64,000 nt of DNA. Source: an uncultured Candidatus Rokubacteria bacterium. GTDB taxonomy: Bacteria > Methylomirabilota > Methylomirabilia > Rokubacteriales > CSP1-6. Of this stretch, positions 1 through 64,000 are shown in pieces (positions within the stretch are counted from its first letter, which is position 1; every line of letters begins with the position of its first letter). A program made the translations under genes and the position numbers. The stretch lies in contig CAVXJS010000007.1 of assembly GCA_963762145.1 (NCBI GenBank), positions 224,001 to 288,000 of the forward strand, written 5' to 3'. Below the pieces are notes generated by a model that saw only the letters and a program-made list of their open reading frames with translations, was not told the DNA's origin and searched no databases.

Positions 1-824
1 TGACCCCGGAAGTCGGCGCGCTGCTCCTGCGCGCCCTGGACGCCGCCCGCGAGACCTTGTACCAGGGCCACCGCGCCCCCGCGTCCGCTCAGCCGGTCGC
101 GGACCCGACCGCGGAGGTCCCGACACGCCCTCAGCAGCAGGCCGACGCGCTGGCCCTGCTGGCCGAGACGGCACTGCATCAGGAGTTCGACCCGGGCGCC
201 CCCGGGGAGCGGTATCAGGTGGTGGTGCACGTGGACGCCGCGGTCCTGACGGACACGGCCACCCCCGGCCAATCCGTGCTGGAGGAGGAGGTCCACGTTT
301 CCGCGGAAACGTCACGGCGGCTCGCGTGTGACGCAAGCCGGGTGGTGATGCGGCACGACGCGGACGGCCGGGTGGTGGAAGTCGGCGCGCGTACGCGGAC
401 GATTCCACCAGCACTGCGGCGGGCGTTACAGCATCGGGACAAGAGCTGCCGCTTCCCGGGCTGTAACGTCCGGATCGCCGAGGGACATCATGTGCGCCAT
501 TGGGCCAAGGGCGGCCCCACGAAGCTCTCCAACCTCGCGTTACTCTGCCGCCGGCATCACCGCGCGGTGCACGAGGAGGGCTTCCAGCTCGAGCGACTCC
601 CTGATGGCGCGCTCCAGTTCCGGCGGCCGGATGGCCGGCCGCTGCCCGACGTCCTGGCACCGCCGGCGGTACCGATCGACGCAGCGGGAACGCTCCGGGC
701 GCAGAACGCCGCGCAGGGGCTCCAACTCCATGCGCGCACGGGGCTCGCCCCGTGGTACGGAGAGCGGCTGGACGTGCGCTGGGCGATCGACGTGCTACAT
801 CCGCGGGCGAGGCGATCTAGCTGA
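1..824 (+). CDS. DUF222/HNH endonuclease domain protein (13E12-repeat-like), 5'-truncated by the window edge
   Basis: The frame is open from position 3. It contains RRLACDA, then RALQHRDKSCRFPGC...HHVRHWAKGGPTKLSNLALLCRRHHRAVH (HNH motif with Zn-binding Cys pairs). Confidence 0.85.
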   Translation, partial: TPEVGALLLRALDAARETLYQGHRAPASAQPVADPTAEVPTRPQQQADALALLAETALHQEFDPGAPGERYQVVVHVDAAVLTDTATPGQSVLEEEVHVSAETSRRLACDASRVVMRHDADGRVVEVGARTRTIPPALRRALQHRDKSCRFPGCNVRIAEGHHVRHWAKGGPTKLSNLALLCRRHHRAVHEEGFQLERLPDGALQFRRPDGRPLPDVLAPPAVPIDAAGTLRAQNAAQGLQLHARTGLAPWYGERLDVRWAIDVLHPRARRSS

Positions 825-827
825 AAA

Positions 828-3572
828 CTACGCCGCGGACGGCTTCTCGATGGGCGCGACGCGGCGCGCCACCGGCTTCACCAGCAGCTTCAGCACCACC
901 GGCAGGACGATCAGCGCCGCCACGAGGCCGCAGGCGGAGCCCAGGGTCAGCAGGAGGCCCAGGCTGAAGATGCCCTGGTGGCTGGCGATCATGAGGCTGC
1001 CGAAGCCCACCATGGTGGTGATGCCGTTGAGCGCGACGCCCAGCACCGCGCTGCGGGCGACGAGCGGCCCGCCGTGGGGGCGGCCCTCGAGGTGGCTCAG
1101 GATCACGTTGAGGCCGAACTCGGCCGCGGTGCCGATGATGAGCGGCAGGCCCCAGATGTTGGCCAGGTTGAACTTGATGCCGAAGACGTGCATGAGGCCG
1201 ACGGTCCACAGGACGCCCAGCACCATCGGCACGAGGCCGAGCATGCTCTCCCGCATGCGGCGAATCATGAGGATGCTGAGGCCGCCCACGAGGACGAAGG
1301 CGTAGACGCTCCCGGTGAGGTAGGCGCGCTCCATCAGCAGGGTCGCCTCGTAGGTGATGATGGGCGGCCCGGTGATGTCGGGATCCACCGTGCGGAGATC
1401 GCGCACGAACTCGGCCGCGCCCGCCTTCTCCCAGATGTCCACCTTGGGATGGACCTGGATGAGGAAGCGGCCGTTCTCGCCGATGAACTTGCGCCGGAGC
1501 TCCTCCGGCACGTCCTTGATGGTCACGGAGGTGGGCTTCAGGTTGCGCTGGAGGGTGTAGAACTTGTTCACGAAGTCCCGGTAGAGCTGGGCCTGCAGGT
1601 AGTTCAGCGCCGCCTCGGCCGAGTCCCGGTTGCTCCGCGTGAGCAGGCGCTGCACCTCGATGGTCTTGTCACGTACCACCCGGATCTCCGCCGGCAGCTT
1701 GGCTCCCGCCTCGACCGCGACCACGTCGAAGCGCCGCTTGATGTCGGCCAGCGCCTGCTTGAGCCGGTCGAGGTCGACCGTGCTCGAGCGCCCGACGCGG
1801 ATCGGGGCCACCAGGGGGGCGAAGCTCTTGATCAGCTCGATCTTCTCGGGCTGGTCGTCGGGGATCACGCGCAGGACCGAGTCGGTCTCGGAGACCGACG
1901 GCAGCTTCTCGAACGCCGCCTGCCTGGCCCGCAGCTCTTCCAGGGATGAAGCGGACGACAGGGCGTTGAACCCGGAGTGGCCCGTGCTCGAGAGAATGCG
2001 CCGCTCCCAGGCCACCGACTCGGTGCCCTTGGCCTGCAGGTTGAGCACGTTGTAGTCGAAGCCGACGCGGGTCACCGCCCAGAGCGAGAACGCGGTGAGG
2101 ATCCCGGCGCCGATCAGCACGGTGCGCGGGTAGCCCACCACCCGATCCAGGAGCGGCACGCGGATGCGCTCGAGCTGGTGCGCCCGCGGCCGCTGTCCCC
2201 GCGGGCGGTCCGCGTGCCGGCGGTCCACCAGGACCAGGATCGCGGGGAAGAGCGTGATCATGCCCACCCAGGCGATCAGGATCGCGATGCCCGCGATGAA
2301 GCCGAGCTCCTGGATGCCGCGGAAGTCGGTGAGCATCAGGACGAAGAACGTTCCGGCCGCGGTCAGCGCGCCCGCCAGCATGCCGGGACCGGTGCGCGCC
2401 GCGGTGTGCTCGAGAGCCTCGCGCAGGCTCCGGCCCAGGAAGATCTCCTCCTCGTAGCGGAAGAGGTAGTAGATCCCGTAGTCGATGCCGATGCCGACCA
2501 CGATGGAGATGAACATCACCGAGAACAGGGTGAGATGTCCGACCGTGAGGGTGATCACGCCCATGGACCAGGCCAGGGTCACCGCGAGCACGCCCAGCAT
2601 CAGGAGCGGCTTGCCGACCCGCACGAAGGCCAGGGCCATGACGAGCAGGGTGAGGGCGAAGGCGAGCACGTCCGCGATGCTGCTGTCGTGGAAGGCGGCC
2701 GTCATCTCGTCGTTTGAGAGCGCGGGCACGCCGGTGACTCCCGCCTGCACGTTCGGGAAGGCAGGCCGCAGCTTGGCGACCGCCTCGCGAATCGTCTCGA
2801 TGGCGGCCTGGTCGCCGATGAAGCTGCCCTTCTCGCTGGGCGGCGTCTCCACCAGGATGAAGAGCAGGCTCTTGTCATCGGAGAGGAAGTAGCCCGCGTC
2901 GTCGGGCGGGTCCTCGCCGAACGAGAAGAGGGTGCCCCAGGGCGAGCGGTAGGGCGCGGGGCGCTCGAGGCGGCTCGCCATCTGGTCGAGGAGCACGCGC
3001 AGGAACCGCGTGTCGACCGGCAGGTCCTTGTCCTGGAGGCCGATGTCGAAGAGGTTGGAGACGAAGGCGGCCGCCATCTGGGTGTTCACGCCCTCGAGCA
3101 GACGAGCGAGGCTCGGGTCACCCGCGAAGCTCTCCATGAACTCCTGGTGGTCGAAGATCTTGTCGCGGATCTCGCGCAGCTCGGGGGTCGTGAGATAGAG
3201 GAGCTGGCGCCCCTCGAACCGCTTGGGGTCGATCCGGTAGGCGACCCGCTGGAACTTGACCGGGGCCTCCCGGAGCGCCTCGGTGAGGCGGGCCGCGTAG
3301 GCGCGCGCGCCCTCGAAGGAGCCGGCCTCGACCACCACCACGATGTCCTCGAGCTCGCCGAACTCCTTCGCGTACTCGGTGTAGCGGGTCACGTAGCCCG
3401 CGCTCTGGGGCAGCAGTGCGCGGGTGGAGGTCTTGAAGGTGAGCGCGTGCGCGGTGTAGGCGATGGCGACCGCCGCGAGCAGGAGGGAGACCCCGACCGT
3501 GATCGCGGGCCGGCGGCAGGACAGACGCACTACCCGGCGGAGAACACGACCGGTGCGGGAAATCGCGATCAT
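828..3572 (-). CDS. hpnN: MMPL/RND-family hopanoid transporter (HpnN-like)
   Basis: 914 aa with two MMPL transmembrane repeats (GIGIDYGIY; IIGTAAEFG) and large periplasmic loops; lies in a hopanoid cluster. Confidence 0.8.
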   Translation of the reverse strand: MIAISRTGRVLRRVVRLSCRRPAITVGVSLLLAAVAIAYTAHALTFKTSTRALLPQSAGYVTRYTEYAKEFGELEDIVVVVEAGSFEGARAYAARLTEALREAPVKFQRVAYRIDPKRFEGRQLLYLTTPELREIRDKIFDHQEFMESFAGDPSLARLLEGVNTQMAAAFVSNLFDIGLQDKDLPVDTRFLRVLLDQMASRLERPAPYRSPWGTLFSFGEDPPDDAGYFLSDDKSLLFILVETPPSEKGSFIGDQAAIETIREAVAKLRPAFPNVQAGVTGVPALSNDEMTAAFHDSSIADVLAFALTLLVMALAFVRVGKPLLMLGVLAVTLAWSMGVITLTVGHLTLFSVMFISIVVGIGIDYGIYYLFRYEEEIFLGRSLREALEHTAARTGPGMLAGALTAAGTFFVLMLTDFRGIQELGFIAGIAILIAWVGMITLFPAILVLVDRRHADRPRGQRPRAHQLERIRVPLLDRVVGYPRTVLIGAGILTAFSLWAVTRVGFDYNVLNLQAKGTESVAWERRILSSTGHSGFNALSSASSLEELRARQAAFEKLPSVSETDSVLRVIPDDQPEKIELIKSFAPLVAPIRVGRSSTVDLDRLKQALADIKRRFDVVAVEAGAKLPAEIRVVRDKTIEVQRLLTRSNRDSAEAALNYLQAQLYRDFVNKFYTLQRNLKPTSVTIKDVPEELRRKFIGENGRFLIQVHPKVDIWEKAGAAEFVRDLRTVDPDITGPPIITYEATLLMERAYLTGSVYAFVLVGGLSILMIRRMRESMLGLVPMVLGVLWTVGLMHVFGIKFNLANIWGLPLIIGTAAEFGLNVILSHLEGRPHGGPLVARSAVLGVALNGITTMVGFGSLMIASHQGIFSLGLLLTLGSACGLVAALIVLPVVLKLLVKPVARRVAPIEKPSAA

Positions 3573-3596
3573 GAAGCGAGAACGACGACGGCGCGG

Positions 3597-4670
3597 TTAG
3601 TCGGCGCCGTTGATGAACGTTTCCAGTCGCGTGTGCGCCAGCTCGTCCGACCACTGCTCGGGCGGCGACTTCATCAGGTAGGCCGAGGGCGCGAGCAGGG
3701 CCCCCTTGATGCCACGGTCCATCGCGATCTTGCAGGAGCGGATCGCGTCGATCACCACGCCCGCCGAGTTGGGCGAGTCCCACACCTCGAGCTTCAGCTC
3801 CACGTTGATGGGCTGGTCCCCGAAGCTGCGGCCCTCCAGGCGGATGTGCGCCCACTTCCGGTCCTCGAGCCACGGCACGTAGTCGCTCGGGCCGATGTGG
3901 ATGTTGTCGTCGGCCATGTCGTGGGCGACCTGGGAGCGGACCGCGTCCGTCTTCGAGATCTTCTTGGAGTGCAGGCGCTGACGCTCCAGCATGTTGTAGA
4001 AGTCGGTGTTGCCGCCCACGTTGAGCTGGCTGGTCCGCTCGAGCCGCACCCCGCGGTCCATGAAGAGCTTGGTCAGGATGCGGTGGACGATGGTGGCGCC
4101 CACCTGCGACTTCACGTCGTCGCCCACCACCGGCAGCCCGCGGTCCTCGAAGCGGCGGCGCCAGTACTCTTCCCGGGCGATGAAGACCGGGATGCAGTTG
4201 ACGAAGCCGCAGCCCGCGTCGAGCATCTGCTCGACGTACCACTTGGTGGCCATCTCGCTGCCCACCGGCAGGAAGTTGACCACCACGTCGGTGCGGGTCT
4301 CCCGCAGGATGCTCTTGATGTCGGCGGTGCTGCCGGGGGCCTTGGTGATGATCTGGGAGAGGTAGTGGCCCAGGCCGTCGTGGGTCATGCCTCGCTGCAC
4401 CGGCACTCCCAGGCGGGGGACCTCCGCGAAGCGGACCGTGTTGTTCGGCTTGGCCGCGATCGCCTCGCCCAGATCCAGGCCCACCTTGTTGGCGTCGATG
4501 TCGAAGGCGGCCACGAACTCGATGTCGCCGACGTGATAGCCGCCGAGCCGCGGGCGCATGAGGCCCGGGATGAAGCCGTCGTCGGGCACACCCTTGTAAT
4601 AGTGGACACCCTGGACCAGCGCGGATGCACAGTTACCGACCCCGACCACCGCCACGCGAACAGATCCCAC
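3597..4670 (-). CDS. ino1: myo-inositol-1-phosphate synthase
   Basis: [43 protein letters not shown] and [14 protein letters not shown] motifs; GAGGAGG RBS upstream. Confidence 0.95.
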
Positions 4671-4726
4671 GGCCGCCTCCTCAGCGCTTCGTCACCGCGA
4701 CATGCGGCGACGCGTCAGACCCAGAG

Positions 4727-4735
4727 AGTCTAGCA
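4727..4735 (-). promoter_or_regulatory. putative extended -10 promoter (TG-c-TAGACT) for ino1-hpnN
   Basis: The minus strand reads TGCTAGACT about 57 nt upstream of the ino1 start, followed by a short hairpin (about 4691-4711). Confidence 0.4.
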
Positions 4736-4760
4736 CACGCGCCGGGCGCCGGCCCCAGAC

Positions 4761-5732
4761 CTAGGCCGCCGGGCGGTCGGCGCCCAGCACCAGGAACCCC
4801 ACGACGGCCCACGTGATCTCGCGCAGGCGCCGTACGAGCACGTAGGTGAGGCCCGCGGTCGCCCCCAGGCCGAAGGCCTCGAAGAAGACCACGTAGCCGC
4901 CCTCGAGCGCCCCGAGGGAGGCGGGCACCATGAAGCTGGCGAACTTCACGCCGCTCGCGAAGGATTCGACGATCAGGGCGATGCCTAACGGCGCCGGCGT
5001 CCCCAGCAGGCTCAGCACCAGGTAGATCTCGAGGCCGCCGGTGGCCCAGGCCACCGCGTGGACCACCGCGGAAGCGACGAGCCGTCGCCGGCGGTGACGG
5101 TAGAGCGCGGCCAGCGCACGGTCCAGGTCGCCCAGGCCCTGCTCGAAGCGGCCGGTCCCGCCCACGCCCACGCGCTTGGCGAGCCGGCCGAGCAGCCGTC
5201 CGCCGCCGCCGAGCGCGCCGCTGGCCTGCACGAGCGCGAAGCCGCCGACCGCGAGCACCTCCACCACCAGCAACCCGGACATGACCGGCAGGAGCCGGCC
5301 CTCCGGAGGCGTCGGGAGGGCTCTGGCCGCCAGGAGGCCGAGGGCGAGGAAGATCACCTGGCCGGCGACCACCGTGGTCTTGTCGGCGATCACCGAGACG
5401 AAGCCGTCGAGCAGCGGGAGCCGCGGCCGCAGGAGGTAGGCCTTGAGCGGATCGCCTCCGACCGACATCGTGGGCGTGGCCAGGCTCACCGCCTCCCCGG
5501 CGAGGCGGGCGCGGAAGAGGAGGAGAAAGGGCACCGGCGTGGGCAGGAGGAGCTGCCAGGCGAGCGTGTCCACCGCGGCGGCCAGCACGTACGGGAAGGC
5601 GAGCACGATCGGCAGCCGCCAGCCGAGCGTGACGAACGAGGACCAGATGGCGGCGGGACCGATCTGCGCGACGAGATACCCCACCAGGGCCAGGCCGGTG
5701 ACCACCAGGAACGGTCGGACCCAGCGGGACAC
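4761..5732 (-). CDS. lysylphosphatidylglycerol synthase TM / flippase-like membrane protein (HpnL-like)
   Basis: GTG at 5732 overlaps the upstream TAG. Multi-TM protein with ARLAGEAVSLATP..VGGDPLKAYLL and FMVPASLGALEGG motifs. Confidence 0.75.
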   Translation of the reverse strand: MSRWVRPFLVVTGLALVGYLVAQIGPAAIWSSFVTLGWRLPIVLAFPYVLAAAVDTLAWQLLLPTPVPFLLLFRARLAGEAVSLATPTMSVGGDPLKAYLLRPRLPLLDGFVSVIADKTTVVAGQVIFLALGLLAARALPTPPEGRLLPVMSGLLVVEVLAVGGFALVQASGALGGGGRLLGRLAKRVGVGGTGRFEQGLGDLDRALAALYRHRRRRLVASAVVHAVAWATGGLEIYLVLSLLGTPAPLGIALIVESFASGVKFASFMVPASLGALEGGYVVFFEAFGLGATAGLTYVLVRRLREITWAVVGFLVLGADRPAA

Positions 5733-6904
5733 TAGGCGCGCGGCCTCCAGGCGCGGGCGAGATAGCCCACCCAGTAGGCCTGCGAGCCGACCGCCACGAG
5801 CGCCGCGACCACGAAGACGAGCGACGGCGCCAGCCATCGCAACGCCACGAAGGACAGGAGCAGGACGTAGAAGACGTCGCGGCTGGTGACGTGCGTGAGC
5901 AGGCCGCCCGCGGGGGGCCGGGCCTCGATCCCGGCGGGAAGATAGCGCGTGACGACCGCGCTCAGCGTCACCCCGATCGCGGCCAGGAGCCCGACCACGA
6001 CCATGCCCGGCCCGCCGGAGCTGACGCCCAGGCCGAGGACGATGCCGGCCTGGATGATCGTGTCGACCGCCCAGTCGAGGGTGGCTCCCAGGCGCGACTC
6101 CTGGAACGTCAGGCGGGCGATCTCGCCGTCGGCATGGTCCACGATGCACGCGGCGGTGTAGGCCAGCACGCCCAGCAGGGCGCTCGCGGTGGTCGCGTGC
6201 CAGAAGCACCAGATGGCGAGCAGGCCGATCGCCAGGCTCACGAGGCTCACGTGATTCGGCGCCACCGGCGTGCGCGCCAGGAGCCGGCTGATCCGGCGCG
6301 AGCAGGGCCGGTGCAGGTGCCGGTCGATGCCGGTATCTACCGCGATGCCCAGCGTGGTCTCGAGCGCCGCCTCGGCGCGGGCCAGGTCCGAGATCTCGCG
6401 CACCGTGACGTGAGGTCCCGTCGCCTCGCGGGCCGGGGCGCCCGCGTCCGCCAGGCGGCGCGTGAGCTGCGCGCCGACCGGCCGCCCCGCCGCCAGCTCC
6501 GGCCAGAGCTCGGCGACGAGCGGCGCGGGGACGAGCGCCACCGGCGCGGAGCCGCCGGCCGACGGCGCCAGCACCGCGCCCCGCGGCGCGGGCGCGGCGA
6601 ACAGGCCGGCGAGGGCGCTCACGTGGATCAGCGAGGAGGCGGGCAGGAGCAGCCACGCGGCCGGCTCCTCCGCGGGGGCGGGGGCGCCCGGGGTGAGCCA
6701 GCGGACGGTGGCCGCGAGCGCGGGCATCCGGCGCAACGCGCGATCGGCCTCCGCGTCGTGCAGCGTCGACGGCACCGCGATCAGGGAGGCGCCGGCGCGG
6801 AGCGCCGCGACCATGGCGCGGACGACGAGGGGGCGCCCGGCGACGACGGCGGCGGCTAGAGGTCGCGCCGCCCCGTCCGGGAGATAGAGCAGGGCGCGGA
6901 CCAC
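5732..6904 (-). CDS. CDP-alcohol phosphatidyltransferase with a degenerate N-terminal nucleotidyltransferase-like domain
   Basis: PNHVS and the DHADGEIAR...GATLDWAVD signature; the N-terminal VAGRPLVVR segment resembles NTP transferases. Confidence 0.85.
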   Translation of the reverse strand: MVRALLYLPDGAARPLAAAVVAGRPLVVRAMVAALRAGASLIAVPSTLHDAEADRALRRMPALAATVRWLTPGAPAPAEEPAAWLLLPASSLIHVSALAGLFAAPAPRGAVLAPSAGGSAPVALVPAPLVAELWPELAAGRPVGAQLTRRLADAGAPAREATGPHVTVREISDLARAEAALETTLGIAVDTGIDRHLHRPCSRRISRLLARTPVAPNHVSLVSLAIGLLAIWCFWHATTASALLGVLAYTAACIVDHADGEIARLTFQESRLGATLDWAVDTIIQAGIVLGLGVSSGGPGMVVVGLLAAIGVTLSAVVTRYLPAGIEARPPAGGLLTHVTSRDVFYVLLLSFVALRWLAPSLVFVVAALVAVGSQAYWVGYLARAWRPRA

Positions 6905-6905
6905 A

Positions 6906-7649
6906 TCAGCGCTCGAGCCGCTCGATGCCCGGGAGGATCTCGGTCTCGGCCCGGCGCAGGTCCTCCGCGAAGTCGACCTCCGTCCACGGCAGGCCCGTGA
7001 CGTCCACCCAGCCTACCGGCACGCGCGCGAGGAGCTCGTGCAGGGCGTCCTCGTACTCGTTCTCCCCGCCCGTCTCCTCGATGGATTCCTCCAGGAGGCG
7101 CACGTACTCCGGAGCGTGGGCCGCGTCGCACTTGAAGAATCCGACTCCCTCGCCGATCACGTCCCACCTCTGGGGCACGACCTTCGTGCCGAGCGCGATG
7201 ACCCGATCGTCCACCGTGTAGAGCTTGACCTCCTCGCCGGTGTCCTGGAAGGCGCGATCCAGCAGCAGCGCGCTCGGCGCGGGCGCGGCGATGAGCCGGG
7301 TCAGGAAGCGGGCGGGGAAGAGCACGTCCGCGTCCATGATCAGGGTACGGTCGGCGCTGCGCATCGTCTCGCGGGCGCACCAGAGCGAGAGCATCGAGCC
7401 CTTCCGATAGCCCGGGTTCTCGACGTAGCGGATCCGCATCGCGCCGCGCGCGGCGCCCGCGGCCCGGCGCACCTGATCCTGGCAGTGGCCGACCACCAGC
7501 ACCGACTCCTCCACTCCGCACGCCGCGAGCGCGTCCAGCATGCGATCGAGCAGCGAGCGGCCGCCCACCTCCAGCAGAGCCTTGTGGGTGGTGTCGCTGA
7601 TCGGCGCGAGCCGACGCGCCACCCCGGCGACGAGGATGACAGCCTTCAC
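6906..7649 (-). CDS. sugar/phospho-alcohol cytidylyltransferase (LicC/IPCT-like NTP transferase)
   Basis: GTG at 7649 (GTGA overlap); KAVILVAGVARRL...HKALLEVGG, MDADVLF and WTEVDFAEDL motifs. Confidence 0.85.
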   Translation of the reverse strand: MKAVILVAGVARRLAPISDTTHKALLEVGGRSLLDRMLDALAACGVEESVLVVGHCQDQVRRAAGAARGAMRIRYVENPGYRKGSMLSLWCARETMRSADRTLIMDADVLFPARFLTRLIAAPAPSALLLDRAFQDTGEEVKLYTVDDRVIALGTKVVPQRWDVIGEGVGFFKCDAAHAPEYVRLLEESIEETGGENEYEDALHELLARVPVGWVDVTGLPWTEVDFAEDLRRAETEILPGIERLER

Positions 7650-8836
7650 CGGATCGCGGGCCCGCCGAGGCCGGAGCGGAACCGATCGCGGATCTCTTCC
7701 GGGGAGTACGGGATGCGGGGTGCCGGCTGCTCCTCGCCGGTCACGCGGGCGAGGATGAAGCTCGGTCCGCCGCCCGCGACCGCGGTGGCCACCGCGGCGT
7801 GCAGCTCGTCGGCGCCCGCGACCGCGGTCACGCGCTCGTAGCCGGCGGCGCGCGCGAGGTGGTGGAGGCCGACCGCGCGCGAGGGAGAGGCCTGGCCGCC
7901 GGTCGATCCGTAGAGCGCGTTGTCGAACACCACGTGCGTCAGGTTGGCCGGGCGGGCGCGCCCCATCACCGGGCCGCCGCCGATCATCGGCAGGATGCCC
8001 AGGCTCATGAGCAGGTTGCCGTCGCCGTCCCAGACCACGGCGGGGCGCGCCGGCGCCGCGAGCGCCACGCCCAGGCCGATCGCGGAGGCCATGCCCATCG
8101 AGCCGATCATGTAGAAGTTCTCGATCCGGTCCTTGACCGCGAACGACTCGCGACAGATGTAGCCGTTGGCGTGAACCACGGGCTCGGTCGTCAGCGCGGA
8201 GACGGCGGCGCGCAGGGCCTCGAAGCGGGAGATGCGGGGGGCGGGGGTGGGGTCGGCCCACGGCGGCTCTGAGCGGCGCCCTTTATTTTTGTATTCGCTC
8301 GGCTCGCCTTCGGCTTCACCTCGCCCTGCTACTGCCCCATGATCTTCCGTGTCGAGGATCCCCGGCGGGAGGAGGAGGGCGACCGGCTGGCTCAGGCGCT
8401 CCGACTCGGACCGGCCCCACGCGATGTCATCCGCGATGGTCGTCGCGGAGAGCACGCGGTGCGGAATCCGGATCATCTCGAGCAGGCCCGGCGAGATCTC
8501 CCCCATCAACAGGTGCTCGGGCGCGTCCCGGCCCGCGTGGCCGCGCCACGTCACCAGCAGCAGCGCCGGGAGGCGGTACATGAGCGACAGCGAGACCAGC
8601 GCGTTGAGGCTCGTGCCGAGGCCCGAGTTCTGCATGAGGACCATCGGGCGCCGCCCGGCCAGCCAGGCCCCCGCGGCCAGGCCCACCGCCACGTCCTCGC
8701 GCACCGCCGGCACGTAGGGCAGGCGCGGGTGCGTCTCCAGGGTGGCGATGAGGCCCGAGATCATCGAGCACGGCACGCCGGTGAAAAAGTCGTAACCCTG
8801 CGTCTCGAGCTGCGCCGCGAACGCGGCGCCGTTCAC
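7646..8836 (-). CDS. fused alpha/beta ThDP-dependent sulfopyruvate/phosphonopyruvate decarboxylase (ComDE/Ppd family)
   Basis: FFTGVPCS, REDVAVGLAAG and MQNSGLG (alpha part); FYMIGSMG and GDGNLLM...FDN ThDP motif (beta part). Confidence 0.85.
   Translation of the reverse strand: MNGAAFAAQLETQGYDFFTGVPCSMISGLIATLETHPRLPYVPAVREDVAVGLAAGAWLAGRRPMVLMQNSGLGTSLNALVSLSLMYRLPALLLVTWRGHAGRDAPEHLLMGEISPGLLEMIRIPHRVLSATTIADDIAWGRSESERLSQPVALLLPPGILDTEDHGAVAGRGEAEGEPSEYKNKGRRSEPPWADPTPAPRISRFEALRAAVSALTTEPVVHANGYICRESFAVKDRIENFYMIGSMGMASAIGLGVALAAPARPAVVWDGDGNLLMSLGILPMIGGGPVMGRARPANLTHVVFDNALYGSTGGQASPSRAVGLHHLARAAGYERVTAVAGADELHAAVATAVAGGGPSFILARVTGEEQPAPRIPYSPEEIRDRFRSGLGGPAIR
8266..8345. repeat. AT-rich, hairpin-containing segment read in frame in the decarboxylase linker
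   Basis: Contains ctttatttttgtattcg, a gccttcggc mini-hairpin and gagcg...cgctc arms; composition is unlike the flanking codons. Confidence 0.45.
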
Positions 8837-9465
8837 GGCTTCTTCTTCCCGCCCTTGTCCTCGGCGAGCAGCTCGTCCTGCTTGTTGCGGAGCTTCGAGA
8901 CCAGCTCGTTGTAGGACGTGGTCTGGATGATCTTGTTGAACTGGGTACGGTAGTTCGACACGAGGCTCACGCCCTCGATGCTGACGTCATAGACGAGCCA
9001 CCGGTCGGCCCGCTTGAGCAGCCGGTAGTCCACCGGGACCTCGGTGCCGTTCTTGGTCACGATGCGGGTGGACACGGTGGCGAGGTCGCCGTCCGCGCGC
9101 TCGGCGGTGTACTGGATCTTCTCGCCCCCGTACGTCTCGATCTTGGAGATGTAGGAGCGCTCGAGCAGGTCGGCGAACAGGCTCACGAACTCGGCCCGCT
9201 GGGCTTCGGAGAGGGGCTGCCAGTGCCGGGCCAGGGACCGCTTCGCGATCTCGTTGAAGTCGAAGATCTCGTTGGCGATCCGACGGACGGCCGCCCGGCG
9301 ATCGTTCTGGTTCCCCCTGAGCGCCGGATCGTCGAGGGTCTTGAGGACCCGCTCCACCGCGCCCTTGAGCTGGTCGGTGGGCACTCCCGCCGCCGCGGGC
9401 CCCGCGCCGAGCCCGATCAACAGCGCGCCCGCCAGCACCATCGCCCCCATGCGAAGCCAGTTCAT
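8833..9465 (-). CDS. mlaC: MlaC/Ttg2D-family periplasmic lipid-binding protein (HpnM-like)
   Basis: Signal peptide; FDFNEIAKRSLARHW and WLVYDVSIEGVSLVSNYRTQF motifs. Confidence 0.9.
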   Translation of the reverse strand: MNWLRMGAMVLAGALLIGLGAGPAAAGVPTDQLKGAVERVLKTLDDPALRGNQNDRRAAVRRIANEIFDFNEIAKRSLARHWQPLSEAQRAEFVSLFADLLERSYISKIETYGGEKIQYTAERADGDLATVSTRIVTKNGTEVPVDYRLLKRADRWLVYDVSIEGVSLVSNYRTQFNKIIQTTSYNELVSKLRNKQDELLAEDKGGKKKP

Positions 9466-9490
9466 CGAATACCTCCCTGGATGAGTGGGA

Positions 9491-9931
9491 CTAGACCTTG
9501 CCGAAGATGTACTTGGAGAGCAGCTCCTCGATGTCGACCGGCGGCTCCACCTCGCGGATCCGGCCGTTGGGCTCGATGATCTTGTCCGACCCGCCCGGGC
9601 TGATGCGCACGTACCGCTCGCCGATCAGCCCCTTGGTCTTGATGGAGGCGATCGAGTCGTCCTGGAGCTTGATGCCGGGCTGGATGACCATGATCACCCG
9701 CGCCTGGTAGTCCTGCAGGAGGATCTTGTCCACCCGCCCGATCTCGACGCCCGCGATCTCGATGGCGGACCCGGCCTTGAGGCCTCCCACCGACGGGAAA
9801 TCGGCGCTGATCACGTAGCCCCGGTTGCCCAGGAGGTCGACGCGCCCGAGCTTGACCGACATCCAGCCGAGCGCGAGGAGCCCGACGAGCACGAAGATGC
9901 CGACGCCCAGTTCCAGTACGGAACGCTTCAT
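9491..9931 (-). CDS. mlaD: MlaD MCE-domain protein
   Basis: N-terminal TM, GGLKAGSAIEIAGVEIGRV and SIKTKGLIGERYVRISPGG. Confidence 0.92.
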   Translation of the reverse strand: MKRSVLELGVGIFVLVGLLALGWMSVKLGRVDLLGNRGYVISADFPSVGGLKAGSAIEIAGVEIGRVDKILLQDYQARVIMVIQPGIKLQDDSIASIKTKGLIGERYVRISPGGSDKIIEPNGRIREVEPPVDIEELLSKYIFGKV

Positions 9932-10698
9932 TCTGGTCTCCCGGCTAAGCGCCGTTGCGCCGCAGGCACCATCTCGATGTCCCCGCGGATGAACTGCTGG
10001 ACGATGGGGTTCGCCGAGGCGCGCACCGCCTCCGGCGTCCCGACCTCGACGATCGTACCCTCGTGGAGCATGGCGACCCGGTCCGCGATCTCGAAGATCT
10101 CCGGGATCTCGTGGCTGACCATGACCGCGGTGAAGCGGAACTTGCGGTGCAGCTCCACGACGAGGTGATGGATGGTATTGACCAGGATCGGATCGAGGCC
10201 GGTGGTCGGCTCGTCGAAGAAGACGATCTCGGGCTCGATGATCAGGGCCCGCGCGATGGCGACGCGCTTGCGCATGCCGCCCGAGATCTCCGCCGGGTTC
10301 TTCTGTCCCATGCCGGAGAGCCCGACCTGCGCGAGCTTCTCCTTCACCCGGCTCCGGATCTCCTTGGGCGTCAGGCGGCTCTTCTCCCGGAGCGGGAAGG
10401 CGACGTTCTCGGCCACCGACATGGAGTCGAAGAGGGCGCCCCCCTGGAAGACGACCCCGTAGCGCTCGCGCACCCGGTCCAGCTCGCTCCCGCGCAGTCG
10501 GGTGATCTCGGTTCCGTCGACCGCGACGCTGCCCGAGTCGGGGCGGAGCAGCCCGATCAGATGCTTGAGCAGGACCGACTTGCCGCCGCCGCTCCGGCCG
10601 ATGACGACCATGATCTCGCCGGTGGCGACGTCGAGATCGACGCCGCGCAGGACCGGCTGGCTGCCGAAGCTCCTGTACAGGCGCTGGATCCGGATCAC
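9928..10698 (-). CDS. mlaF: MlaF ABC ATP-binding subunit
   Basis: GTG at 10698 overlaps the mlaE stop; [23 protein letters not shown] and FFDEPTTGLDP. Confidence 0.92.
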   Translation of the reverse strand: MIRIQRLYRSFGSQPVLRGVDLDVATGEIMVVIGRSGGGKSVLLKHLIGLLRPDSGSVAVDGTEITRLRGSELDRVRERYGVVFQGGALFDSMSVAENVAFPLREKSRLTPKEIRSRVKEKLAQVGLSGMGQKNPAEISGGMRKRVAIARALIIEPEIVFFDEPTTGLDPILVNTIHHLVVELHRKFRFTAVMVSHEIPEIFEIADRVAMLHEGTIVEVGTPEAVRASANPIVQQFIRGDIEMVPAAQRRLAGRPE

Positions 10699-11501
10699 GG
10701 CAGGACGGACCCGAGGAAATAGTCCCAGACCAGGATGAGGATGGACGTCAGGACCACCGCCTGGGTGGTGGCGCGCGCGACGCCCTCGGCGCCGTGCCCG
10801 CAGTGGAAGCCCTTGTAGGTGCAGACCCAGGGCACGATGATCCCGAACGAGATCGCCTTCCAGTACCCGGTCATGAGGTCGGACATGGTGACGAAGGTCT
10901 TCATCTCGCCGAAGTACGTGCCGGGAGAGAGCCCGAGGAGCTCGACCCCGACCAGGTAGCCGCCGAAGATGCCCACCACGTCGAAGAGCGCGGTCAGCAG
11001 CGGAAAGGTGATCAGCCCCGCCACCAGGGCCGGCGACACCAGGTACCGCATGGGGTTGAGCGCCATGACCTGGAGCGCGTCGATCTGCTCCGTGATCTTC
11101 ATGATGCCGATCTCGGCGGTCAGCGCCGAGCCGGCCAGGCCGGTGACGAACACCGCGCACAGCACCGGGCCCAGCTCCCGGATCAAGGACAGGGCCACCG
11201 CGGGGCCCAGATAGGCCTCCGAGCCGAACCGCGACAGGGTGAGGAAGATCTGCAGCCCCAGCACCATGCCGGTGAACGCCCCGGTCAGGATGACGATGGT
11301 CAGCGACCGGAAGCCGATGAAGTGGATGCGGTCGACCAGCCGTCCGAGCTTGAAGGGCGGGATGAAGACGTATCCGACCGCCTGCGCGAAGAACTGGCCG
11401 AATCGGCCCAGCGCCGAGACGAGGTCGAGGACCATCCCCCCGAGTGCCGCGATCGGACGAAGCGGCGCCGGCCATAGTTCGCGCGTGGGCGACGAAAACA
11501 T
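10695..11501 (-). CDS. mlaE: MlaE ABC permease
   Basis: IRELGPVL, GSALTAEIGIMKITEQIDAL and GAEGVARATTQAVV motifs. Confidence 0.92.
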   Translation of the reverse strand: MFSSPTRELWPAPLRPIAALGGMVLDLVSALGRFGQFFAQAVGYVFIPPFKLGRLVDRIHFIGFRSLTIVILTGAFTGMVLGLQIFLTLSRFGSEAYLGPAVALSLIRELGPVLCAVFVTGLAGSALTAEIGIMKITEQIDALQVMALNPMRYLVSPALVAGLITFPLLTALFDVVGIFGGYLVGVELLGLSPGTYFGEMKTFVTMSDLMTGYWKAISFGIIVPWVCTYKGFHCGHGAEGVARATTQAVVLTSILILVWDYFLGSVLP

Positions 11502-11507
11502 CGCCCG

Positions 11508-11516
11508 ATACTAGCA
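11508..11516 (-). promoter_or_regulatory. extended -10 promoter (TG-c-TAGTAT) giving a probably leaderless mlaE transcript
   Basis: The -10 box ends 6 nt before the ATG at 11501; no Shine-Dalgarno sequence is present. Confidence 0.5.
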
Positions 11517-11543
11517 CAGAGCCCCGTCAACTCGCCGCCGTCC

Positions 11544-11572
11544 TTGAAAAAAATCGGTCAGTTCCGTATCGT
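11544..11572 (+). promoter_or_regulatory. sigma70-type promoter for the rightward hopanoid operon
   Basis: TTGAAA (11544-11549), 17-bp spacer, TATCGT (11567-11572) in the divergent intergenic region. Confidence 0.55.
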
Positions 11573-11596
11573 GAATGCGTGGCGCACCCGCACTCG

Positions 11597-12367
11597 ATGG
11601 ACACGGTCTGGTCGGTCGTGAGCCTCCTCGGCGGCACCTTCGTGCTGCGACCGTACGTGGTCGGCTTCCTGGCCTTCTTCCTGGTCGCGGCCACGCGGGA
11701 TCTCGGCCGCGCGGGGGCCCTCGGGTTCCTGGTCTGGGGCTTCCTCGTCGCGCTGGTGGCCGAGCTCTCGTCGACGCGCGTGGGGCTGCCCTTCGGCCTC
11801 TATCACTACACCGGAGCGACCGCGGGCGCGGAGCTGTTCATCCGGAACGTCCCGTTCTTCTCGCCTCTGTCGTTTCCGTTCCTGGCCTATGCCTCCTTTT
11901 GCCTGGCCCGGTGGGCCCTGGGCCCGGGCTGGGCCGGGAGCCGCGCAGCCCGTCTCCGCACGGTCGCTCTCGCGGGCCTGCTGATGACGCTGCTGGACGT
12001 CGTCATCGATCCGCTCGCGGTGCGGGGCGAGCTCTGGTTCCTCGGCCATGTCTTCATCTACCCGGAGGGCGGGCTCTACTTCGGGGTCCCGCTCTCGAAT
12101 TTCGTCGGCTGGTGTCTGGTCGGCTTGGCCACCGTCGGGGGCTACGTCAACGTGGCCGGGGACGGACGGATGGGCTCGCCCCGCCTGGGGATCGCGCTCT
12201 ACTACGGGGTCCTGGCGGTGAACCTGGCCGTGACGGTGTGGACCGGCGAATTACTCATTGCCGCCGCGGGAATAGTGGTTCAGTCGGGGGTCTTTCTGCT
12301 ACTGTACACTGTCAATCGGGTCTCGCCCGGTCGATGGTCGGCCGGGCGGCTGTCTGTCACCTCCTGA
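11597..12367 (+). CDS. CruF-like 'carotenoid biosynthesis' membrane protein (DUF422)
   Basis: AELSSTRVGLPFGLYHY, LLDVVIDPLAV and YFGVPLSNFVGW motifs; multi-TM. Confidence 0.8.
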   Translation: MDTVWSVVSLLGGTFVLRPYVVGFLAFFLVAATRDLGRAGALGFLVWGFLVALVAELSSTRVGLPFGLYHYTGATAGAELFIRNVPFFSPLSFPFLAYASFCLARWALGPGWAGSRAARLRTVALAGLLMTLLDVVIDPLAVRGELWFLGHVFIYPEGGLYFGVPLSNFVGWCLVGLATVGGYVNVAGDGRMGSPRLGIALYYGVLAVNLAVTVWTGELLIAAAGIVVQSGVFLLLYTVNRVSPGRWSAGRLSVTS

Positions 12368-12388
12368 CGCTGAAAGGGTTCGCGAGAC

Positions 12389-13405
12389 ATGGGCGTTCCG
12401 GTATCTCAGATGTGGACGGTGGCGACGTACGTCCTCGGCCAGAAGCTGGCCGGGCGCAAGCGCTATCCGCTCGTTCTGATGCTCGAGCCGCTCTTCCGCT
12501 GCAATCTGGCCTGTGCCGGATGCGGGAAGATCCAGTACCCGGCCCAGATCCTCAAGAAGCACCTGAGCATCGAGAAATGCCTGGCCGCGGTGGAGGAGTG
12601 CGGCGCGCCGATGGTCAGCATTCCGGGTGGGGAGCCGCTCATGTACCCGGAGATCGACCGGCTGGTGAAGGAGCTGGTGAAGCGGAAAAAGTACGTGTAT
12701 CTGTGCACGAACGCCATCCTGCTGAAGGAGAAGCTCGACCTCTTCACCCCGTCGAAGTACCTCTCGTTCAGCGTCCACATGGACGGCCTGCGCGAGGAGC
12801 ACGACGAGGCGGTGTGCCGGGACGGCGTCTACGACCAGGCGGTGCCCGCGATCCGCGAGGCGGTGGCGCGCGGCTTCCGGGTGACGACGAACAGCACGCT
12901 GTTCGACGGGGCCTCGCCGCTGCGGATGCGCGAGTTCTTCGACGAGATGATGACGCTGGGCGTCGAGGGCATGATGATCTCCCCGGGCTACAGCTACTCG
13001 AAGGCCCCCGATCAGGAGCACTTCCTGCTGGAGGCCCGCACCCACGAGCTCTTCACCACGATGCTCTCGAAGCCGAAGAAGCGCTGGCGCTTCAACCAGT
13101 CGCCGCTCTTCCTTCGCTTCCTGATGGGCAAGAAGGACTTCGAGTGCACCCCGTGGGGCAACCCGACCTACAACATGTTCGGGTGGCAGCGCCCGTGCTA
13201 TCTGCTCCAGGAGGGCTACACCAAGACCTTCCGGGAGCTGATGGACACCACCCCCTGGGAGAACTACGGCAAGAAGAGCGGCAACGAGAAGTGCCGGGAC
13301 TGCATGGTGCACTGCGGGTACGAGGCCACGGCCGTGGACTACACGTTCAGCTCGATGAAGGGCTTCGTGGAGACGGTCGGGGTCACGCTGACCGGCAAGC
13401 TCTAG
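12389..13405 (+). CDS. hpnH: adenosyl-hopene transferase, radical SAM
   Basis: YPLVLMLEPLFRCNLACAGCGKI, CTPWGNPTYNMFGWQRPCYLL and CRDCMVHCGYE. Confidence 0.95.
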   Translation: MGVPVSQMWTVATYVLGQKLAGRKRYPLVLMLEPLFRCNLACAGCGKIQYPAQILKKHLSIEKCLAAVEECGAPMVSIPGGEPLMYPEIDRLVKELVKRKKYVYLCTNAILLKEKLDLFTPSKYLSFSVHMDGLREEHDEAVCRDGVYDQAVPAIREAVARGFRVTTNSTLFDGASPLRMREFFDEMMTLGVEGMMISPGYSYSKAPDQEHFLLEARTHELFTTMLSKPKKRWRFNQSPLFLRFLMGKKDFECTPWGNPTYNMFGWQRPCYLLQEGYTKTFRELMDTTPWENYGKKSGNEKCRDCMVHCGYEATAVDYTFSSMKGFVETVGVTLTGKL

Positions 13406-13415
13406 AGGGCGCGGC

Positions 13416-13775
13416 ATGAGCCTCGAGGGCTGGGTGCCCGAGGTCGGGCAGTACCTGACGCTGGCGGAAGTGGTGGAGTTCGCCTTCGACTACCGGGGCA
13501 ACACCACGATCGTCCGGACCGACGGCACCGAGGTGGTCGGCTACATCTTCAACCGCAATACCTACGGGCCCGAGCCCTACCTCGAGTACTTCGACGAGGG
13601 CGGGGAGGGTCCCTTCACGCTCCGCTACGCCGAGGTCGCCAACATCAAGTTTTCCGGCAAGGACACCGCGGCCGGGAACAGCTGGCGGGCGTGGATCGAG
13701 CGCAAGGAGCGGGAGAAGGCCGAGAAGGGCGCGGCCGCCGGGGTTGTCCGGAATTCTGATCCTCACCGCGGTTGA
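13416..13775 (+). CDS. hypothetical protein in the hopanoid operon
   Basis: 119 aa with typical codon usage, tightly placed between hpnH and hpnG; no family recognised. Confidence 0.7.
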   Translation: MSLEGWVPEVGQYLTLAEVVEFAFDYRGNTTIVRTDGTEVVGYIFNRNTYGPEPYLEYFDEGGEGPFTLRYAEVANIKFSGKDTAAGNSWRAWIERKEREKAEKGAAAGVVRNSDPHRG

Positions 13776-14460
13776 GCTCGAGGCGCGGGTCCTGGCCCGC
13801 CGGCTCGAGCTTCCGCCTATCACCGTCCTGCCCTTTCCCGCCTTCGGGCGCGGTCTGCTCCGGGTCGCGCCGGTCGGTCTGCGGGCCGGCCTCCTCGGCT
13901 CGCGCTGGCCGCGGCTGCTCGCCGGGTTCAACTATCCGCTCGTGGTCTCGAGCGGTGTCTGCGGCGGCCTCGCGCCCGACCTGAGCGTGGGCGAGCTCGT
14001 CGTGCCCGAGAGCGTGCTCGGGCCCGGCGGCGAGCGCCTCAACGTGACGCCCACGCGGCACCGGCAGGCCACCGAGCTGGCGGGCGCCGCGCGCGGCGGC
14101 ACCCTCGTGACCTCGCGCGAGGTGGCGGCGACCGCCGAGGCCAAGGCGGCGCTCTTCGCGAGCACCGGCGCGGTGGCGGTGGACCTGGAGTCCGCCATCA
14201 TCCTGACGCACGCGGGGTCCGCGGGCTGCCCGACGCTGGTCGTGCGCGGCGTCTCGGACGCGGCGGGCGACAGCGTGCCGCTCGAGCTCATCGAGCTCAT
14301 GACGCCGGAGGGGAAGCTGCGCCCGGGGCGCGCGCTGGCCCTGACCGTCACGCGCCCGCGCCTGCTGCCGCGGGCCCTTGCCCTGAGTCGCGCCACGCGG
14401 CTCGCCCTCACCGCGGTCGCGCGGGTGATCGCGGCGATCGCGGCCTCATCGCGGCCGTGA
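13744..14460 (+). CDS. hpnG: hopanoid-associated nucleoside phosphorylase (MTA/SAH nucleosidase-like)
   Basis: ILTAVELEAR, SSGVCGGLAPDL, GAVAVDLES and VRGVSD motifs; located next to hpnH. Confidence 0.75.
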   Translation: MSGILILTAVELEARVLARRLELPPITVLPFPAFGRGLLRVAPVGLRAGLLGSRWPRLLAGFNYPLVVSSGVCGGLAPDLSVGELVVPESVLGPGGERLNVTPTRHRQATELAGAARGGTLVTSREVAATAEAKAALFASTGAVAVDLESAIILTHAGSAGCPTLVVRGVSDAAGDSVPLELIELMTPEGKLRPGRALALTVTRPRLLPRALALSRATRLALTAVARVIAAIAASSRP

Positions 14461-15470
14461 ACGTCCTCGTCACCGGGGGCACCGGGTTCGTGGGGGCCAA
14501 CCTCGTACGGGAGCTCCTCGCGGACGGCCACACGGTGCGCGTGCTGGCGCGGCCCGGCGGCGACCGGCGCGCCCTCGAGGGCTGCGCGGTGGACATCGTC
14601 GAGGGCGACCTGCTGGATGCCCGGTCGCTCCGCGTGGCGGTGGCCGGGGCCCGTCACGTCTACCACGTGGCCGCCGACTACCGGCTCTGGGCGCCGGACC
14701 TCCAGGTGCTCTACCGCGCCAACGTGGATGGCACGCGGCACCTCCTGGCCGCGGCGGCCGAGGCGGGCGCGGAGCGCATCGTCTACACCTCCACGGTGGG
14801 CGCGGTCGGCATTCCCAAGGACGGCACCCCGGGGGACGAGACGACGCCGGTGTCCCTCGCCGACATGGTCGGCGCGTACAAGGCGTCGAAGTTCTTGGCC
14901 GAGCGGGTGGCCGACGAATGGGCGGCGCGCGGCGCGCCGGTGATCATCGTCAATCCGTCGGCGCCGATCGGCCCGTGGGATATCAAGCCCACGCCCACCG
15001 GGCAGATGATCGTGGACTTCCTGAACGGCAAGATGGTCGGGTCGGTGGATACCGGGCTCAACATCGTCCACGTTCGCGACGTGGCCCGCGGCCACATCCT
15101 GGCCGCCGAGAAGGGCCGGGTGGGCGAGCGCTACATCCTGGGCCACCGCGACCTGTCGCTTCTGGAGATCTTCCAGATGCTCTCTACCCTGACCGGGGTG
15201 CCCGCGCCGCGCTTCCGCGTGCCGTACGCGGTCGCGTGGATGGCGGCCGCCGCCATGGAGGGCGTCTCCCTCGTCACCCGCCGTCCCCCCGCGGTGCCCC
15301 TCACCGCGGTGCGCATGTCCCGCAAGCGCATGTACTTCAGCACGGCCAAGGCGATCCGAGAACTAGGATTGCCGCAGACGCCAGCGGAGACCGCCCTCAA
15401 GGACGCGGTGGCCTGGTTTACCGACCGCGGCTATGCGAACGCCAAACGGAATCGGGGAAGCGCGGCATGA
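14457..15470 (+). CDS. hpnA: hopanoid-associated NAD-dependent epimerase/dehydratase
   Basis: VTGGTGFVG, HVAADYRLW, YKASK and NPSAPIGPWDIKPTPTG. Confidence 0.9.
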   Translation: MNVLVTGGTGFVGANLVRELLADGHTVRVLARPGGDRRALEGCAVDIVEGDLLDARSLRVAVAGARHVYHVAADYRLWAPDLQVLYRANVDGTRHLLAAAAEAGAERIVYTSTVGAVGIPKDGTPGDETTPVSLADMVGAYKASKFLAERVADEWAARGAPVIIVNPSAPIGPWDIKPTPTGQMIVDFLNGKMVGSVDTGLNIVHVRDVARGHILAAEKGRVGERYILGHRDLSLLEIFQMLSTLTGVPAPRFRVPYAVAWMAAAAMEGVSLVTRRPPAVPLTAVRMSRKRMYFSTAKAIRELGLPQTPAETALKDAVAWFTDRGYANAKRNRGSAA

Positions 15471-15625
15471 GGTGGGGTATCGAGCGCGGCGCCCACACCC
15501 AAACGGAATCGGGGAGCGCGGCATGACGTGGGGTGGAGAGCGCGGCGTGACGTGGGGTACCGAGCGCGGCGCCTACACGCCAAACGGAACTGGGGGAGTG
15601 CGGGGGCCATTTCTGGGCCCCCGCA
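15442..15625 (+). repeat. degenerate modular repeat array ending in a 10-bp GC hairpin
   Basis: CCAAACGGAA occurs at 15442, 15499 and 15580; agcgcggcRTGAsGTGGGGT occurs three times; the hairpin is tgcgggggcc-atttctg-ggcccccgca (15599-15625). Confidence 0.8.
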
Positions 15626-15699
15626 TATGAAGAGCTTTTAAGAACTAGACGGATGACAGCACAGACAGCCCAGACGACAGCACAGAAGGATACGACGGC

Positions 15700-16548
15700 A
15701 TGAACGCCGGACAGTTCGTCTCGCGTCTGACCCGCAAGAGCCGCTCGAACTTCTTCTACGCGTTCCTCTGCCTCCCCCGGGCCCAGCGCGAGGCGATCTA
15801 CGCGTGCTACGCCTTCTGCCGCATCGTGGACGACGCGGTGGACCTGGTGTCCGACCGCGAGAAGCAGCGCGCGGAGCTCGGACGCTGGCGCGAGGAGATC
15901 GCGCGCGTCTACGAAGGGCGGCCCGAGCATCCGGCGGGCCAGCGACTGCAGGTGGCGGTCCGGCAGTTCCCGATCCCGCGCGCCGCGCTCGAGGAGATCA
16001 TCGCGGGAGTGGAGATGGACATGGACCATCCCACCTACGAGACCTTCGACACGCTGTATCCCTACTGCTATCGGGTGGCCTCCGCGGTGGGGCTCTGCTG
16101 CATCGAGATCTTCGGCTACTCGGACCCGCGGACGCGCGAGTACGCGGTGAACCTGGGGGTCGCGCTCCAGCTCACCAACATCCTCCGAGACGTCCAGGTG
16201 GACGCGCGCATCGGGCGCGTCTACCTCCCGCAGGCCGACCTGCGGCGCTTCGGGGTGGCCGCGGAGGACCTGGCGCAGGGGCGGTACACGCCCGCCTTCG
16301 TCGAGCTCATGACCTTCGAGGCATCGCGCGCCCACGAGTACTACCAGCGCGCGTGGGCGGCGCTGCCGGCGGCCGACGCGCGGCGGCTGTTCGCGGCCGA
16401 GATCATGGGCCGTACCTACTTCGCGCTGCTGCGGGCCATCGAGGCGCGGCGCTTCGACGTCTTCACCCGTCGCGTTGCCCTGTCCACCCCCCGCCGTCTC
16501 GCCATCGCCTTCCGCTGCTGGCTCGGTGCCCGCCTGGCCGTCTCGTGA
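15700..16548 (+). CDS. hpnD: presqualene diphosphate synthase
   Basis: SRSNFFYAF, YAFCRIVDDAVD, YCYRVASAVG and LQLTNILRDV. Confidence 0.88.
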   Translation: MNAGQFVSRLTRKSRSNFFYAFLCLPRAQREAIYACYAFCRIVDDAVDLVSDREKQRAELGRWREEIARVYEGRPEHPAGQRLQVAVRQFPIPRAALEEIIAGVEMDMDHPTYETFDTLYPYCYRVASAVGLCCIEIFGYSDPRTREYAVNLGVALQLTNILRDVQVDARIGRVYLPQADLRRFGVAAEDLAQGRYTPAFVELMTFEASRAHEYYQRAWAALPAADARRLFAAEIMGRTYFALLRAIEARRFDVFTRRVALSTPRRLAIAFRCWLGARLAVS

Positions 16549-17549
16549 AGGCCGCGGTCTGCGACGGGGGTGCCATCGAGCTGCGCGAGTGGCCCGTGCC
16601 CACCCCGGGCCCCGGCGAGCTCCTGCTGCGCGTGAGCGGCTGCGGGCTCTGCGGCTCCGACATCCTCAAGATCAACGCGGCCACACCCGGGCCGGCCGTC
16701 CTCGGCCACGAGGTGGTGGGGCAGGTCGTGGAGATCGGGGCGGGGGTGCGGCGCTTCGCGCCCGGCGACCGGCTCGTGGTCGCCCATCACGTGCCGTGCT
16801 TTCGCTGCCACTACTGCCGGCGCGGCAGCCCCTCCATGTGCCGCCACTTCAAGCGGGTCAATCTCGATCCGGGCGGCTTCGCGGAGCTGGTCCGCGTGCC
16901 CGCGCCCAACGTGGAGCACGCCGCCTTCCGCCTGCCCGCCGGGATGACCGAGGAGACCGCGTCCTTCACCGAGCCGCTGGCCTGCTGCCTGCGCGCGGTG
17001 AAGCGGAGCCAGGTGGCCGCGGGTGACACCGCGCTCGTGGTGGGCCTCGGCTCGATTGGCTGCCTGCTGGCCCAGCTCCTCGCTCTCGAGGGCGCGCGGG
17101 TCTTCGCCGCCGACCTGCTCGAGTCCCGGCGCGCGCTGGGGCGCCACCTGGGCGCGCGCGTGCTCGATGACGACGCCGCGCTGGACGCCGCGCTGGGCGA
17201 GGCGACCGACGGGCGCGGCGCCGATCTCGTGGTCATCACCGCGGGCGGTGCCGCCGCGCTGCCCGCCGCGGCCGCGCGCGTGCGCGACGGCGGGACGCTG
17301 CACTACTTCGCGGGCGGCGCGGGTGAGGGCCTGCCACTGTCGCTCGGCGCGCTCTACCATCGCGAGCTGACGCTCACCGCCACCTACTCGTCCTCCCCGG
17401 CCGAGCTCGAGGAGGCCTTCGCGCTCCTGGCGGGGGATCGGATCCGGGTGGACGGTCTCATCAGCCACCGGCTTCCGCTCGGGCGCCTGGGCGAAGGCGT
17501 GGAGCTGATGCGCCGCCACGAGGCGGTGAAGGTCTACGTGATTCCGTAG
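16545..17549 (+). CDS. zinc-dependent (sorbitol/threonine dehydrogenase-like) alcohol dehydrogenase 1
   Basis: GTG at 16545 overlaps the hpnD stop; CGLCGSD, LGHE, CFRCHYCRRGSPSMC and GLGSIG. Confidence 0.88.
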   Translation: MKAAVCDGGAIELREWPVPTPGPGELLLRVSGCGLCGSDILKINAATPGPAVLGHEVVGQVVEIGAGVRRFAPGDRLVVAHHVPCFRCHYCRRGSPSMCRHFKRVNLDPGGFAELVRVPAPNVEHAAFRLPAGMTEETASFTEPLACCLRAVKRSQVAAGDTALVVGLGSIGCLLAQLLALEGARVFAADLLESRRALGRHLGARVLDDDAALDAALGEATDGRGADLVVITAGGAAALPAAAARVRDGGTLHYFAGGAGEGLPLSLGALYHRELTLTATYSSSPAELEEAFALLAGDRIRVDGLISHRLPLGRLGEGVELMRRHEAVKVYVIP

Positions 17550-17550
17550 C

Positions 17551-18582
17551 ATGCGTGCCCAGGTGTTCCACGGCCCGGGTGATCTGCGCCTCGAGGATCT
17601 CCCGGTGCCCGAGCCCGAGCCGGGTGGTCTCGTGATGCGCGTGGAGGCGGCGCTCACCTGCGGCACCGATGTCAAGACGCTGCGCCGCGGCCATCCCGTG
17701 ATGATCCCGCGCGTGCCGACCGTGTTCGGCCACGAGCTGGCCGGCGTGGTCACCGCGGTGGGGCGGGACGCGCCCAGCGTGAAGGAGGGCGATCGGGTCG
17801 TGGCCGCGAACTCGGCGCCCTGCGGGCGATGCCGCCTCTGCATGGCCGGACGGCCGAATCTCTGCGAGGACCTGCTCTTCGTCAACGGCGCCTACGGCCA
17901 GTACATGGCGCTGCCCCCGCGCCTGGTCGCCCGGAACGTGGTCCCGATCGGGCCGGGGCTGGCTACCTCCATCGCGGCCTTCGTCGAGCCGCTGGCCTGC
18001 GCCCTGCTGGGGATCGAGCGCGGGCGGGTCGAGCCGGGGATGACCGTGGCGATCTGGGGCCACGGCCCCCTCGGGTGCCTGCTGGCCCTGGCCGCCCGCC
18101 AGCGCGGGGCTCACGTGATCATCGTGGGCAAGACGGGCTGGCGTCTCGACCGGGTCCGCGAGCTCGAGCTGGGTACGTCCGTGGACGCCCTCACCGTCCC
18201 GGACATCCAGGAGCACCTGCGGGGGCTGACCGGGGGGCGGGGGCCCGATGTCACGGTTGACGCGACCGGCCGGCCGGAGGTCTGGGAGCAGGCCATTGAG
18301 GGGGTGGGCCGGGGAGGCACCGTGATATTGTTTGGAGGTTGCGCCCCGGGCACCTCGGTGCGGGTGGATACACGCCGGGCCCACTACGAAGAGCTCACGC
18401 TGGTGGGGGCGTTTCACCACACGCCGGGCATGATCCGACGCGCGGTGGAACTCCTTGAATCAAAGGCGATCGATCCGGCCGGACTGCTGACACATCGCAT
18501 GGGACTGGGGCAGGTGAAAGAAGCACTGGCGCTGATGGAGCGTGGTGAGACCATGAAGGTGCTGGTCGACCCCTGGCATTGA
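17551..18582 (+). CDS. zinc-dependent alcohol dehydrogenase 2
   Basis: TCGTD, FGHE, CGRCRLCMAGRPNLC and GHGPLG. Confidence 0.9.
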   Translation: MRAQVFHGPGDLRLEDLPVPEPEPGGLVMRVEAALTCGTDVKTLRRGHPVMIPRVPTVFGHELAGVVTAVGRDAPSVKEGDRVVAANSAPCGRCRLCMAGRPNLCEDLLFVNGAYGQYMALPPRLVARNVVPIGPGLATSIAAFVEPLACALLGIERGRVEPGMTVAIWGHGPLGCLLALAARQRGAHVIIVGKTGWRLDRVRELELGTSVDALTVPDIQEHLRGLTGGRGPDVTVDATGRPEVWEQAIEGVGRGGTVILFGGCAPGTSVRVDTRRAHYEELTLVGAFHHTPGMIRRAVELLESKAIDPAGLLTHRMGLGQVKEALALMERGETMKVLVDPWH

Positions 18583-18607
18583 GCACGCGGAGACAAGTGA
18601 GGGCCTC

Positions 18608-19612
18608 ATGACCACGTCGCTGCCGCTGCAACAGATCGTCCTGGCCGGACCCCGGGGCTTCTGCGCCGGGGTGGACCGGGCCATCGACATCGTCGAGCTC
18701 GCGCTCCAGGTGTGCCCGCCGCCCGTGTACGTGCGCAAGGAGATCGTGCACAACCGGCACGTGGTGGAGGCGCTCCGGGCCAAGGGCGCCCACTTCGTGG
18801 ACGAGCTGGACGAGGTGCCGGACGACGCCACCGTCATCTTCAGCGCCCACGGCATCTCTCCCGCGGTGCGCGCCGAGGCCCACCGGCGCGGGCTCCGGGT
18901 GATCGACGCCACGTGCCCGCTCGTCACCAAGGTGCATCTCGAAGCCGTCCGCTATGCGCGCGAGGGGTACACCATCATCCTGGTCGGCCACGCCGATCAC
19001 GACGAGGTGGTGGGGACCATGGGCGAGGCGCCGGACCGCATGTTCCTGATCGCCCACCCGGAAGACGTGGACAAGCTCGTGGTGGCCGATCCGGACAAGG
19101 TGGCGTATCTCACCCAGACCACGCTGTCGGTGGACGACACCCGGGACTGCATCGAGGCGCTGCGTCGTCGCTTCCCCAAGATCGTCGGGCCGGCCAAGGA
19201 CGACATCTGCTACGCGACCCAGAACCGGCAGGCGGCGGTGAAGACGGTGGCGGGCGCGGTGGACGTGCTGCTCGTCATCGGGGCGGCCAACAGCTCGAAC
19301 GCCAACCGCCTCGTCGAGGTCTCGACCGTCATGGGCACGCCGTCGTATCTCATCAACGACAAGAACGACATCCGTCCGGAGTGGCTCGAGGGCATGGACC
19401 GCGTCGGCGTCACCGCGGGCGCCTCGACCCCCGAGCACCTGGTGACGGAGGTGGTCGAGGAGCTGCGACGCAAGCGCGGCTCCAAGGTGCAGGAGGTCCA
19501 CGTGGTCGAGGAGGACGTGCGCTTCGGTCTGCCCCGGGAGCTCGAGGACATCGCCAAGGCCGCGGGGAAGCCGCTGCCGCCGCGCAGCGGCGCGGTGGCG
19601 GTGAGCGGGTAG
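18608..19612 (+). CDS. ispH: 4-hydroxy-3-methylbut-2-enyl diphosphate reductase
   Basis: PRGFCAGVDRAI, EIVHN, DATCPLVTKVH, ICYATQNRQ and TAGASTPE. Confidence 0.96.
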   Translation: MTTSLPLQQIVLAGPRGFCAGVDRAIDIVELALQVCPPPVYVRKEIVHNRHVVEALRAKGAHFVDELDEVPDDATVIFSAHGISPAVRAEAHRRGLRVIDATCPLVTKVHLEAVRYAREGYTIILVGHADHDEVVGTMGEAPDRMFLIAHPEDVDKLVVADPDKVAYLTQTTLSVDDTRDCIEALRRRFPKIVGPAKDDICYATQNRQAAVKTVAGAVDVLLVIGAANSSNANRLVEVSTVMGTPSYLINDKNDIRPEWLEGMDRVGVTAGASTPEHLVTEVVEELRRKRGSKVQEVHVVEEDVRFGLPRELEDIAKAAGKPLPPRSGAVAVSG

Positions 19613-19616
19613 GGCC

Positions 19617-20558
19617 ATGCGGCTCGTCACCTTCCGGCGCGGGCGCGGCGAGCCCAAGCCGGGCGCGCTCTGGCAGGAGCACGTGCTCGACCTGACCGGC
19701 CTCGCCAAGGATCTGGCGACCCAGCGCGGCACCGCGCGCCGCGGGCGCGGCGGCTTCCCCCGCACCGTCCTCGAGATCGTCCAGGGCGGCGACGCGGTGC
19801 TGGCGCTCACCCGGGAGGCCTGGGAGTACGGCCAGCGGCTCGTGGGGCAGACCGCGGCCGAGGAGCTGGCCCAGCGGCGGCTGGCCTACCCGGCCAAGCG
19901 CGTGCGGCTGCTCGCTCCGATCCCGTCGCCGTCCCGGAACGTCTTCTGCCTCGGGCGCAACTACGCCGACCACGCGGCCGAGCGGGGAGCGGCCGCGCCC
20001 GAGCATCCGGTCTACTTCACCAAGCCCGCGACCGCGGTGGTGGGGCCGGGCGACGACGTGGTGCACCACGCGATCACCAAGGAGCTGGACTACGAGGTCG
20101 AGCTGACCGCGGTGATCGGCACCGGCGGGCGCGACATCCCGCGCGCCGAAGCGCTCAAGCACGTCTTCGGCTACACCATCATCAACGACGTGACCGCGCG
20201 CGATCTGCAGAAGCGCCACCAGCAGTGGTTCAAGGGCAAGTCGCTCGACACCTTCTGCCCGATGGGCCCGGTGCTGGTCACCGCCGACGAGATCCCGGAC
20301 CCGCAGGCCCTCGCGATCTCCCTCCGGGTGAACGGGCAGGTCCGCCAGTCGAGCAACACCGCCAAGATGATCTTCCCGGTCGCCCAGTGCATCGAGGTGC
20401 TCTCCCAGGGCATGACGCTGCTGCCCGGAGACATCATCGCCACCGGCACGCCGGAGGGGGTCGGGGCGGCGAGCGGGAATTTCCTCAAGGCGGGAGATCG
20501 CCTCGAGGCGGAAGTTGAGAGTATCGGGGTCCTCCACAGCAAAATAGTCCGCCCTTAG
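19617..20558 (+). CDS. fumarylacetoacetate hydrolase family protein
   Basis: CLGRNYADH, LDYEVEL, NDVTARDLQ, KGKSLDTFCPMGP and GDIIATGTPEGVG. Confidence 0.92.
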   Translation: MRLVTFRRGRGEPKPGALWQEHVLDLTGLAKDLATQRGTARRGRGGFPRTVLEIVQGGDAVLALTREAWEYGQRLVGQTAAEELAQRRLAYPAKRVRLLAPIPSPSRNVFCLGRNYADHAAERGAAAPEHPVYFTKPATAVVGPGDDVVHHAITKELDYEVELTAVIGTGGRDIPRAEALKHVFGYTIINDVTARDLQKRHQQWFKGKSLDTFCPMGPVLVTADEIPDPQALAISLRVNGQVRQSSNTAKMIFPVAQCIEVLSQGMTLLPGDIIATGTPEGVGAASGNFLKAGDRLEAEVESIGVLHSKIVRP

Positions 20559-20571
20559 GCGGGCCGCCGAT

Positions 20572-20672
20572 AAGGGCCCAGCTGCTTCGTTGGCGCCCTC
20601 GGCCGCCCGCTCAACGTACAGGAGTACGCCTCGCGGGCGGCTCTTCGGGCGCCGCCTCGCATCTGGACCCTT
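20572..20672. repeat. approximately 100-bp imperfect palindromic (REP-like) element
   Basis: Nested arms aagggcccag/ctggaccctt, ggcgccc/gggcgcc and gccgcccgc/gcgggcggc around a cgtac-agga-gtacg apex. Confidence 0.75.
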
Positions 20673-20707
20673 CTCGACGCCCCGGTATCTCTCTACCCCA
20701 GTCGTGA

Positions 20708-20736
20708 TTGCGGCGCGCTGTGTAGCGGGCTAGCAT
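20708..20736 (+). promoter_or_regulatory. putative sigma70 promoter for the amidohydrolase operon
   Basis: TTGCGG, 17-bp spacer, TAGCAT; GGGAGG RBS before the ATG at 20758. Confidence 0.45.
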
Positions 20737-20757
20737 GCGGGGCCGGGAGGGCGTGCC

Positions 20758-22212
20758 ATGCGAACGGTGATCGAGGGTGGGTGGGTCGTGGCGTGGGATG
20801 GGAAGAGCCACGAGGTTCATGAGCAGGGGAGCGTGGTGTTCGAGGACGACCGCGTCGTCCACGCGGGGCCCGCGTGGACGGGGACGGCCGACGCAAGGAT
20901 CGAGGCGCGTGGCAAGCTGGTCTCGCCCGGCTTCATCAACACCCACGTTCACACCGCGGGCGGCGGGGGCGACTACCTGCTGCTCGACATGGCCAAGAAC
21001 GACTACCGCACCGCGAACTACATGGCCTTCGCGGCGCCGCTCAAGGGCAAGATGGCGCCGCCTCCCGCCGAGCCCACCGCGGCGATCCGCGCCTTCACCT
21101 TCCTGCACGCACTGAAGAACGGGACCACGACCGTCATCGACGTGGGCGGTCTCCGCGGCGACTGGGAAGGCTACGCGCGCCTGGTGGACGAGCTCGGGGT
21201 GCGGGTCTACGGGGGCCCGCCGTTCCGCGATCGCGACACCTACACGGACGCGCAGGGCCGGCTCTACTACGAGGAGGACGCGGCGGCGGGGCGCGCGCGC
21301 CTGCAGGAGGCGGTGGACTTCGGGCGCAAGTTCGACGGCGCGGCCGGAGGCCGGCTGCGCGTGCTCTTCAACGCGGCCCAGGTCGAGACGTGCAGCGAGC
21401 CGCTGCTCCGGGCCGGCAAGGACGCGGCGCGCGCGCAGAACGCGCCCATCCACACTCACGCGGGCGGCAACCTCGTCGAGTTCCAGCGCATCATGGACGA
21501 GTACCGGAAGACGCCGATCCGCTTCCTGTCCGACATCGGCTTCCTCGACGATCGCACCCTGCTCGGGCACGCGGTGTTCACCACCGCGCACGACTGGGCG
21601 CGCTATCCGTTCGGCGACGACCTGGCCGTGCTGGCCGAGCGCGGCTCGACCGTCGGCCACTGCCCGTACAAGTACGCGAAGATGGCGATGACGCTCCGCT
21701 CCTTCCAGCGCTACCTGGACGCGGGGGTGACGCTGGCCCTCGGCACCGACACCTATCCGCTCGACATGGTGTCCGAGCTGCGCTGGGCGTCCATCCTGGC
21801 CAAGATCACCGACGCCAACTACCAGGCGGGCCTCGCCCGCGACGTTTTCAACGCGGCCACCATCGGTGGCTGCCGCTTCCTGGGGCGCGAGGACCTGGGG
21901 CGCCTGGCCCCGGGGGCCAAGGCCGACATCCTGCTGATCAACCTGGATCACGTCGGCGGCTCGCTCTACGCGGACCCGATCAAGGCGCTGGTGGACTCGG
22001 CCTCGGGCCGCGACGTGGACACCGCGATCGTGGACGGCCAGGTGCTGGTGCAGGGCGGGCGCGCCACCCGCGTGGACGAGGACGCGGTGTACGCGAAAGC
22101 GCGCGAGGTCACCCAGCACTACTGGAGCCGCGTGTCGGGCTGGCGCTGGGACGGCGCCACCGTGGATCAGATCGTTCCGCCCGCGTTTCCGATTCGCCGG
22201 GCGCGCGCGTGA
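20758..22212 (+). CDS. metal-dependent amidohydrolase (chlorohydrolase/MTA deaminase-like)
   Basis: PGFINTHVH, IHTHAG, GHAVF, LGTDTYP and GRLAPGAKAD. Confidence 0.88.
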   Translation: MRTVIEGGWVVAWDGKSHEVHEQGSVVFEDDRVVHAGPAWTGTADARIEARGKLVSPGFINTHVHTAGGGGDYLLLDMAKNDYRTANYMAFAAPLKGKMAPPPAEPTAAIRAFTFLHALKNGTTTVIDVGGLRGDWEGYARLVDELGVRVYGGPPFRDRDTYTDAQGRLYYEEDAAAGRARLQEAVDFGRKFDGAAGGRLRVLFNAAQVETCSEPLLRAGKDAARAQNAPIHTHAGGNLVEFQRIMDEYRKTPIRFLSDIGFLDDRTLLGHAVFTTAHDWARYPFGDDLAVLAERGSTVGHCPYKYAKMAMTLRSFQRYLDAGVTLALGTDTYPLDMVSELRWASILAKITDANYQAGLARDVFNAATIGGCRFLGREDLGRLAPGAKADILLINLDHVGGSLYADPIKALVDSASGRDVDTAIVDGQVLVQGGRATRVDEDAVYAKAREVTQHYWSRVSGWRWDGATVDQIVPPAFPIRRARA

Positions 22213-23744
22213 GGCGATCGCTCGCGCTCGGGCTCCTGCTGCTGCTCGCGGTCTGCGCGTACCCGGTGTCGGCTCCGGCCGCGCCGGCGGGCACCCTGAC
22301 GTGGGGCGTGCACGTGTCATTGGCGCCCACCTTCTTCGATCCCGCCGAGGCCACCGGCACCGCGCTGCCCCTGATGGTCTACTACGCGATCCACGACGCC
22401 CTCGTGCGCCCGCTGCCCGGCACCGCGATGGGGGCGGCGCTCGCCACGTCCTGGACGGTGAGCCGCGACGGCCTCGTCTACGAGTTCGCCCTGCGCAAGG
22501 GTGTCACCTTCCACAACGGCGATCCGCTGACCGCGGACGACGTGAAGTTCACCTTCGAGCGCTACCGGGGCGCCAGTGCGAGCCTGCTCAAGGCGAAGGT
22601 GGCCGCGGTGGAGGTGGTGGATCCGCACCGGGTGCGCTTCCGCCTCAAGCAGCCGTGGCCGGACTTCATGACGTTCTACGGCACGCCCGCGACCGGCGCC
22701 GCGTGGATCGTGCCCAAGAAGTACGTGGAGCGCGTGGGCGACGAGGGCTTCAAGAAGGCGCCGATGGGGGCGGGCCCCTACAAGTTCGTCTCCTTCAAGC
22801 CCGGGGTGGAGCTGGTCATGGAGGCCCACGAGGGGTACTGGCGCAAGCCGCCCATCGTGAAGACCCTGGTCTTCAAGGTCATCCCCGACGACGCCACGCG
22901 TCTGGCCGCGCTCAAGCGCGGCGAGATCGACATCGCCTACGGACTGGTCGGCGAGCTGGCCGAGGAAGTGCGCCGGACGCCGGGGCTCACGCTGAAGGCC
23001 GCGCAGATCCCGGTCACGCTCTGGCTCGTGTTCGCGGACCAGAACGATCCGAAGTCGCCCTGGGCCGACCGCCGCGTGCGCCTCGCGGCCAACCTGGCCA
23101 TCAATCGCAAGGCGGTCAACGAGGCGAGCTATCTGGGGCTCGGCAAGATCTCCGCCTCGATCATCCCGCAGAGCCTCGAGTACTACTGGGCGCCGCCGGC
23201 CTATCCTCACGATCCGGCGGGCGCGCGGCGGCTGCTGGCGGAGGCGGGATACCCGCAGGGCTTCGACGCCGGGGAGCTGTCGAGCGAGCCGTTCGCGGCG
23301 TCCGGCATCGGCGAGCCGGTGATCAACGATCTCAAGGCGGTGGGCATCCGGCTCCGGCTGCGCCCGCTCGAGCGCGCAGCGTTCCTCAAGCAGTACGGCG
23401 ACAAGAGCCTGAAACACGTGATCCTGGCTGGCTCGGGCGCCCCCGGCACCGCGGCGACGCGGCTCGAGCAGTACGTGATCAGCGGCGGGCTCTACACGTA
23501 TACCGCCATCCCGGAGGTGGACGGGCTCTACAACGCGCAGGCCAACGAGCTGAACCAGCGGACCCGCCGGGTCATCCTCGACAAGATGCAGCAGATCATC
23601 CACGATCGCGTGCTGTTCGGCCCGGTGCTCGAGTACGCGTACCTCGTCAGCATCGGGCCGCGCCTCGAGGTGGACAATCTCAACGTGCTCCCGCAGAACC
23701 CGTACACGGCTCCGTACGAGGAGCTCCGGATCCGCGCCCGATGA
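22209..23744 (+). CDS. family 5 (peptide/nickel) ABC solute-binding protein
   Basis: GTG at 22209 (GTGA overlap); signal peptide; LRKGVTFHNGDPLTADDVKFT and MGAGPYKF. Confidence 0.9.
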   Translation: MRRSLALGLLLLLAVCAYPVSAPAAPAGTLTWGVHVSLAPTFFDPAEATGTALPLMVYYAIHDALVRPLPGTAMGAALATSWTVSRDGLVYEFALRKGVTFHNGDPLTADDVKFTFERYRGASASLLKAKVAAVEVVDPHRVRFRLKQPWPDFMTFYGTPATGAAWIVPKKYVERVGDEGFKKAPMGAGPYKFVSFKPGVELVMEAHEGYWRKPPIVKTLVFKVIPDDATRLAALKRGEIDIAYGLVGELAEEVRRTPGLTLKAAQIPVTLWLVFADQNDPKSPWADRRVRLAANLAINRKAVNEASYLGLGKISASIIPQSLEYYWAPPAYPHDPAGARRLLAEAGYPQGFDAGELSSEPFAASGIGEPVINDLKAVGIRLRLRPLERAAFLKQYGDKSLKHVILAGSGAPGTAATRLEQYVISGGLYTYTAIPEVDGLYNAQANELNQRTRRVILDKMQQIIHDRVLFGPVLEYAYLVSIGPRLEVDNLNVLPQNPYTAPYEELRIRAR

Positions 23745-24751
23745 GCCCGACCGGAACCATGACCAGGCGGCAGCGGGTGACGGCGGCGCTCGCGGGCCGG
23801 GCGGTGGACCGGATCCCGCTCGCGTTCTGGCTCCACAATTTCGCGACCGAGAACTCGGCCGAGGGACTGGCCGACGAGACGCTCCGGCTCGCGCGGACCT
23901 TCGACTGGGACTTCCTGAAGCCGCAGTCGCGTGCCCAGTGCTTCGCCGAGATGTGGGGGCTCACCTACGCCCCGTCGGGAGAGAAGGCCACGCCATACAC
24001 GGTCACCTACGCGCCGGTGGGCTCGGCGGACGACCTCGCCCGGCTGCCCGCAGTCGATCCCGGCGGGGGCGCGCTCGGCGAGCAGCTCCTGGCCCTCCGG
24101 CTCATTCGCGCCGCGGTCGGCCCCGACGTGCCGATCATCTGGACGATCTTCGCCCCGCCGATGATCCTGCCGATGCTGGCCCGGGGCGGGCGCGACCAGG
24201 CGATGCGCTTCCTCCGGGAGACCCCGCGCGAGACGGCGCGCGCGTTCGACGTGATGGCGGAGACGCTCGCGGAGTACGCGCGGCTCTGCCTGGCCGCGGG
24301 CGCGGACGGGCTCTTCTACGCGACCAACGTGGCGACGCGGGCGCTGATGAGCGCGGAGGAGTGCCGGCGGTGGCAGCGCCCGTGGGACCTGCGCATCCTG
24401 AAGGCGGTCGAGGGCGCCCCGTTCAACCTGCTCCACGTCTGCGGCACGGGCATCCAGGTCGAGGAGTTCGCCGACTACCCGGTCACCGCGTGGAGCTTCG
24501 CCGCGGTGCCGGGGAACCCGACCCTCGCGGAGGTGCGGGCGCGCACCGGCCGCGCGGTCGTGGGCGGGCTGCCGGCCAAGCCCGAGATCGCGGGGATGAC
24601 GGAGGCCGCGCTCGTGGAGCGGGCGCGCGCGGCCACGCGCGCGATCGACCGCGGGCTCCTGCTCGGGCCCGACTGCTCGATCAACCCGGACACGCCGGAA
24701 CGGCTGCTCCACGCGGTCGGCGCGGAGGTACGGCACAGCGCATCATCTTGA
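23741..24751 (+). CDS. uroporphyrinogen decarboxylase-like / MtaA-CmuA family protein
   Basis: ATGA overlap; RQRVTAALAGRAVDRIPLAFW, AGADGLF, LLHVCG and LLGPDCSI. Confidence 0.75.
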   Translation: MSPTGTMTRRQRVTAALAGRAVDRIPLAFWLHNFATENSAEGLADETLRLARTFDWDFLKPQSRAQCFAEMWGLTYAPSGEKATPYTVTYAPVGSADDLARLPAVDPGGGALGEQLLALRLIRAAVGPDVPIIWTIFAPPMILPMLARGGRDQAMRFLRETPRETARAFDVMAETLAEYARLCLAAGADGLFYATNVATRALMSAEECRRWQRPWDLRILKAVEGAPFNLLHVCGTGIQVEEFADYPVTAWSFAAVPGNPTLAEVRARTGRAVVGGLPAKPEIAGMTEAALVERARAATRAIDRGLLLGPDCSINPDTPERLLHAVGAEVRHSASS

Positions 24752-24832
24752 CCGCTGGAAGGCCCCGTAACGCTGTGGTAGCATCCCCGCCACACTGACC
24801 GCATCGTCCTTCTTCCTCCCCAGGAGGCATGC

Positions 24833-26901
24833 ATGGACATCGCCAAGATTCGCAATGTCGCATTCGTCGGCCACGGCGGCGTGGGCAAGACCTCCCTGGT
24901 CGAGGCGATCCTGTTCGCGTGCGGCGCCAGCACCCGGCTCGGCCGCGTCGACGACGGGACCACCACCACCGACTTCGACCCCGACGAGATCAAGCGCAAG
25001 ATCTCGCTCAACACCGCGGTCGGCTTCGCCGATCACCAGGGTCATCGGCTGAACCTCATCGACACGCCCGGATACGGCGACTTCGTGGCCGACGCGCGCG
25101 CGGGCCTGCGGGTGGCGGGCGCCGCGGTGGTGGTGGTGGACGCGGTGGCGGGCGTGCAGGTGCAGACCGAGAAGGTCTGGAAGTTCGCCAACGACTTCGC
25201 CCTGCCGCGCGCGATCGTGGTCAACCGGCTCGACCGCGAGCGGGCCGACTTCTTCCGCACCCTCGAGTCGCTGCAGAAGCGCCTCAAGGGCCGGCTCGTC
25301 CCACTGCAGCTCCCGATCGGGAGCGAGAGCGGCCTGAGCGGGGTGGTGGACCTGATCGCGCTGCGGGCCCTCGTGCTGGCCGACGGCAAGGTCAAGGCAA
25401 CCGAGATCCCGGCCGATCTCGTCGAGACCGCCAAGTCGTACCGCGAGAAGGTGGTCGAGGCCGCCGCCGAGACCGACGACGATCTGCTCGCGAAGTACCT
25501 CGAGGAGGGCTCGATCGGCGAGCCGGAGATGCTGGCCGCGCTGCGCCGCGCGATCACGTCCGGCGACCTCGTGCCCATCCTGGCCACCTCGGCCACCGCG
25601 GAATCGGGATCGCCCCGCTGCTCGACCTGCTGGTGAAGGAGTTCCCGTCGCCCGCAGACGCGCCGGAGGTGGAGGGGACGGAGCCGCGCACCAAGGCGGC
25701 GGCCCGGCGCGCCGCCGATCCCAAGGCCCCGCTCAGCGCGGTGGTGTTCAAGACGATCTCGGACCCGCACGTGGGCAAGCTTTCCGTCTTCCGCGTCTAC
25801 TCGGGGACGCTGCGGGCCGACAGCCAGGTCTACAACCCGCGCCGCGACAGCCGCGAGCGGATCGGACACCTCGGCTGGCTCTCCGGCAAGACCCAGAAGC
25901 CGGTGGAGGCCCTCGGCCCGGGTGAGATCGGCGTGGTCGCCAAGCTCAAGGACACCCTCACCGGCGACACCCTCTGCGAGGAGGCACATCCGGTGGTGCT
26001 GCCCGGCATCTCCTTCCCGGAGCCGGCGATCTCCTTCGCGATCCAGCCGAAGACGCGCGGCGACGAGGACAAGATCTCGACCGCGCTGCACCGCATGGCC
26101 GAGGAAGATCCCACCCTGCACCACCACTACGACCCGGAGACCAAGCAGCTCCTGGTCTCGGGCATGGGGCAGCTCCACGTCGAGGTGGTGGTGGAGCGGA
26201 TGAAGCGGAAGTACAACGTGGACGTGTCCTTGCTCCCGCCGCGCATTCCCTACCGGGAGACGGTCAAGGGGCGCGCCGAGGTGCAGGGCAAGTACAAGAA
26301 GCAGACCGGCGGGCGCGGCCAGTACGGCGACACCTGGATCCGCGTGGAGCCGCTCACGCGCGGCGGCGGCTTCGAGTTCGTCGACGACATCTTCGGCGGC
26401 GCGATCCCGCGCAACTTCATCCCCTCGGTGGAGAAGGGGGTGCGCGATTGCATGAAGCGGGGGATCCTCGCCGGCTACCCGGTGGTGGACCTCAAGGTCA
26501 CCCTCTACGACGGCTCCTATCACGACGTGGACTCGTCCGACATGGCCTTCCAGATCGCGGCCTCGATGGGCCTGCAGAAGGGCTTCATGGAGGCCAAGCC
26601 GTGCCTGCTCGAGCCGGTGATGAACGTGGAGGTCACCGCGCCGGCGGAGGGCGCGGGCGACGTCATCGGCGATCTGAACGGCCGGCGCGGCCGCATCGTG
26701 GGCATGGAGCCGGATGGTGACGTGGTGGCGGTGCGCGCGCAGGTCCCGATGTCCGAGATGCTCACCTACGAGTCGAGCCTGCGCTCGATGACCGGCGGCC
26801 GCGGCGGCTACTCGATGGAGTTCTCCCACTACGAGGAAGTGCCGAACCAGCAGGCCGAGAAAGTCGTCGCCGCCCACCGGGCCGAGAAAGAGAAGCACTA
26901 A
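24833..26901 (+). CDS. fusA: elongation factor G paralogue (EF-G2-like); one apparent frameshift near 25597
   Basis: GHGGVGKTS, DTPGYGDF and NRLD in one frame; GMGQLH, KKQTGGRGQYG and DGSYHDVDSSDMAF in another. One added base (acc-cgc-gga) restores the frame. Confidence 0.88.
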
Positions 26902-28128
26902 CGACGAGCTTCGTCACCCACGTCGCGTGCACGGTCTGCGACCGGCGCCACGACTCCGCAGCGTCTGCTCACCGTCTGCGAGCAGTGCGGCCAGATGCTC
27001 GCGGTTCGCTACGATCTCCCGCGGGTCGCGGCCGCCCTCTCCCGGGACGACCTCGCGCGCCGTCCGCCCGGGATGTATCGCTTCCGCGAGCTGCTGCCGC
27101 TCGACGACGGCGAGGAGCCGATCACGCTCGGCGAGGGCGGCACGCCGCTGCTCGCGCTGCCCCGGCTGGCCGCGCATCTGGGCCTGCGGCATCTCTGGGC
27201 CAAGGACGAAGGGCAGAATCCGACCGGCACGTTCAAGGCGCGCGGGCTCGGGATGGCGATCACGCGCGCGCGCACGCTCGGCGTCACCGGCCTCATGATC
27301 CCCTCGGCGGGCAACGCGGGCGGCGCCGCCGCGGTCTACGGCGCCCGCGCCGGCCTCTCCGTCGCGGTGGTGGTGCCGCGCGACACGCCGGAGGCCGCGG
27401 TCGCGGAGGCGATGCTGGCCGGCGCCCACGTCTTCACGATCGACGGCACCATCGCCACCGCCGGCCGCGCCATCGCCGCGGTCGCGCCGCGGATCGGCTG
27501 GTTCGACATGGCCACGCTCAAGGAGCCGTACCGGCTCGAGGGCAAGAAGACGATGGGCCTCGAGCTCGCCGAGCAGCTGGGATGGGATGCGCCGGACTGG
27601 CTCGTGTATCCGACCGGCGGGGGCACCGGCCTCGTCGGCATCTGGAAAGCCTACGAAGAGCTCGCGGCCATGGGCTGGGTCACCGCCGCGCCGCCCCGGT
27701 TCGTCGCGGTACAGGCCGAGGGCTGCGCGCCGCTCGCGCGCGCCTGGGAAGACAAGGCCGAGACCACCACCCCGGTGGAGAACCCGTTCACGAACGCGCC
27801 GGGCCTGCGCGTGCCCGGCCCCTTCGCGGGCCGGCAGATGCTGCGCATCTTGCGCGAGACCGGCGGCTTTCCCGTGACGGTCGGCGAGCTGGCCATCGTG
27901 GAGGCCCAGCGGCTGATGGCGCGGGTCGAGGGCATCTGGACGTCCCCGGAGGGGGCCGCGACGCTGGCCGCGCTCATCCGCATGCAGGAGGAGCGTCAGG
28001 TCGACGCCGCCGCCCGGATCGTGCTCATCCTGACCGGGGCCGGGATCAAGAATCCGCCGCCGCCGCTGGCTCCGCCGGTTCACCTGGAGCGGCCCGAGGA
28101 CATGTCGCCCTGGCTTGACAGATCCTGA
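26901..28128 (+). CDS. thrC: threonine synthase-like PLP enzyme; N-terminal indel near 26955
   Basis: N-terminal CTVC...CEQC, LGEGGTPL, NPTGTFKARG, SAGNAG, EGKKTMGLE and PTGGGTG. Confidence 0.8.
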
Positions 28129-28143
28129 TCGTCTCTGTAGATT
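28115..28143 (+). promoter_or_regulatory. sigma70-type promoter of the sulfur locus
   Basis: TTGACA (28115-28120), 17-bp spacer, TG adjacent, TAGATT (28138-28143). Confidence 0.6.
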
Positions 28144-28196
28144 CTCGTCGATCCCGGTCGAGATTGAGAATTCGCGGAGTCACCAGCGGAGGCGGC

Positions 28197-29510
28197 ATGA
28201 CGATGAGCGCGGTCACGCGACGGGCATTCCTGCGGTCCTCCGGACTCGGGCTGGGCGGCCTCGGGCTGGGCGGCCTCGGTCTCGGCGTGCTGGCCGGTGG
28301 CGGCCTGGGCGGATGCGCCACCGCGATGAAGGGCGACTTCGCCCCGAAGAAGGGCCGGCGCGTCGTCGTGATCGGCGGCGGCTGGGGCGGGGCGACCGCG
28401 GCGAAGTACGTGCGGCTCGATCGACCCGAGCATCGAGGTCGTCCTGATCGAGCCCAACCGGGAGTTCATCTCCTGCCCGTTCAGCAACCTCGTGCTGGCG
28501 GCGTGCGCACGATCGGCAGCATCACGATGGGCTACGACGGCCTGCGCAAGCACGGCGTGCAGGATGATCCACGAGACGGCCAGCCGCCATCGAGCCCGAT
28601 CAGAAGCGCGTGCGGCGTCGGCGAGGGCTATCTGCGAGTACGACCGGCTCGTCGTCTCCCCGGGCATCGAGTTCCAGTGGGAGCAGGTCGAGGGGCTCGC
28701 CCAGAACCAGGACAAGGTGCTCCACGCCTGGAAGGCGGGGCCGCAGACCGTGCAGCTCGCGCAGCAGCTGGCCAGCGATGCCCGACGGCGGCGTCTTCGT
28801 GCTCACCATCCCGCCCGTGGCGTACCGGTGCCCGCCCGGCCCCTACGAGCGCATCTCCAGGTCGCCTGGTATCTCAAGACGAACAAGCCGCGAGTCCAAG
28901 CTGATCGTGCTCGACGCGAACCAGAACATCGTGTCCAAGGCCGCGCTGTTCCGCGAGGCCTGGAAGGCGTATCCGAACATCGACTACCGCGCGCTCGAAC
29001 AAGGTGATCGCCGTCGATCCCGGGACGCGCGGAGGTCCGCACCGAGTTCGACAAGGTCAAGTACGACGTGCTCAACCTGATCCCGCCCCAGCGCGCGGGC
29101 GCCATCGCGGTGCAGGCGGACCTGGTCGGCGTCGACAAGCGCTGGTGCGAGGTCGACCAGGTGACCTACGAGTCGGTGAAGCAGCAAGGGCGTCCACGTG
29201 GTCGGCGACTCGACCATCGGCCTGCCGGTGCCCAAGTCCGGCAACGTCGCCAACGCGATGGGCAAGATCATGCGCGATCGCGGTCGTCAGCCTGCTCAAC
29301 GGCCGGCCGATGCCGCCGGTGGCGCCCGGCAACACCTGCTACAGCTGGGTGAGCGACCGCGAGGCCATCGCGGTGGTGAACGCGTACAAGATCGAGAACG
29401 GCAAGGTCGTGCAGATCGAGCAGAAGCTGACGCCGGTCGCAGAGCGCGCTCGGTGGCCCAGCGCGCGCTCGGCTGGGCCGCAGAGCATCTGGGCGGACAT
29501 GCTGGCATGA
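28197..29510 (+). CDS. fccB: flavocytochrome c sulfide dehydrogenase flavoprotein (FccB/SoxF-like); multiple indels
   Basis: Tat signal TRRAFLR; VVVIGGGWGGATAAKY, SCPFSN, YRCPPGPYER, LIPPQRAG, PKSG and NTCYS fragments across frames. Confidence 0.85.
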
Positions 29511-30140
29511 GCGCGATGCGGCACGACAGGAGCGCGATCGATCTGCGTAGCCTCGCGTGCTCGGCGCGTGACCGGGCGGTCGCCGCGCATCGCCGCCGGC
29601 TCCGGCCCGCTGGACGAGCGCGGCGCGTCCAAGTCGCTGACGTGCTCGGCGTGCCACGGCGCGGCGGGCAACAGCCGCTCCAGCGCCATGCCGATCATCG
29701 CCGGCCTGGACGCGGCGTACTTCAAGAAGCAGATCGACGGACTACGCGACCGGCAAGCGCCCCTCGCCCGAGATGGAGCCCTACGCCAAGCAGGTCTGCG
29801 AGCTCGGCGTGGACGACGTCGCGGCGTACTTCGCCGCCCAGCCGACGCGAGCCGACGCCGGTCGCAGCGACCGCGCGACGCGGTGGCGCGCGGGCGCGCG
29901 GCCTGCGGCCCAGTGCGCGGCCTGCCACGGCGCCGCAGGGCAAGGGCAATGCGGCCAAGCTCATCCCGAGCCTGGCCGGCCAGGCGCCGGGATATCCTGC
30001 GCGAGCAGATGGTGCTGTTCAAGCAGGACCGGCGCAATCCCGGGCGACGCCGACGCTCGACCGCGCTCAAGGCGCTGATGAAGACCATCCCCGACGCGAC
30101 GTTCGCCGACCTGGCCGCGTACTACTCGAGCCTGCGATAA
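29507..30140 (+). CDS. dihaem cytochrome c4/c553 (FccA-like); multiple indels
   Basis: Two CxxCH motifs (CSACH, CAACH) and PIIAGL / PSLAGQ repeats; ATGA-coupled to the flavoprotein gene. Confidence 0.8.
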
Positions 30141-30268
30141 AAATCGGAGGGGGCCTCGAGGCCGCCGCCGGCTCCGCAGGACGGGCGCGGCAAAGCCGGC
30201 GCTCGAACGGCGGACTCGCGCTATCATGGGCCCTTCATGAGCCACCTTGCGCTGGGGCAGGCGTCGGC

Positions 30269-31048
30269 GTGACGCCGACGCTGGAGATCGCGCTCTTCGT
30301 TCTCGGCTTCGTCGGCGCCTTCGTCTCCGGCCTGGTCGGCGTCGGCGGGGCCATCGTGATGATCCCGCTGCTCTACTACGTGCCGCCGCTGCTGGGCGTG
30401 GGCAGCCTGACGATCAAGGCGGTGGCCGGCCTCACCATGACCCAGGTGCTCGCGGCCGCGGCGGTGGGCGCGTGGAGGCACGGGCGGCGCGCGCTCGTTC
30501 ATCGCGGGCTGGCGCTGACCGGCGGCGCCGCGATGGCGGCGGGATCGCTCGCGGGCGCGGTCCTCGCGCTCCACGTGTCCGGGCGCGCGCTCCTCGTCGT
30601 CTTCGCGCTCATGACCACGATCGGCGCTGCCGCTCATGCTCGTGCCACCCGCCCGCGCCGCCGGCGGGGACGAGGGTCGACGACCGTTCGACCGCGCGCG
30701 CGCGATCGCATCTCCGGCGGCCATCGGCTTCATGGCCGGGCTGGTCGGGCGCGGGCGGGGCGTTCCTCGCGGTGCCGGTGCTGATGGCGTGATCTGCGTC
30801 CCGATGCGGCTGGCCATCGGGACGTCGCTGGCCATGGTGAGCGTCGTCCGCCGTGACTGGGCTTCTTGGGCAAGGTGCTCACGGGCCAGGTGCCGTTCGG
30901 GCCGGCGCTGCGCGGTGGTGCTGGGCTCGCTCGCCGGCGCGCCGGTCGGCGGCCGGCTCAGCCGGCGCGTGCCGGTGCCGGTGCTGCGCGGCGTGCTCGC
31001 GGGCTCGATCGCGCTGGTCCATGCTCGCGCGTCTGGTACGACGCCTGA
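30269..31048 (+). CDS. TauE/SafE family sulfite exporter; multiple indels
   Basis: GAFVSGLVGVGGAIVMIP and a second repeat GFMAGLVGAGGAFLAVP; PMRLAIGTSLA. Confidence 0.8.
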
Positions 31049-31075
31049 TGCTGATCGCCGAGAGGGGACACGCGC

Positions 31076-32648
31076 GTGCGCTACGGCTTCGTGATCGACC
31101 AGCGGAAGTGCATCGGCTGCCACGCCTGCACGGTGGCCTGCAAGGAGGAGAACCAGGTCCCGCTGGGCGTCAACCGCACGTGGGTCAAGTACATCGAGAA
31201 GGGCACGTTCCCGGACACGCGGCGCTACTTCACGGTGATGCGCTGCAACCACTGCGACAACGCGCCCGTGCGTGACGATCTGCCCCACGGTGGCGCTCTA
31301 CCGCCGGGCCGACGGCATCGTGGACTTCGACGGCGACGCGCTGCATCGGCTGCAAGTCGTGCATGCAGGCGTGCCCGTACGACGCGCTCTACATCGATCC
31401 GGAGACGCACACCGCGGCCAAGTGCCACTACTGCGCCCACCGCGTGGAGGTCGGGCTCGAGCCGGCGTGCGTGGTCGTCTGCCCGGTGCAGGCGATCATG
31501 CCCGGCGACCTCGACGATCCCGGCGAGCACGATCGCGCGGCTCGTCGCCTCGCAGCAGGTCCAGGTGCGCAAGCCCGAGCAGGGGACGCGGCCGAAGCTC
31601 TTCTACCTCGGCGCGGAGGCGGCGGCGCTCACGCCGGGGATGCAGGAGCGGCGCGGCGGCTACGTGTTCGCGCAGGGCGGGAGCATCCCGAGCCCGGGCC
31701 GGCGCAACCTCGCCGCTGACGCAGCCGCTCGGCCGCCGATCACCGCCGCGACCGACGGATGGATCTGCTGCGCCTCGCGCGCACCGTCTACGACGTCGCG
31801 CATCCCGAGCGGCCCTGGGGCTGGAAGGTCGCCGCGTACCTCTGGACCAAGTCGATCGCGGCGGGCGCCTTCCTGGTCGCCGCGCTCGGCGCATCGCGGG
31901 CCGGCTTCCTGCACCGCGGACGCCCTGACCGGGCTGGCGGTGCCCGCGATCGGCCTGGCGTTCCTCGCTGCTGACGTGTCTCCTGCTCGTGTTCGACCTC
32001 AAGCGGCCGGAGCGATTCCTCTATCTGGTCTTCAAGCCCAACCCGCGCTCGTGGCTCGTGCTGCGGCGGCTTCGATGCTCTTCGCGGCGGGAGTCGCTGG
32101 GCGCTGTGGCTCGCTGGCCGGCCTCATCGGCAGCCTCGTGGCGCTGCACCTGCTGGCCTGGCCGATGGCGGTGGTCGGCGGCGGCGACCGCGGGCTACAG
32201 CGCGTTCCTCTTCGGCCAGGCCGAGGGGCGCGACTTCTGGCAGAGCCCGCTGCTGCTGCCGCACCTGCTGGTGGCCGCGCTCGTCGGCGGCTCGGCCAGC
32301 CTGCTGCTCGCCGCGCGCGCGCTCGGCAGCGCGTCGTTCATCGTGGGCGGCCTGGGGCTCGTGCTCTGGGCCTCGCTGCTGGTGAGCGCGCTGGTGCTGG
32401 GAGCCGAGCTCTTCGGCGCGCACGGCACGGAGGAGGCGCGGCGGGCGGCGCGGCTCCTGACCCACGGGCCCCTGCGCCTGCCGCTCTGGGGCGGCGTGGC
32501 GGCCGCGGGCATCGCGCTGCCGCTGGTGCTGCTGCTGAGCGCGTCGGTGCCGTTCGGCTCCGAGCTGGCCGCCGGCCTGGCGCTGGCCGGCCTCTGGCTC
32601 TGGGAGGAGCTCTGGATCCGCGCCGGCCAGATGCTCCCGCTCAGCTAG
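31076..32648 (+). CDS. 4x[4Fe-4S] electron-transfer subunit fused to an NrfD/PsrC-type membrane anchor; multiple indels
   Basis: CIGCHACTVACK, CNHCDNAPC, CIGCKSCMQACPY and CHYCAHR; then PWGWKVAAYLWTKSIAAG, DLKRPERF and C-terminal WIRAGQMLPLS. Confidence 0.8.
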
Positions 32649-32651
32649 GCC

Positions 32652-32732
32652 GGGTCAGGTCTTGCATTACGACATTTGCCGCGCGCGAGTGCACACTCGA
32701 GGGAGGAAATGTCGTAATGCAAGACCTGACCC
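32652..32732. repeat. MITE/REP-like element with perfect 26-bp inverted repeats
   Basis: gggtcaggtcttgcattacgacattt (32652-32677) is the exact reverse complement of aaatgtcgtaatgcaagacctgaccc (32707-32732); inner hairpin cgagtg-ca-cactcg. Confidence 0.92.
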
Positions 32733-35492
32733 CAAGTGAGCCGTTGCATCCGGTGGCGCAGCGACTCGCGGCGCCGGCGTCCGGGCTCGAGCGGTTTCCG
32801 CCGCCGGCGCGGTGGGACGACTGGGAGGAGTACGACGCGCAAGGCCTGGCCGGCGCAAGGTCAAGCGGCAGTTCCAGCTGATCCCGACCATCTGCTTCAA
32901 CTGCGAGGCGGCCTGCGGGCTCCTCGCCTACGTGGATCCGCAGACGCTGCAGATCCAGAAGTTCGAGGGCAACCCGGTGCACCCGGGCAGCCGCGGGCGC
33001 AACTGCGCCAAGGGCCCGGCGACGCTCAACCAGATCACGGATCCCGAGCGCATCCTCTACCCGCTGCGGCGGGCCGGGAAGCGGGGCGAGGGCAAGTGGG
33101 AGCGGGTGACCTGGGACGAGGTCGCTCGACGACATCGGCGGGCGCATCCGGAAGGCCCTGGTCGAGGGCCGCCAGAAGGAGGTCATGTACCACCTCGGGC
33201 GCCCGGGCCACGAGCTGATCTACCTCCAGCGCGTCTTCCACGCCTGGGGGATCGACGGCCACAACAGCCACACCAACGTCTGCTCGGCCTCCGCGCGCGC
33301 GGGCTACGCGTTCTGGCACGGGCTCGACCGGCCCTCGCCCGACCACAGCAAGGCGCGCTTCATCCTGCTGCTCTCCTCGCACCTCGAGGCCGGCCACTAC
33401 TTCAACCCGCACGCCCAGCGCATCATGGACGGCAAGATGGCGGGGGCCAAGATCTGCGTGCTGGATACGCGGCTGAGCAACACCGCGTCGATGGCCGACT
33501 ACTGGCTGTCGCCCTGGCCGGGCACCGAGGCCGCGCTGCTCCTGGCCATCGCGCACTGCATGCTGCGCGACGGCACGTGGGACCGCGAGTTCGTCCGCCG
33601 CTGGGTGAACTGGGAGCAGTACCTGCGTGAAGAGCGGCCGGACCTGCCGGTCACGATCGGCGTCCTTCGAGGACGCGCTCAAGACGCTCTACGCCGAGTA
33701 CACCCCCGCGTTCGCGGAGAGCGAGTCGGGCGTGCCCGCCGCGCGCATCGAGGAGGTGGCGCGCGAGGTCGGCCGCGCGGCCAGCGCGCTCTCCACCCAC
33801 GTCTGGCGCAACGCCGCCGCGGGCAACCTGCACGGCTGGGAAGTCGCGCGGGCGCTCGAGCTGGTGGTGGTGCTGGCGGGCGCGGTGGCCACGCCGGGCG
33901 GCACCGCGCCCTCCGGCTGGAACAAGGCGGTGCCGACCCCGCCGATGATGCCGCCGCCGGGCAAGATCTGGAGCGAGCTCCTGATGCCGCGGGAGTACCC
34001 GCTCGCGTTCTTCGAGATGAGCTTTCTCCTGCCGCACTTCCTGAAGGAAGGCCGCGGCAAGCTCGCGATGTACTTCACCCGCGTCTACAACCCGGTGTGG
34101 ACCAACCCGGACGGCATGTCGTGGATCGAGATGCTGACCGACGAGGCCAAGGTCGAGCGTCACGCCTGCCTCACCCCGACGTGGAGCGAGACCGCATGGT
34201 TCGCCGACTACGTGCTGCCGATGGGGCACGCCTCCGAGCGGCACGATCTCATGAGCCAGGAGACGCACGCCGCGCGCTGGATCGGCTTCCGCCAGCCGGT
34301 GCTGCGGGTGGCGCTCGAGAAGCAGGGCAAGATCTTCGACCTCACCTGGCAGGCGCACGAGGCGGCCGGGCTCGGGCAGGTGTGGGAGGAGGACGAGTTC
34401 TGGATCGAGCTCTCGTGGCGCATCGATCCGGACGGCGCCCTCGGGATCCGCAAGTACTTCGAGTCGCCCTATCGCCCCGGCGAGAAGCTGCGCATCGAGG
34501 AGTTCTACCGCTGGATCTTCGAGCACAGCGTGCCGGGCCTGCCCGCGGCCGCCGAGCGCGAGGGCCTGACCCCGCTCGCGTACATGCGCAAGTTCGGCGC
34601 GTTCCTGGTGCAGGAGAACGTCTACCGCACCCACGAGACGTCGGTCCCCGCGGGGGGAGGGCGTCGAGGTGGACGGGCAGTGGATGGGCGGCTTCCCGAC
34701 CCCGTCGCGCAAGCTCGAGTTCTACTCGAGGACGCTCAAGGACTGGAAGTGGCCGGAGCACGCGGTGCCCACCTACGCGCGCAGCCACGTGCACTGGCGG
34801 GAGATCGAACCGGGCCGCGGGCGAGATGGCGCTCCTGCCCACCTTCCGGCTGCCGACCCTGATCCACTCGCGCTCCGGCAACGCCAAGTGGCTCTACGAG
34901 ATCTCCCACAACAACCCGCTCTGGCTGCATCCCGAGGACGCGGCGCGCTGGGACGTGAAGACCGGCGATCTGCTGAAGGTCACGACCGAGATCGGCCACT
35001 TCGTGGACCGGGTCTGGGTCACCGAGGCGATCCGGCCCGGCGTGCTCGCGTGCTCGCATCATCTGGGACGCTGGCGGCTCGCCGAGCAGACCGGCGGCGA
35101 GCGCTGGTCCACCGCGCTCGTGACGCTCGAGAACTCGCGGCCCGGGGAGTGGCGCCTGCGCCACGTGCACGGGGTGCGGCCCTTCGAGAGCGCGCGACCC
35201 CGATTCGCAGCGCGTGTGGTGGGAGGACGCGGGCGTGCACCAGAACCTGACCTTCCCGGTGCACCCGGACCCGGTGAGCGGCCAGCACTGCTGGCACCAG
35301 AAGGTGACCGTGAGCCGGCCCGGGCCGAACGACCGCTACGGCGACGTGGTCGTGGACACCAACAAGTCCTTCGAGGTCTATCGCAAGTGGCTCGCGATGG
35401 CCCGGCCCGCGCCCGGACCCGACGGGCTGCGCCGGCCGCTCTGGCTGCCGCGCGCGTTCAAGCCCGACGCGTCGGCCTACCGCATCGAGTGA
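32717..35492 (+). CDS. molybdopterin (Mo/W-bisPGD) oxidoreductase catalytic subunit without Tat signal; multiple indels
   Basis: CFNCEAACG...NCAKG [4Fe-4S] motif, ERILYPLRRAG, SHTNVCS, WSETAWFADYVLP and LWLHPEDA. Confidence 0.85.
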
Positions 35493-35497
35493 AGCCG

Positions 35498-35525
35498 TTG
35501 ACAAGGACGCGATCGAAGGCATCCT
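35498..35525 (+). promoter_or_regulatory. putative promoter for a leaderless soxY transcript
   Basis: TTGACA (35498-35503), 16-bp spacer, CATCCT (35520-35525), 7 nt, then the ATG at 35533. Confidence 0.45.
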
Positions 35526-35532
35526 GGAAGCC

Positions 35533-36018
35533 ATGACCGCCCGGATCACGCGCCGCGCATGGCTGGGTCTCGCCGCGCTCGCCGCCGCGGTGGCGGGGTG
35601 GCGCCCGCGACCCGCGCGGGCTCAGGGCAACCTCGCCAACCTGGCCCCGGAGGAGCCGATCGCCGAGACGATGAAGCGGCTCTTCGGCGGCCGCTCGATC
35701 AAGAATGGCGCCTCGCTCATCACCATCGACATGCCGCTCATCGCGGAGGACGGCGCCGCGGTGCCGATCGCGGTCGAGGTGAAGTCGCCGATGACCCCGG
35801 AGAATCACGTCAAGGCGCTGTACATCCTGGCCGAGAAGAACCCGCGGCCCCTCAACGTGAAGATCACCCTCACCCCCGCCGCGGGGCAGGCCTACGCGGC
35901 GACCAATCTGCGCCTGGCCGACAGCGGGCCGGTCCGCGTCGTCGCCGAGACCGGCGACGGGACGCTCTGGGCCGCCACCCGCGAGGTCCGCGTCACGGTG
36001 GCGGGCTGCGCGGCCTGA
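35533..36018 (+). CDS. soxY: SoxY-like sulfur carrier protein
   Basis: Tat signal (TRRAWL), PLIAEDGAAVPI, EKNPRP and C-terminal VRVTVAGCAA. Confidence 0.85.
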   Translation: MTARITRRAWLGLAALAAAVAGWRPRPARAQGNLANLAPEEPIAETMKRLFGGRSIKNGASLITIDMPLIAEDGAAVPIAVEVKSPMTPENHVKALYILAEKNPRPLNVKITLTPAAGQAYAATNLRLADSGPVRVVAETGDGTLWAATREVRVTVAGCAA

Positions 36019-36021
36019 GCC

Positions 36022-36351
36022 ATGGCGGACATCGGGACCGTCAAGCTGGCCGCGCCGGCCAGCGTCCGCCGCGGCAGCGTGGCGCGGGTGCGCGCCCTGG
36101 TCATCCACCCCCAGGAGCGCGTGGAGCGGCAGGGAGGCCGGTCGGTGGATCGCAACTACCGCTTCGTCAACCGCGTCGTGGTAACGTACCTCGGCCGCGA
36201 GGTCGCGGTGATCGAGCCGTCCACGGCGGTCAGCGAGAACCCGACGTTCACGATTCCATTCCGGGCGACCGAGACGGGACCGCTCAAGGTGACGTTCGTC
36301 GATTCGCACGGCGTGAAGTTCGAGGGCACCGCGGAGGTCAAGGTCACGTGA
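36022..36351 (+). CDS. soxZ: SoxZ-like protein
   Basis: VRALVIHPQE, AVSENPTF and LKVTFVDSHG; follows soxY. Confidence 0.85.
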   Translation: MADIGTVKLAAPASVRRGSVARVRALVIHPQERVERQGGRSVDRNYRFVNRVVVTYLGREVAVIEPSTAVSENPTFTIPFRATETGPLKVTFVDSHGVKFEGTAEVKVT

Positions 36352-36890
36352 GACTGGCACTGGGGTTGTTGCTGGCCGGAAGCCTCGCCTGGGCCGCGCC
36401 CGCCGCGGCCGACGACATCGAGCGGTACGCGCGCGAGCTCCAGCTCAACGCGCTACCCGGCGAGCGGGCCCCGGGGTTCTCGCTGCCGAAGGTCGACGGC
36501 GGCAAGACGTCGCTGGCCGAGCAGCAGGGCAAGGTCGTGCTCGTCTACTTCTGGGCCACCTGGTGCGGGTACTGCCGCAAGGAGCTGCCCGTCGCGATCG
36601 AGAAGGTCGTCCGCGAGCGGAAGGGACAGCCCTTCACGGTGCTCGCGGTGAGCATCGAGGAGCCGCGGGATCTGGTGGCCAGCTACGTGAAGGGCGCCGG
36701 CGTGACCTCGTCCGTGCTCCTCGACGGCGACGGGGCGGTCGCGCGGGAGTACCGGGTGCGGGCCACCCCGACCACCATCGTGATCGGCCGCGACGGGCGC
36801 CTGGTCGCCCGGGCCGCGGGCACGCGCGAGTGGGACGGGAAGGTGGGCCGCGCCTTCCTCGACGCCCTGGTGGCCGCGCCGGCGAAGTAG
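36348..36890 (+). CDS. TlpA/ResA-family periplasmic thioredoxin
   Basis: GTGA overlap; signal peptide; FWATWCGYCRKELP and YRVRATPTT. Confidence 0.88.
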   Translation: MRLALGLLLAGSLAWAAPAAADDIERYARELQLNALPGERAPGFSLPKVDGGKTSLAEQQGKVVLVYFWATWCGYCRKELPVAIEKVVRERKGQPFTVLAVSIEEPRDLVASYVKGAGVTSSVLLDGDGAVAREYRVRATPTTIVIGRDGRLVARAAGTREWDGKVGRAFLDALVAAPAK

Positions 36891-36908
36891 TCTCGGGGCC
36901 GCCGACCG

Positions 36909-38654
36909 ATGGCCGCCGATCTCGTCGTCGACTCCCTCGACACCGACATCCTCGTGCTCGGCGCGGGCGGCGCGGGCCTCTGCGCCGCGCTCCACGCCGC
37001 GGACCGCGCGCCCCGGCTCACCGTGACGGTGGCGGTCAAGGGGCTGCTCGGCCGCGCCGGCTGCACCCGCATGGTGCAGGGTGGCTACAACGCGGTCCTC
37101 GCGGCTCCCGACTCGCTCGACGCGCACCTGCTCGACACCCTGCAGGGCGGGGCGTGGATCAACGATCAGGAGCTGGTGTGGACCCTGGTCCACGAGGCGC
37201 CCGGCCGCGTGCTCGAGCTGGAAGCCCGCTACGGCTGCTTCTTCGACCGCCATCCCGACGGGCGGATCCACCAGAAGCCCTTCGCGGGGCAGAGCCACGA
37301 CCGCACCATCCACAAGGGAGACCTCACCGGCATCGAGATCATGAACCGCCTGACCGAGCAGGTCTGGCGGCGCCCGTCCATCCGCCCGCTCGAGGAGCAC
37401 CGCGCGGTGGAGCTGCTGCGCGCCGACGGGGGCCACGTGGGCGGGGTGCTGCTGCTCGACGTGCGCCGCGGCACCTTCCTGGTGGTGCGCAGCCGCGCCA
37501 TCCTGCTCGCGATGGGCGGCGGGCCGACCATGTACAAGGTCATCGCGTGCTCGGCCGACAAGTCCTCCGACGGCATCGCGCTCGGCCTGCGCGCGGGCGT
37601 GCGGCTGCGCGACATGGAGATGGTGCAGTTCCACCCGACCGGGCTCATCGTGCCCAACTCGCTCATGACCGGGGCGCTCCTCGAGGAGGGCCTGCGTGGA
37701 GCGGGCGGCCGCCTGCTGAACGGCCGCGGCGAGCGATTCATGCAGCGCTACGACGCCACGCGCCTCGAGCGGTCCACCCGCGACCTGGTGGCGCGCGCCT
37801 GCCACACCGAGGTGCTGGAGGGCCGCGGCACCGCCAACGGCGGCGTGTGGATCGACGTGTCGCACCTGGGCGCCGAGGTGGTCGAGAAGAGCTTCCGGGG
37901 CATGGTGCGTCGCTGCCGCGACTTCGGCCGCGACCTCGCGCGCGAGCCGGTCGAGGTGGGGCCGACCGCCCACTTCATGATGGGCGGCATCGTGATCGAC
38001 CGCGCCTGCCGCACCGACGTGGAGGGTCTCTTCGCGGCCGGCGAGGACACCGGCGGCGTGCACGGGGCCAACCGGCTCGGCGGCAACGGCGTCGCGGAGT
38101 CCACCGTGTTCGGCGGGATCGCGGGCGACGTGATGGCGGACTGGGTGGTCGGCCGCCCGCTGCCGCAGCTCTCGCGCGCCCACGTGGACGCCGCGGTGGC
38201 GGCCACCACCGCGCCGCTCGAGCGCAGCGAGGGCAGCGAGAGCCTCTACGCGCTGCAGGCGCGGCTCCGGCAGGTCATGTGGGACCACGTGGGGCTGATC
38301 CGCGCGGGCGAGGGCCTCAGGCTGGCGCTGGCCGAGATCGAGGACATCTCGGGCCGCCTCGAGAGCGTCGCGGTGCGGGGCGGCGGGGCCTACAACCTCG
38401 CGTGGCAGGACTGGATCAACCTCCAGAACCAGGCCACCGCCTCGTGGCTCATCGCCCGCAGCGCGCTCGAGCGCACCGAGAGCCGCGGCTCGCACTTCCG
38501 GCGCGACTTCCCCGACACCGCGAGTGAGCCGGTGGCCGTGCTCGCCGGCTTCGCGGACGGCTCGGGCCCGAAGGTGTGGACCGAGCCGGTGCGCTACACG
38601 CGGCTCAAGCCGGATGCCGCGCGCCGGCCCACCACGGTGGACATCGGGGACTGA
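36909..38654 (+). CDS. SdhA/FrdA/TfrA-superfamily flavoprotein (non-canonical)
   Basis: GAGGAG, GCTRMVQGGYNA, QFHPTG, TRDLVAR, AHFMMGG and HGANRLGGN. Confidence 0.85.
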   Translation: MAADLVVDSLDTDILVLGAGGAGLCAALHAADRAPRLTVTVAVKGLLGRAGCTRMVQGGYNAVLAAPDSLDAHLLDTLQGGAWINDQELVWTLVHEAPGRVLELEARYGCFFDRHPDGRIHQKPFAGQSHDRTIHKGDLTGIEIMNRLTEQVWRRPSIRPLEEHRAVELLRADGGHVGGVLLLDVRRGTFLVVRSRAILLAMGGGPTMYKVIACSADKSSDGIALGLRAGVRLRDMEMVQFHPTGLIVPNSLMTGALLEEGLRGAGGRLLNGRGERFMQRYDATRLERSTRDLVARACHTEVLEGRGTANGGVWIDVSHLGAEVVEKSFRGMVRRCRDFGRDLAREPVEVGPTAHFMMGGIVIDRACRTDVEGLFAAGEDTGGVHGANRLGGNGVAESTVFGGIAGDVMADWVVGRPLPQLSRAHVDAAVAATTAPLERSEGSESLYALQARLRQVMWDHVGLIRAGEGLRLALAEIEDISGRLESVAVRGGGAYNLAWQDWINLQNQATASWLIARSALERTESRGSHFRRDFPDTASEPVAVLAGFADGSGPKVWTEPVRYTRLKPDAARRPTTVDIGD

Positions 38655-38983
38655 TGCCGAAGCGCCCCCGGCGGATCCTGCGGCGCCGGTGGGCCACCAC
38701 CGAGGGCTGGCGCGGCACGCGGGCCGGGATGTGGGCCTGGCTGGTGCAGCGCACCGCCGCGGTCGCCCTCCTCGGGGTGATCGTGCTCCACGTGCGCACG
38801 CCGTACTGGCGCGCGGTGCAGGGGGTGCTGCTGGCCCTCGTGCTCGTGCACGGACTGCTCGGCGCGCGGGCGATCCTTCTCGACTTCGGCCTGCCGGTGC
38901 GCTGGCACCGGCTGCTCCTCGTGATCGCGATCGCGCTGGCCGTGCTCATCTTCGCCGCGGTCTGGGGGTGGCGATGGTCCTGA
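38654..38983 (+). CDS. small SdhC/D-like membrane anchor
   Basis: TGATG overlap; three TMs with WAWLVQRTAAV, a His in IVLHV, and HGLLGARAILLD. Confidence 0.75.
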   Translation: MPKRPRRILRRRWATTEGWRGTRAGMWAWLVQRTAAVALLGVIVLHVRTPYWRAVQGVLLALVLVHGLLGARAILLDFGLPVRWHRLLLVIAIALAVLIFAAVWGWRWS

Positions 38984-39669
38984 AGGTCTTCCGCTGGTCT
39001 CCCGGCTTCCGGGAGCGGATCCAGCGTTTCTGGGTTCCCGCCCGGGAGGGCATGACGGTGCTCGACGCGCTGGTGGACGCCCAGCGCCGGCTCGATCCGA
39101 CGCTGGCCTTCCGCTATGCCTGCCGCGTCGGCATGTGCGGCTCGTGCGGCATGGTCATCAACGGACGCGAGCGCTGGGCCTGCCGCACCCTGCTCAAGAG
39201 TCTCAAGACCCGAATCGTGACCGTGCGTCCGCTCTACCATTTCCCGCTCGTCCGCGACCTGGTCGTCGACCTGGCGCCGCTCGCGGAGCAGGCCGCGCGG
39301 GTGGGCGCGACCTTCGTGCCGAAGGAGGAGCCGGCCGCCTTCGCCCCGATCGGCGGGCAGGCGCCGGAGCGCCAGGGGATCGATCCCGCGATCGAGTGCA
39401 TCGGCTGCGGCATGTGCGTCTCGGCATGCACCATGGTGGCGAACGACGAGCGCTTCCCGGGCCCCGCGGCGCTGAACCGCCTCTTCACGGTGGACACGGA
39501 CAGCCGCGACGCCGGCCAGGCCGACCGCGCGGCGGTGCTGGTCTCGGAAGACACGCTCATGCGCTGCCACAGCCAGGCGAACTGCACCGACGTCTGCCCG
39601 ATGGAGATCTCGCCGACCGAGTCCATCCTGGCGCTGCGGCGCCGCGCGGTGCGCGGCCTGCTCGGCTGA
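38974..39669 (+). CDS. SdhB/FrdB-like iron-sulfur subunit
   Basis: CRVGMCGSC, CIGCGMCVSAC and CHSQANCTDVCP. Confidence 0.88.
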   Translation: MVLKVFRWSPGFRERIQRFWVPAREGMTVLDALVDAQRRLDPTLAFRYACRVGMCGSCGMVINGRERWACRTLLKSLKTRIVTVRPLYHFPLVRDLVVDLAPLAEQAARVGATFVPKEEPAAFAPIGGQAPERQGIDPAIECIGCGMCVSACTMVANDERFPGPAALNRLFTVDTDSRDAGQADRAAVLVSEDTLMRCHSQANCTDVCPMEISPTESILALRRRAVRGLLG

Positions 39670-39681
39670 CCGCGCGGGACG

Positions 39682-40112
39682 GTGAGCCGCCGCGGGCTGC
39701 CTCTTCTGCCGCATCGCGCGCTCGGAAGAGCCGGGCGCCCTCGTGCTCGAGACGCGCGCGGTGGCCGCGTTCCTCGATCACCGGCCGCTGTTCCCCGGCC
39801 ACTGCCTCGTGATCCCGCGCGAGCACGTGGAGACGCATCGTCGACCTGCCCGCCGCGCTGACCGCGCCGCTCTGGGACGCGGTGCGCGCGGTCGCGCGCG
39901 CGGTGGAGGAGGCGCAGGGCGCCGACGGCTCCTTCGTGGCGGTCAACAACCGGGTGAGCCAGAGCGTGCCGCACCTGCACGTGCACGTGGTGCCGCGGCG
40001 GCGGGGCGACGGCCTCCGCGGCTTCTTCTGGCCGCGGGGGCGCTACGGCTCCACGGAGGAGATGGAGGAGACGCGCCGGCGCATCGCGGCCGCGGTGGCG
40101 TCGGCCCCGTGA
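39682..40112 (+). CDS. HIT family nucleotide hydrolase; indels
   Basis: CLFCRI, AFLDHRPLFPGHCLVIP and SQSVPHLHVHVVPR. Confidence 0.85.
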
Positions 40113-40116
40113 GGGC

Positions 40117-41913
40117 TCACGCGTCCGCGCGCAGGCGCGCGGGGCGCCCCGCCTGGGACAGGTTGCAGGCGCTGTTGACGAGGGCGATGTGGGAGAGGGC
40201 CTGGGGGAAGTTGCCGAGCTGGCGGCGGGCTCGGGGATCGTACTGCTCGGCGAGCAGCCCCACGTCGTTGCGCAGCGCGAGCAGCCGCTCGTAGAGCCGG
40301 CGCGCCTCGTCGCCGCGCCCGAGCAGGACCAGGTTGTCCACCAGCCAGAACGAGCAGGCGAGGAAGAGCGCCCTCGCCCGGCGGGAGGCCATCCACGCCG
40401 GACTCGGTCGGGTAGCGCTGGACGAGCCCGTCCACGAGGAGCTCCCGCTCGATCGCGGCCACCGTCCCGCGCACCCGCGGATCCTCGGCGGGCAGGAAGC
40501 CCACGAGCGGGATCATGAGGAGGCTCGCGTCGAGCTCGGACGCGCCGTAGGACTGCACGAACGCGTTGCGGCCCGGATCGAAGCCGCGCCGGCAGACGTC
40601 CTCGTGAATCGCGGCCCGGAGCGCGCGCCACCGATCCGTCGGGGCCCGCCCGGGGGCCGTCTCGCCCAGCTTCACCATCCGGTCGGCGGCCACCCACGCC
40701 ATCACCTTGGAGTGGGTGAAGTGCCGGCGCGGGCCGCGCACCTCCCAGATGCCCTCGTCCGGCTCCGTCCACACCGATTCGAGGTGCCGCATGAGCGTGT
40801 TGATGCACGCGCCAGTCGTCTCCATCCGGCGCGAGCCCGGCCCGGGCGCCCGCGTAGGTCGCGTCGAGCATCTCGCCCCAGACGTCCAGTTGAAACTGAG
40901 CATGGGCCGCGTTGCCCACGCGCACCGGGGCGGAGCCCTCGTACCCGGGCAGCCACGGCAGCTCGAGCTCGGTGAGTCGCCGCTCGCCCCCGAGGCCGTA
41001 CATGATCTGGAGCTGGGCGGGCGTGCCCGCGAGGGCGCGGAGCAGCCACTGCCGCCAGGCGCGCGCCTCGTCGAGATAGCCGCCCAGGATCAACGCGTAG
41101 AGCGCGAAGGTCGCGTCCCGGACCCAGCACAGGCGGTAGTCCCAGTTGCGCACGCCGCCCAGCCGCTCGGGCAGCGAGGTGGTCGGCGCGGCGACGATGC
41201 CGCCGGTGGGCTCGTAGATCATGGCCTTGATCGTGATGAGGGAGCGCAGCACCGCGTCGCGGTCGGGGCCCTCGTAGGTGCAGCGCCCGGCCCACTCGTC
41301 GCCACCACGCCTCGGTCTCCGCGATGGCGCGGTCGCGGCTCGACCGGCGCCGGCGGCGGCAGGTGCGACGGATGCCAGGCCATCGACAGCGAGCGCGTGC
41401 TCGCCGGCCGCGACGGTGAAGTCGGCGACGGTGGTGAGCCCTTCGCCGTGGAGCGGCACGTCGGTGGTGAGGAGGAGCGCGTCGGGCCCCGCCACCGCCC
41501 GGATGCCCCGGGCCGAGCGGCGGACCCAGGGCACCACCGAGCCGTAGTCCATGCGAATCACGAGCTCCATGCGCATGGCGACCGTGCCCCGGACGCCCTG
41601 GACCTGGCGCACGACCACCGGCGGCCCGGCGCGCTGGGGCATGCAGTCCACGACGGTGGCGGCTCCGGTGTCCGTCTCGAAGGTGGTCTCCAGGATGAGC
41701 GTGTCGTCGCGGTATCGGCGCTGCGCCGCGCGCGCCCCCGTCGCGCGGCGCGAGCCTCCAGCGCCCGTGCTCGGGCCCGCCCAGCAGCGCGGCCAGGCAC
41801 GCCGGGGAGTCGAAACGGGGCAGACAGAGCCAATCGATGGAACCGGCGCGAGAGATCAGCGCCGCGGTCTCGCCGTCGCCGATCAGCGCATAGTCTTCGA
41901 TGGGGTCGGACAT
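40117..41913 (-). CDS. glycoside hydrolase family 15 (trehalase/glucoamylase-like); multiple indels
   Basis: [45 protein letters not shown] and GNFPQALSH. Confidence 0.88.
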
Positions 41914-41933
41914 GGGCGAGTGGGGGCTGTTCC

Positions 41934-41962
41934 TTGACCAGCCCGGGACGTCATGTTAGCGT
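41934..41962 (+). promoter_or_regulatory. sigma70 promoter of the TCA operon
   Basis: TTGACC, 17-bp spacer with TGn, TAGCGT; followed by a 5'-UTR hairpin at 41982-42013 and a GAGGAGG RBS. Confidence 0.55.
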
Positions 41963-42047
41963 AAGTACGGATTTTATCTAGTCGCCTCCCGCCTCTCACC
42001 AGGTGGGAGGCGATACGTGTGTGTACCGCCGGTCGAGGAGGCCCACC

Positions 42048-46530
<4,483 letters not shown>

Positions 46531-46571
46531 CCCCTTCTCCCTCTCCCCGGGGGGAGAGGCAGGGTGAGGGG
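46531..46571. repeat. REP-like palindrome (CCCTCACCC..CCTCTCCC..GGGAGAGG family), single copy
   Basis: cctctcccc-gg-ggggagagg hairpin followed by agggtgagggg; its reverse complement matches the element at 47921. Confidence 0.75.
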
Positions 46572-46586
46572 TGGTTGGAGGCAGAG

Positions 46587-47060
46587 ATGGCGAAGGCGAT
46601 TCCGGACGGGTACCACACCGTGACCGCGGCCCTGACCGTCAAGGACGGCGCCGCGGCGATCGAGTTCTATCAGAAGGCCTTCGGCGCGCGCGAGATCATG
46701 CGCGTGAACGGCCCCGAAGGCAAGATCATGCACGCCGAGATCCAGGTCGGCGATTCCCGCGTCATGCTGGCCGACGAGAGCCCGGGGATGGGTTGCGTTG
46801 CGCCGGTCTCGGTGGGGCAGACCACCGGCTCGCTCTACCTGTACGTACCCGACGTGGACGCCGCCTTCAAGCGCGCGGTGGGGGCGGGCGCCAAGGTGGC
46901 CATGCCGGTCACCGACATGTTCTGGGGCGACCGCTTCGGCGCGGTCGACGATCCCTCCGGCCACCGCTGGGGGCTCGCCACCCACGTCGAGGATCCGAGC
47001 CCCGAGCAGATGGCGCAGCGGCAGAAGGAGTTCTTCGCCTCGATGGCCAGCAAGAAGTAG
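46587..47060 (+). CDS. VOC/glyoxalase (PhnB-like) family protein
   Basis: IPDGYHTVT, AIEFYQKAFGA, MHAEIQVGDS and DMFWGDRFG..DPSGHRW. Confidence 0.9.
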   Translation: MAKAIPDGYHTVTAALTVKDGAAAIEFYQKAFGAREIMRVNGPEGKIMHAEIQVGDSRVMLADESPGMGCVAPVSVGQTTGSLYLYVPDVDAAFKRAVGAGAKVAMPVTDMFWGDRFGAVDDPSGHRWGLATHVEDPSPEQMAQRQKEFFASMASKK

Positions 47061-47064
47061 CCGG

Positions 47065-47907
47065 ATGCGCGAGATCCACGTCTCCTCCATCGTCGACGCG
47101 GTCAAGAAGCTCTGCATGGAGGCGAACTACTCCCTCGAGCCCGACATGCTGCGGGCCTTCGCGGGCGCGCTCCAGACCGAGCGCTCGCCGGCCGGGCGTC
47201 AGGTCCTCCAGATCCTCCAGCAGAACGCGGAGCTGGCCCGCACCAAGAAGATCCCCTACTGCCAGGATACCGGCTTCGTGGTCTGCTTCATCGAGCTGGG
47301 GCAGGACGTGCATGTCACCGGGGGCGGGCTCTACGATGCGATCAACGAGGGGGTGCGGCAGGGCTACAAGGAAGGCTACCTCCGCGCCTCCATCGTGCGG
47401 TCGCCCTTCGACCGGGTGAACACCGGCGACAACACGCCGGCGGTGATCCATCTCGACGTGGTGGCGGGCAGCGCGCTCCACATCCAGATCATGGCCAAGG
47501 GCGGCGGCTGCGAGAACCGCTCGAAGTACAAGATGCTCACGCCCGCGGAGGGCGTGGACGGCGTCAAGGAGTGGATCCTCGAGTGCATCCGCACCGCGGG
47601 CCCCGACGCGTGCCCGCCGCTCATCGCGGGGGTCGGCGTGGGCGGCACCTTCGAGCAGGCGGCGCGGCTCAGCAAGAAGGCGCTCTTCCGCGAGCTGGGC
47701 GCTCCCAGTCCGGATCCGGCGGTCGCGGCGATCGAGAAGGAAGTCCTCGAGCGCGCCAACCGGCTCGGCATCGGGCCGCAGGGCTACGGCGGCGACACCA
47801 CCGCGTTCGGCATCCACATCCTCACGTATCCCTGCCACATCACGAGCCTCCCGGTGGCGGTCACCATCGAGTGCCACGCGCATCGCCACAAGGAGGCCTC
47901 GCTATGA
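47065..47907 (+). CDS. Fe-S fumarate hydratase (class I) alpha subunit
   Basis: PYCQDTG, NTGDNTP, KGGGCEN, ACPP and CHAHRH. Confidence 0.9.
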   Translation: MREIHVSSIVDAVKKLCMEANYSLEPDMLRAFAGALQTERSPAGRQVLQILQQNAELARTKKIPYCQDTGFVVCFIELGQDVHVTGGGLYDAINEGVRQGYKEGYLRASIVRSPFDRVNTGDNTPAVIHLDVVAGSALHIQIMAKGGGCENRSKYKMLTPAEGVDGVKEWILECIRTAGPDACPPLIAGVGVGGTFEQAARLSKKALFRELGAPSPDPAVAAIEKEVLERANRLGIGPQGYGGDTTAFGIHILTYPCHITSLPVAVTIECHAHRHKEASL

Positions 47908-48008
47908 GGGTGAACAACGCCCCCTCACCCTGCCCTCTCCCCCTCCGGGGGCGAGGGTTCGAGGCTCCTTCTCCCCTTTGGGGAGAGGGCTGGGGTGAGG
48001 GGCGATGA
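47904..48008 (+). other. 34-codon mini-ORF spanning an inverted REP doublet, with ATGA overlaps to both neighbours
   Basis: MRVNNAPSPCPLPLRGRGFEAPSPLWGEGWGEGR*; AGGAGG at 47891-47896; ATGA at 47904-47907 and 48005-48008. Confidence 0.5.
47918..48004. repeat. inverted REP-like doublet
   Basis: cccctcaccc...ccctctccccc and ctcccctttggggagaggg...gggtgagggg. Confidence 0.8.
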
Positions 48009-48583
48009 TCTCGACCGGCGCTGACGGGATCAAGGACGTCACCCCGCCGCTCAGCGACGAGGACGTCCTATCGCTGAAGGCGGGCGATCGGGTGCGCATC
48101 ACCGGCGTCATGTACACCGCGCGCGACGCGGCCCACGCGCGGCTGCTGCCGCTCATCGACGCGGGCCAGCCGCTGCCGATCGACGTGCGGGGTCAGATCA
48201 TCTACTACACCGGGCCCTCGCCCGCGCGGCCCGGCGACGTGGTGGGCTCCATCGGCCCCACCACCGGCGGGCGCATGGACAAGTTCACCCCGAAGCTCCT
48301 GGCCCTGGGCCTCAAGGGCACGCTCGGCAAGGGGGCGCGCTCCCAGCCGGTCAAGGACGCGCTCCGCCAGCACAAGGGCGTCTACTTCGGGGCCATCGGC
48401 GGCGCGGGCGCGGTGCTCTCGGGCTTCGTGAAGAAGCTCGAGACCGTGGCCTACGAGGATCTGGGCACCGAGGCCATCCGACGCCTCGAGGTCGCGGGGT
48501 TTCCCGCCATCGTGGTCAACGACTGCCACGGCGGCGATCTCTATCAGGACGGCATGAAGGCCTACGCGAGGGAGAACGCATGA
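48005..48583 (+). CDS. Fe-S fumarate hydratase beta subunit
   Basis: YTARDAAH, GPTTGGRMD, GKG and DLGTEAI. Confidence 0.9.
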   Translation: MISTGADGIKDVTPPLSDEDVLSLKAGDRVRITGVMYTARDAAHARLLPLIDAGQPLPIDVRGQIIYYTGPSPARPGDVVGSIGPTTGGRMDKFTPKLLALGLKGTLGKGARSQPVKDALRQHKGVYFGAIGGAGAVLSGFVKKLETVAYEDLGTEAIRRLEVAGFPAIVVNDCHGGDLYQDGMKAYARENA

Positions 48584-49398
48584 ACGGCGCAACGGCGCAG
48601 AGGCAGGGCGGGCGGATCCTCGGGGAGGCGCGGCCGCCGATCGCGGCGGCGCATCTGCGGACGGATTCGTGGTGGGTGCTGCCGCTCACGGTGGTGGTGG
48701 TCCTGCTGTCCTTCATCATCTACTCCACGTGGGCCGCGTTCCAGAACGCCCACTACTTCGCCGACCCGTACCTCTCGCCCTTCTACTCGCCCTGCCTCAC
48801 CAAGTCGTGCCTGCACCAGAGCTTCTGGTGGGCCCTGCCCGACATCTCGCTCCCGATCATGGGGCTGGTGTCGCCCGCGTTCCTCATCCTGGCCGGGCCG
48901 GGACTCTTCCGCCTGAGCTGCTACTACTACCGCAAGGCCTACTACCGCTCCTTCTGGCTGGCGCCGCCGGCCTGCGCGGTGCGGGATGCCAAGGCGGGAT
49001 ACACCGGCGAGACGCGCTTCCCGCTCTTCCTCCAGAACTTCCACCGCTACGCCTGGTACGTGGCGGTGCTGTTCATCGTGATGCTGACCTGGGACGCCAT
49101 CCTCGCGTTCCGGTTCAAGGACGGCTTCGGGATCGGCGTCGGGACCATCGTGATGTGGATCAACGTGCTGTTCCTGGCCGGCTACACGTTCTCCTGCCAC
49201 TCCTGCCGGCACGTGTGCGGCGGGGCGGTCGACGTGTTCTCCAAGGCTCCGGTGCGCTTCAGCCTGTGGCGCGGGATCACCCGGCTCAACGAGAAGCACC
49301 CGATGTTCGCCTGGCTGTCCCTCTTCAGCGTGGGCCTGACGGATGTCTACATCCGCCTCGTCTCCATGGGGATCATCCGCGACTGGAGGATCATCTGA
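48580..49398 (+). CDS. succinate dehydrogenase membrane anchor (actinobacterial Sdh1-type)
   Basis: HLRTDSWW, YLSPFYSPC, FRLSCYYYRKAYYRSFW, QNFHRY and SCHSCRH. Confidence 0.8.
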   Translation: MNGATAQRQGGRILGEARPPIAAAHLRTDSWWVLPLTVVVVLLSFIIYSTWAAFQNAHYFADPYLSPFYSPCLTKSCLHQSFWWALPDISLPIMGLVSPAFLILAGPGLFRLSCYYYRKAYYRSFWLAPPACAVRDAKAGYTGETRFPLFLQNFHRYAWYVAVLFIVMLTWDAILAFRFKDGFGIGVGTIVMWINVLFLAGYTFSCHSCRHVCGGAVDVFSKAPVRFSLWRGITRLNEKHPMFAWLSLFSVGLTDVYIRLVSMGIIRDWRII

Positions 49399-51200
49399 TG
49401 GCGACCGTGGAGTACGAGACACACGAGCACGACGTCCTGGTCATCGGAGCGGGCGGCGCCGGTCTGCGCGCGGCCATCGAGGCGGCGAGCCAGGGCGTGT
49501 CGGTGGGCCTGGTCTGCAAGTCGCTCCTCGGCAAGGCCCACACCGTCATGGCCGAGGGCGGCATCGCGGCCGCGATGGGCAACGTGTGGCCGGAGGACAA
49601 CTGGCAGGTGCACTTCCGCGACACCATGCGCGGCGGCAAGATGCTCAACAACTGGCGCATGGCCCAGCTCCACGCGCAGGAGAGCCCCGAGCGCGTGCTG
49701 GAGCTGGAGCGCTACGGGGCCCTCTTCGATCGCACCAAGGACGGCCTGATCTCCCAGCGGGACTTCGGCGGCCATCGCTACGCGCGGCTGGCCCACGTGG
49801 GCGACCGCACCGGCCTCGAGATGATCCGCACGCTCCAGTACCACGCGATCCACCAGCCGATCGACGTGTACATGGAGTGCAAGATCGAGCGGCTGATCAA
49901 GGACGGCGAGCGGGTGGCCGGAGCCTTCGGCTACTGGCGCAACACCGGCCAGTTCGTGCTCTTCAAGGCCAAGGCGGTCGTGCTGGCCACCGGCGGCATC
50001 GGCAAGGCCTGGAAGTACACCTCGAACTCCTGGGAGTACAGCGGCGACGGGCACTCGCTGGCGTTCTGGGCCGGCGCGGACCTGATCGACATGGAGTTCG
50101 TCCAGTTCCATCCCACCGGGATGGTGTGGCCCCCGTCGGTGCGCGGCATCCTTGTGACGGAGAGCGTGCGCGGCGACGGCGGCACGCTGAAGAACACCGC
50201 GGGGGAGCGCTTCATGTTCAACTACATCCCCGAGTTCTTCAAGGGCGAGACCGCGGACAACCAGGAGGAAGCCGACCGCTGGTACCAGGACAAGAAGAAC
50301 AACCGGCGGACCCCGGACCTCCTGCCCCGTGACGAGGTCGCGCGGGCCATCAACTCCGAGGTGAAGGCCGGCCGCGGCACCGTGCACGGCGGCGTGTTCC
50401 TCGATATCTGCACCCGACGGCCCGCCGACTACATCCGCAAGCGCTTGCCCTCGATGTACCACCAGTTCAAGGAGCTGGCCGGGGTCGACATCACCAAGGA
50501 GGCGATGGAGGTGGGCCCGACCATGCACTACGTCATGGGCGGGGTGCGGGTGGACGCCGATTCCACCGCGGCCACCGTCCCCGGCCTCTTCGCGGCCGGC
50601 GAGGTGGCGGGCGGGCTCCACGGCAGCAACCGGCTCGGCGGCAACTCCCTGGGCGACCTGCTGGTGTTCGGGCGGCGGGCGGGGCTGCACGCCGCGCTCT
50701 ACTGCAAGAACCTGGGCGGGCGGCTCACGGTGGACGCGGGACAGGTGGAGTCGATCGCGCGCACCATGCTCGAGCCCTTCACCCGCTCGGGCGGCGAGAA
50801 CCCGTACACGATCCAGGCCGACCTGCAGGACACCATGCACGAGCTGGTCGGCATCATCCGGGTCGAGAACGAGCTAAAGGAAGCGCTCAAGAAGCTCGAG
50901 GCGCTCAAGCAGCGGGCGGCCAAGGTCCGCGTCGAGGGCGGCCGGATCTACAACCCGGGCTGGCACCTGGCGCTCGACCTGACCTCCCTCCTGACCGTCT
51001 CGGAGTGCTGCGCGCTCGCCGCGCTGGAGCGCAAGGAGAGCCGCGGCGGCCATACTCGCGAGGACCATCCGTACACCGACGACACCTGGGGGACGGTCAA
51101 CCTCGTCTCCCGCCAGCAGGGCGACCGGGTGGACCTGCGGCGTGAGCCGCTGCCCCAGATGCCCCCCGAGCTGAAGGCTCTCTTCCAGGAGCGGAAGTGA
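49398..51200 (+). CDS. sdhA: succinate dehydrogenase/fumarate reductase flavoprotein
   Basis: GKAHTVMAEGG (covalent-FAD His), QFHPTG, LVTESVRG, PRDEVAR, HYVMGG and HGSNRLGGNS. Confidence 0.93.
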   Translation: MATVEYETHEHDVLVIGAGGAGLRAAIEAASQGVSVGLVCKSLLGKAHTVMAEGGIAAAMGNVWPEDNWQVHFRDTMRGGKMLNNWRMAQLHAQESPERVLELERYGALFDRTKDGLISQRDFGGHRYARLAHVGDRTGLEMIRTLQYHAIHQPIDVYMECKIERLIKDGERVAGAFGYWRNTGQFVLFKAKAVVLATGGIGKAWKYTSNSWEYSGDGHSLAFWAGADLIDMEFVQFHPTGMVWPPSVRGILVTESVRGDGGTLKNTAGERFMFNYIPEFFKGETADNQEEADRWYQDKKNNRRTPDLLPRDEVARAINSEVKAGRGTVHGGVFLDICTRRPADYIRKRLPSMYHQFKELAGVDITKEAMEVGPTMHYVMGGVRVDADSTAATVPGLFAAGEVAGGLHGSNRLGGNSLGDLLVFGRRAGLHAALYCKNLGGRLTVDAGQVESIARTMLEPFTRSGGENPYTIQADLQDTMHELVGIIRVENELKEALKKLEALKQRAAKVRVEGGRIYNPGWHLALDLTSLLTVSECCALAALERKESRGGHTREDHPYTDDTWGTVNLVSRQQGDRVDLRREPLPQMPPELKALFQERK

Positions 51201-51958
51201 TGGCGACGAACTTCACGATGAAGGTGTTTCGTGGTGACCCGGCCGGCGGTGACTTCAAGGAGTACACCGTCGAGGGCGGCGAGGGCATGGTGGTGCTGGA
51301 CGTGATCCACCGGATCCAGGCCACCCACGCCCCGGACCTGGCCTGCCGCTGGAACTGCAAGGCGGGCAAGTGCGGCTCCTGCAGCGCGGAGATCAACGGC
51401 AAGCCCCGCCTGATGTGCATGACCCGGATGGACATCTTCGAGCCGAACGAGGTGGTCACGGTGGCCCCGATGCGGACGTTCCCGATCATCCGGGACCTGG
51501 TGACCGACGTCTCCTACAACTACGAGAAGGCCAAGCAGGTGCCGCCGCTACGGCTGCCGCCGCCGGACGCGGACGGCAAGTACCGGATGATGCAGGAGGA
51601 CGTCGAGCGAGCCCAGGAGTTCCACAAGTGCATCGAGTGCTTCCTGTGCCAGAACGTCTGCCACGTCAGCCGCGACCACGAGGGGTTGAAGAAGCAGTTC
51701 TCGGGGCCGCGCTTCTTCATCAAGATCGCGGGGCTCGAGATGCACCCGCTCGACACGCGCGACCGCTCCGAGTTCGTGGGCACGCAGGCGGGCGTCGGGC
51801 TCTGCAACATCACCAAGTGCTGCACCGAGGTCTGCCCGGAGCACATCCACATCACGGACAACGGCATCATCCCGATGAAGGAGCGGATGGCCGATAACTT
51901 CGACCCGATCGTGTGGGTGATGCGCAAGCTCCGCGGCCACAAGAAGGCGTCGCCCTGA
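51197..51958 (+). CDS. sdhB: succinate dehydrogenase iron-sulfur subunit
   Basis: [20 protein letters not shown] and [12 protein letters not shown]. Confidence 0.93.
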
Positions 51959-51962
51959 TCGC

Positions 51963-53131
51963 ATGAAGATCCACGAGTATCAGGGCAAGGCGATCCTGAA
52001 GGAGTTCGGGGTTCCGGTGCCGAACGGGGACGTGGCCGAGACGCCGGCCCAGGCGCGGGCGATCGCCCAGAAGCTGGGCGGCCGGGTGGTCGTCAAGGCG
52101 CAGGTGCACGCGGGCGGGCGCGGCAAGGCCGGCGGCGTGAAGCTGGCCGACGACGCGGCGGGCGCCGAGGCCGCGGCCAAGCAGATCCTCGGCATGATGC
52201 TCAAGACCCCGCAGACCCCGCCCGAGGGCATCAAGGTGCTCAAGGTCCTGGTGGAGGAGGCCTCGCCGATCGCCACCGAGCTCTACCTCTCGATGACGCT
52301 CGACCGCGGCCGCGGCACCCACGTGGTGATGGCCTCGCAGGCGGGCGGCATGGACATCGAGGAGGTCGCGGCCACCCACCCGGAGAAGATCATCCGGGAG
52401 TGGACGGACCCGGCGCTCGGGCTGCAGGCCTTCCAGGCCCGAAACCTCGCGTTCGGCCTGGGGCTCAAGGGCGACCAGTTCAAGGCCGGCGTGACGCTGA
52501 TCATGAACCTCTTCCGGGCCTACCTCGAGAAGGACTGCTCGCTGGCCGAGATCAATCCCCTGGTGGTGACGAAGGACGGGCGGGTGCTGGCGCTGGACGC
52601 CAAGCTCAACTTCGACGACAACGCGCTCTACCGCCACAAGGACGTCGTCGCGCTCCGCGACATCAACGAGGAGACGCCGCTCGACGTCGAGGCCTCGAAG
52701 CACGGCCTCAACTACATCAAGCTCGACGGCAACGTGGGCTGCATGGTGAACGGCGCCGGCCTCGCGATGGCCACCATGGACATCGTCAAGCTGGCGGGCG
52801 GCGAGCCGGCCAACTTCCTGGACGTGGGCGGCGGCGCCTCGCCCGAGCAGATCGAGAACGCCTTCCGCATCCTCTCCTCCGACCCGAGCGTCAAGGCGGT
52901 CTTCATCAACGTGTTCGGAGGAATCCTCGGGTGGATCGGCTCGCCGAGGGCATCATCGCCGCGGTGAAGAAGCTGGGACTCAAGCTCCCGGTGGTGCTCC
53001 GCGCCGAGGGCACGAACGTGGAGCAGGGCAAGAAGATGCTGGCCGAGTCGGGGTTGGCCCTCGTGATGGTCGACGACATGGGCGAGGGGGCGAAGAAGGT
53101 GGTCGAGCTGGCCCGTGGGGCGCGCGCGTGA
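51963..53131 (+). CDS. sucC: succinyl-CoA synthetase beta subunit; indel near 52928
   Basis: [31 protein letters not shown] and NVFGGI; the C-terminus (LRAEGTN) is in another frame. Confidence 0.93.
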
Positions 53132-54006
53132 GCATCCTGGTCGACAAGAAGACACGGGTGCTCGTGCAGGGCATCACCGGCAAGGAGGGCGCCTTCCACG
53201 CCGCGCGGTGCAAGGAGTACGGCACCCAGGTGGTGGGCGGGGTCACGCCGGGCAAGGGCGGGACGACTCACGAGGGCTTCGCGGTCTGGAACACGGTGGA
53301 GGAGGCGGTCAAGGCCACCGGCGCCGACTGCGCGCTGATCTTCGTGCCGCCCCCCGCCGCGGCCGACGCGATCATGGAAGCGGCCGACGCGGGGGTGCCG
53401 CTCGTGGTGTGCATCACCGAGGGGGTGCCGGTCGCGGACATGGTGCGGGTGAAGGCGTTTCTCGGCCGCACCGCGAGCCGGCTCATCGGCCCCAACTGCC
53501 CGGGGCTGATCACGCCGGGCCAGGCCAAGATCGGGATCATGCCGGGGCACATCCACAAGGTCGGCAACGTGGGCGTGGTCTCGCGAAGCGGGACGCTGAC
53601 CTACGAGGTCGTGCACCAGCTCACCCAGCGCGGGCTCGGTCAGTCCTCCTGCGTGGGCATCGGGGGCGACCCGGTCAACGGCACCAACTTCATCGACGTG
53701 CTGAAGCTGTTCCAGGCCGATCCCGAGACGACCTCGATCATGATGATCGGCGAGATCGGCGGCACCGCCGAGGAGGAGGCCGCCGCCTTCATCAAGGCCC
53801 ACGTCACCAAGCCGGTGGTGGGGTTCATCTGCGGCCAGACCGCGCCGCCCGGCCGCCGCATGGGCCACGCCGGCGCCATCATCGCCGGGGGCAAGGGGAC
53901 GGCGGCCGAGAAGATGGCCGCCATGGAAGCCGCCGGCATCACCACCGTCAAGAGCCCCGCCGACATGGGCGCCACCGTGGCGCGTGTGGTGGGCAAGAAA
54001 GGGTAG
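53128..54006 (+). CDS. sucD: succinyl-CoA synthetase alpha subunit
   Basis: [24 protein letters not shown] and RMGHAGA. Confidence 0.96.
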
Positions 54007-54019
54007 GGACCCCGCCGCG

Positions 54020-54445
54020 ATGGCCGTCCAGCGCACTCTCACCATCATCAAGCCGGACGCCGTGGCCAAGGGCGTGTCGGGGCAGATCATCGCCCGCTTC
54101 GAGCAGGCGGGTCTCAAGGTGCTGGCCGCCAAGCTGATCCACCTGAGCCAGGCTCAGGCCGGCGGCTTCTACATCGTCCACAAGGAGCGCCCGTTCTACG
54201 GAAGCCTCTGTGCCTTCATGACCCAGGGCCCGTGCATGCCGATCGTCCTCGAGGGCGAGAACGCGATCGCTCGCCTGCGCGAGCTGATGGGCGCGACGGA
54301 CCCGGCCAAGGCCGCGGCGGGGACCATTCGCAAGGACTTTGCTTCCTCGATCGAGGCCAACGCGGTCCACGGCTCCGACTCGCCCGAATCGGCCGCGTTC
54401 GAGATCCCCTACTTCTTCGGCGCGCTCGAGATCTTTCCCCGCTAG
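54020..54445 (+). CDS. ndk: nucleoside diphosphate kinase
   Basis: [18 protein letters not shown] and NAVHGSDS. Confidence 0.96.
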
Positions 54446-54458
54446 TCGGGGAGGCCGC

Positions 54459-54983
54459 GTGCACTTCCCGGCCGTCCTCGGGCGAAAGCAGCGCCTCCTC
54501 GCCGGGGTGGTCGGCATCGGGCTCGGCTTCGGCGGGCCCTTTCTGCTGTCGGTCGCGCTGGTGGCCAGCTCCGGCGATCCGAGCCTGCTCATCCTGCCGC
54601 TGCCGTTCCTGGGCGCGTTGTGGATGATCCAGGGCCTCGCGCCGAGCGGCTACACGCTGGAGGAGGGAGGCCTGCGCCTCGAGCGGCGCTGGGCGCGGCG
54701 GCTCATCCCCTACGACCGCATCACCGGCTGCGACCGCGAGCCCCGACCCATCGGCGGCCTGCTCGCGGCCGGCATCAACGGCCTGTTCGGCTCCCGCGGG
54801 CCCCGCTGGAACCCGCGCACCGGCTGGCACTATCTCGCGATCACCAATACCGACGACCTCGTGTTCGTCCACACGCGCGGCGGCCTCGTGGTGCTCTCGC
54901 CAAGCCGCCCCGACGAGTTCGTCGCCGCGCTTCACGCCGAGCTGCCCGCCGCGCCCACGTCATGGCCGACCCGATCGTCGTGA
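54459..54983 (+). CDS. membrane protein with a bacterial PH domain
   Basis: GTG after GGGGAGG; two TMs, GINGLFG and LVVLSPSRPDEF. Confidence 0.65.
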   Translation: MHFPAVLGRKQRLLAGVVGIGLGFGGPFLLSVALVASSGDPSLLILPLPFLGALWMIQGLAPSGYTLEEGGLRLERRWARRLIPYDRITGCDREPRPIGGLLAAGINGLFGSRGPRWNPRTGWHYLAITNTDDLVFVHTRGGLVVLSPSRPDEFVAALHAELPAAPTSWPTRSS

Positions 54984-55396
54984 CCGCGGACGTGCGCGTG
55001 CCGGCCTCCGCGCTGACCGTGCATGCGGCGCGGGCCTCGGGGCCGGGCGGGCAGAACGTGAACAAGGTGGCGACCAAGATCGACCTGCGCGTTGATCTCG
55101 CCGCGATCGAAGGCCTGCCGGATGATGCGCGGACGCGCCTCTACCGGCTGGCGCAGAACCGACTCGACGCGGAGGGGCGCCTGATGGTCATCAGCCAGGT
55201 TACGCGCAACCAGGCGCGTAACCTGGAGGATGCGCGCACCCGGATCGCTGACCTGATTCGTGCCGCGCTCGTGGCGCCGCGGCGGCGCGTCAAGACGCGG
55301 CCCTCGGCGGGCGCGAAGGGGCGGCGGCTGGCGGGCAAGAAGCGCCGGGCGGACGTGAAGCGCTGGCGCGCGCGGCCGGGCGAGGCCGACGGTTGA
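54962..55396 (+). CDS. arfB: alternative ribosome rescue peptidyl-tRNA hydrolase
   Basis: RASGPGGQNVNKV, RNQARN and a basic C-terminal tail. Confidence 0.92.
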   Translation: MADPIVVTADVRVPASALTVHAARASGPGGQNVNKVATKIDLRVDLAAIEGLPDDARTRLYRLAQNRLDAEGRLMVISQVTRNQARNLEDARTRIADLIRAALVAPRRRVKTRPSAGAKGRRLAGKKRRADVKRWRARPGEADG

Positions 55397-55412
55397 CCAC
55401 TCAGGTGGTGCG

Positions 55413-56396
55413 ATGAAGCCGGGCGCCGCTGGGTTGTTCGGCCTGGCGGTCCTCCTCGTGATCGCTCCGCTCTGCGCGGAGGCGCAGGCGCCGAGCAAGG
55501 TCTGGCGGGTCGCGGTGCTCACCGCCGGCATGCCGCGCTCGGAGGCCCCGGTCCGCGCCCTGGAGCAGCGCCTGGCCGAGCTGGGTTACGTCGAGGGCCG
55601 CAACCTCGTGATCGACTTCCGCACCGCGGGGGCCCAGATCGACCGGCTGCCGGCCCTGGCCGCCGAGCTGGTCGGCGGCCGGCCGGACATCTTCGTCACG
55701 GTCTCCACCCAGGGCGGGATGGCCGCGAAGAACGCGACCCGCACCATCCCGATCGTGCTCGCGGCTGTCGGCGACCCCGTCGGGACGGGGATCGTAACCA
55801 GCCTCGGGCGCCCGGGCGGGAACATCACGGGCGTCTCGCTGCTCAACGTCGAGATGAGCGGGAAGGGATTGCAGCTTCTGAAAGAAGCGGTGCCGGCCGC
55901 CTCGCGCGTCGCGGTGCTGTGGAGCTCGGGGAATCGGCTCCACCAGGAGGGCCGTACGGCCACCGAGGCGGCCGCCGCGACATTGAAGGTCGGCCTCCAG
56001 TTCCTCGACGTGCGGGGGCCGGACGATCTGTCGAAGGTGTTCGACACGATCGCGCGACAGCGAGCCGACGGCCTTCTGCTGCTCCCCGATACCGTCAGCA
56101 ACGCACACCGAAAGCCGATCGTTGCCTTCGCGGCCAGCCGCCGGCTCCCCACCATGTATGCCTTCCGCGAGGCGGTGGATGAGGGCGGACTCATGTGCTA
56201 TGGCCCGAACCTGGTCGAGAACTTCCGGGCGGCCGCCGGGTACGTCGACAAGATTCTCAAGGGCGCCACGGTCGGGGACCTGCCCATCGCCCAGGCGACC
56301 AAGTTCGATCTGGTCATCAACCTCAAGACCGCCAAGGCCCTCGGCCTGACCATCCCTCCGTCGCTCCTCCTGCAGGCCGACCAGGTGATCGAGTGA
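55413..56396 (+). CDS. ABC_sub_bind family solute-binding protein (stand-alone)
   Basis: LGYVEGRNL, SLGRPGGNITG, YVDKILKGA and LVINLKTAKALGLTIP. Confidence 0.9.
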   Translation: MKPGAAGLFGLAVLLVIAPLCAEAQAPSKVWRVAVLTAGMPRSEAPVRALEQRLAELGYVEGRNLVIDFRTAGAQIDRLPALAAELVGGRPDIFVTVSTQGGMAAKNATRTIPIVLAAVGDPVGTGIVTSLGRPGGNITGVSLLNVEMSGKGLQLLKEAVPAASRVAVLWSSGNRLHQEGRTATEAAAATLKVGLQFLDVRGPDDLSKVFDTIARQRADGLLLLPDTVSNAHRKPIVAFAASRRLPTMYAFREAVDEGGLMCYGPNLVENFRAAAGYVDKILKGATVGDLPIAQATKFDLVINLKTAKALGLTIPPSLLLQADQVIE

Positions 56397-56620
56397 CGGC
56401 CTATGACGGCAAGCGGTCCCGCGAGGCCGACTGACGCCTCGCCGCGCGCGGGGATCAGGTAGGGGTACTGGGCCAGCCGCCAGCCCCAGTTGGTAGCCGG
56501 TGCGACCCTCCGGAAATCACCGCGGCCGTCCAGATATGCCGGTCTGGGCGACGGGCCATGCGACGATAAATCAGTTTCGGGAACTCGGCGGTATCACGCC
56601 CACGCGCGAGGGAGCAGGTC

Positions 56621-57019
56621 ATGAAGCGTTCAACGGTGATCCTGGCGGCATGGCTCGGGTGGTTGATGATCGCGTCGGCCACGGAAGCGACTCCGTTCAC
56701 GGCGATCGGCGACCACGACGCTCTGTTCTCGTGGACCCCGTCCGCGACGATGAGCGCCGTACCCGATGCCCCCGCGCTCGTCCCGCTCGACCCGGTAGAC
56801 AGTGCAGTCGTCGTGGGCCCGGTCCGGGGCGAGCGCTTCAGCGTGCACGTGTCCGAGCTCGAGAACCCCGGCGACCAGCTGGCCTTCGATCTTGCCGCGT
56901 TGACCATCGACCCGCACGCGAGCCGGGTCGTCCCGGGACCGACGGCCCTCGCGCTCATGGGCGCCGGACTCGCCGGCCTGGGGTTCACGCTCTGGCGGAA
57001 GCACGGCCGGGTCGCCTGA
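56621..57019 (+). CDS. small secreted protein with a PEP-CTERM-like sorting signal (VPGP variant)
   Basis: GGAG RBS; signal peptide; C-terminal VPGPTALALMGAGLAGLGFTLWRK. Confidence 0.65.
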   Translation: MKRSTVILAAWLGWLMIASATEATPFTAIGDHDALFSWTPSATMSAVPDAPALVPLDPVDSAVVVGPVRGERFSVHVSELENPGDQLAFDLAALTIDPHASRVVPGPTALALMGAGLAGLGFTLWRKHGRVA

Positions 57020-57041
57020 GGGCGGCCGCCTAGACGTTTCC

Positions 57042-57050
57042 TGCTAGAAT
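57042..57050 (+). promoter_or_regulatory. extended -10 promoter (TG-c-TAGAAT), probably leaderless transcript
   Basis: Located 7 nt before the ATG at 57058; no Shine-Dalgarno sequence. Confidence 0.55.
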
Positions 57051-57057
57051 CGGCCGC

Positions 57058-58611
57058 ATGGCGGCGGCCATCGAGGTCCCCGATCGTTTCAACGCCGCCA
57101 CCCACTTCCTCGACCGGCACGTCCGCGAAGGGCGCGGCGCGCGCATCGCCTTCCGCTTCGAAGGCCGCGACGTCACCTACGGGGCGATCGCCCTCCGTGC
57201 CAATCGCCTCGGACACGCGCTCCTGGCCCGCGACCTCCAGATCGAGCAGCGCGTGCTGCTGGCCCTGCCGGACCGGCCCGAGTTCGCCGAGTCCTTCTGG
57301 GGCGCGATGAAGATCGGGGCGGTGCCGGTCCCGGTGAGCGACGGGCTGCCGGCCGAGGAGCTCGCCTTCCTCCTCCAGGACAGTCGCGCCCGCGCGGTGA
57401 TCGCCTCGGAGGCGGCGGCCACCGAGATCCTCAAGATCCGGGCGCAGTGCCCGGCGCTCGAGAGTGTCGTCATCGTGGGCGGCCGACGGCGGGGCGCGCT
57501 CGACTACGAGCGCTTGCTGGAGAAGGCTTCGCCTCAGCTGGCCGCGGCGGACACGAGTCGGGACGACGTGGCGCTCTGGCTCTACACCTCGGGCTCCACC
57601 GGACGGCCGAAGGCCGCGGTGCACCTGCACCACGGCCTGTTCCACGCGGCGGAGCGGGTGGGGCGGGGCGTCTTCGGCATCTCGGCGGACGACGTGATCT
57701 TCTCGGCGTCCAAGCTGCACTTCGCGTTCGGCCTGGGCAACTCGCTCTACTTCCCGGCGCTGGTGGGGGCCACGTCGGTGCTGATGTCGGAGCGCCCGGA
57801 GCCCGAGCGCATCTTCGAGCTGATCCAGGCCGAGCGCCCGACCTTGCTGTTCGCGGTCGCCACGGTCTATCGCCGGCTTCTGCAGGTGGAAGGGGCGGAG
57901 CGGCGCTTCGATCTCTCCTCTCTCCGGCTCTGCGTGTCCTCGGGGGAGGCGCTGCCCGCCGCGATCTTCCACGCGTGGAAGTCGCGCTTCGGCCACGAGC
58001 TGCTGGACGTGATGGGCTCCACCGAGGCGCTGCACGACTACATCGCCAACCGGCCCGGCGAGGCACGCCCCGGATCGAGCGGGCGGGTGATTCCGGGTTA
58101 CGAGGCGCGGCTGGTGGACGACCAGGACCGGCCGGTCGCGCCCGGGTTCGCGGGGCAGCTCCTGATCAAGGGCGGCTCCACCGCGGCCGGCTACTGGAAC
58201 CGGCACGAGCGCACGCGGGCCACGATGCAGGGCGAGTGGCTGCGCACCGGCGACATGTTCTTCCAGGACGGCGACGGGTACTTCTACTTCTGCGGGCGGG
58301 CCGACGACATGCTGAAGGTCGGCGGCATGTGGGTATCGCCGGTCGAGATCGAGGCGTGCCTGGGCGAGCACGCGGCGGTGCTCGAGGCCGCGGTGGTCGG
58401 GCGCGGAGACGCCGACGGACTCACCAAGGCCCACGCCTTCTGCGTGCTGCGTGACGGCGAGCGCGGCACCGAGGCGCTCGCCGCCGAGCTGCAGGCGCTG
58501 GTGCGCAAGCGCCTGGCCGGCTACAAGTCGCCGCGGTGGATCGACTTCGTGGCCGAGCTGCCCAAGACCACCACCGGCAAGATCCAGCGGTTCGCCTTGC
58601 GGCCGCGCTAG
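57058..58611 (+). CDS. benzoate-CoA ligase family protein
   Basis: [44 protein letters not shown] and [20 protein letters not shown]. Confidence 0.88.
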
Positions 58612-58612
58612 G

Positions 58613-59409
<797 letters not shown>

Positions 59410-59410
<1 letters not shown>

Positions 59411-60208
59411 TGGCGGTGGAGCGCTTCATCGTGGCCGACCGCACCGCGTTTCTGCGGCGGCCGGACCACCGCACGGTGCGGGTCCTCGCCCTGGCGGGCC
59501 TGGTCATCCTCTGGGAGCTCGTCACGCGCACCGGCTTCGTCTCCTCGCTCTTTCTGCCGTCCCCGATCGGGGTGCTGGCGGAGGGCTGGGACATGGCGCG
59601 TCTCCGGCCAGCTTCACGTGCACCTCGTGACGAGCCTCGAGCGCCTGGCGTGGGGCTTCGCGATCGGCGCCCTGGCCGGCATCAGCGTGGGCGTGGCGGT
59701 GGGCTTCTTCTCCCTGGCCGACGCGGTGGTGCAGCCGCTCATCGCCGCCACGTTCCCGATCCCGAAGATCGCGCTGCTGCCGCTGCTGATCCTCTGGCTC
59801 GGCATCGGGGAGGCCTCGAAGGTCGCGGTGGTGGCGCTCGGCGTGTTCTTCCCGATGGCGATCAACACCTACTCGGGCGTGCGCCAGGCCGATCCGCTGC
59901 TGATCCGCGCCGCCGTCTCCTTCGGCGCGGGGCGGTGGAGCGTGATCCGCAAGGTCATCCTGCCCTCGGCCCTGCCGATGGTCTTCGCGGGCCTGCGGCT
60001 GGGCGCGGGCATCGCGCTGCTCCTGCTGGTGGCCGCCGAGCAGATCGCGGCCGACGCGGGCATCGGCTTCCTGATTCTCCAGTCCGGCAACCTGATGGAA
60101 ACCACCAAGCTCATGGTCGGCATCGTCGTGCTCTCGCTGCTCGGCGTCCTGTCGCACTGGGGACTCTCCGGGCTCGAGCGCGCGGTGATCCGCTGGCGGC
60201 ACACCTGA
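59410..60208 (+). CDS. NitT/TauT-type ABC permease; indel near 59600
   Basis: FLPSP, PIPKIALLPLLILWLGIGE and AVSFGA...VILPSALP. Confidence 0.88.
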
Positions 60209-60222
60209 TCGGAGGCTCCGGC

Positions 60223-61268
60223 ATGCGACGACTCTCCCGGCTGGTCCTGGCCACGCGCCGCGCTCGCGGGCGGCATCATGCTCTCGGCCCACGCGGAGGC
60301 GCAATCGCCCGCGCCGCCCCCCACACCGCTGAAGGTCGGCGTGCTCAAGCTCACGTCCTCGGCGCCGATCTTCATCGGGGTCGAGAAGGGCTACTTCAAG
60401 GAGTTCGGCGTCGAGCCGGAGCTGGTCTACTTCCAGGCCGCCGCGCCCATCGCCACCGCGCTGGCCGCGGGCCAGCTCGACGTGGGAGCGACCGGCCTCA
60501 CCGCCGCGCTCTACAACATCGTGCTGGGTGGCGAGAAGCTCTGGATCGTGGCCGACAAGGGTCGCGAGTGGCCGGGGTACCCGCTCGTGGCCATCGTGGT
60601 GCAGAAGGAGCTGTGGGACGGCGGCCTGCGGTCCATCAAGGACCTCAAGGGCAAGCGGATCGGCGTGACCCAGATCGGCTCCACGTTCCACTACCACATC
60701 GGCAACATCCTCGAGAAGGATGGGCTGACGCTGGCCGACGTGAAGATCGTGCCGCTCCAGGCCATGCCGGCCACGATGGAGGCGCTGAAGGGCAAGCAGG
60801 TCGACGCGATCCTGGTGCCGCAGCCCTTCCCGGGTGCCGCGGAGGCGCAGGGCTTCGGCAAGATCATGGCCTGGGCGGGCGATCTCTATCCCTGGCAGAT
60901 CGCGACCATCTTCTACTCGGGGAAGCTTCGCCACCGATCGCGCCCGTGCGGTGGCCTTCATGAAGGGTTACGTGAAGGCCTCGCGCCACTACTACGACGC
61001 CGCGCTGGTCCAGAAGGACGGCCGCCCGGCGCCCGGCGCCGGCTATGAAGAAGTCGTGCAGATCACCGCGAAGTACACCGGCGCCCGGCCGGAGGTCATC
61101 CGGCTCGGGTTCCCCTTCCAGGATCGAAACGGCCGCCTGCTCGTGCCGGACATCGAGCGGCAGATGGCCTGGTGGACCGCCAACGGCTTCATGAAGAAGA
61201 CGCTGCCGCTCCGGTCCGTCGTGGACACCTCCTTCGTGGAGGAGGCCGTGAAGGCGCTCGACAAGTAA
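60223..61268 (+). CDS. NitT/TauT (SsuA/NMT1-like) solute-binding protein; indels
   Basis: PIFIGVEKGYFKEFG, DLKGKRIGV and AFMKGYVKA across frames. Confidence 0.85.
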
Positions 61269-61296
61269 AATAAGTCAGCCGGGGCGCGGGTTTAGC

Positions 61297-61305
61297 TGCT
61301 ATCAT
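61297..61305 (+). promoter_or_regulatory. extended -10 promoter (TG-c-TATCAT) for accC
   Basis: Located 9 nt before the GTG at 61315; no Shine-Dalgarno sequence. Confidence 0.45.
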
Positions 61306-61314
61306 GCTCTGGAC

Positions 61315-62836
61315 GTGAGCGCCCCGTTCAGCAAGGTCCTCATCGCGAATCGCGGCGAGATCGCCGTCCGGGTCATCCGGGCGTGCCGCGAGCTCGGCAT
61401 CAAGACCGTCGCCGTCTTCTCCGAGGCCGACCGCGAGTCCCTCCACGTGCTGCTCGCGAATGAGGCGGTGCCGATCGGCCCGCCGCCGGCCAGCGAGAGC
61501 TACCTCGTCATCGACAAGCTCATCGCCGCCGCCCGTGCCACGGGGGCCGACGCGGTGCATCCGGGCTATGGCTTCCTGGCCGAGAACGCGAGCTTCGCCC
61601 AGGCTTGCCTGGACGCCAAGCTGGCCTTCATCGGCCCGCCGCCCGCCGCCATCCGTGCGATGGGGGACAAGATGGCCGCCCGGCGGGTCGCCATCAAGAT
61701 GGGCGTGCCGGTCGTGCCCGGCACCGAGCAGCCGGTCTCGGACGACGCGGAGGCCGCGCGGGTGGCCGAGGGCGTGGGCTATCCGGTGATGCTGAAGGCC
61801 GCGATGGGCGGCGGCGGCAAGGGCATGCGCCTGGTGCGCGACGCCCGGCGAGCTCACGGGGGCGTTGCGGGCCGCGCGCGCGGAGGCGAGCGCCGCGTTC
61901 GGCGATGCCTCCGTCTACATCGAGCACTACGTCGAGGAGCCGCGCCACATCGAGATCCAGGTGCTGGCGGACGCGCACGGCGGGGTCGTGTACCTGGGCG
62001 AGCGCGAGTGCTCGATCCAGCGCCGCCACCAGAAGCTGGTCGAGGAGAGCCCGTCGCCGTTCGTGACCCCGGAGATGCGGTGCCGCATGGGCGAGGCGGC
62101 CTGCCGGGTGGCCGCCTCGGTCGGCTACGTCAACGCGGGGACCGTCGAGTTCCTGGTGGACCGCGAGCGCAACTTCTACTTTCTCGAGATGAACACGCGC
62201 CTGCAGGTGGAGCACCCGGTGACCGAGCTGGTGACCGGGCGCGATCTCGTGAAGGACCAGCTCCGCATCGCGGCGGGGGAGAAGCTCGGCTTCGGGCAGG
62301 ACGACGTCGCGCTGCGCGGGTGGGCAATCGAGTGCCGGGTCAACGCGGAGGATCCGTTCGCCTCGTTCATCCCGTCGCCGGGCAAGGTCGTGGGGCTGCG
62401 GGCACCGGGCGGGCCCTGGGTGCGCGACGACACCGGCGTGTACGCGGGCTGCACGATCCCGCGCTTCTACGACACGCTGATGGCCAAGCTCATCGTGTGG
62501 GGCCCCGACCGCGACGCGGCGATCGCGCGCATGACCCGCGCGCTGGGCGAGTACACGGTGGCCGGCGTGCAGACCACGATCCCGATCCTCCAGCGCATCG
62601 TCGCGCATCCGGACTTCGTGGCGGGCCGCCTCTCCACCGGCTTCATGGAGCGCCTGCTGTCGGCCGACAAGCCGGAGGCGGCCGGCCGGCACCGCACGAT
62701 CGCGCTGATCGCGGCGGCGCTGACCGCCTACGAGCGCGCGGGGCGGCCGGCCGCCGCCGGGGCGTCGCCTGCCGCGCCCGCGCCGACGCCGGGCGCCTGG
62801 CGGCAGGCGCTGCGGCCGGGGTGGAGGAGCCGGTGA
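61315..62836 (+). CDS. accC: biotin carboxylase subunit of an acyl-CoA carboxylase; indel near 61845
   Basis: KVLIANRGEIAVR, HPGYGFLAEN, GGGGKGMR, ERECSIQRRHQK and EMNTRLQVEHPVTE. Confidence 0.92.
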
Positions 62837-63330
62837 AGTTCGAGGCGCAGGCGGGCGGGGAGACGGTCCCGGTCGAGGTCGCCGGCGCCGACGGCCGCTT
62901 CACCGTCACCATCGGCGGCGAGCGTCTCGCGGTGGACGCGCGCCAGACCGGCGAGGGCATCTGGTCCATCCTGCTGAGCGGCGCCTCCCACGTGGCCGAC
63001 GTCACCGAGCAGGACGGCGTCTACCTGGTGGACGTGGCGGGCGAGCGCTACGCGATTCGCGTCGAGGAGGAGTCGCGCTACATCATCCGCACCCGCGGGG
63101 CCCACGGCCAGGTGGCGGGCCAGGTGCTGAAGGCGCCGATGCCGGGCAAGGTGACCCTGATCGAGGTCGCGGTGGGCCAGGCCGTCGCGCCCGGCGACGG
63201 GCTGATCGTGCTCGAGGCCATGAAGATGGAGAACGAGTTCAAGGCTCAGGTCGCGGGGACGGTGAAGGAGATTCGCGTCGCGCCCGGCCAGGCGGTGAAC
63301 CCGGGTGACGTCCTGCTGGTTATCGAATAG
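62833..63330 (+). CDS. biotin carboxyl carrier protein
   Basis: GTGA overlap; APMPGKV and the EAMKMENE biotinylation motif. Confidence 0.9.
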
Positions 63331-63332
63331 CC

Positions 63333-64000
<668 letters not shown>

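Follow-up and report, generated by a model that had tools for sequence, protein, structure and literature searches.

HpnI, HpnK and HpnJ constitute the pathway to bacteriohopanetetrol glucosamine and cyclitol ether. Among 63 hopanoid structures from 52 alphaproteobacterial strains, none is named with phosphorus in the portion of the article concerned (PMC12583986). The passages on HpnL assign it no established function (PMC12324291, PMC12583986), and HpnL-family genes are absent from the tested alphaproteobacterial genomes that lack hpnH (PMC12583986). On the phosphonate side, one RefSeq survey assigns 318 of its 882 PEP-mutase neighbourhoods to the 'Burkholderiales_CDP-OH' family (Group 1 phosphonolipid clusters), with no isolated product given in the sections concerned (PMC8942020). 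A single sentence on Roseomonas and Belnapia, in which PEP mutase, decarboxylase and aminotransferase genes are closely linked to terpenoid genes, suggests an undiscovered terpene-phosphonate (PMC8776678).

Here we describe a locus from a soil bacterium (Ca. Rokubacteria) that is best explained as a cluster for the synthesis and export of hopanoids, lipids resembling sterols, which also contains the later half of a pathway to a phosphonate head group. Several bacterial groups unrelated to one another show the same pairing of phosphonate and hopanoid genes, which may be a sign of an as yet undescribed hopanoid carrying a phosphonate.

Gene content of the locus

We analyzed a 64,000-nucleotide stretch of contig CAVXJS010000007.1 (the window) against 80 comparison loci, 28 of them Methylomirabilota-type (20 hpn-linked, 8 unlinked) and 52 non-Methylomirabilota. 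Every gene named in an earlier, sequence-only reading proved to be an intact ORF on the strand given there, with the right arm on the plus strand and the left arm on the minus strand. The right arm carries a CruF-like membrane protein (11597..12367; PF04240), found in 14 of the 28 Methylomirabilota-type loci, the adenosylhopane synthase HpnH (12389..13405), which clears its curated cutoff (TIGR03470, 543 vs. 225 bits), an HpnG-like phosphorylase (13744..14460), HpnA (14457..15470; TIGR03466, 464 bits, cutoff 368), the presqualene diphosphate synthase HpnD (15700..16548; TIGR03465, 328 bits, cutoff 279), two Zn-dependent dehydrogenases, IspH (18608..19612; TIGR00216, 337 bits) and an FAA-hydrolase-family gene (19617..20558; PF01557). 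The first dehydrogenase (16545..17549; PF08240/PF00107) falls below every NCBIfam cutoff, and the second (17551..18582) is polyol-dehydrogenase-like, with sorbitol dehydrogenases as its best PDB matches (E 4.5e-38). No match to the FAA-hydrolase gene was found in the 80 loci, whose fetched flanks end short of its position.

Between hpnH and hpnG lies an ORF that had gone unnamed in the earlier reading (13416..13775), encoding a conserved 119-aa protein with no Pfam or NCBIfam match and a weak Sm/WYL-like beta-barrel match (best Foldseek E 5e-3); every one of the 15 related loci with both hpnH and mlaE encodes it.

The left arm comprises an HpnN-like MMPL/RND hopanoid exporter of 914 aa (828..3572; TIGR03480, Pfam MMPL), the inositol-3-phosphate synthase Ino1 of 357 aa (3597..4670; PDB 1gr0, E 1.7e-142), four putative head-group genes described below, an MlaC/HpnM-like periplasmic lipid shuttle (8833..9465; PF05494; TIGR03481, 95 bits), MlaD (9491..9931; TIGR04430, 142 bits, cutoff 135), the ABC ATPase MlaF (9928..10698; best model NF008809 MlaF, 202 bits) and the permease MlaE (10695..11501; TIGR00056, 248 bits, cutoff 212). 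HpnG (TIGR03468, 115 vs. 187 bits) and HpnN (579 vs. 752 bits) each score below the cutoff of what is nevertheless their best-scoring model. Five of the nine left-arm junctions overlap, one has a 1-bp gap and three have gaps of 24, 25 and 90 bp, so that an earlier description of this arm as mostly joined by overlapping stop and start codons is true by a narrow margin, with gaps at the other four.

Searches of the whole window (tblastn, queries from relatives) returned no match to shc, hpnI, hpnJ or hpnK, and an hpnD query matched hpnD alone; the 24 + 40 ORFs selected for Pfam scanning included neither hpnE nor hpnO. In 13 of 15 relatives spanning the interval between cruF/hpnH and mlaE, shc sits there, before mlaE.

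A probable, partial phosphonate head-group module

The four remaining left-arm genes encode a phosphonopyruvate-decarboxylase-like ThDP enzyme with fused alpha and beta parts (396 aa; 7646..8836; PDB 9iz3), a PntC-like phosphonate cytidylyltransferase of the NTP transferase type (247 aa; 6906..7649), an AF2299-type CDP-alcohol phosphotransferase (390 aa; 5732..6904; PF01066) and an HpnL-like LPG_synthase_TM membrane protein, a putative flippase (323 aa; 4761..5732; PF03706; best model TIGR03476, 155 bits, cutoff 195.65). Together they resemble the Group 1 phosphonolipid pathway and would be expected to work like it; the module is of a known orphan pathway type, of which the window holds part.

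Genomic context and phylogeny favor a phosphonopyruvate decarboxylase (Ppd) assignment for the ThDP enzyme (TIGR03297, 284 bits, cutoff 312.5). In 7 of the 20 hpn-linked Methylomirabilota-type loci its ortholog comes after a PEP-mutase-like/NTP-transferase fusion (complete in 5, truncated by a contig end in 2), and in 5 of the 8 unlinked ones it lies next to a PEP mutase with the canonical EDKx5NS motif. Orthologs precede an AEP transaminase in 7/7 Nitrospirota module loci, 8/8 Binatia-type loci and 5/5 Scalindua loci. A quick tree, to be read with a long-branch warning, places it in a bacterial clade of 66 rows, apart from a mostly archaeal clade of 13 rows in which some loci adjoin comA.

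The cytidylyltransferase retains R13, K23, D108 and E200, corresponding to R15, K25, D106 and E196 of Treponema denticola PntC (comparison residues from PMC6697681), and of 35 homologs aligned, 34-35 preserve its catalytic residues and the acidic residues on the amine side; a shared signature and tree placement group it in one family with its counterparts from Mycetohabitans and Roseomonas. The phosphotransferase joins a degenerate nucleotidyltransferase-fold N-domain to a membrane domain with an intact DxxDGxxARx8Gx3Dx3D motif, whose residues D256, D259, G260, A263, R264, G273, D277 and D281 are invariant in 21/21 aligned proteins. Its structural model (pLDDT 90.4) matches the AF2299 fold best (4o6m, E 5.6e-11), followed by IPCT-DIPPS (4mnd), and the protein lies nearer to AF2299/DIPPS than to CEPT1 (E 1.8e-16 vs. 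0.17). The model for IPCT/DIPPS di-inositol phosphate synthesis (NF041135) gives scores of 80 and 53 bits, below its cutoff of 580. Both the phosphotransferase and the HpnL-like protein match genes of the Mycetohabitans cluster, and HpnL homologs occur in the phosphonate clusters of Mycetohabitans and of Roseomonas. Relative to the three loci L001-L003, dN/dS is 0.20-0.32 for the decarboxylase, PntC and HpnL and 0.43-0.47 for the phosphotransferase.

Upstream genes and a variant loop of PEP-mutase-like proteins in relatives

No PEP-mutase domain, AEP transaminase or 2OG oxygenase was matched in the whole window (tblastn, queries from relatives). One relative (L003) carries a 1.66-kb PEP-mutase-like/NTP-transferase fusion between mlaC and the decarboxylase gene that is cleanly absent at the window junction (blastn). 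Among the 28 Methylomirabilota-type loci, an AEP transaminase occurs in 3 and a 2OG oxygenase homolog, sharing about 50% identity with its Mycetohabitans counterpart, in 8.

The hpn-linked fusions score below the TIGR02320 cutoff (257-294 bits vs. 319.55; 5 scanned), and in 8/8 aligned the catalytic loop reads ED[N/S]xFPK[K/R]CS, not EDKx5NS. Equivalents of D58, D85, D87, E114, K120, R159 and H190 are kept (alignment and PDB 1m1b), K120 being one that we take to belong with the Mg-site and substrate residues. Such roles are described for the other six (PMC7916636). The cysteine at the Asn122 position is new here, and the standard screen would therefore throw these proteins out, EDKx5NS being demanded in the screens described in the relevant parts of PMC6697681 and PMC12723261. 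Since position 122 is the residue that most authors credit for the mutase-vs.-hydrolase difference, according to the passage concerned (PMC7916636), the cysteine variant offers a direct mechanistic test. If these mutases are active, EDKx5NS screens undercount phosphonate producers among abundant soil bacteria, whatever the acceptor.

Linkage to hopanoid genes across lineages

The sequence-only reading had predicted that the module would be linked to hpn genes in other genomes, and this is the case in 20 of 28 Methylomirabilota-type loci and in five other lineages. The six lineages concerned are Rokubacteria, Binatia, two planctomycete-labelled groups, Roseomonas and Mycetohabitans, with differing gene orders. 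Binatia-type loci carry hpnN in 8/8 cases and hpnK, hpnI and hpnJ in 6/8; the module adjoins hpnJ, hpnK and hpnI in L049 and L050 and hpnC, D, E, shc and hpnH in L035, sits inside hpnABCDE-shc-hpnG-hpnH-ispH...hpnN on a Roseomonas marmotae plasmid, and lies 16-18 kb from shc in 9/9 Mycetohabitans records.

Co-occurrence held only in part, however, as the module is unlinked in six other lineages, including Nitrospirales, Scalindua and Burkholderia. No hpn genes other than its own HpnL were found at 7/7 Nitrospirota, 5/5 Scalindua and 8/28 Methylomirabilota-type loci or at L068, nor within 20 kb on each side of the Cupriavidus P-10 module, and in 4/4 Burkholderia replicons a distance of roughly 1 Mb or greater separates the module from the listed shc match. 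Gene content also varies: none of the 8 Binatia-type loci, where the hpnIJK link is tightest, shows a phosphotransferase in its fetched flank; among the 20 hpn-linked loci, 10 have the phosphotransferase, 12 PntC and 2 the transaminase; and the closest relative (L001) lost its phosphotransferase by internal deletion.

Proposed pathway and alternative explanations

In the pathway that we propose, a PEP-mutase-like enzyme, its gene outside the window and adjacent in many relatives, would form phosphonopyruvate, which the ThDP enzyme, judging by family and context, would convert to phosphonoacetaldehyde. A transaminase encoded elsewhere would then yield 2-aminoethylphosphonate (AEP), or alternatively a Zn-dehydrogenase would give the hydroxyethyl form. 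The PntC-like enzyme, given its residues, would produce CMP-AEP; the AF2299-type phosphotransferase, by motif and fold, would move the phosphonate onto a lipid alcohol; and HpnL would flip the product for export by HpnN/Mla. The head group is very probably a C2-phosphonate. For the full pathway, the single likeliest acceptor is the side chain of a bacteriohopanepolyol, built by way of HpnH/HpnG, so that the product would be a phosphono-hopanoid. We grant this reading somewhat less than an even chance: the best structural relatives of the phosphotransferase act on inositol phosphate, and we know of no CDP-alcohol phosphotransferase that accepts a hopanoid. Of the polar unit envisaged in the sequence-only reading, the cytidylyl-activated C2 phosphonate moved to a lipid is supported, and the sulfonate and the inclusion of ino1 in the module are not.

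A sulfonate head group supplied by a ComDE-like sulfopyruvate decarboxylase is very improbable. The two halves of the ThDP enzyme do score on the sulfopyruvate models, at 120 (TIGR03845, cutoff 148) and 159 bits (TIGR03846, cutoff 221.5), but TIGR03297 scores higher, and the sulfonate option goes unsupported because the enzyme groups away from archaeal ComDE and is paired with PEP-mutase(-like) and AEP-transaminase genes; we also know of no precedent for cytidylyl activation of a sulfonate. It is quite unlikely, too, that Ino1 supplies inositol phosphate as the acceptor (giving an AEP-inositol diester), or that the product is of a DIP- or PI-type unrelated to hopanoids. Such products would fit the presence of ino1 in the same operon, the proteins that the phosphotransferase matches best by structure and by HMM (AF2299, IPCT-DIPPS, PIP synthases), and an extra phosphotransferase, HAD hydrolase and class-III aminotransferase in L014 and L016, the former also with a Gfo/Idh/MocA dehydrogenase. 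However, the cytidylyltransferase has the PntC/LicC acidic pair rather than the IPCT sequence at those positions, and ino1, found in 18/20 hpn-linked Methylomirabilota-type loci and 0/60 others, travels with hpnN and not with the phosphonate genes. We do not count it in the module because it stays beside hpnN in 7 loci without cytidylyltransferase, phosphotransferase or HpnL and is absent from 52/52 non-Methylomirabilota loci, including ones with the same phosphotransferase family.

A stronger contender, if still an unlikely one, is that the module makes a glycerophosphonolipid of the ordinary kind, either diacylglyceryl-AEP or its hydroxy-AEP form, or else an AEP donor that serves an outer-membrane glycan, with clustering explained by both lipids being co-exported and cooperating in the membrane. 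Soluble CDP-amino-alcohol donors usually have diacylglycerol as their acceptor, and the module is kept away from hpn genes in six lineages. This is moreover the standing prediction for Group 1 clusters in the sections concerned (PMC8942020, PMC5987646), and Tetrahymena surface membranes are described as rich in phosphonolipid and tetrahymanol as separate lipids (PMC2108490). Against it, the passages on Group 1 clusters report no such lipid characterized despite expression (PMC8942020), in the 80 loci it is hpn clusters, not the neighbourhood of glycerolipid genes, that have repeatedly taken up the module, and the phosphotransferase is less close to CEPT1 than to AF2299/DIPPS. Erosion of the module in this lineage, leaving it without a product in this organism and a cluster that gives plain C35 hopanoids only, appears improbable. 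Patchy gene content among the 20 hpn-linked loci and the clean deletion of the mutase gene at the window junction would be expected under erosion, and among the 120 matches listed for the L030 transaminase none of the named close homologs is labelled Rokubacteria. Yet all four module genes are intact in an assembly showing indels elsewhere, all have dN/dS < 0.5, and shc is likewise absent while hpnH is strongly conserved, so that other parts of the genome probably encode the missing partners. In addition, Nitrospira MAGs are reported with phosphonate clusters in the part of PMC9765116 concerned, with no mutase in the fetched Nitrospirota flanks.

Returning to the phosphono-hopanoid, a broader conjecture, possible though on balance doubtful, is that Group 1-type clusters in Rokubacteria, Binatia, planctomycetes, nitrifiers, anammox bacteria and some Proteobacteria make a phosphonate-esterified bacteriohopanepolyol, with HpnL as flippase and the C-P bond formed in several by the Asn122Cys PEP-mutase clade missed by motif surveys. 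Were the head group carried on a hopanoid, the Group 1 product and the function of HpnL would be answered together, and a hopanoid class with a C-P bond would be relevant to membrane biology and lipid biomarkers.

Comparison with known systems

The Group 1 clusters share with the window a Ppd (a probable one in the window), a stand-alone PntC, a CDP-alcohol phosphotransferase and an LPG-synthase/HpnL homolog, and their Ppm-PntC-type fusion, AEP transaminase and 2OG oxygenase occur in related Methylomirabilota loci; the Mycetohabitans cluster has all seven core genes and the window lacks three. The product is uncharacterized for both, according to the sections available for the known family (PMC8942020). 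The window differs in its 390-aa AF2299-type phosphotransferase (about 230 aa in Mycetohabitans), in the Cys loop of the linked mutase-like protein in its relatives, and in placing the module within an hpn-mla operon with ino1. The T. denticola enzyme (Tde1415, PDB 6pd1) is the best PDB match of the window PntC, with the four equivalent residues kept, although the overall match is weak (E 2.1e-13), Asp takes the place of E104, as it does in LicC, and the window enzyme lacks a transaminase fusion, whereas the L049 PntC has one. AF2299 and IPCT-DIPPS of Archaeoglobus (4o6m, 4mnd) have the same two-domain architecture and intact motif, at 16-23% identity and outside the phosphonate and hopanoid context seen here. 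The HpnI/HpnK/HpnJ pathway likewise adds a polar group to a C35 hopanoid, and its genes flank the phosphonate genes in Binatia-type loci and in L049/L050, but it transfers a glycosyl rather than the phosphonyl group proposed here, and its genes are absent from the window. A further comparison is the Roseomonas/Belnapia proposal, whose passage names no hopanoid acceptor or mechanism and covers one family only (PMC8776678); the terpenoid genes of the R. marmotae plasmid are, as seen here, a full hpn cluster, and the Roseomonas mutase is canonical (EDKLFPKTNS), in contrast to the Cys loop in the window's relatives.

Gene content and layout of the window cluster

All genes named in the sequence-only reading proved to be intact open reading frames on the strands it gave, with a gap of ~95 bp between the divergent arms (mlaE / CruF-like gene), and its description of the left-arm genes as mostly joined by overlapping stop/start codons holds at 5 of 9 junctions. 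For the flippase-like gene, HpnL-like is the most fitting name (TIGR03476, 155 bits, below the cutoff of 195.65); the comment to that family reportedly places HpnL homologs in an AEP (2-aminoethylphosphonate)-lipid context. No match to shc, hpnI, hpnJ, hpnK, PEP mutase, AEP transaminase or 2OG oxygenase was found within the 64-kb window.

On the right arm, the CruF-like gene (11597-12367), located ahead of hpnH and conserved in 14/28 related loci, could, at a guess, encode a diploptene hydratase. Between hpnH and hpnG lies a conserved 119-aa ORF of no family (13416-13775) that the sequence-only reading had passed over, and whose product, as modeled, contains a small beta-barrel that resembles Sm/WYL folds only weakly (best E 5e-3, no confident match). 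Two tandem polyol-dehydrogenase-like Zn enzymes follow hpnD (16545-18582), and are found beside hpnC in the relative L035. Membership in a known phosphonate-catabolism family was rejected for them (TIGR03366, 121 and 96 bits vs. a cutoff of 328); they are candidates for a putative phosphonoacetaldehyde reductase, or for the unassigned reductase from ribosylhopane to bacteriohopanetetrol (BHT).

Elsewhere in the window, a DUF222/HNH ORF (57-824), likely a mobile remnant, lies tail to tail with hpnN, with 3 bp separating its end from the hpnN stop. Sulfur-oxidation-type genes (TauE, NrfD, molybdopterin oxidoreductase, SoxY, SoxZ, flavoprotein and Fe-S subunits; 29198-39666) are followed by a TCA-cycle operon (42003-54445). 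Aconitase, succinyl-CoA ligase beta and biotin carboxylase show frameshifts, and there is an IDH-MDH read-through (42003-46530, 51963-53110, 61315-63330); these are probably assembly indels, and none lies within the hopanoid cluster.

Linkage of the module to hopanoid genes across lineages

A decarboxylase alignment served as the query against GTDB genomes; at least 586 stretches were confirmed, of which the best 80 (L001-L080), with flanks of up to 10 kb, were analysed. After scripted gene calling and clustering, we annotated 125 + 43 proteins, chosen as cluster representatives or selected singletons, and used tblastn to tabulate gene presence. Twenty-eight loci are Methylomirabilota-type (27 in a 99-support clade with the window, and L036 placed by title), and 13 mostly archaeal ComDE-type loci formed a contrast set. 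Left out of the lineage tally were L038, L047, L051, L070 and L075 (loci on short or truncated contigs, or lacking the module). Nine Nitrospina/Nitrospirae loci (L054, L057, L058, L060, L062, L063, L065, L069, L080) were set aside as a different context; in these, a related split decarboxylase comes after an epimerase, glyS usually and ppdK often lie upstream, and PntC and transaminase are both absent. Decarboxylase homologs at 76-96% identity include Rokuibacteriota- and Methylomirabilota-named proteins, and most of the closest genome loci are likewise labelled, which assigns the window DNA to Ca. Rokubacteria. The titles of L001, L002, L023 and L039 (Nitrosotalea, Verrucomicrobiia, Nitrosocosmicus, Enterobacteriaceae) clash with their sequences, which group with Rokubacteria or Binatia (L001, L002 and L023 being among the 28 Methylomirabilota-type loci), and these contigs are probably mislabelled or mis-binned.

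The decorated-hopanoid proposal had pointed to linkage with hpn genes in other genomes as its test, and we found the module (decarboxylase, PntC-like enzyme, CDP-alcohol phosphotransferase and HpnL-like protein) beside hopanoid genes in 6 of 13 lineages, but unlinked in six others and ambiguous in L032, where only hpnA precedes the contig end. Within Methylomirabilota, 20/28 loci are linked, and shc occupies the position between cruF/hpnH and mlaE in 13 of the 15 loci spanning it. Binatia-type loci are ordered mlaA-mlaC-hpnN-ppdAB-aept-pntC-hpnK facing hpnI-hpnJ, with hpnN in 8/8 and hpnKIJ in 6/8 (all three above TIGR cutoffs where scanned). The same three genes lie upstream of the module in L049/L050 (hpnJ, hpnK, hpnI), and L035 reads hpnCDE-ispA-dxs-shc-hpnH-ppdAB-aept-phosphotransferase-hpnA-hpnG. 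A full hpn cluster on a Roseomonas marmotae plasmid houses the whole module between ispH and hpnN, and in Mycetohabitans shc lies 16-18 kb from the module in 9/9 records. Unlinked are a second Rokubacteria locus (8 loci), Nitrospirota (0/7 linked, with an ispA-like gene after the module in 4), Scalindua (0/5), Burkholderia (0/4, the listed shc match being ~1 Mb or more away), L068 and Cupriavidus P-10. The binomial tail for 6/13 is 2e-9 to 9e-4 at an assumed per-locus background of 1-10%, and no more than 1e-7 to 6e-3 once the discovery lineage is left out; these values serve only as a guide, given an assumed background, non-independent lineages and plasmid records chosen for their similarity.

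Individual loci also vary in composition. No CDP-alcohol phosphotransferase lies in the flank of the Binatia-type loci L042-L046 and L053 (about 5500-16600), where TonB-dependent receptors follow. In the Scalindua loci (L059, L064, L066, L067, L074), whose flanks contain no mutase, ppdAB-aept-pntC-phosphotransferase occurs close to fabF/acp genes and could supply a phosphonate head group for anammox lipids. Extended cassettes in L014 (13226-19020) and L016 (16154-20866) contain a second phosphotransferase, a HAD hydrolase and a class-III aminotransferase, and that of L014 has a Gfo/Idh/MocA dehydrogenase as well.

Assignment of the module enzymes

In 7/20 hpn-linked Methylomirabilota-type loci, the decarboxylase is immediately preceded by a PEP-mutase-like/NTP-transferase fusion (5 whole, 2 cut by contig ends). 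Since the alignment between the window and one of these, L003, continues on both sides of its 1.66-kb fusion gene, this gene is cleanly absent from the window. Of the 8 unlinked Methylomirabilota-type loci, 5 have a PEP mutase with the canonical EDKx5NS motif next to a decarboxylase of the same clade (L006 at 368 bits and L013 at 373; cutoff 319.55). An AEP transaminase follows the decarboxylase in the Methylomirabilota-type L006, L030 and L036, as well as in 7/7 Nitrospirota module loci, 8/8 Binatia-type and 5/5 Scalindua loci, with two of four transaminases scanned passing the TIGR03301 cutoff. In the tree, the mostly archaeal ComDE-type clade (13 rows) stands apart from the window decarboxylase, subject to a long-branch warning. 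Given these PEP-mutase and AEP-transaminase neighbours and the separate ComDE-type clade, the window enzyme is most likely a phosphonopyruvate decarboxylase, even with a score of 284, short of the 312.5 cutoff.

All eight aligned fusions, hpn-associated or related (L003, L007, L014, L021, L023, L032, L035, L047), have ED[N/S]xFPK[K/R]CS instead of EDKx5NS; the residue at the Asn122 loop position is Cys, as in the L003 protein (8337-10001). Among 120 listed proteins matching a profile built from five fusions, a profile-selected set, this position is Cys in 119 and Ser in 1; most carry a Methylomirabilota label or none, with one each from Chlamydiae, Omnitrophica and Limnocylindrales. In a tree rooted on two hydrolase-type rows, the Cys variant makes up a clade with 100/99 support among PEP-mutase-type proteins, and PEP mutases are its best PDB matches. 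Most authors link hydrolase activity to an Asn122Thr change, according to one account (PMC7916636). That the protein is fused to an NTP transferase and encoded ahead of the decarboxylase speaks for a mutase. A Cys loop is no requirement for hpn linkage, because the Roseomonas and Mycetohabitans mutases are canonical.

For the NTP transferase, the best PDB match is the AEP cytidylyltransferase PntC, and the Mycetohabitans and Roseomonas cytidylyltransferases nest within the family of the window protein. Equivalents of Tde R15, K25, D106 and E196 are kept in 34-35/35 homologs, with Asp at the E104 position in 34/35. As E104 and E196 are placed beside the AEP amine (PMC6697681), an amino-phosphonate is the favoured substrate. 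The CDP-alcohol phosphotransferase retains an intact catalytic motif, invariant in 21/21 aligned sequences; its model (pLDDT 90.4) best matches AF2299 and IPCT-DIPPS, and the fold points to no particular acceptor.

In the window, ino1 (3597-4670) lies upstream of hpnN (828-3572), and in Rokubacteria hpn clusters the two are nearly always adjacent, with or without phosphonate genes. The sequence-only reading had counted ino1 in the head-group module; this is not supported, as ino1 is present in 18/20 hpn-linked Methylomirabilota-type loci and 0/60 others, and in 7 loci that lack PntC, phosphotransferase and HpnL it comes directly after the decarboxylase and, on contigs long enough to show it, before hpnN. 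It is separate from the phosphonate module, and may mark an inositol connection of its own with hopanoid export.

Proposed pathway and competing readings

From the gene identities, motifs and contexts observed, we infer all activities of the following route. PEP would be converted to phosphonopyruvate by a mutase encoded elsewhere, and then to phosphonoacetaldehyde by the 7646-8836 product. Phosphonoacetaldehyde would yield AEP (through a transaminase encoded elsewhere) or a hydroxyethyl form, which the 6906-7649 product would activate as CMP-phosphonate. The 5732-6904 product would transfer the phosphonate to a lipid alcohol, to be flipped by the 4761-5732 protein and exported by HpnN and Mla.

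A hopanoid is the likeliest single acceptor, though at somewhat below an even chance; extending the phosphono-hopanoid reading to the whole module family is doubtful. It is rather unlikely that the acceptor is instead a glycerolipid, or that the module serves as an AEP donor for the envelope. Mutase, transaminase, oxygenase and shc are all missing from the window, and an internal deletion has removed the phosphotransferase from L001, the closest relative; against this, all four window genes are intact, with dN/dS of 0.20-0.32, or 0.43-0.47 for the phosphotransferase, comparable to hpnG at 0.42-0.55 (a simple NG86 estimate on high-GC genes). We thus consider non-function quite improbable; the pathway is more probably distributed over the genome than defunct.

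The remaining two readings were lowered after our tests. An inositol-linked product is improbable, if slightly less so than non-function, given that ino1 is independent of the module, and a sulfonate head group is very remote, with the decarboxylase outside the ComDE-type clade (long-branch warning) and next to PEP-mutase and AEP-transaminase genes. Overall, what the sequence-only reading observed stands, while its interpretation is only partly supported.

Comparison with known systems

No phosphonate-bearing hopanoid is described in the titles and abstracts of the literature searched, chiefly outside subscription journals, and no paper in that literature combines hopanoid, phosphonate, gene cluster and hpnL. 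A survey that lists 63 hopanoid structures names none with phosphorus in its abstract and the passages covered (PMC12583986), and PMC12324291 leaves HpnL without explanation and nowhere mentions phosphonates. For Rokubacteria, squalene cyclase has been confirmed, with their hopanoid output called unconstrained (PMC10697835). Closer precedents appear in other papers: a homologous Nostoc cluster with hpnL is drawn as phosphonolipid genes (PMC5987646), Nitrospirota phosphonate clusters are reported (PMC7298704, PMC9765116), and a terpene-phosphonate yet to be discovered has already been suggested for Roseomonas and Belnapia (PMC8776678). Surveys for phosphonate producers filter on the mutase motif (PMC6697681, PMC12723261), and an EDKx5NS filter would miss the Cys-loop fusion clade. 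The module belongs to a known but still orphan pathway type, to which our analysis adds a cross-phylum tie between module and hopanoid clusters, and a putative Cys-loop mutase.

Follow-up and report, generated by a model that had tools for sequence, protein, structure and literature searches.

Genus-conserved genes of putative sulfide and sulfite oxidation are joined in a single row in Rokubacteria

The window analysed here, 64,000 nucleotides in length, belongs to a soil Rokubacteria (Methylomirabilota) MAG of 25 contigs (G000). Between positions 28115 and 39669 of the forward strand it carries a row of genes in which Pfam identifies all of the families named in the original prediction, in the order given there. 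Family calls were made with Pfam and NCBIfam on pieces of the window as well as on intact orthologues, and gene limits are approximate wherever the frames of the window are broken. The row and its flanks comprise the following features:

26995–28128, forward strand: threonine-synthase-family gene (NCBIfam NF006050, 465 bits, cut-off 303)
28115–28143, forward strand: sigma-70-like promoter match, TTGACA-17-TAGATT (consensus match only; the sole match in 27900–40200, with 0.2 expected)
28197–29510 (approximate), forward strand: fccB (Pfam FCSD_central and FCSD-flav_bind)
29507–30140 (approximate), forward strand: dihaem cytochrome (two CxxCH motifs in the translations)
30250–31060 (approximate), forward strand: tauE (PF01925; its two halves in different frames of the window)
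31076–32648, forward strand: Fe-S/NrfD fusion (Fer4 and NrfD)
32652–32733, no strand assigned: near-perfect 82-nt hairpin repeat, REP/MITE-like (matches on both strands and fold)
32717–35492, forward strand: Mo-bisPGD catalytic subunit (Molybdop_Fe4S4, Molybdopterin, Molydop_binding)
35533–36018, forward strand: SoxY (PF13501, 117 bits), intact
36022–36351, forward strand: SoxZ (PF08770, 58 bits), intact
36360–36890 (start uncertain), forward strand: periplasmic TlpA/ResA-type thiol-disulfide oxidoreductase (AhpC-TSA and Redoxin), intact
36909–38654, forward strand: SdhA/FrdA-type flavoprotein (best match TfrA), intact
38651–38983, forward strand: membrane anchor of 110 aa with three helices by hydropathy (Sdh_cyt weak, 22.9 bits, cut-off 25.8)
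38962–39669, forward strand: SdhB-type Fe-S subunit (TIGR00384, 183 bits, cut-off 88)
40001–40019, forward strand: terminator-like hairpin followed by a T-rich tail

Intergenic gaps in the window measure 40–100 nt, and the whole run has a single promoter-like site before it and a single terminator-like site after it, the latter being weak, since one was found with 2.4 expected by chance. Promoters had been proposed at about 28115, 30222 and 35498; the first coincides with the sigma-70-like match, but none was found near the other two. The Mo gene has its GGAGG and its ATG (32717) in the 3' arm of the hairpin repeat; the repeat folds at −60.3 kcal/mol, occurs at approximately 43 places in G000 and has many matches on both strands in genus genomes. 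The threonine-synthase-family gene, the N-terminal region of which is also affected by a private insertion of one nucleotide at 26958, is a syntenic upstream neighbour in relatives, and ThrC lies upstream in 8 of 80 loci in a wider scan of Mo-enzyme neighbourhoods that spans many phyla (53 of these loci being non-Rokubacteria-like). The proposal of a co-directional sulfur locus holds up in related MAGs, where the row is conserved within the genus: the DNA at 28000–36900 is matched in 18 of 18 genus genomes, with full-length or near full-length matches at 85–89% identity in G013, G015 and G005, and intact row genes are present at loci L003, L004, L005, L006 and L008.

Broken frames in the first five genes of the row went unmentioned in the original prediction. 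In the window sequence, fccB, the dihaem cytochrome, tauE, the Fe-S/NrfD fusion and the Mo gene have no open frames. The phase of third-position GC changes every 200–600 nt between 28.1 and 35.5 kb, and comparison with 3–7 genus relatives reveals 71 private indel events in the window, of which 67 are not multiples of three. Private single-base insertions number 47 (28414–35193, mostly outside homopolymers) and single-base deletions 8. Under a stricter rule, G000 has 45 frame-breaking private insertions and 10 deletions, compared with 5 and 1 in G013, 4 and 1 in G008, and 0–2 and 0–1 in each of five many-contig assemblies. Projected onto the frames of a relative, the genes run through 2,322 codons with 0 stops at amino-acid identities of 72–96%, which lie inside the range of other genus members or just under it; fccB yields 0 stops in 419 codons on the L003 frames (83.8% identity), and the Mo gene, the window copy of which is split over at least four frames, 0 stops in 922 codons (95.8%). 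For fccB, the cytochrome and tauE, the projected amino-acid identity is somewhat below that of most relatives and the non-synonymous fraction is 0.46–0.59, compared with 0.32–0.54 in most relatives, a rise that could stem from misalignment near insertions, extra substitution errors or some relaxed selection. Within the same window, the EF-G and aconitase genes are likewise split, and 58 of 1,754 half-overlapping 7-kb segments of the genome exhibit at least 16 same-strand phase switches (median 4). Because such frameshift patches are found throughout the MAG, we read the disrupted frames of the first five genes as assembly errors, which look like sequencing errors, rather than as gene decay.

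Real decay, with the fccB-to-Mo part forming a string of pseudogenes in this strain, appears highly improbable. It would account for five genes that are unreadable as they stand and for the slight rise in the projected non-synonymous share, and redundancy is conceivable since, among 21 genomes screened for Sox genes (MAGs that are 63–100% complete), SoxA and SoxC exceed their cut-offs in G000 alone. On this reading, the locus may have become redundant through a sox-type cluster on contig C11 of G000 (SoxX, SoxA, a second SoxYZ pair named SoxY'Z' and a second FccB named FccB') and a SoxC and cytochrome pair on contig C21, which are missing in other sampled genus members. Natural decay of bacterial genes, however, is deletion-biased and builds up stop codons, whereas here single-base insertions far outnumber deletions, the projected codons are free of nonsense, and EF-G, aconitase and other parts of the genome are damaged in like manner.

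The first gene of the row encodes a flavocytochrome c sulfide dehydrogenase flavoprotein of the fccB/soxF type, which bears a Tat signal and is intact at 421 aa in relatives (L003, L004). The adjoining dihaem c-type cytochrome (FccA/SoxE-like) has a Sec signal and a weak PdsA match (52 bits), with Pfam Cytochrom_C identified on the L003 orthologue. The third, a TauE/SafE-family anion (sulfite) transporter of 261 aa in relatives, is assigned by PF01925 at 133.9 bits on the L003 orthologue.

The Mo subunit (921–953 aa in relatives) contains an FS0 Cys motif and a Cys ligand of Mo, located within HTNVCSAS, which aligns to HSSVC of ArrA and SLCTAP of PsrA. Its partner (516–523 aa in relatives) fuses a four-cluster Fe-S domain (TtrB/NrfC/DsrO-like) to an NrfD-type anchor. 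RR motifs are present on FccB, SoxY and TlpA; the Mo subunit and the Fe-S/NrfD fusion both lack an N-terminal signal peptide, in agreement with the Tat-less enzyme that had been predicted, and should therefore face the cytoplasm. For the NrfD domain, a crude hydropathy and positive-inside count left the orientation ambiguous. No NCBIfam equivalog matches the Mo subunit, the best being PhsA with 177 bits (cut-off 694), and 555 of 635 pattern matches in species genomes encode relatives of this subunit. The fusion immediately precedes the Mo gene in 68 of the 80 wider loci, from many phyla, and the two-gene complex retains 60–95% identity across many phyla; nothing beyond this pair is widely kept in those loci. 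By architecture and context, the two-gene enzyme fits the PSRLC3/SoeABC-like type.

The Mo enzyme is best read as having the SoeABC-like sulfite-oxidising role suggested originally, a reading supported by its sulfur neighbours: TauE and persulfide-dioxygenase-type fusions point to an enzyme that probably oxidises sulfite in the cytoplasm. TauE adjoins the Mo module in the genus and at one sister-family locus (L025), and in the sister family the TauE-Fe-S/NrfD-Mo genes are linked to ComA and TPP enzymes. The adjacent ComA phosphosulfolactate synthase (315 bits, cut-off 280) uses up sulfite when it runs in its known direction; this context hence suits sulfite, but not necessarily oxidation. Among 89 immediate neighbours at 50 loci in other phyla, 9 are sulfur-related, namely TauE (4), DUF1634 (1), metallo-beta-lactamase-rhodanese fusions (2), ArsR-rhodanese (1) and DsrE (1), with the remaining 80 unrelated to sulfur. 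Were the modules merely syntenic and the locus devoid of joint function, the Mo enzyme could instead face the cytoplasm as a reductase or oxidase that acts on thiosulfate, polysulfide, tetrathionate or some substrate without sulfur. This would suit its nearest named or solved relatives, the reductases PhsA, ArrA and PsrA, the mostly unrelated flanks in other phyla (CoA-transferase with TctA, histidine kinases, M20 peptidases) and the separation of sub-blocks in relatives; yet we regard it as unlikely, because the Mo module has TauE beside it in four more phyla and recurrently has persulfide-dioxygenase-type fusions, DsrE and rhodanese, and because SoxYZ follows the Mo gene after approximately 35–610 nt in nine Rokubacteria-like wider loci, as well as in those genus loci where soxY was called. 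The short gaps and the single pair of bracketing sites likewise favour a joint role in sulfur oxidation.

Sub-blocks unlinked in relatives had been named as evidence against the proposed locus. The row is kept in the genus, yet its sub-blocks are separable, as seen in G004 and in the sister family, which joins the Mo module to other genes and in the flanks of which no SoxYZ, TlpA or FccB was called. Similarly, the 53 non-Rokubacteria-like loci have no SoxYZ, FccB-cytochrome pair or TlpA-SdhA pair beside the Mo module, and SoxYZ, FccAB and TlpA join the Mo enzyme only in Rokubacteria.

The SoxY-type carrier has a Tat signal, and its C-terminal arm ends in VTVAGCAA, not GGCGG; the canonical GGCGG arm is present in nine wider Rokubacteria loci, and AGCAA in this genus. 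SoxY scores 119.5 bits with TIGR04488 (cut-off 125) and SoxZ 53 bits with TIGR04490 (cut-off 76). The predicted lack of SoxAXB/CD is correct inside the window, but SoxX, SoxA and SoxC are encoded elsewhere in G000; the full sox cluster that was to count against the proposal thus exists in part on C11 and C21, with only SoxB missing. SoxB exceeds its cut-off in 0 of 21 genomes, the best match being an ordinary 5'-nucleotidase between thrS and tonB, although in incomplete MAGs this is no proof of absence. A search of G000 for DsrA, as had been suggested for dsr, found none. The TlpA-like protein scores 84.6 bits as ResA and 67 bits as TlpA, both under the cut-offs. The idea that TlpA resets SoxYZ is weakened by five loci with no SoxYZ match (L030, L031, L038, L039 and L055), where TlpA comes directly after the Mo gene, followed in three of them (L030, L039 and L055) by SdhA'. 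The same five loci and the incompleteness of the MAGs speak against one integrated SoxB-independent carrier pathway, which we regard as very unlikely, even though SoxB is lacking over cut-off in all genomes screened, the SoxYZ-Mo enzyme linkage is tight across Rokubacteria lineages, including the nine loci with the GGCGG arm, and SoeABC and SoxYZ are reportedly linked physiologically in Allochromatium (Dahl et al. 2013, by title).

The SdhA-like flavoprotein reaches 573 bits with NF004900 (cut-off 718) and 424 bits with TIGR01812, and follows TlpA in 7 of the 80 wider loci. Its inclusion, with anchor and SdhB, in the sulfur system finds no demonstrated sulfur link, and the trio sits in a TCA neighbourhood of aconitase, fumarase and a second SDH. 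A role as succinate:quinone or quinol:fumarate oxidoreductase is the most likely one for the trio, which shares synteny, possibly also a transcript, with the row but is not counted among its sulfur enzymes.

The identity, order and conservation of the genes, the signal peptides present or lacking, the pattern of indels and the inventory of Sox genes across the genome are directly established, and on balance we consider it likely that the row consists of genuine, genus-conserved sulfur-oxidation genes from known modules, with FccAB acting on sulfide and the Mo enzyme on sulfite, and with frameshifts that are assembly errors. From the encoded proteins we infer which substrates are used, in which direction sulfite is transported and any transfer from one module to another. 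In the periplasm, the Tat-exported FccB/SoxF flavoprotein and the dihaem cytochrome c would convert sulfide to sulfane sulfur, with electrons passing to cytochromes, while the SoxYZ carrier with its derived AGCAA arm would hold sulfur or sulfite species, and the TlpA-like thioredoxin may keep the carrier cysteine reduced. Within the membrane, the TauE-family channel would transport sulfite, which on the cytoplasmic side would be oxidised to sulfate by the Cys-ligated Mo-bisPGD enzyme, with its Fe-S subunit fused to the NrfD anchor, and quinone would be reduced.

The row represents a modular variation on known systems. The combination, originally described as unrecognised, is not entirely so: the two-gene Mo enzyme matches PSRLC3 and, going by its title, the report linking SoeABC with SoxYZ is already in print. 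FccAB shares with its known counterpart both FCSD domains, the Tat signal and the adjoining dihaem cytochrome with two CxxCH motifs, and exhibits no notable difference, although its linkage to the row is not obligatory, fccB being missing upstream of tauE in G004. Canonical Sox comprises SoxXA, SoxYZ, SoxB and SoxCD, plus SoxEF and the thioredoxins SoxS/W as in Paracoccus. The row resembles it in SoxY and SoxZ, the adjoining FccB/SoxF-type flavoprotein, the dihaem cytochrome and a periplasmic protein with a thioredoxin fold, but differs in that the 21 genomes have no SoxB, SoxXA and SoxC lie outside the locus (over cut-offs only in G000), and SoxY and SoxZ, with the AGCAA arm in this genus, fall under the NCBIfam 'true' cut-offs. 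The SoeABC sulfite:quinone oxidoreductase of Allochromatium vinosum and Aquifex aeolicus is, by description rather than sequence, a similar membrane-bound Mo/Fe-S/NrfD complex, the A and B subunits of which are hypothesised to face the cytoplasm (available excerpt of PMC8076601), in line with the lack of a signal peptide on the Rokubacteria Mo subunit and Fe-S domain. In the same excerpted descriptions SoeABC has three subunits, A, B and C, whereas in Rokubacteria B and C form one polypeptide that is encoded before A. The two-gene architecture is common to the Rokubacteria enzyme and polysulfide-reductase-like complex 3 (PSRLC3) of green sulfur bacteria, which is regarded as an alternative sulfite-oxidising system (available excerpts of PMC5473276 and PMC6338057) and for which the literature excerpts contain no biochemical characterisation. 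In the green sulfur bacterium used for comparison, a Chlorobiaceae MAG (L108), the Fe-S/NrfD fusion and the Mo subunit are 60% and 49% identical, respectively, to the Rokubacteria proteins; the Rokubacteria enzyme, however, is linked with TauE, SoxYZ, TlpA and FccAB instead of a Dsr system.

The row of sulfur-related genes on the + strand of the window is a modular sulfur locus, in which FccAB is followed by TauE and a PSRLC3/Soe-like molybdenum enzyme and then by SoxYZ and TlpA. Rokubacteria are abundant in soils, and to our knowledge their sulfur metabolism is known from gene lists only. When each stop-to-stop piece is searched with Pfam, every family named in the original prediction is recovered in the stated order and on the + strand; what had been overlooked is that the row's own copy is unreadable as assembled. 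Because the window has a G+C content of 70%, raw ORF lists are also crowded with shadow frames. The features that can be placed directly are as follows.

Features of the row and its flanking signals
28115-28143, + strand, sigma-70-like promoter match, the only promoter-like site for the whole run
35533-36018, + strand, soxY, intact (Pfam, NCBIfam)
36022-36351, + strand, soxZ, intact (Pfam, NCBIfam)
~36360-36890, + strand, tlpA-like gene, intact
36909-39669, + strand, SdhA/anchor/SdhB trio, intact
40001-40019, + strand, terminator-like site, the only one found for the whole run

A third-position GC plot shows clean frames on either side of a stretch from about 28.1 to 35.5 kb, inside which the coding phase changes every 200-600 nt. 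Pfam places each of FccB, TauE, the Fe-S/NrfD fusion and the Mo subunit in several frames, and the translations do likewise for the cytochrome. The DNA of 28000-36900 is matched in all 18 sampled same-genus genomes, at full length or nearly so and with 85-89% identity in three of them (G013, G015 and G005), and relatives assembled in many contigs encode intact FccB (421 aa), cytochrome (215 aa), TauE (261 aa), Fe-S/NrfD fusion (516-520 aa) and Mo subunit (921-953 aa). An 8-way MAFFT alignment reveals 71 indel events private to the window, 67 of which break the frame; single-base insertions number 47 (from 28414 to 35193, mostly outside homopolymers), single-base deletions only 8. Under a stricter rule, by which all other aligned sequences must agree, the frame-breaking insertions and deletions amount to 45 and 10 in this genome (G000), compared with 5 and 1 in G013 (40 contigs), 4 and 1 in G008 (30 contigs), and 0-2 and 0-1 in each of five many-contig assemblies. 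Projecting the window column by column onto the frames of L003, the locus of a genus relative with intact orthologues, yields no stop codon in the 2,322 codons of the five genes, and the projected amino-acid identities (FccB 83.8%, cytochrome 72.3%, TauE 75.6%, Fe-S/NrfD 90.7%, Mo 95.8%) lie inside or slightly under the range of other genus members. A frame-tracking HMM applied to the whole genome counts 16 same-strand phase switches in the focal region, against a median of 4 per 7-kb window; at least 16 are present in 58 of 1,754 half-overlapping 7-kb windows, such patches being common in this MAG (6.26 Mb, 25 contigs, 88% complete), of which the window is C7:224001-288000. From these alignments and frame statistics we judge it very probable that the frameshifts of the row are assembly errors, the source of which is probably uncorrected long-read insertions, so that the five genes are most likely intact in the organism itself. 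Gene-content or pseudogene statistics taken from this MAG would be distorted by such patchy indel errors.

The assembly-error signature extends to housekeeping genes in the window. The EF-G gene (24833-26898) is split at about 25.6 kb, its GTPase domain and its domains II-V being read in different frames, the aconitase gene (42003-44290) is split at about 43.06 kb, and a GH15/trehalase-like gene on the - strand (40120-41913) also appears split. Soil metagenome runs share at most 0.40 of sampled words, shares that we do not read as habitat or strain.

The intact L003 orthologues define the first genes of the row. FccB matches PF21706 (129 bits) and PF09242 (46.7 bits) and carries the twin-arginine signal SRRGFLRASG, the cytochrome bears a Sec-type signal and two CxxCH motifs, and TauE is a full-length TauE/SafE match (PF01925, 133.9 bits, model positions 1-236 of 237). 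Both FCSD domains, the signal and the CxxCH motifs of FccB and the cytochrome are also visible in the window fragments. In addition, the window as assembled carries a private in-frame 30-nt tandem duplication at 28254-28283, which gives an additional GLGLG repeat in the FccB signal peptide, as well as a private insertion of 13+36 nt in the stretch between the cytochrome gene and tauE (30147-30195).

Separate promoters had been proposed for three sub-blocks; the one at about 28115 coincides with the promoter-like site at 28115-28143, whereas those at 30222 and 35498 have no counterpart, no further site being found in the run. Between the Fe-S/NrfD gene and the Mo gene sits an 82-nt near-perfect hairpin repeat (32652-32733; -60.3 kcal/mol), which recurs at about 43 places in the genome and, in either orientation, in many copies in relatives of the genus. 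Both the GGAGG and the start codon (ATG, 32717) of the Mo gene fall in the 3' arm of the repeat, and the element may therefore influence initiation of Mo translation or provide the first codons (MQDLT).

The SdhA trio starts 19 nt past tlpA, and since the promoter-like and terminator-like sites bracket the whole run, it is possible that the trio is co-transcribed with the row, although we do not count it among the sulfur enzymes. Its flavoprotein, SdhA', is closest to TfrA (573 bits against a cut-off of 718) and falls below all equivalog cut-offs; it is joined by an ordinary SdhB of 235 aa (183 bits, cut-off 88) as Fe-S subunit and by a single three-helix anchor of 110 aa, which matches Sdh_cyt weakly. 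A reading of the TfrA-like SdhA' as a thiol:fumarate reductase is rejected because its partner is an ordinary SdhB, rather than a TfrB with Hdr-like domains. The window also encodes aconitase, a class-I fumarase and a second SdhA. Directly after the fumarase gene (46798-48580), a second SDH/FRD-type unit (48580-51146) comprises a 272-aa five-helix membrane protein without a Pfam match and then SdhA (TIGR01812, 502 bits), giving two such complexes in the window.

The Mo subunit contains the FS0 cysteine motif, and its N-terminus, read directly in the L003 orthologue, has no hydrophobic region before these cysteines. The Fe-S domain of the fusion protein, which most resembles TtrB, NrfC and DsrO, has its first cluster motif from residue 1 and continues into the NrfD domain. 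Thus, both A- and B-type subunits are devoid of a Tat or Sec signal, as required for a SoeABC-like cytoplasmic orientation; it is signal-peptide absence that carries the argument for this orientation, hydropathy and the positive-inside count giving no clear topology for the NrfD domain. NCBIfam offers no equivalog for the Mo subunit, PhsA coming closest (177 bits, cut-off 694), and its nearest solved structures are ArrA and Thermus PsrA, whose HSSVC and SLCTAP, respectively, align with HTNVCSAS at the Mo-ligand cysteine. Proteins at least 80% identical to it are labelled Rokubacteria or Methylomirabilota at NCBI, and the ESM Atlas returns only generic 'formate dehydrogenase / molybdopterin oxidoreductase' clusters with no functional name. 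A search for named unfused SoeB-like proteins returned 120, mostly partial and generically named Fe-S proteins, none of which ties the family to SoeB. The literature searched, with most subscription papers outside its reach, holds no description of the locus or of a fused SoeBC and no assay of the two-gene Mo enzyme.

A species-level genome scan, with a pattern derived from a 4-sequence alignment, finds relatives encoded at 555 of 635 pattern matches. The best 80 loci, all from MAGs and with 60-95% identity, are labelled Rokubacteria, Binatia, Acidobacteriota, 'Deltaproteobacteria', Planctomycetota, Chloroflexota/Ktedonobacterales, Chlorobi/Chlorobiaceae and a Contendobacter, such that the two-gene, apparently inward-facing enzyme is highly conserved in MAGs whose labels span at least seven phyla. 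In 68 of the 80, the gene for the Fe-S/NrfD fusion immediately precedes the Mo gene, and ten of the other 12 have less than 800 nt of upstream DNA. Beyond these two genes, no widely conserved component is present among the 80 loci: SoxY with SoxZ occurs in 12, FccB with the cytochrome in nine, TlpA in 12, SdhA' in seven and ComA in two, all confined to Rokubacteria-like contigs (Mo identity at least 77%) except for weak, isolated matches (23-30% identity) at three loci. At 50 loci from other phyla, nine of 89 immediate neighbours are sulfur-related, namely four TauE, one DUF1634 (the usual partner of TauE), two metallo-beta-lactamase-rhodanese fusions of the persulfide-dioxygenase type, one ArsR-rhodanese and one DsrE. 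When TauE in Rokubacteria and ComA in the sister family are added to these neighbours, sulfite emerges as the common thread. In two Ktedonobacterales MAGs (L094, 193-1662; L099, 5700-7136), the metallo-beta-lactamase-rhodanese fusions immediately precede the Fe-S/NrfD-Mo pair, and the DsrE gene lies downstream of the pair in another locus, L100. Mo genes 73-95% identical to those of Rokubacteria also occur in MAGs labelled Limnocylindria, Dormiibacterota, Binatia and Saccharimonadales (L029, L031, L046 and L093), where L029 has a SoxY-SoxZ-TlpA-SdhA' flank, L031 has TlpA alone, and L046 has FccB, cytochrome, TauE and distal SoxYZ; these four are likely mis-binned contigs in public MAGs.

At the four loci of the sister family, genes for ComA phosphosulfolactate synthase (315 bits, cut-off 280) and for a 332-aa protein of unknown function come before the Fe-S/NrfD-Mo pair; loci noted for this arrangement are L023, L024, L025, L027, L054 and L058. 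TauE is confirmed in one of the four (L025), and in the two that reach past the Mo gene (L023 and L024) a PRK08327-family TPP enzyme follows; L024 (G021:C5, 4123-17791) additionally encodes an indolepyruvate-oxidoreductase-like protein and ComD/E-like proteins below cut-offs. Possibly, this family runs an organosulfonate (sulfolactate/sulfopyruvate) route tied to sulfite handling. Gene calling and Pfam detect no SoxYZ, TlpA or FccB in its flanks. Within the genus the row is conserved, and its sub-blocks are separable in relatives.

The SoxY and SoxZ of the row score below the NCBIfam 'true' cut-offs (119.5 against 125 bits for TIGR04488, and 53 against 76, respectively), and the SoxY arm in the window and close relatives is VTVAGCAA, ending in AGCAA rather than GGCGG. 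Since nine more distant Rokubacteria loci have a SoxY with the canonical GGCGG arm beside the Mo enzyme, the link between Mo enzyme and SoxYZ predates the AGCAA variant. In five loci (L030, L031, L038, L039 and L055), TlpA directly follows the Mo gene with no SoxYZ match, and in three of these (L030, L039 and L055) SdhA' comes next, which weakens the suggestion that TlpA resets SoxYZ.

An earlier study reports Sox genes in Rokubacteria and the detection of some Sox proteins in a soil proteome (PMC5103831). SoxB (TIGR04486) is over cut-off in none of the 21 genomes searched; the best score in this genome, which is 88% complete, is 131.6 bits against 550, and the protein concerned is an ordinary 5'-nucleotidase encoded between thrS and tonB in a housekeeping context. 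Another contig of the same genome (C11) encodes SoxA (219 bits, cut-off 110) and SoxX (87.8 bits, cut-off 61) adjoining a second SoxYZ, and a third (C21) encodes SoxC (571 bits, cut-off 420) adjoining a 182-aa cytochrome c. Only this one of the 21 genomes has SoxA or SoxC over cut-off, SoxA being absent at that threshold from the 12 other genus genomes sampled; DsrA is not found in this genome. In the other sampled genus members, the window-type locus is the sole Sox-like set detected by the models run.

The second sox-type cluster (L015, G000:C11:232001-252000, 5476-12588) comprises a 2Fe-2S plus MoCoBD enzyme of the xanthine-dehydrogenase family, a second FccB, SoxX, a SoxY paralogue ending in AACLEDGI ('AACIE-arm' type), SoxZ, itself frameshifted, and SoxA, with no SoxB in the cluster. 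The SoxC-cytochrome pair is isolated (L028, G000:C21:1088001-1104000, 7472-9401, minus strand), and the third-position GC around this SoxC, 0.81-0.86 compared with a genome norm of about 0.95, suggests a possibly recent acquisition.

The original prediction of a locus lacking SoxAXB/CD therefore stands inside the window, but for the genome it does not extend to SoxX, SoxA and SoxC, and a sox cluster elsewhere in the genome is partly present (SoxXA, a second SoxYZ and SoxC, with no SoxB over cut-off). The row is a modular sulfur locus and probably not one single new pathway, and its genome carries SoxXA as well as the SoxC-cytochrome pair.

One may nevertheless envisage a SoxB-independent, membrane-crossing carrier pathway, although we think it improbable that Rokubacteria run it. 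Here, FccAB would oxidise sulfide and place sulfane sulfur on the SoxY arm, where the bound sulfur would be converted to an S-sulfonate, via SoxCD-type enzymes where present. A TlpA-like thioredoxin would then release it reductively as sulfite, replacing the hydrolytic release as sulfate by SoxB, and TauE would bring the sulfite inward. On the cytoplasmic side, the fused-anchor, PSRLC3-type Mo enzyme would convert this sulfite to sulfate while reducing quinone, and the co-directional SdhA'/anchor/SdhB' complex could re-oxidise the quinol with fumarate. Such fumarate-linked re-oxidation, if real, would permit sulfur oxidation without oxygen or nitrate, and the pathway would account for the need for SoxYZ in SoeABC-dependent sulfite oxidation by Allochromatium. 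In this organism, judging by a title of Dahl and colleagues from 2013, a physiological dependence reportedly links SoeABC sulfite oxidation and SoxYZ. The tight genetic link between Mo enzyme and SoxYZ in Rokubacteria parallels this dependence, itself unexplained, and the Rokubacteria genes could thus be used to study the cooperation between a carrier in the periplasm and a sulfite oxidase in the cytoplasm.

Among known systems, the row matches the FccAB flavocytochrome c sulfide dehydrogenase in the FCSD central and flavin-binding domains, the Tat signal and the partner dihaem cytochrome c. From the succinate:quinone or quinol:fumarate oxidoreductases, the trio has an SdhA-like flavoprotein (below cut-offs), SdhB and a weakly matching anchor. 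In the canonical Sox system, SoxY scores above the equivalog cut-off and has a GGCGG terminus, neither of which applies to SoxY of the row; SoxXA is present in this genome outside the row, and no SoxB is over cut-off. SoeABC consists of three subunits (Mo-bisPGD A, four-cluster Fe-S B and NrfD-type C), and its cultured hosts are absent from the best 80 genome loci. The Rokubacteria enzyme has all three modules, but B and C form one polypeptide of 516-523 aa that is encoded upstream of A; A and B subunits without a signal, in line with a cytoplasmic orientation, are common to both. Its two-gene make-up is shared with PSRLC3, for which work on green sulfur bacteria refers to '2 genes encoding PSRLC3' (PMC5473276), and the pair is present with 60% and 49% identity in a MAG labelled Chlorobiaceae (L108), which stands in this comparison in place of named Chlorobaculum genes. 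We moderately favour the prediction that the core enzyme works like SoeABC/PSRLC3.
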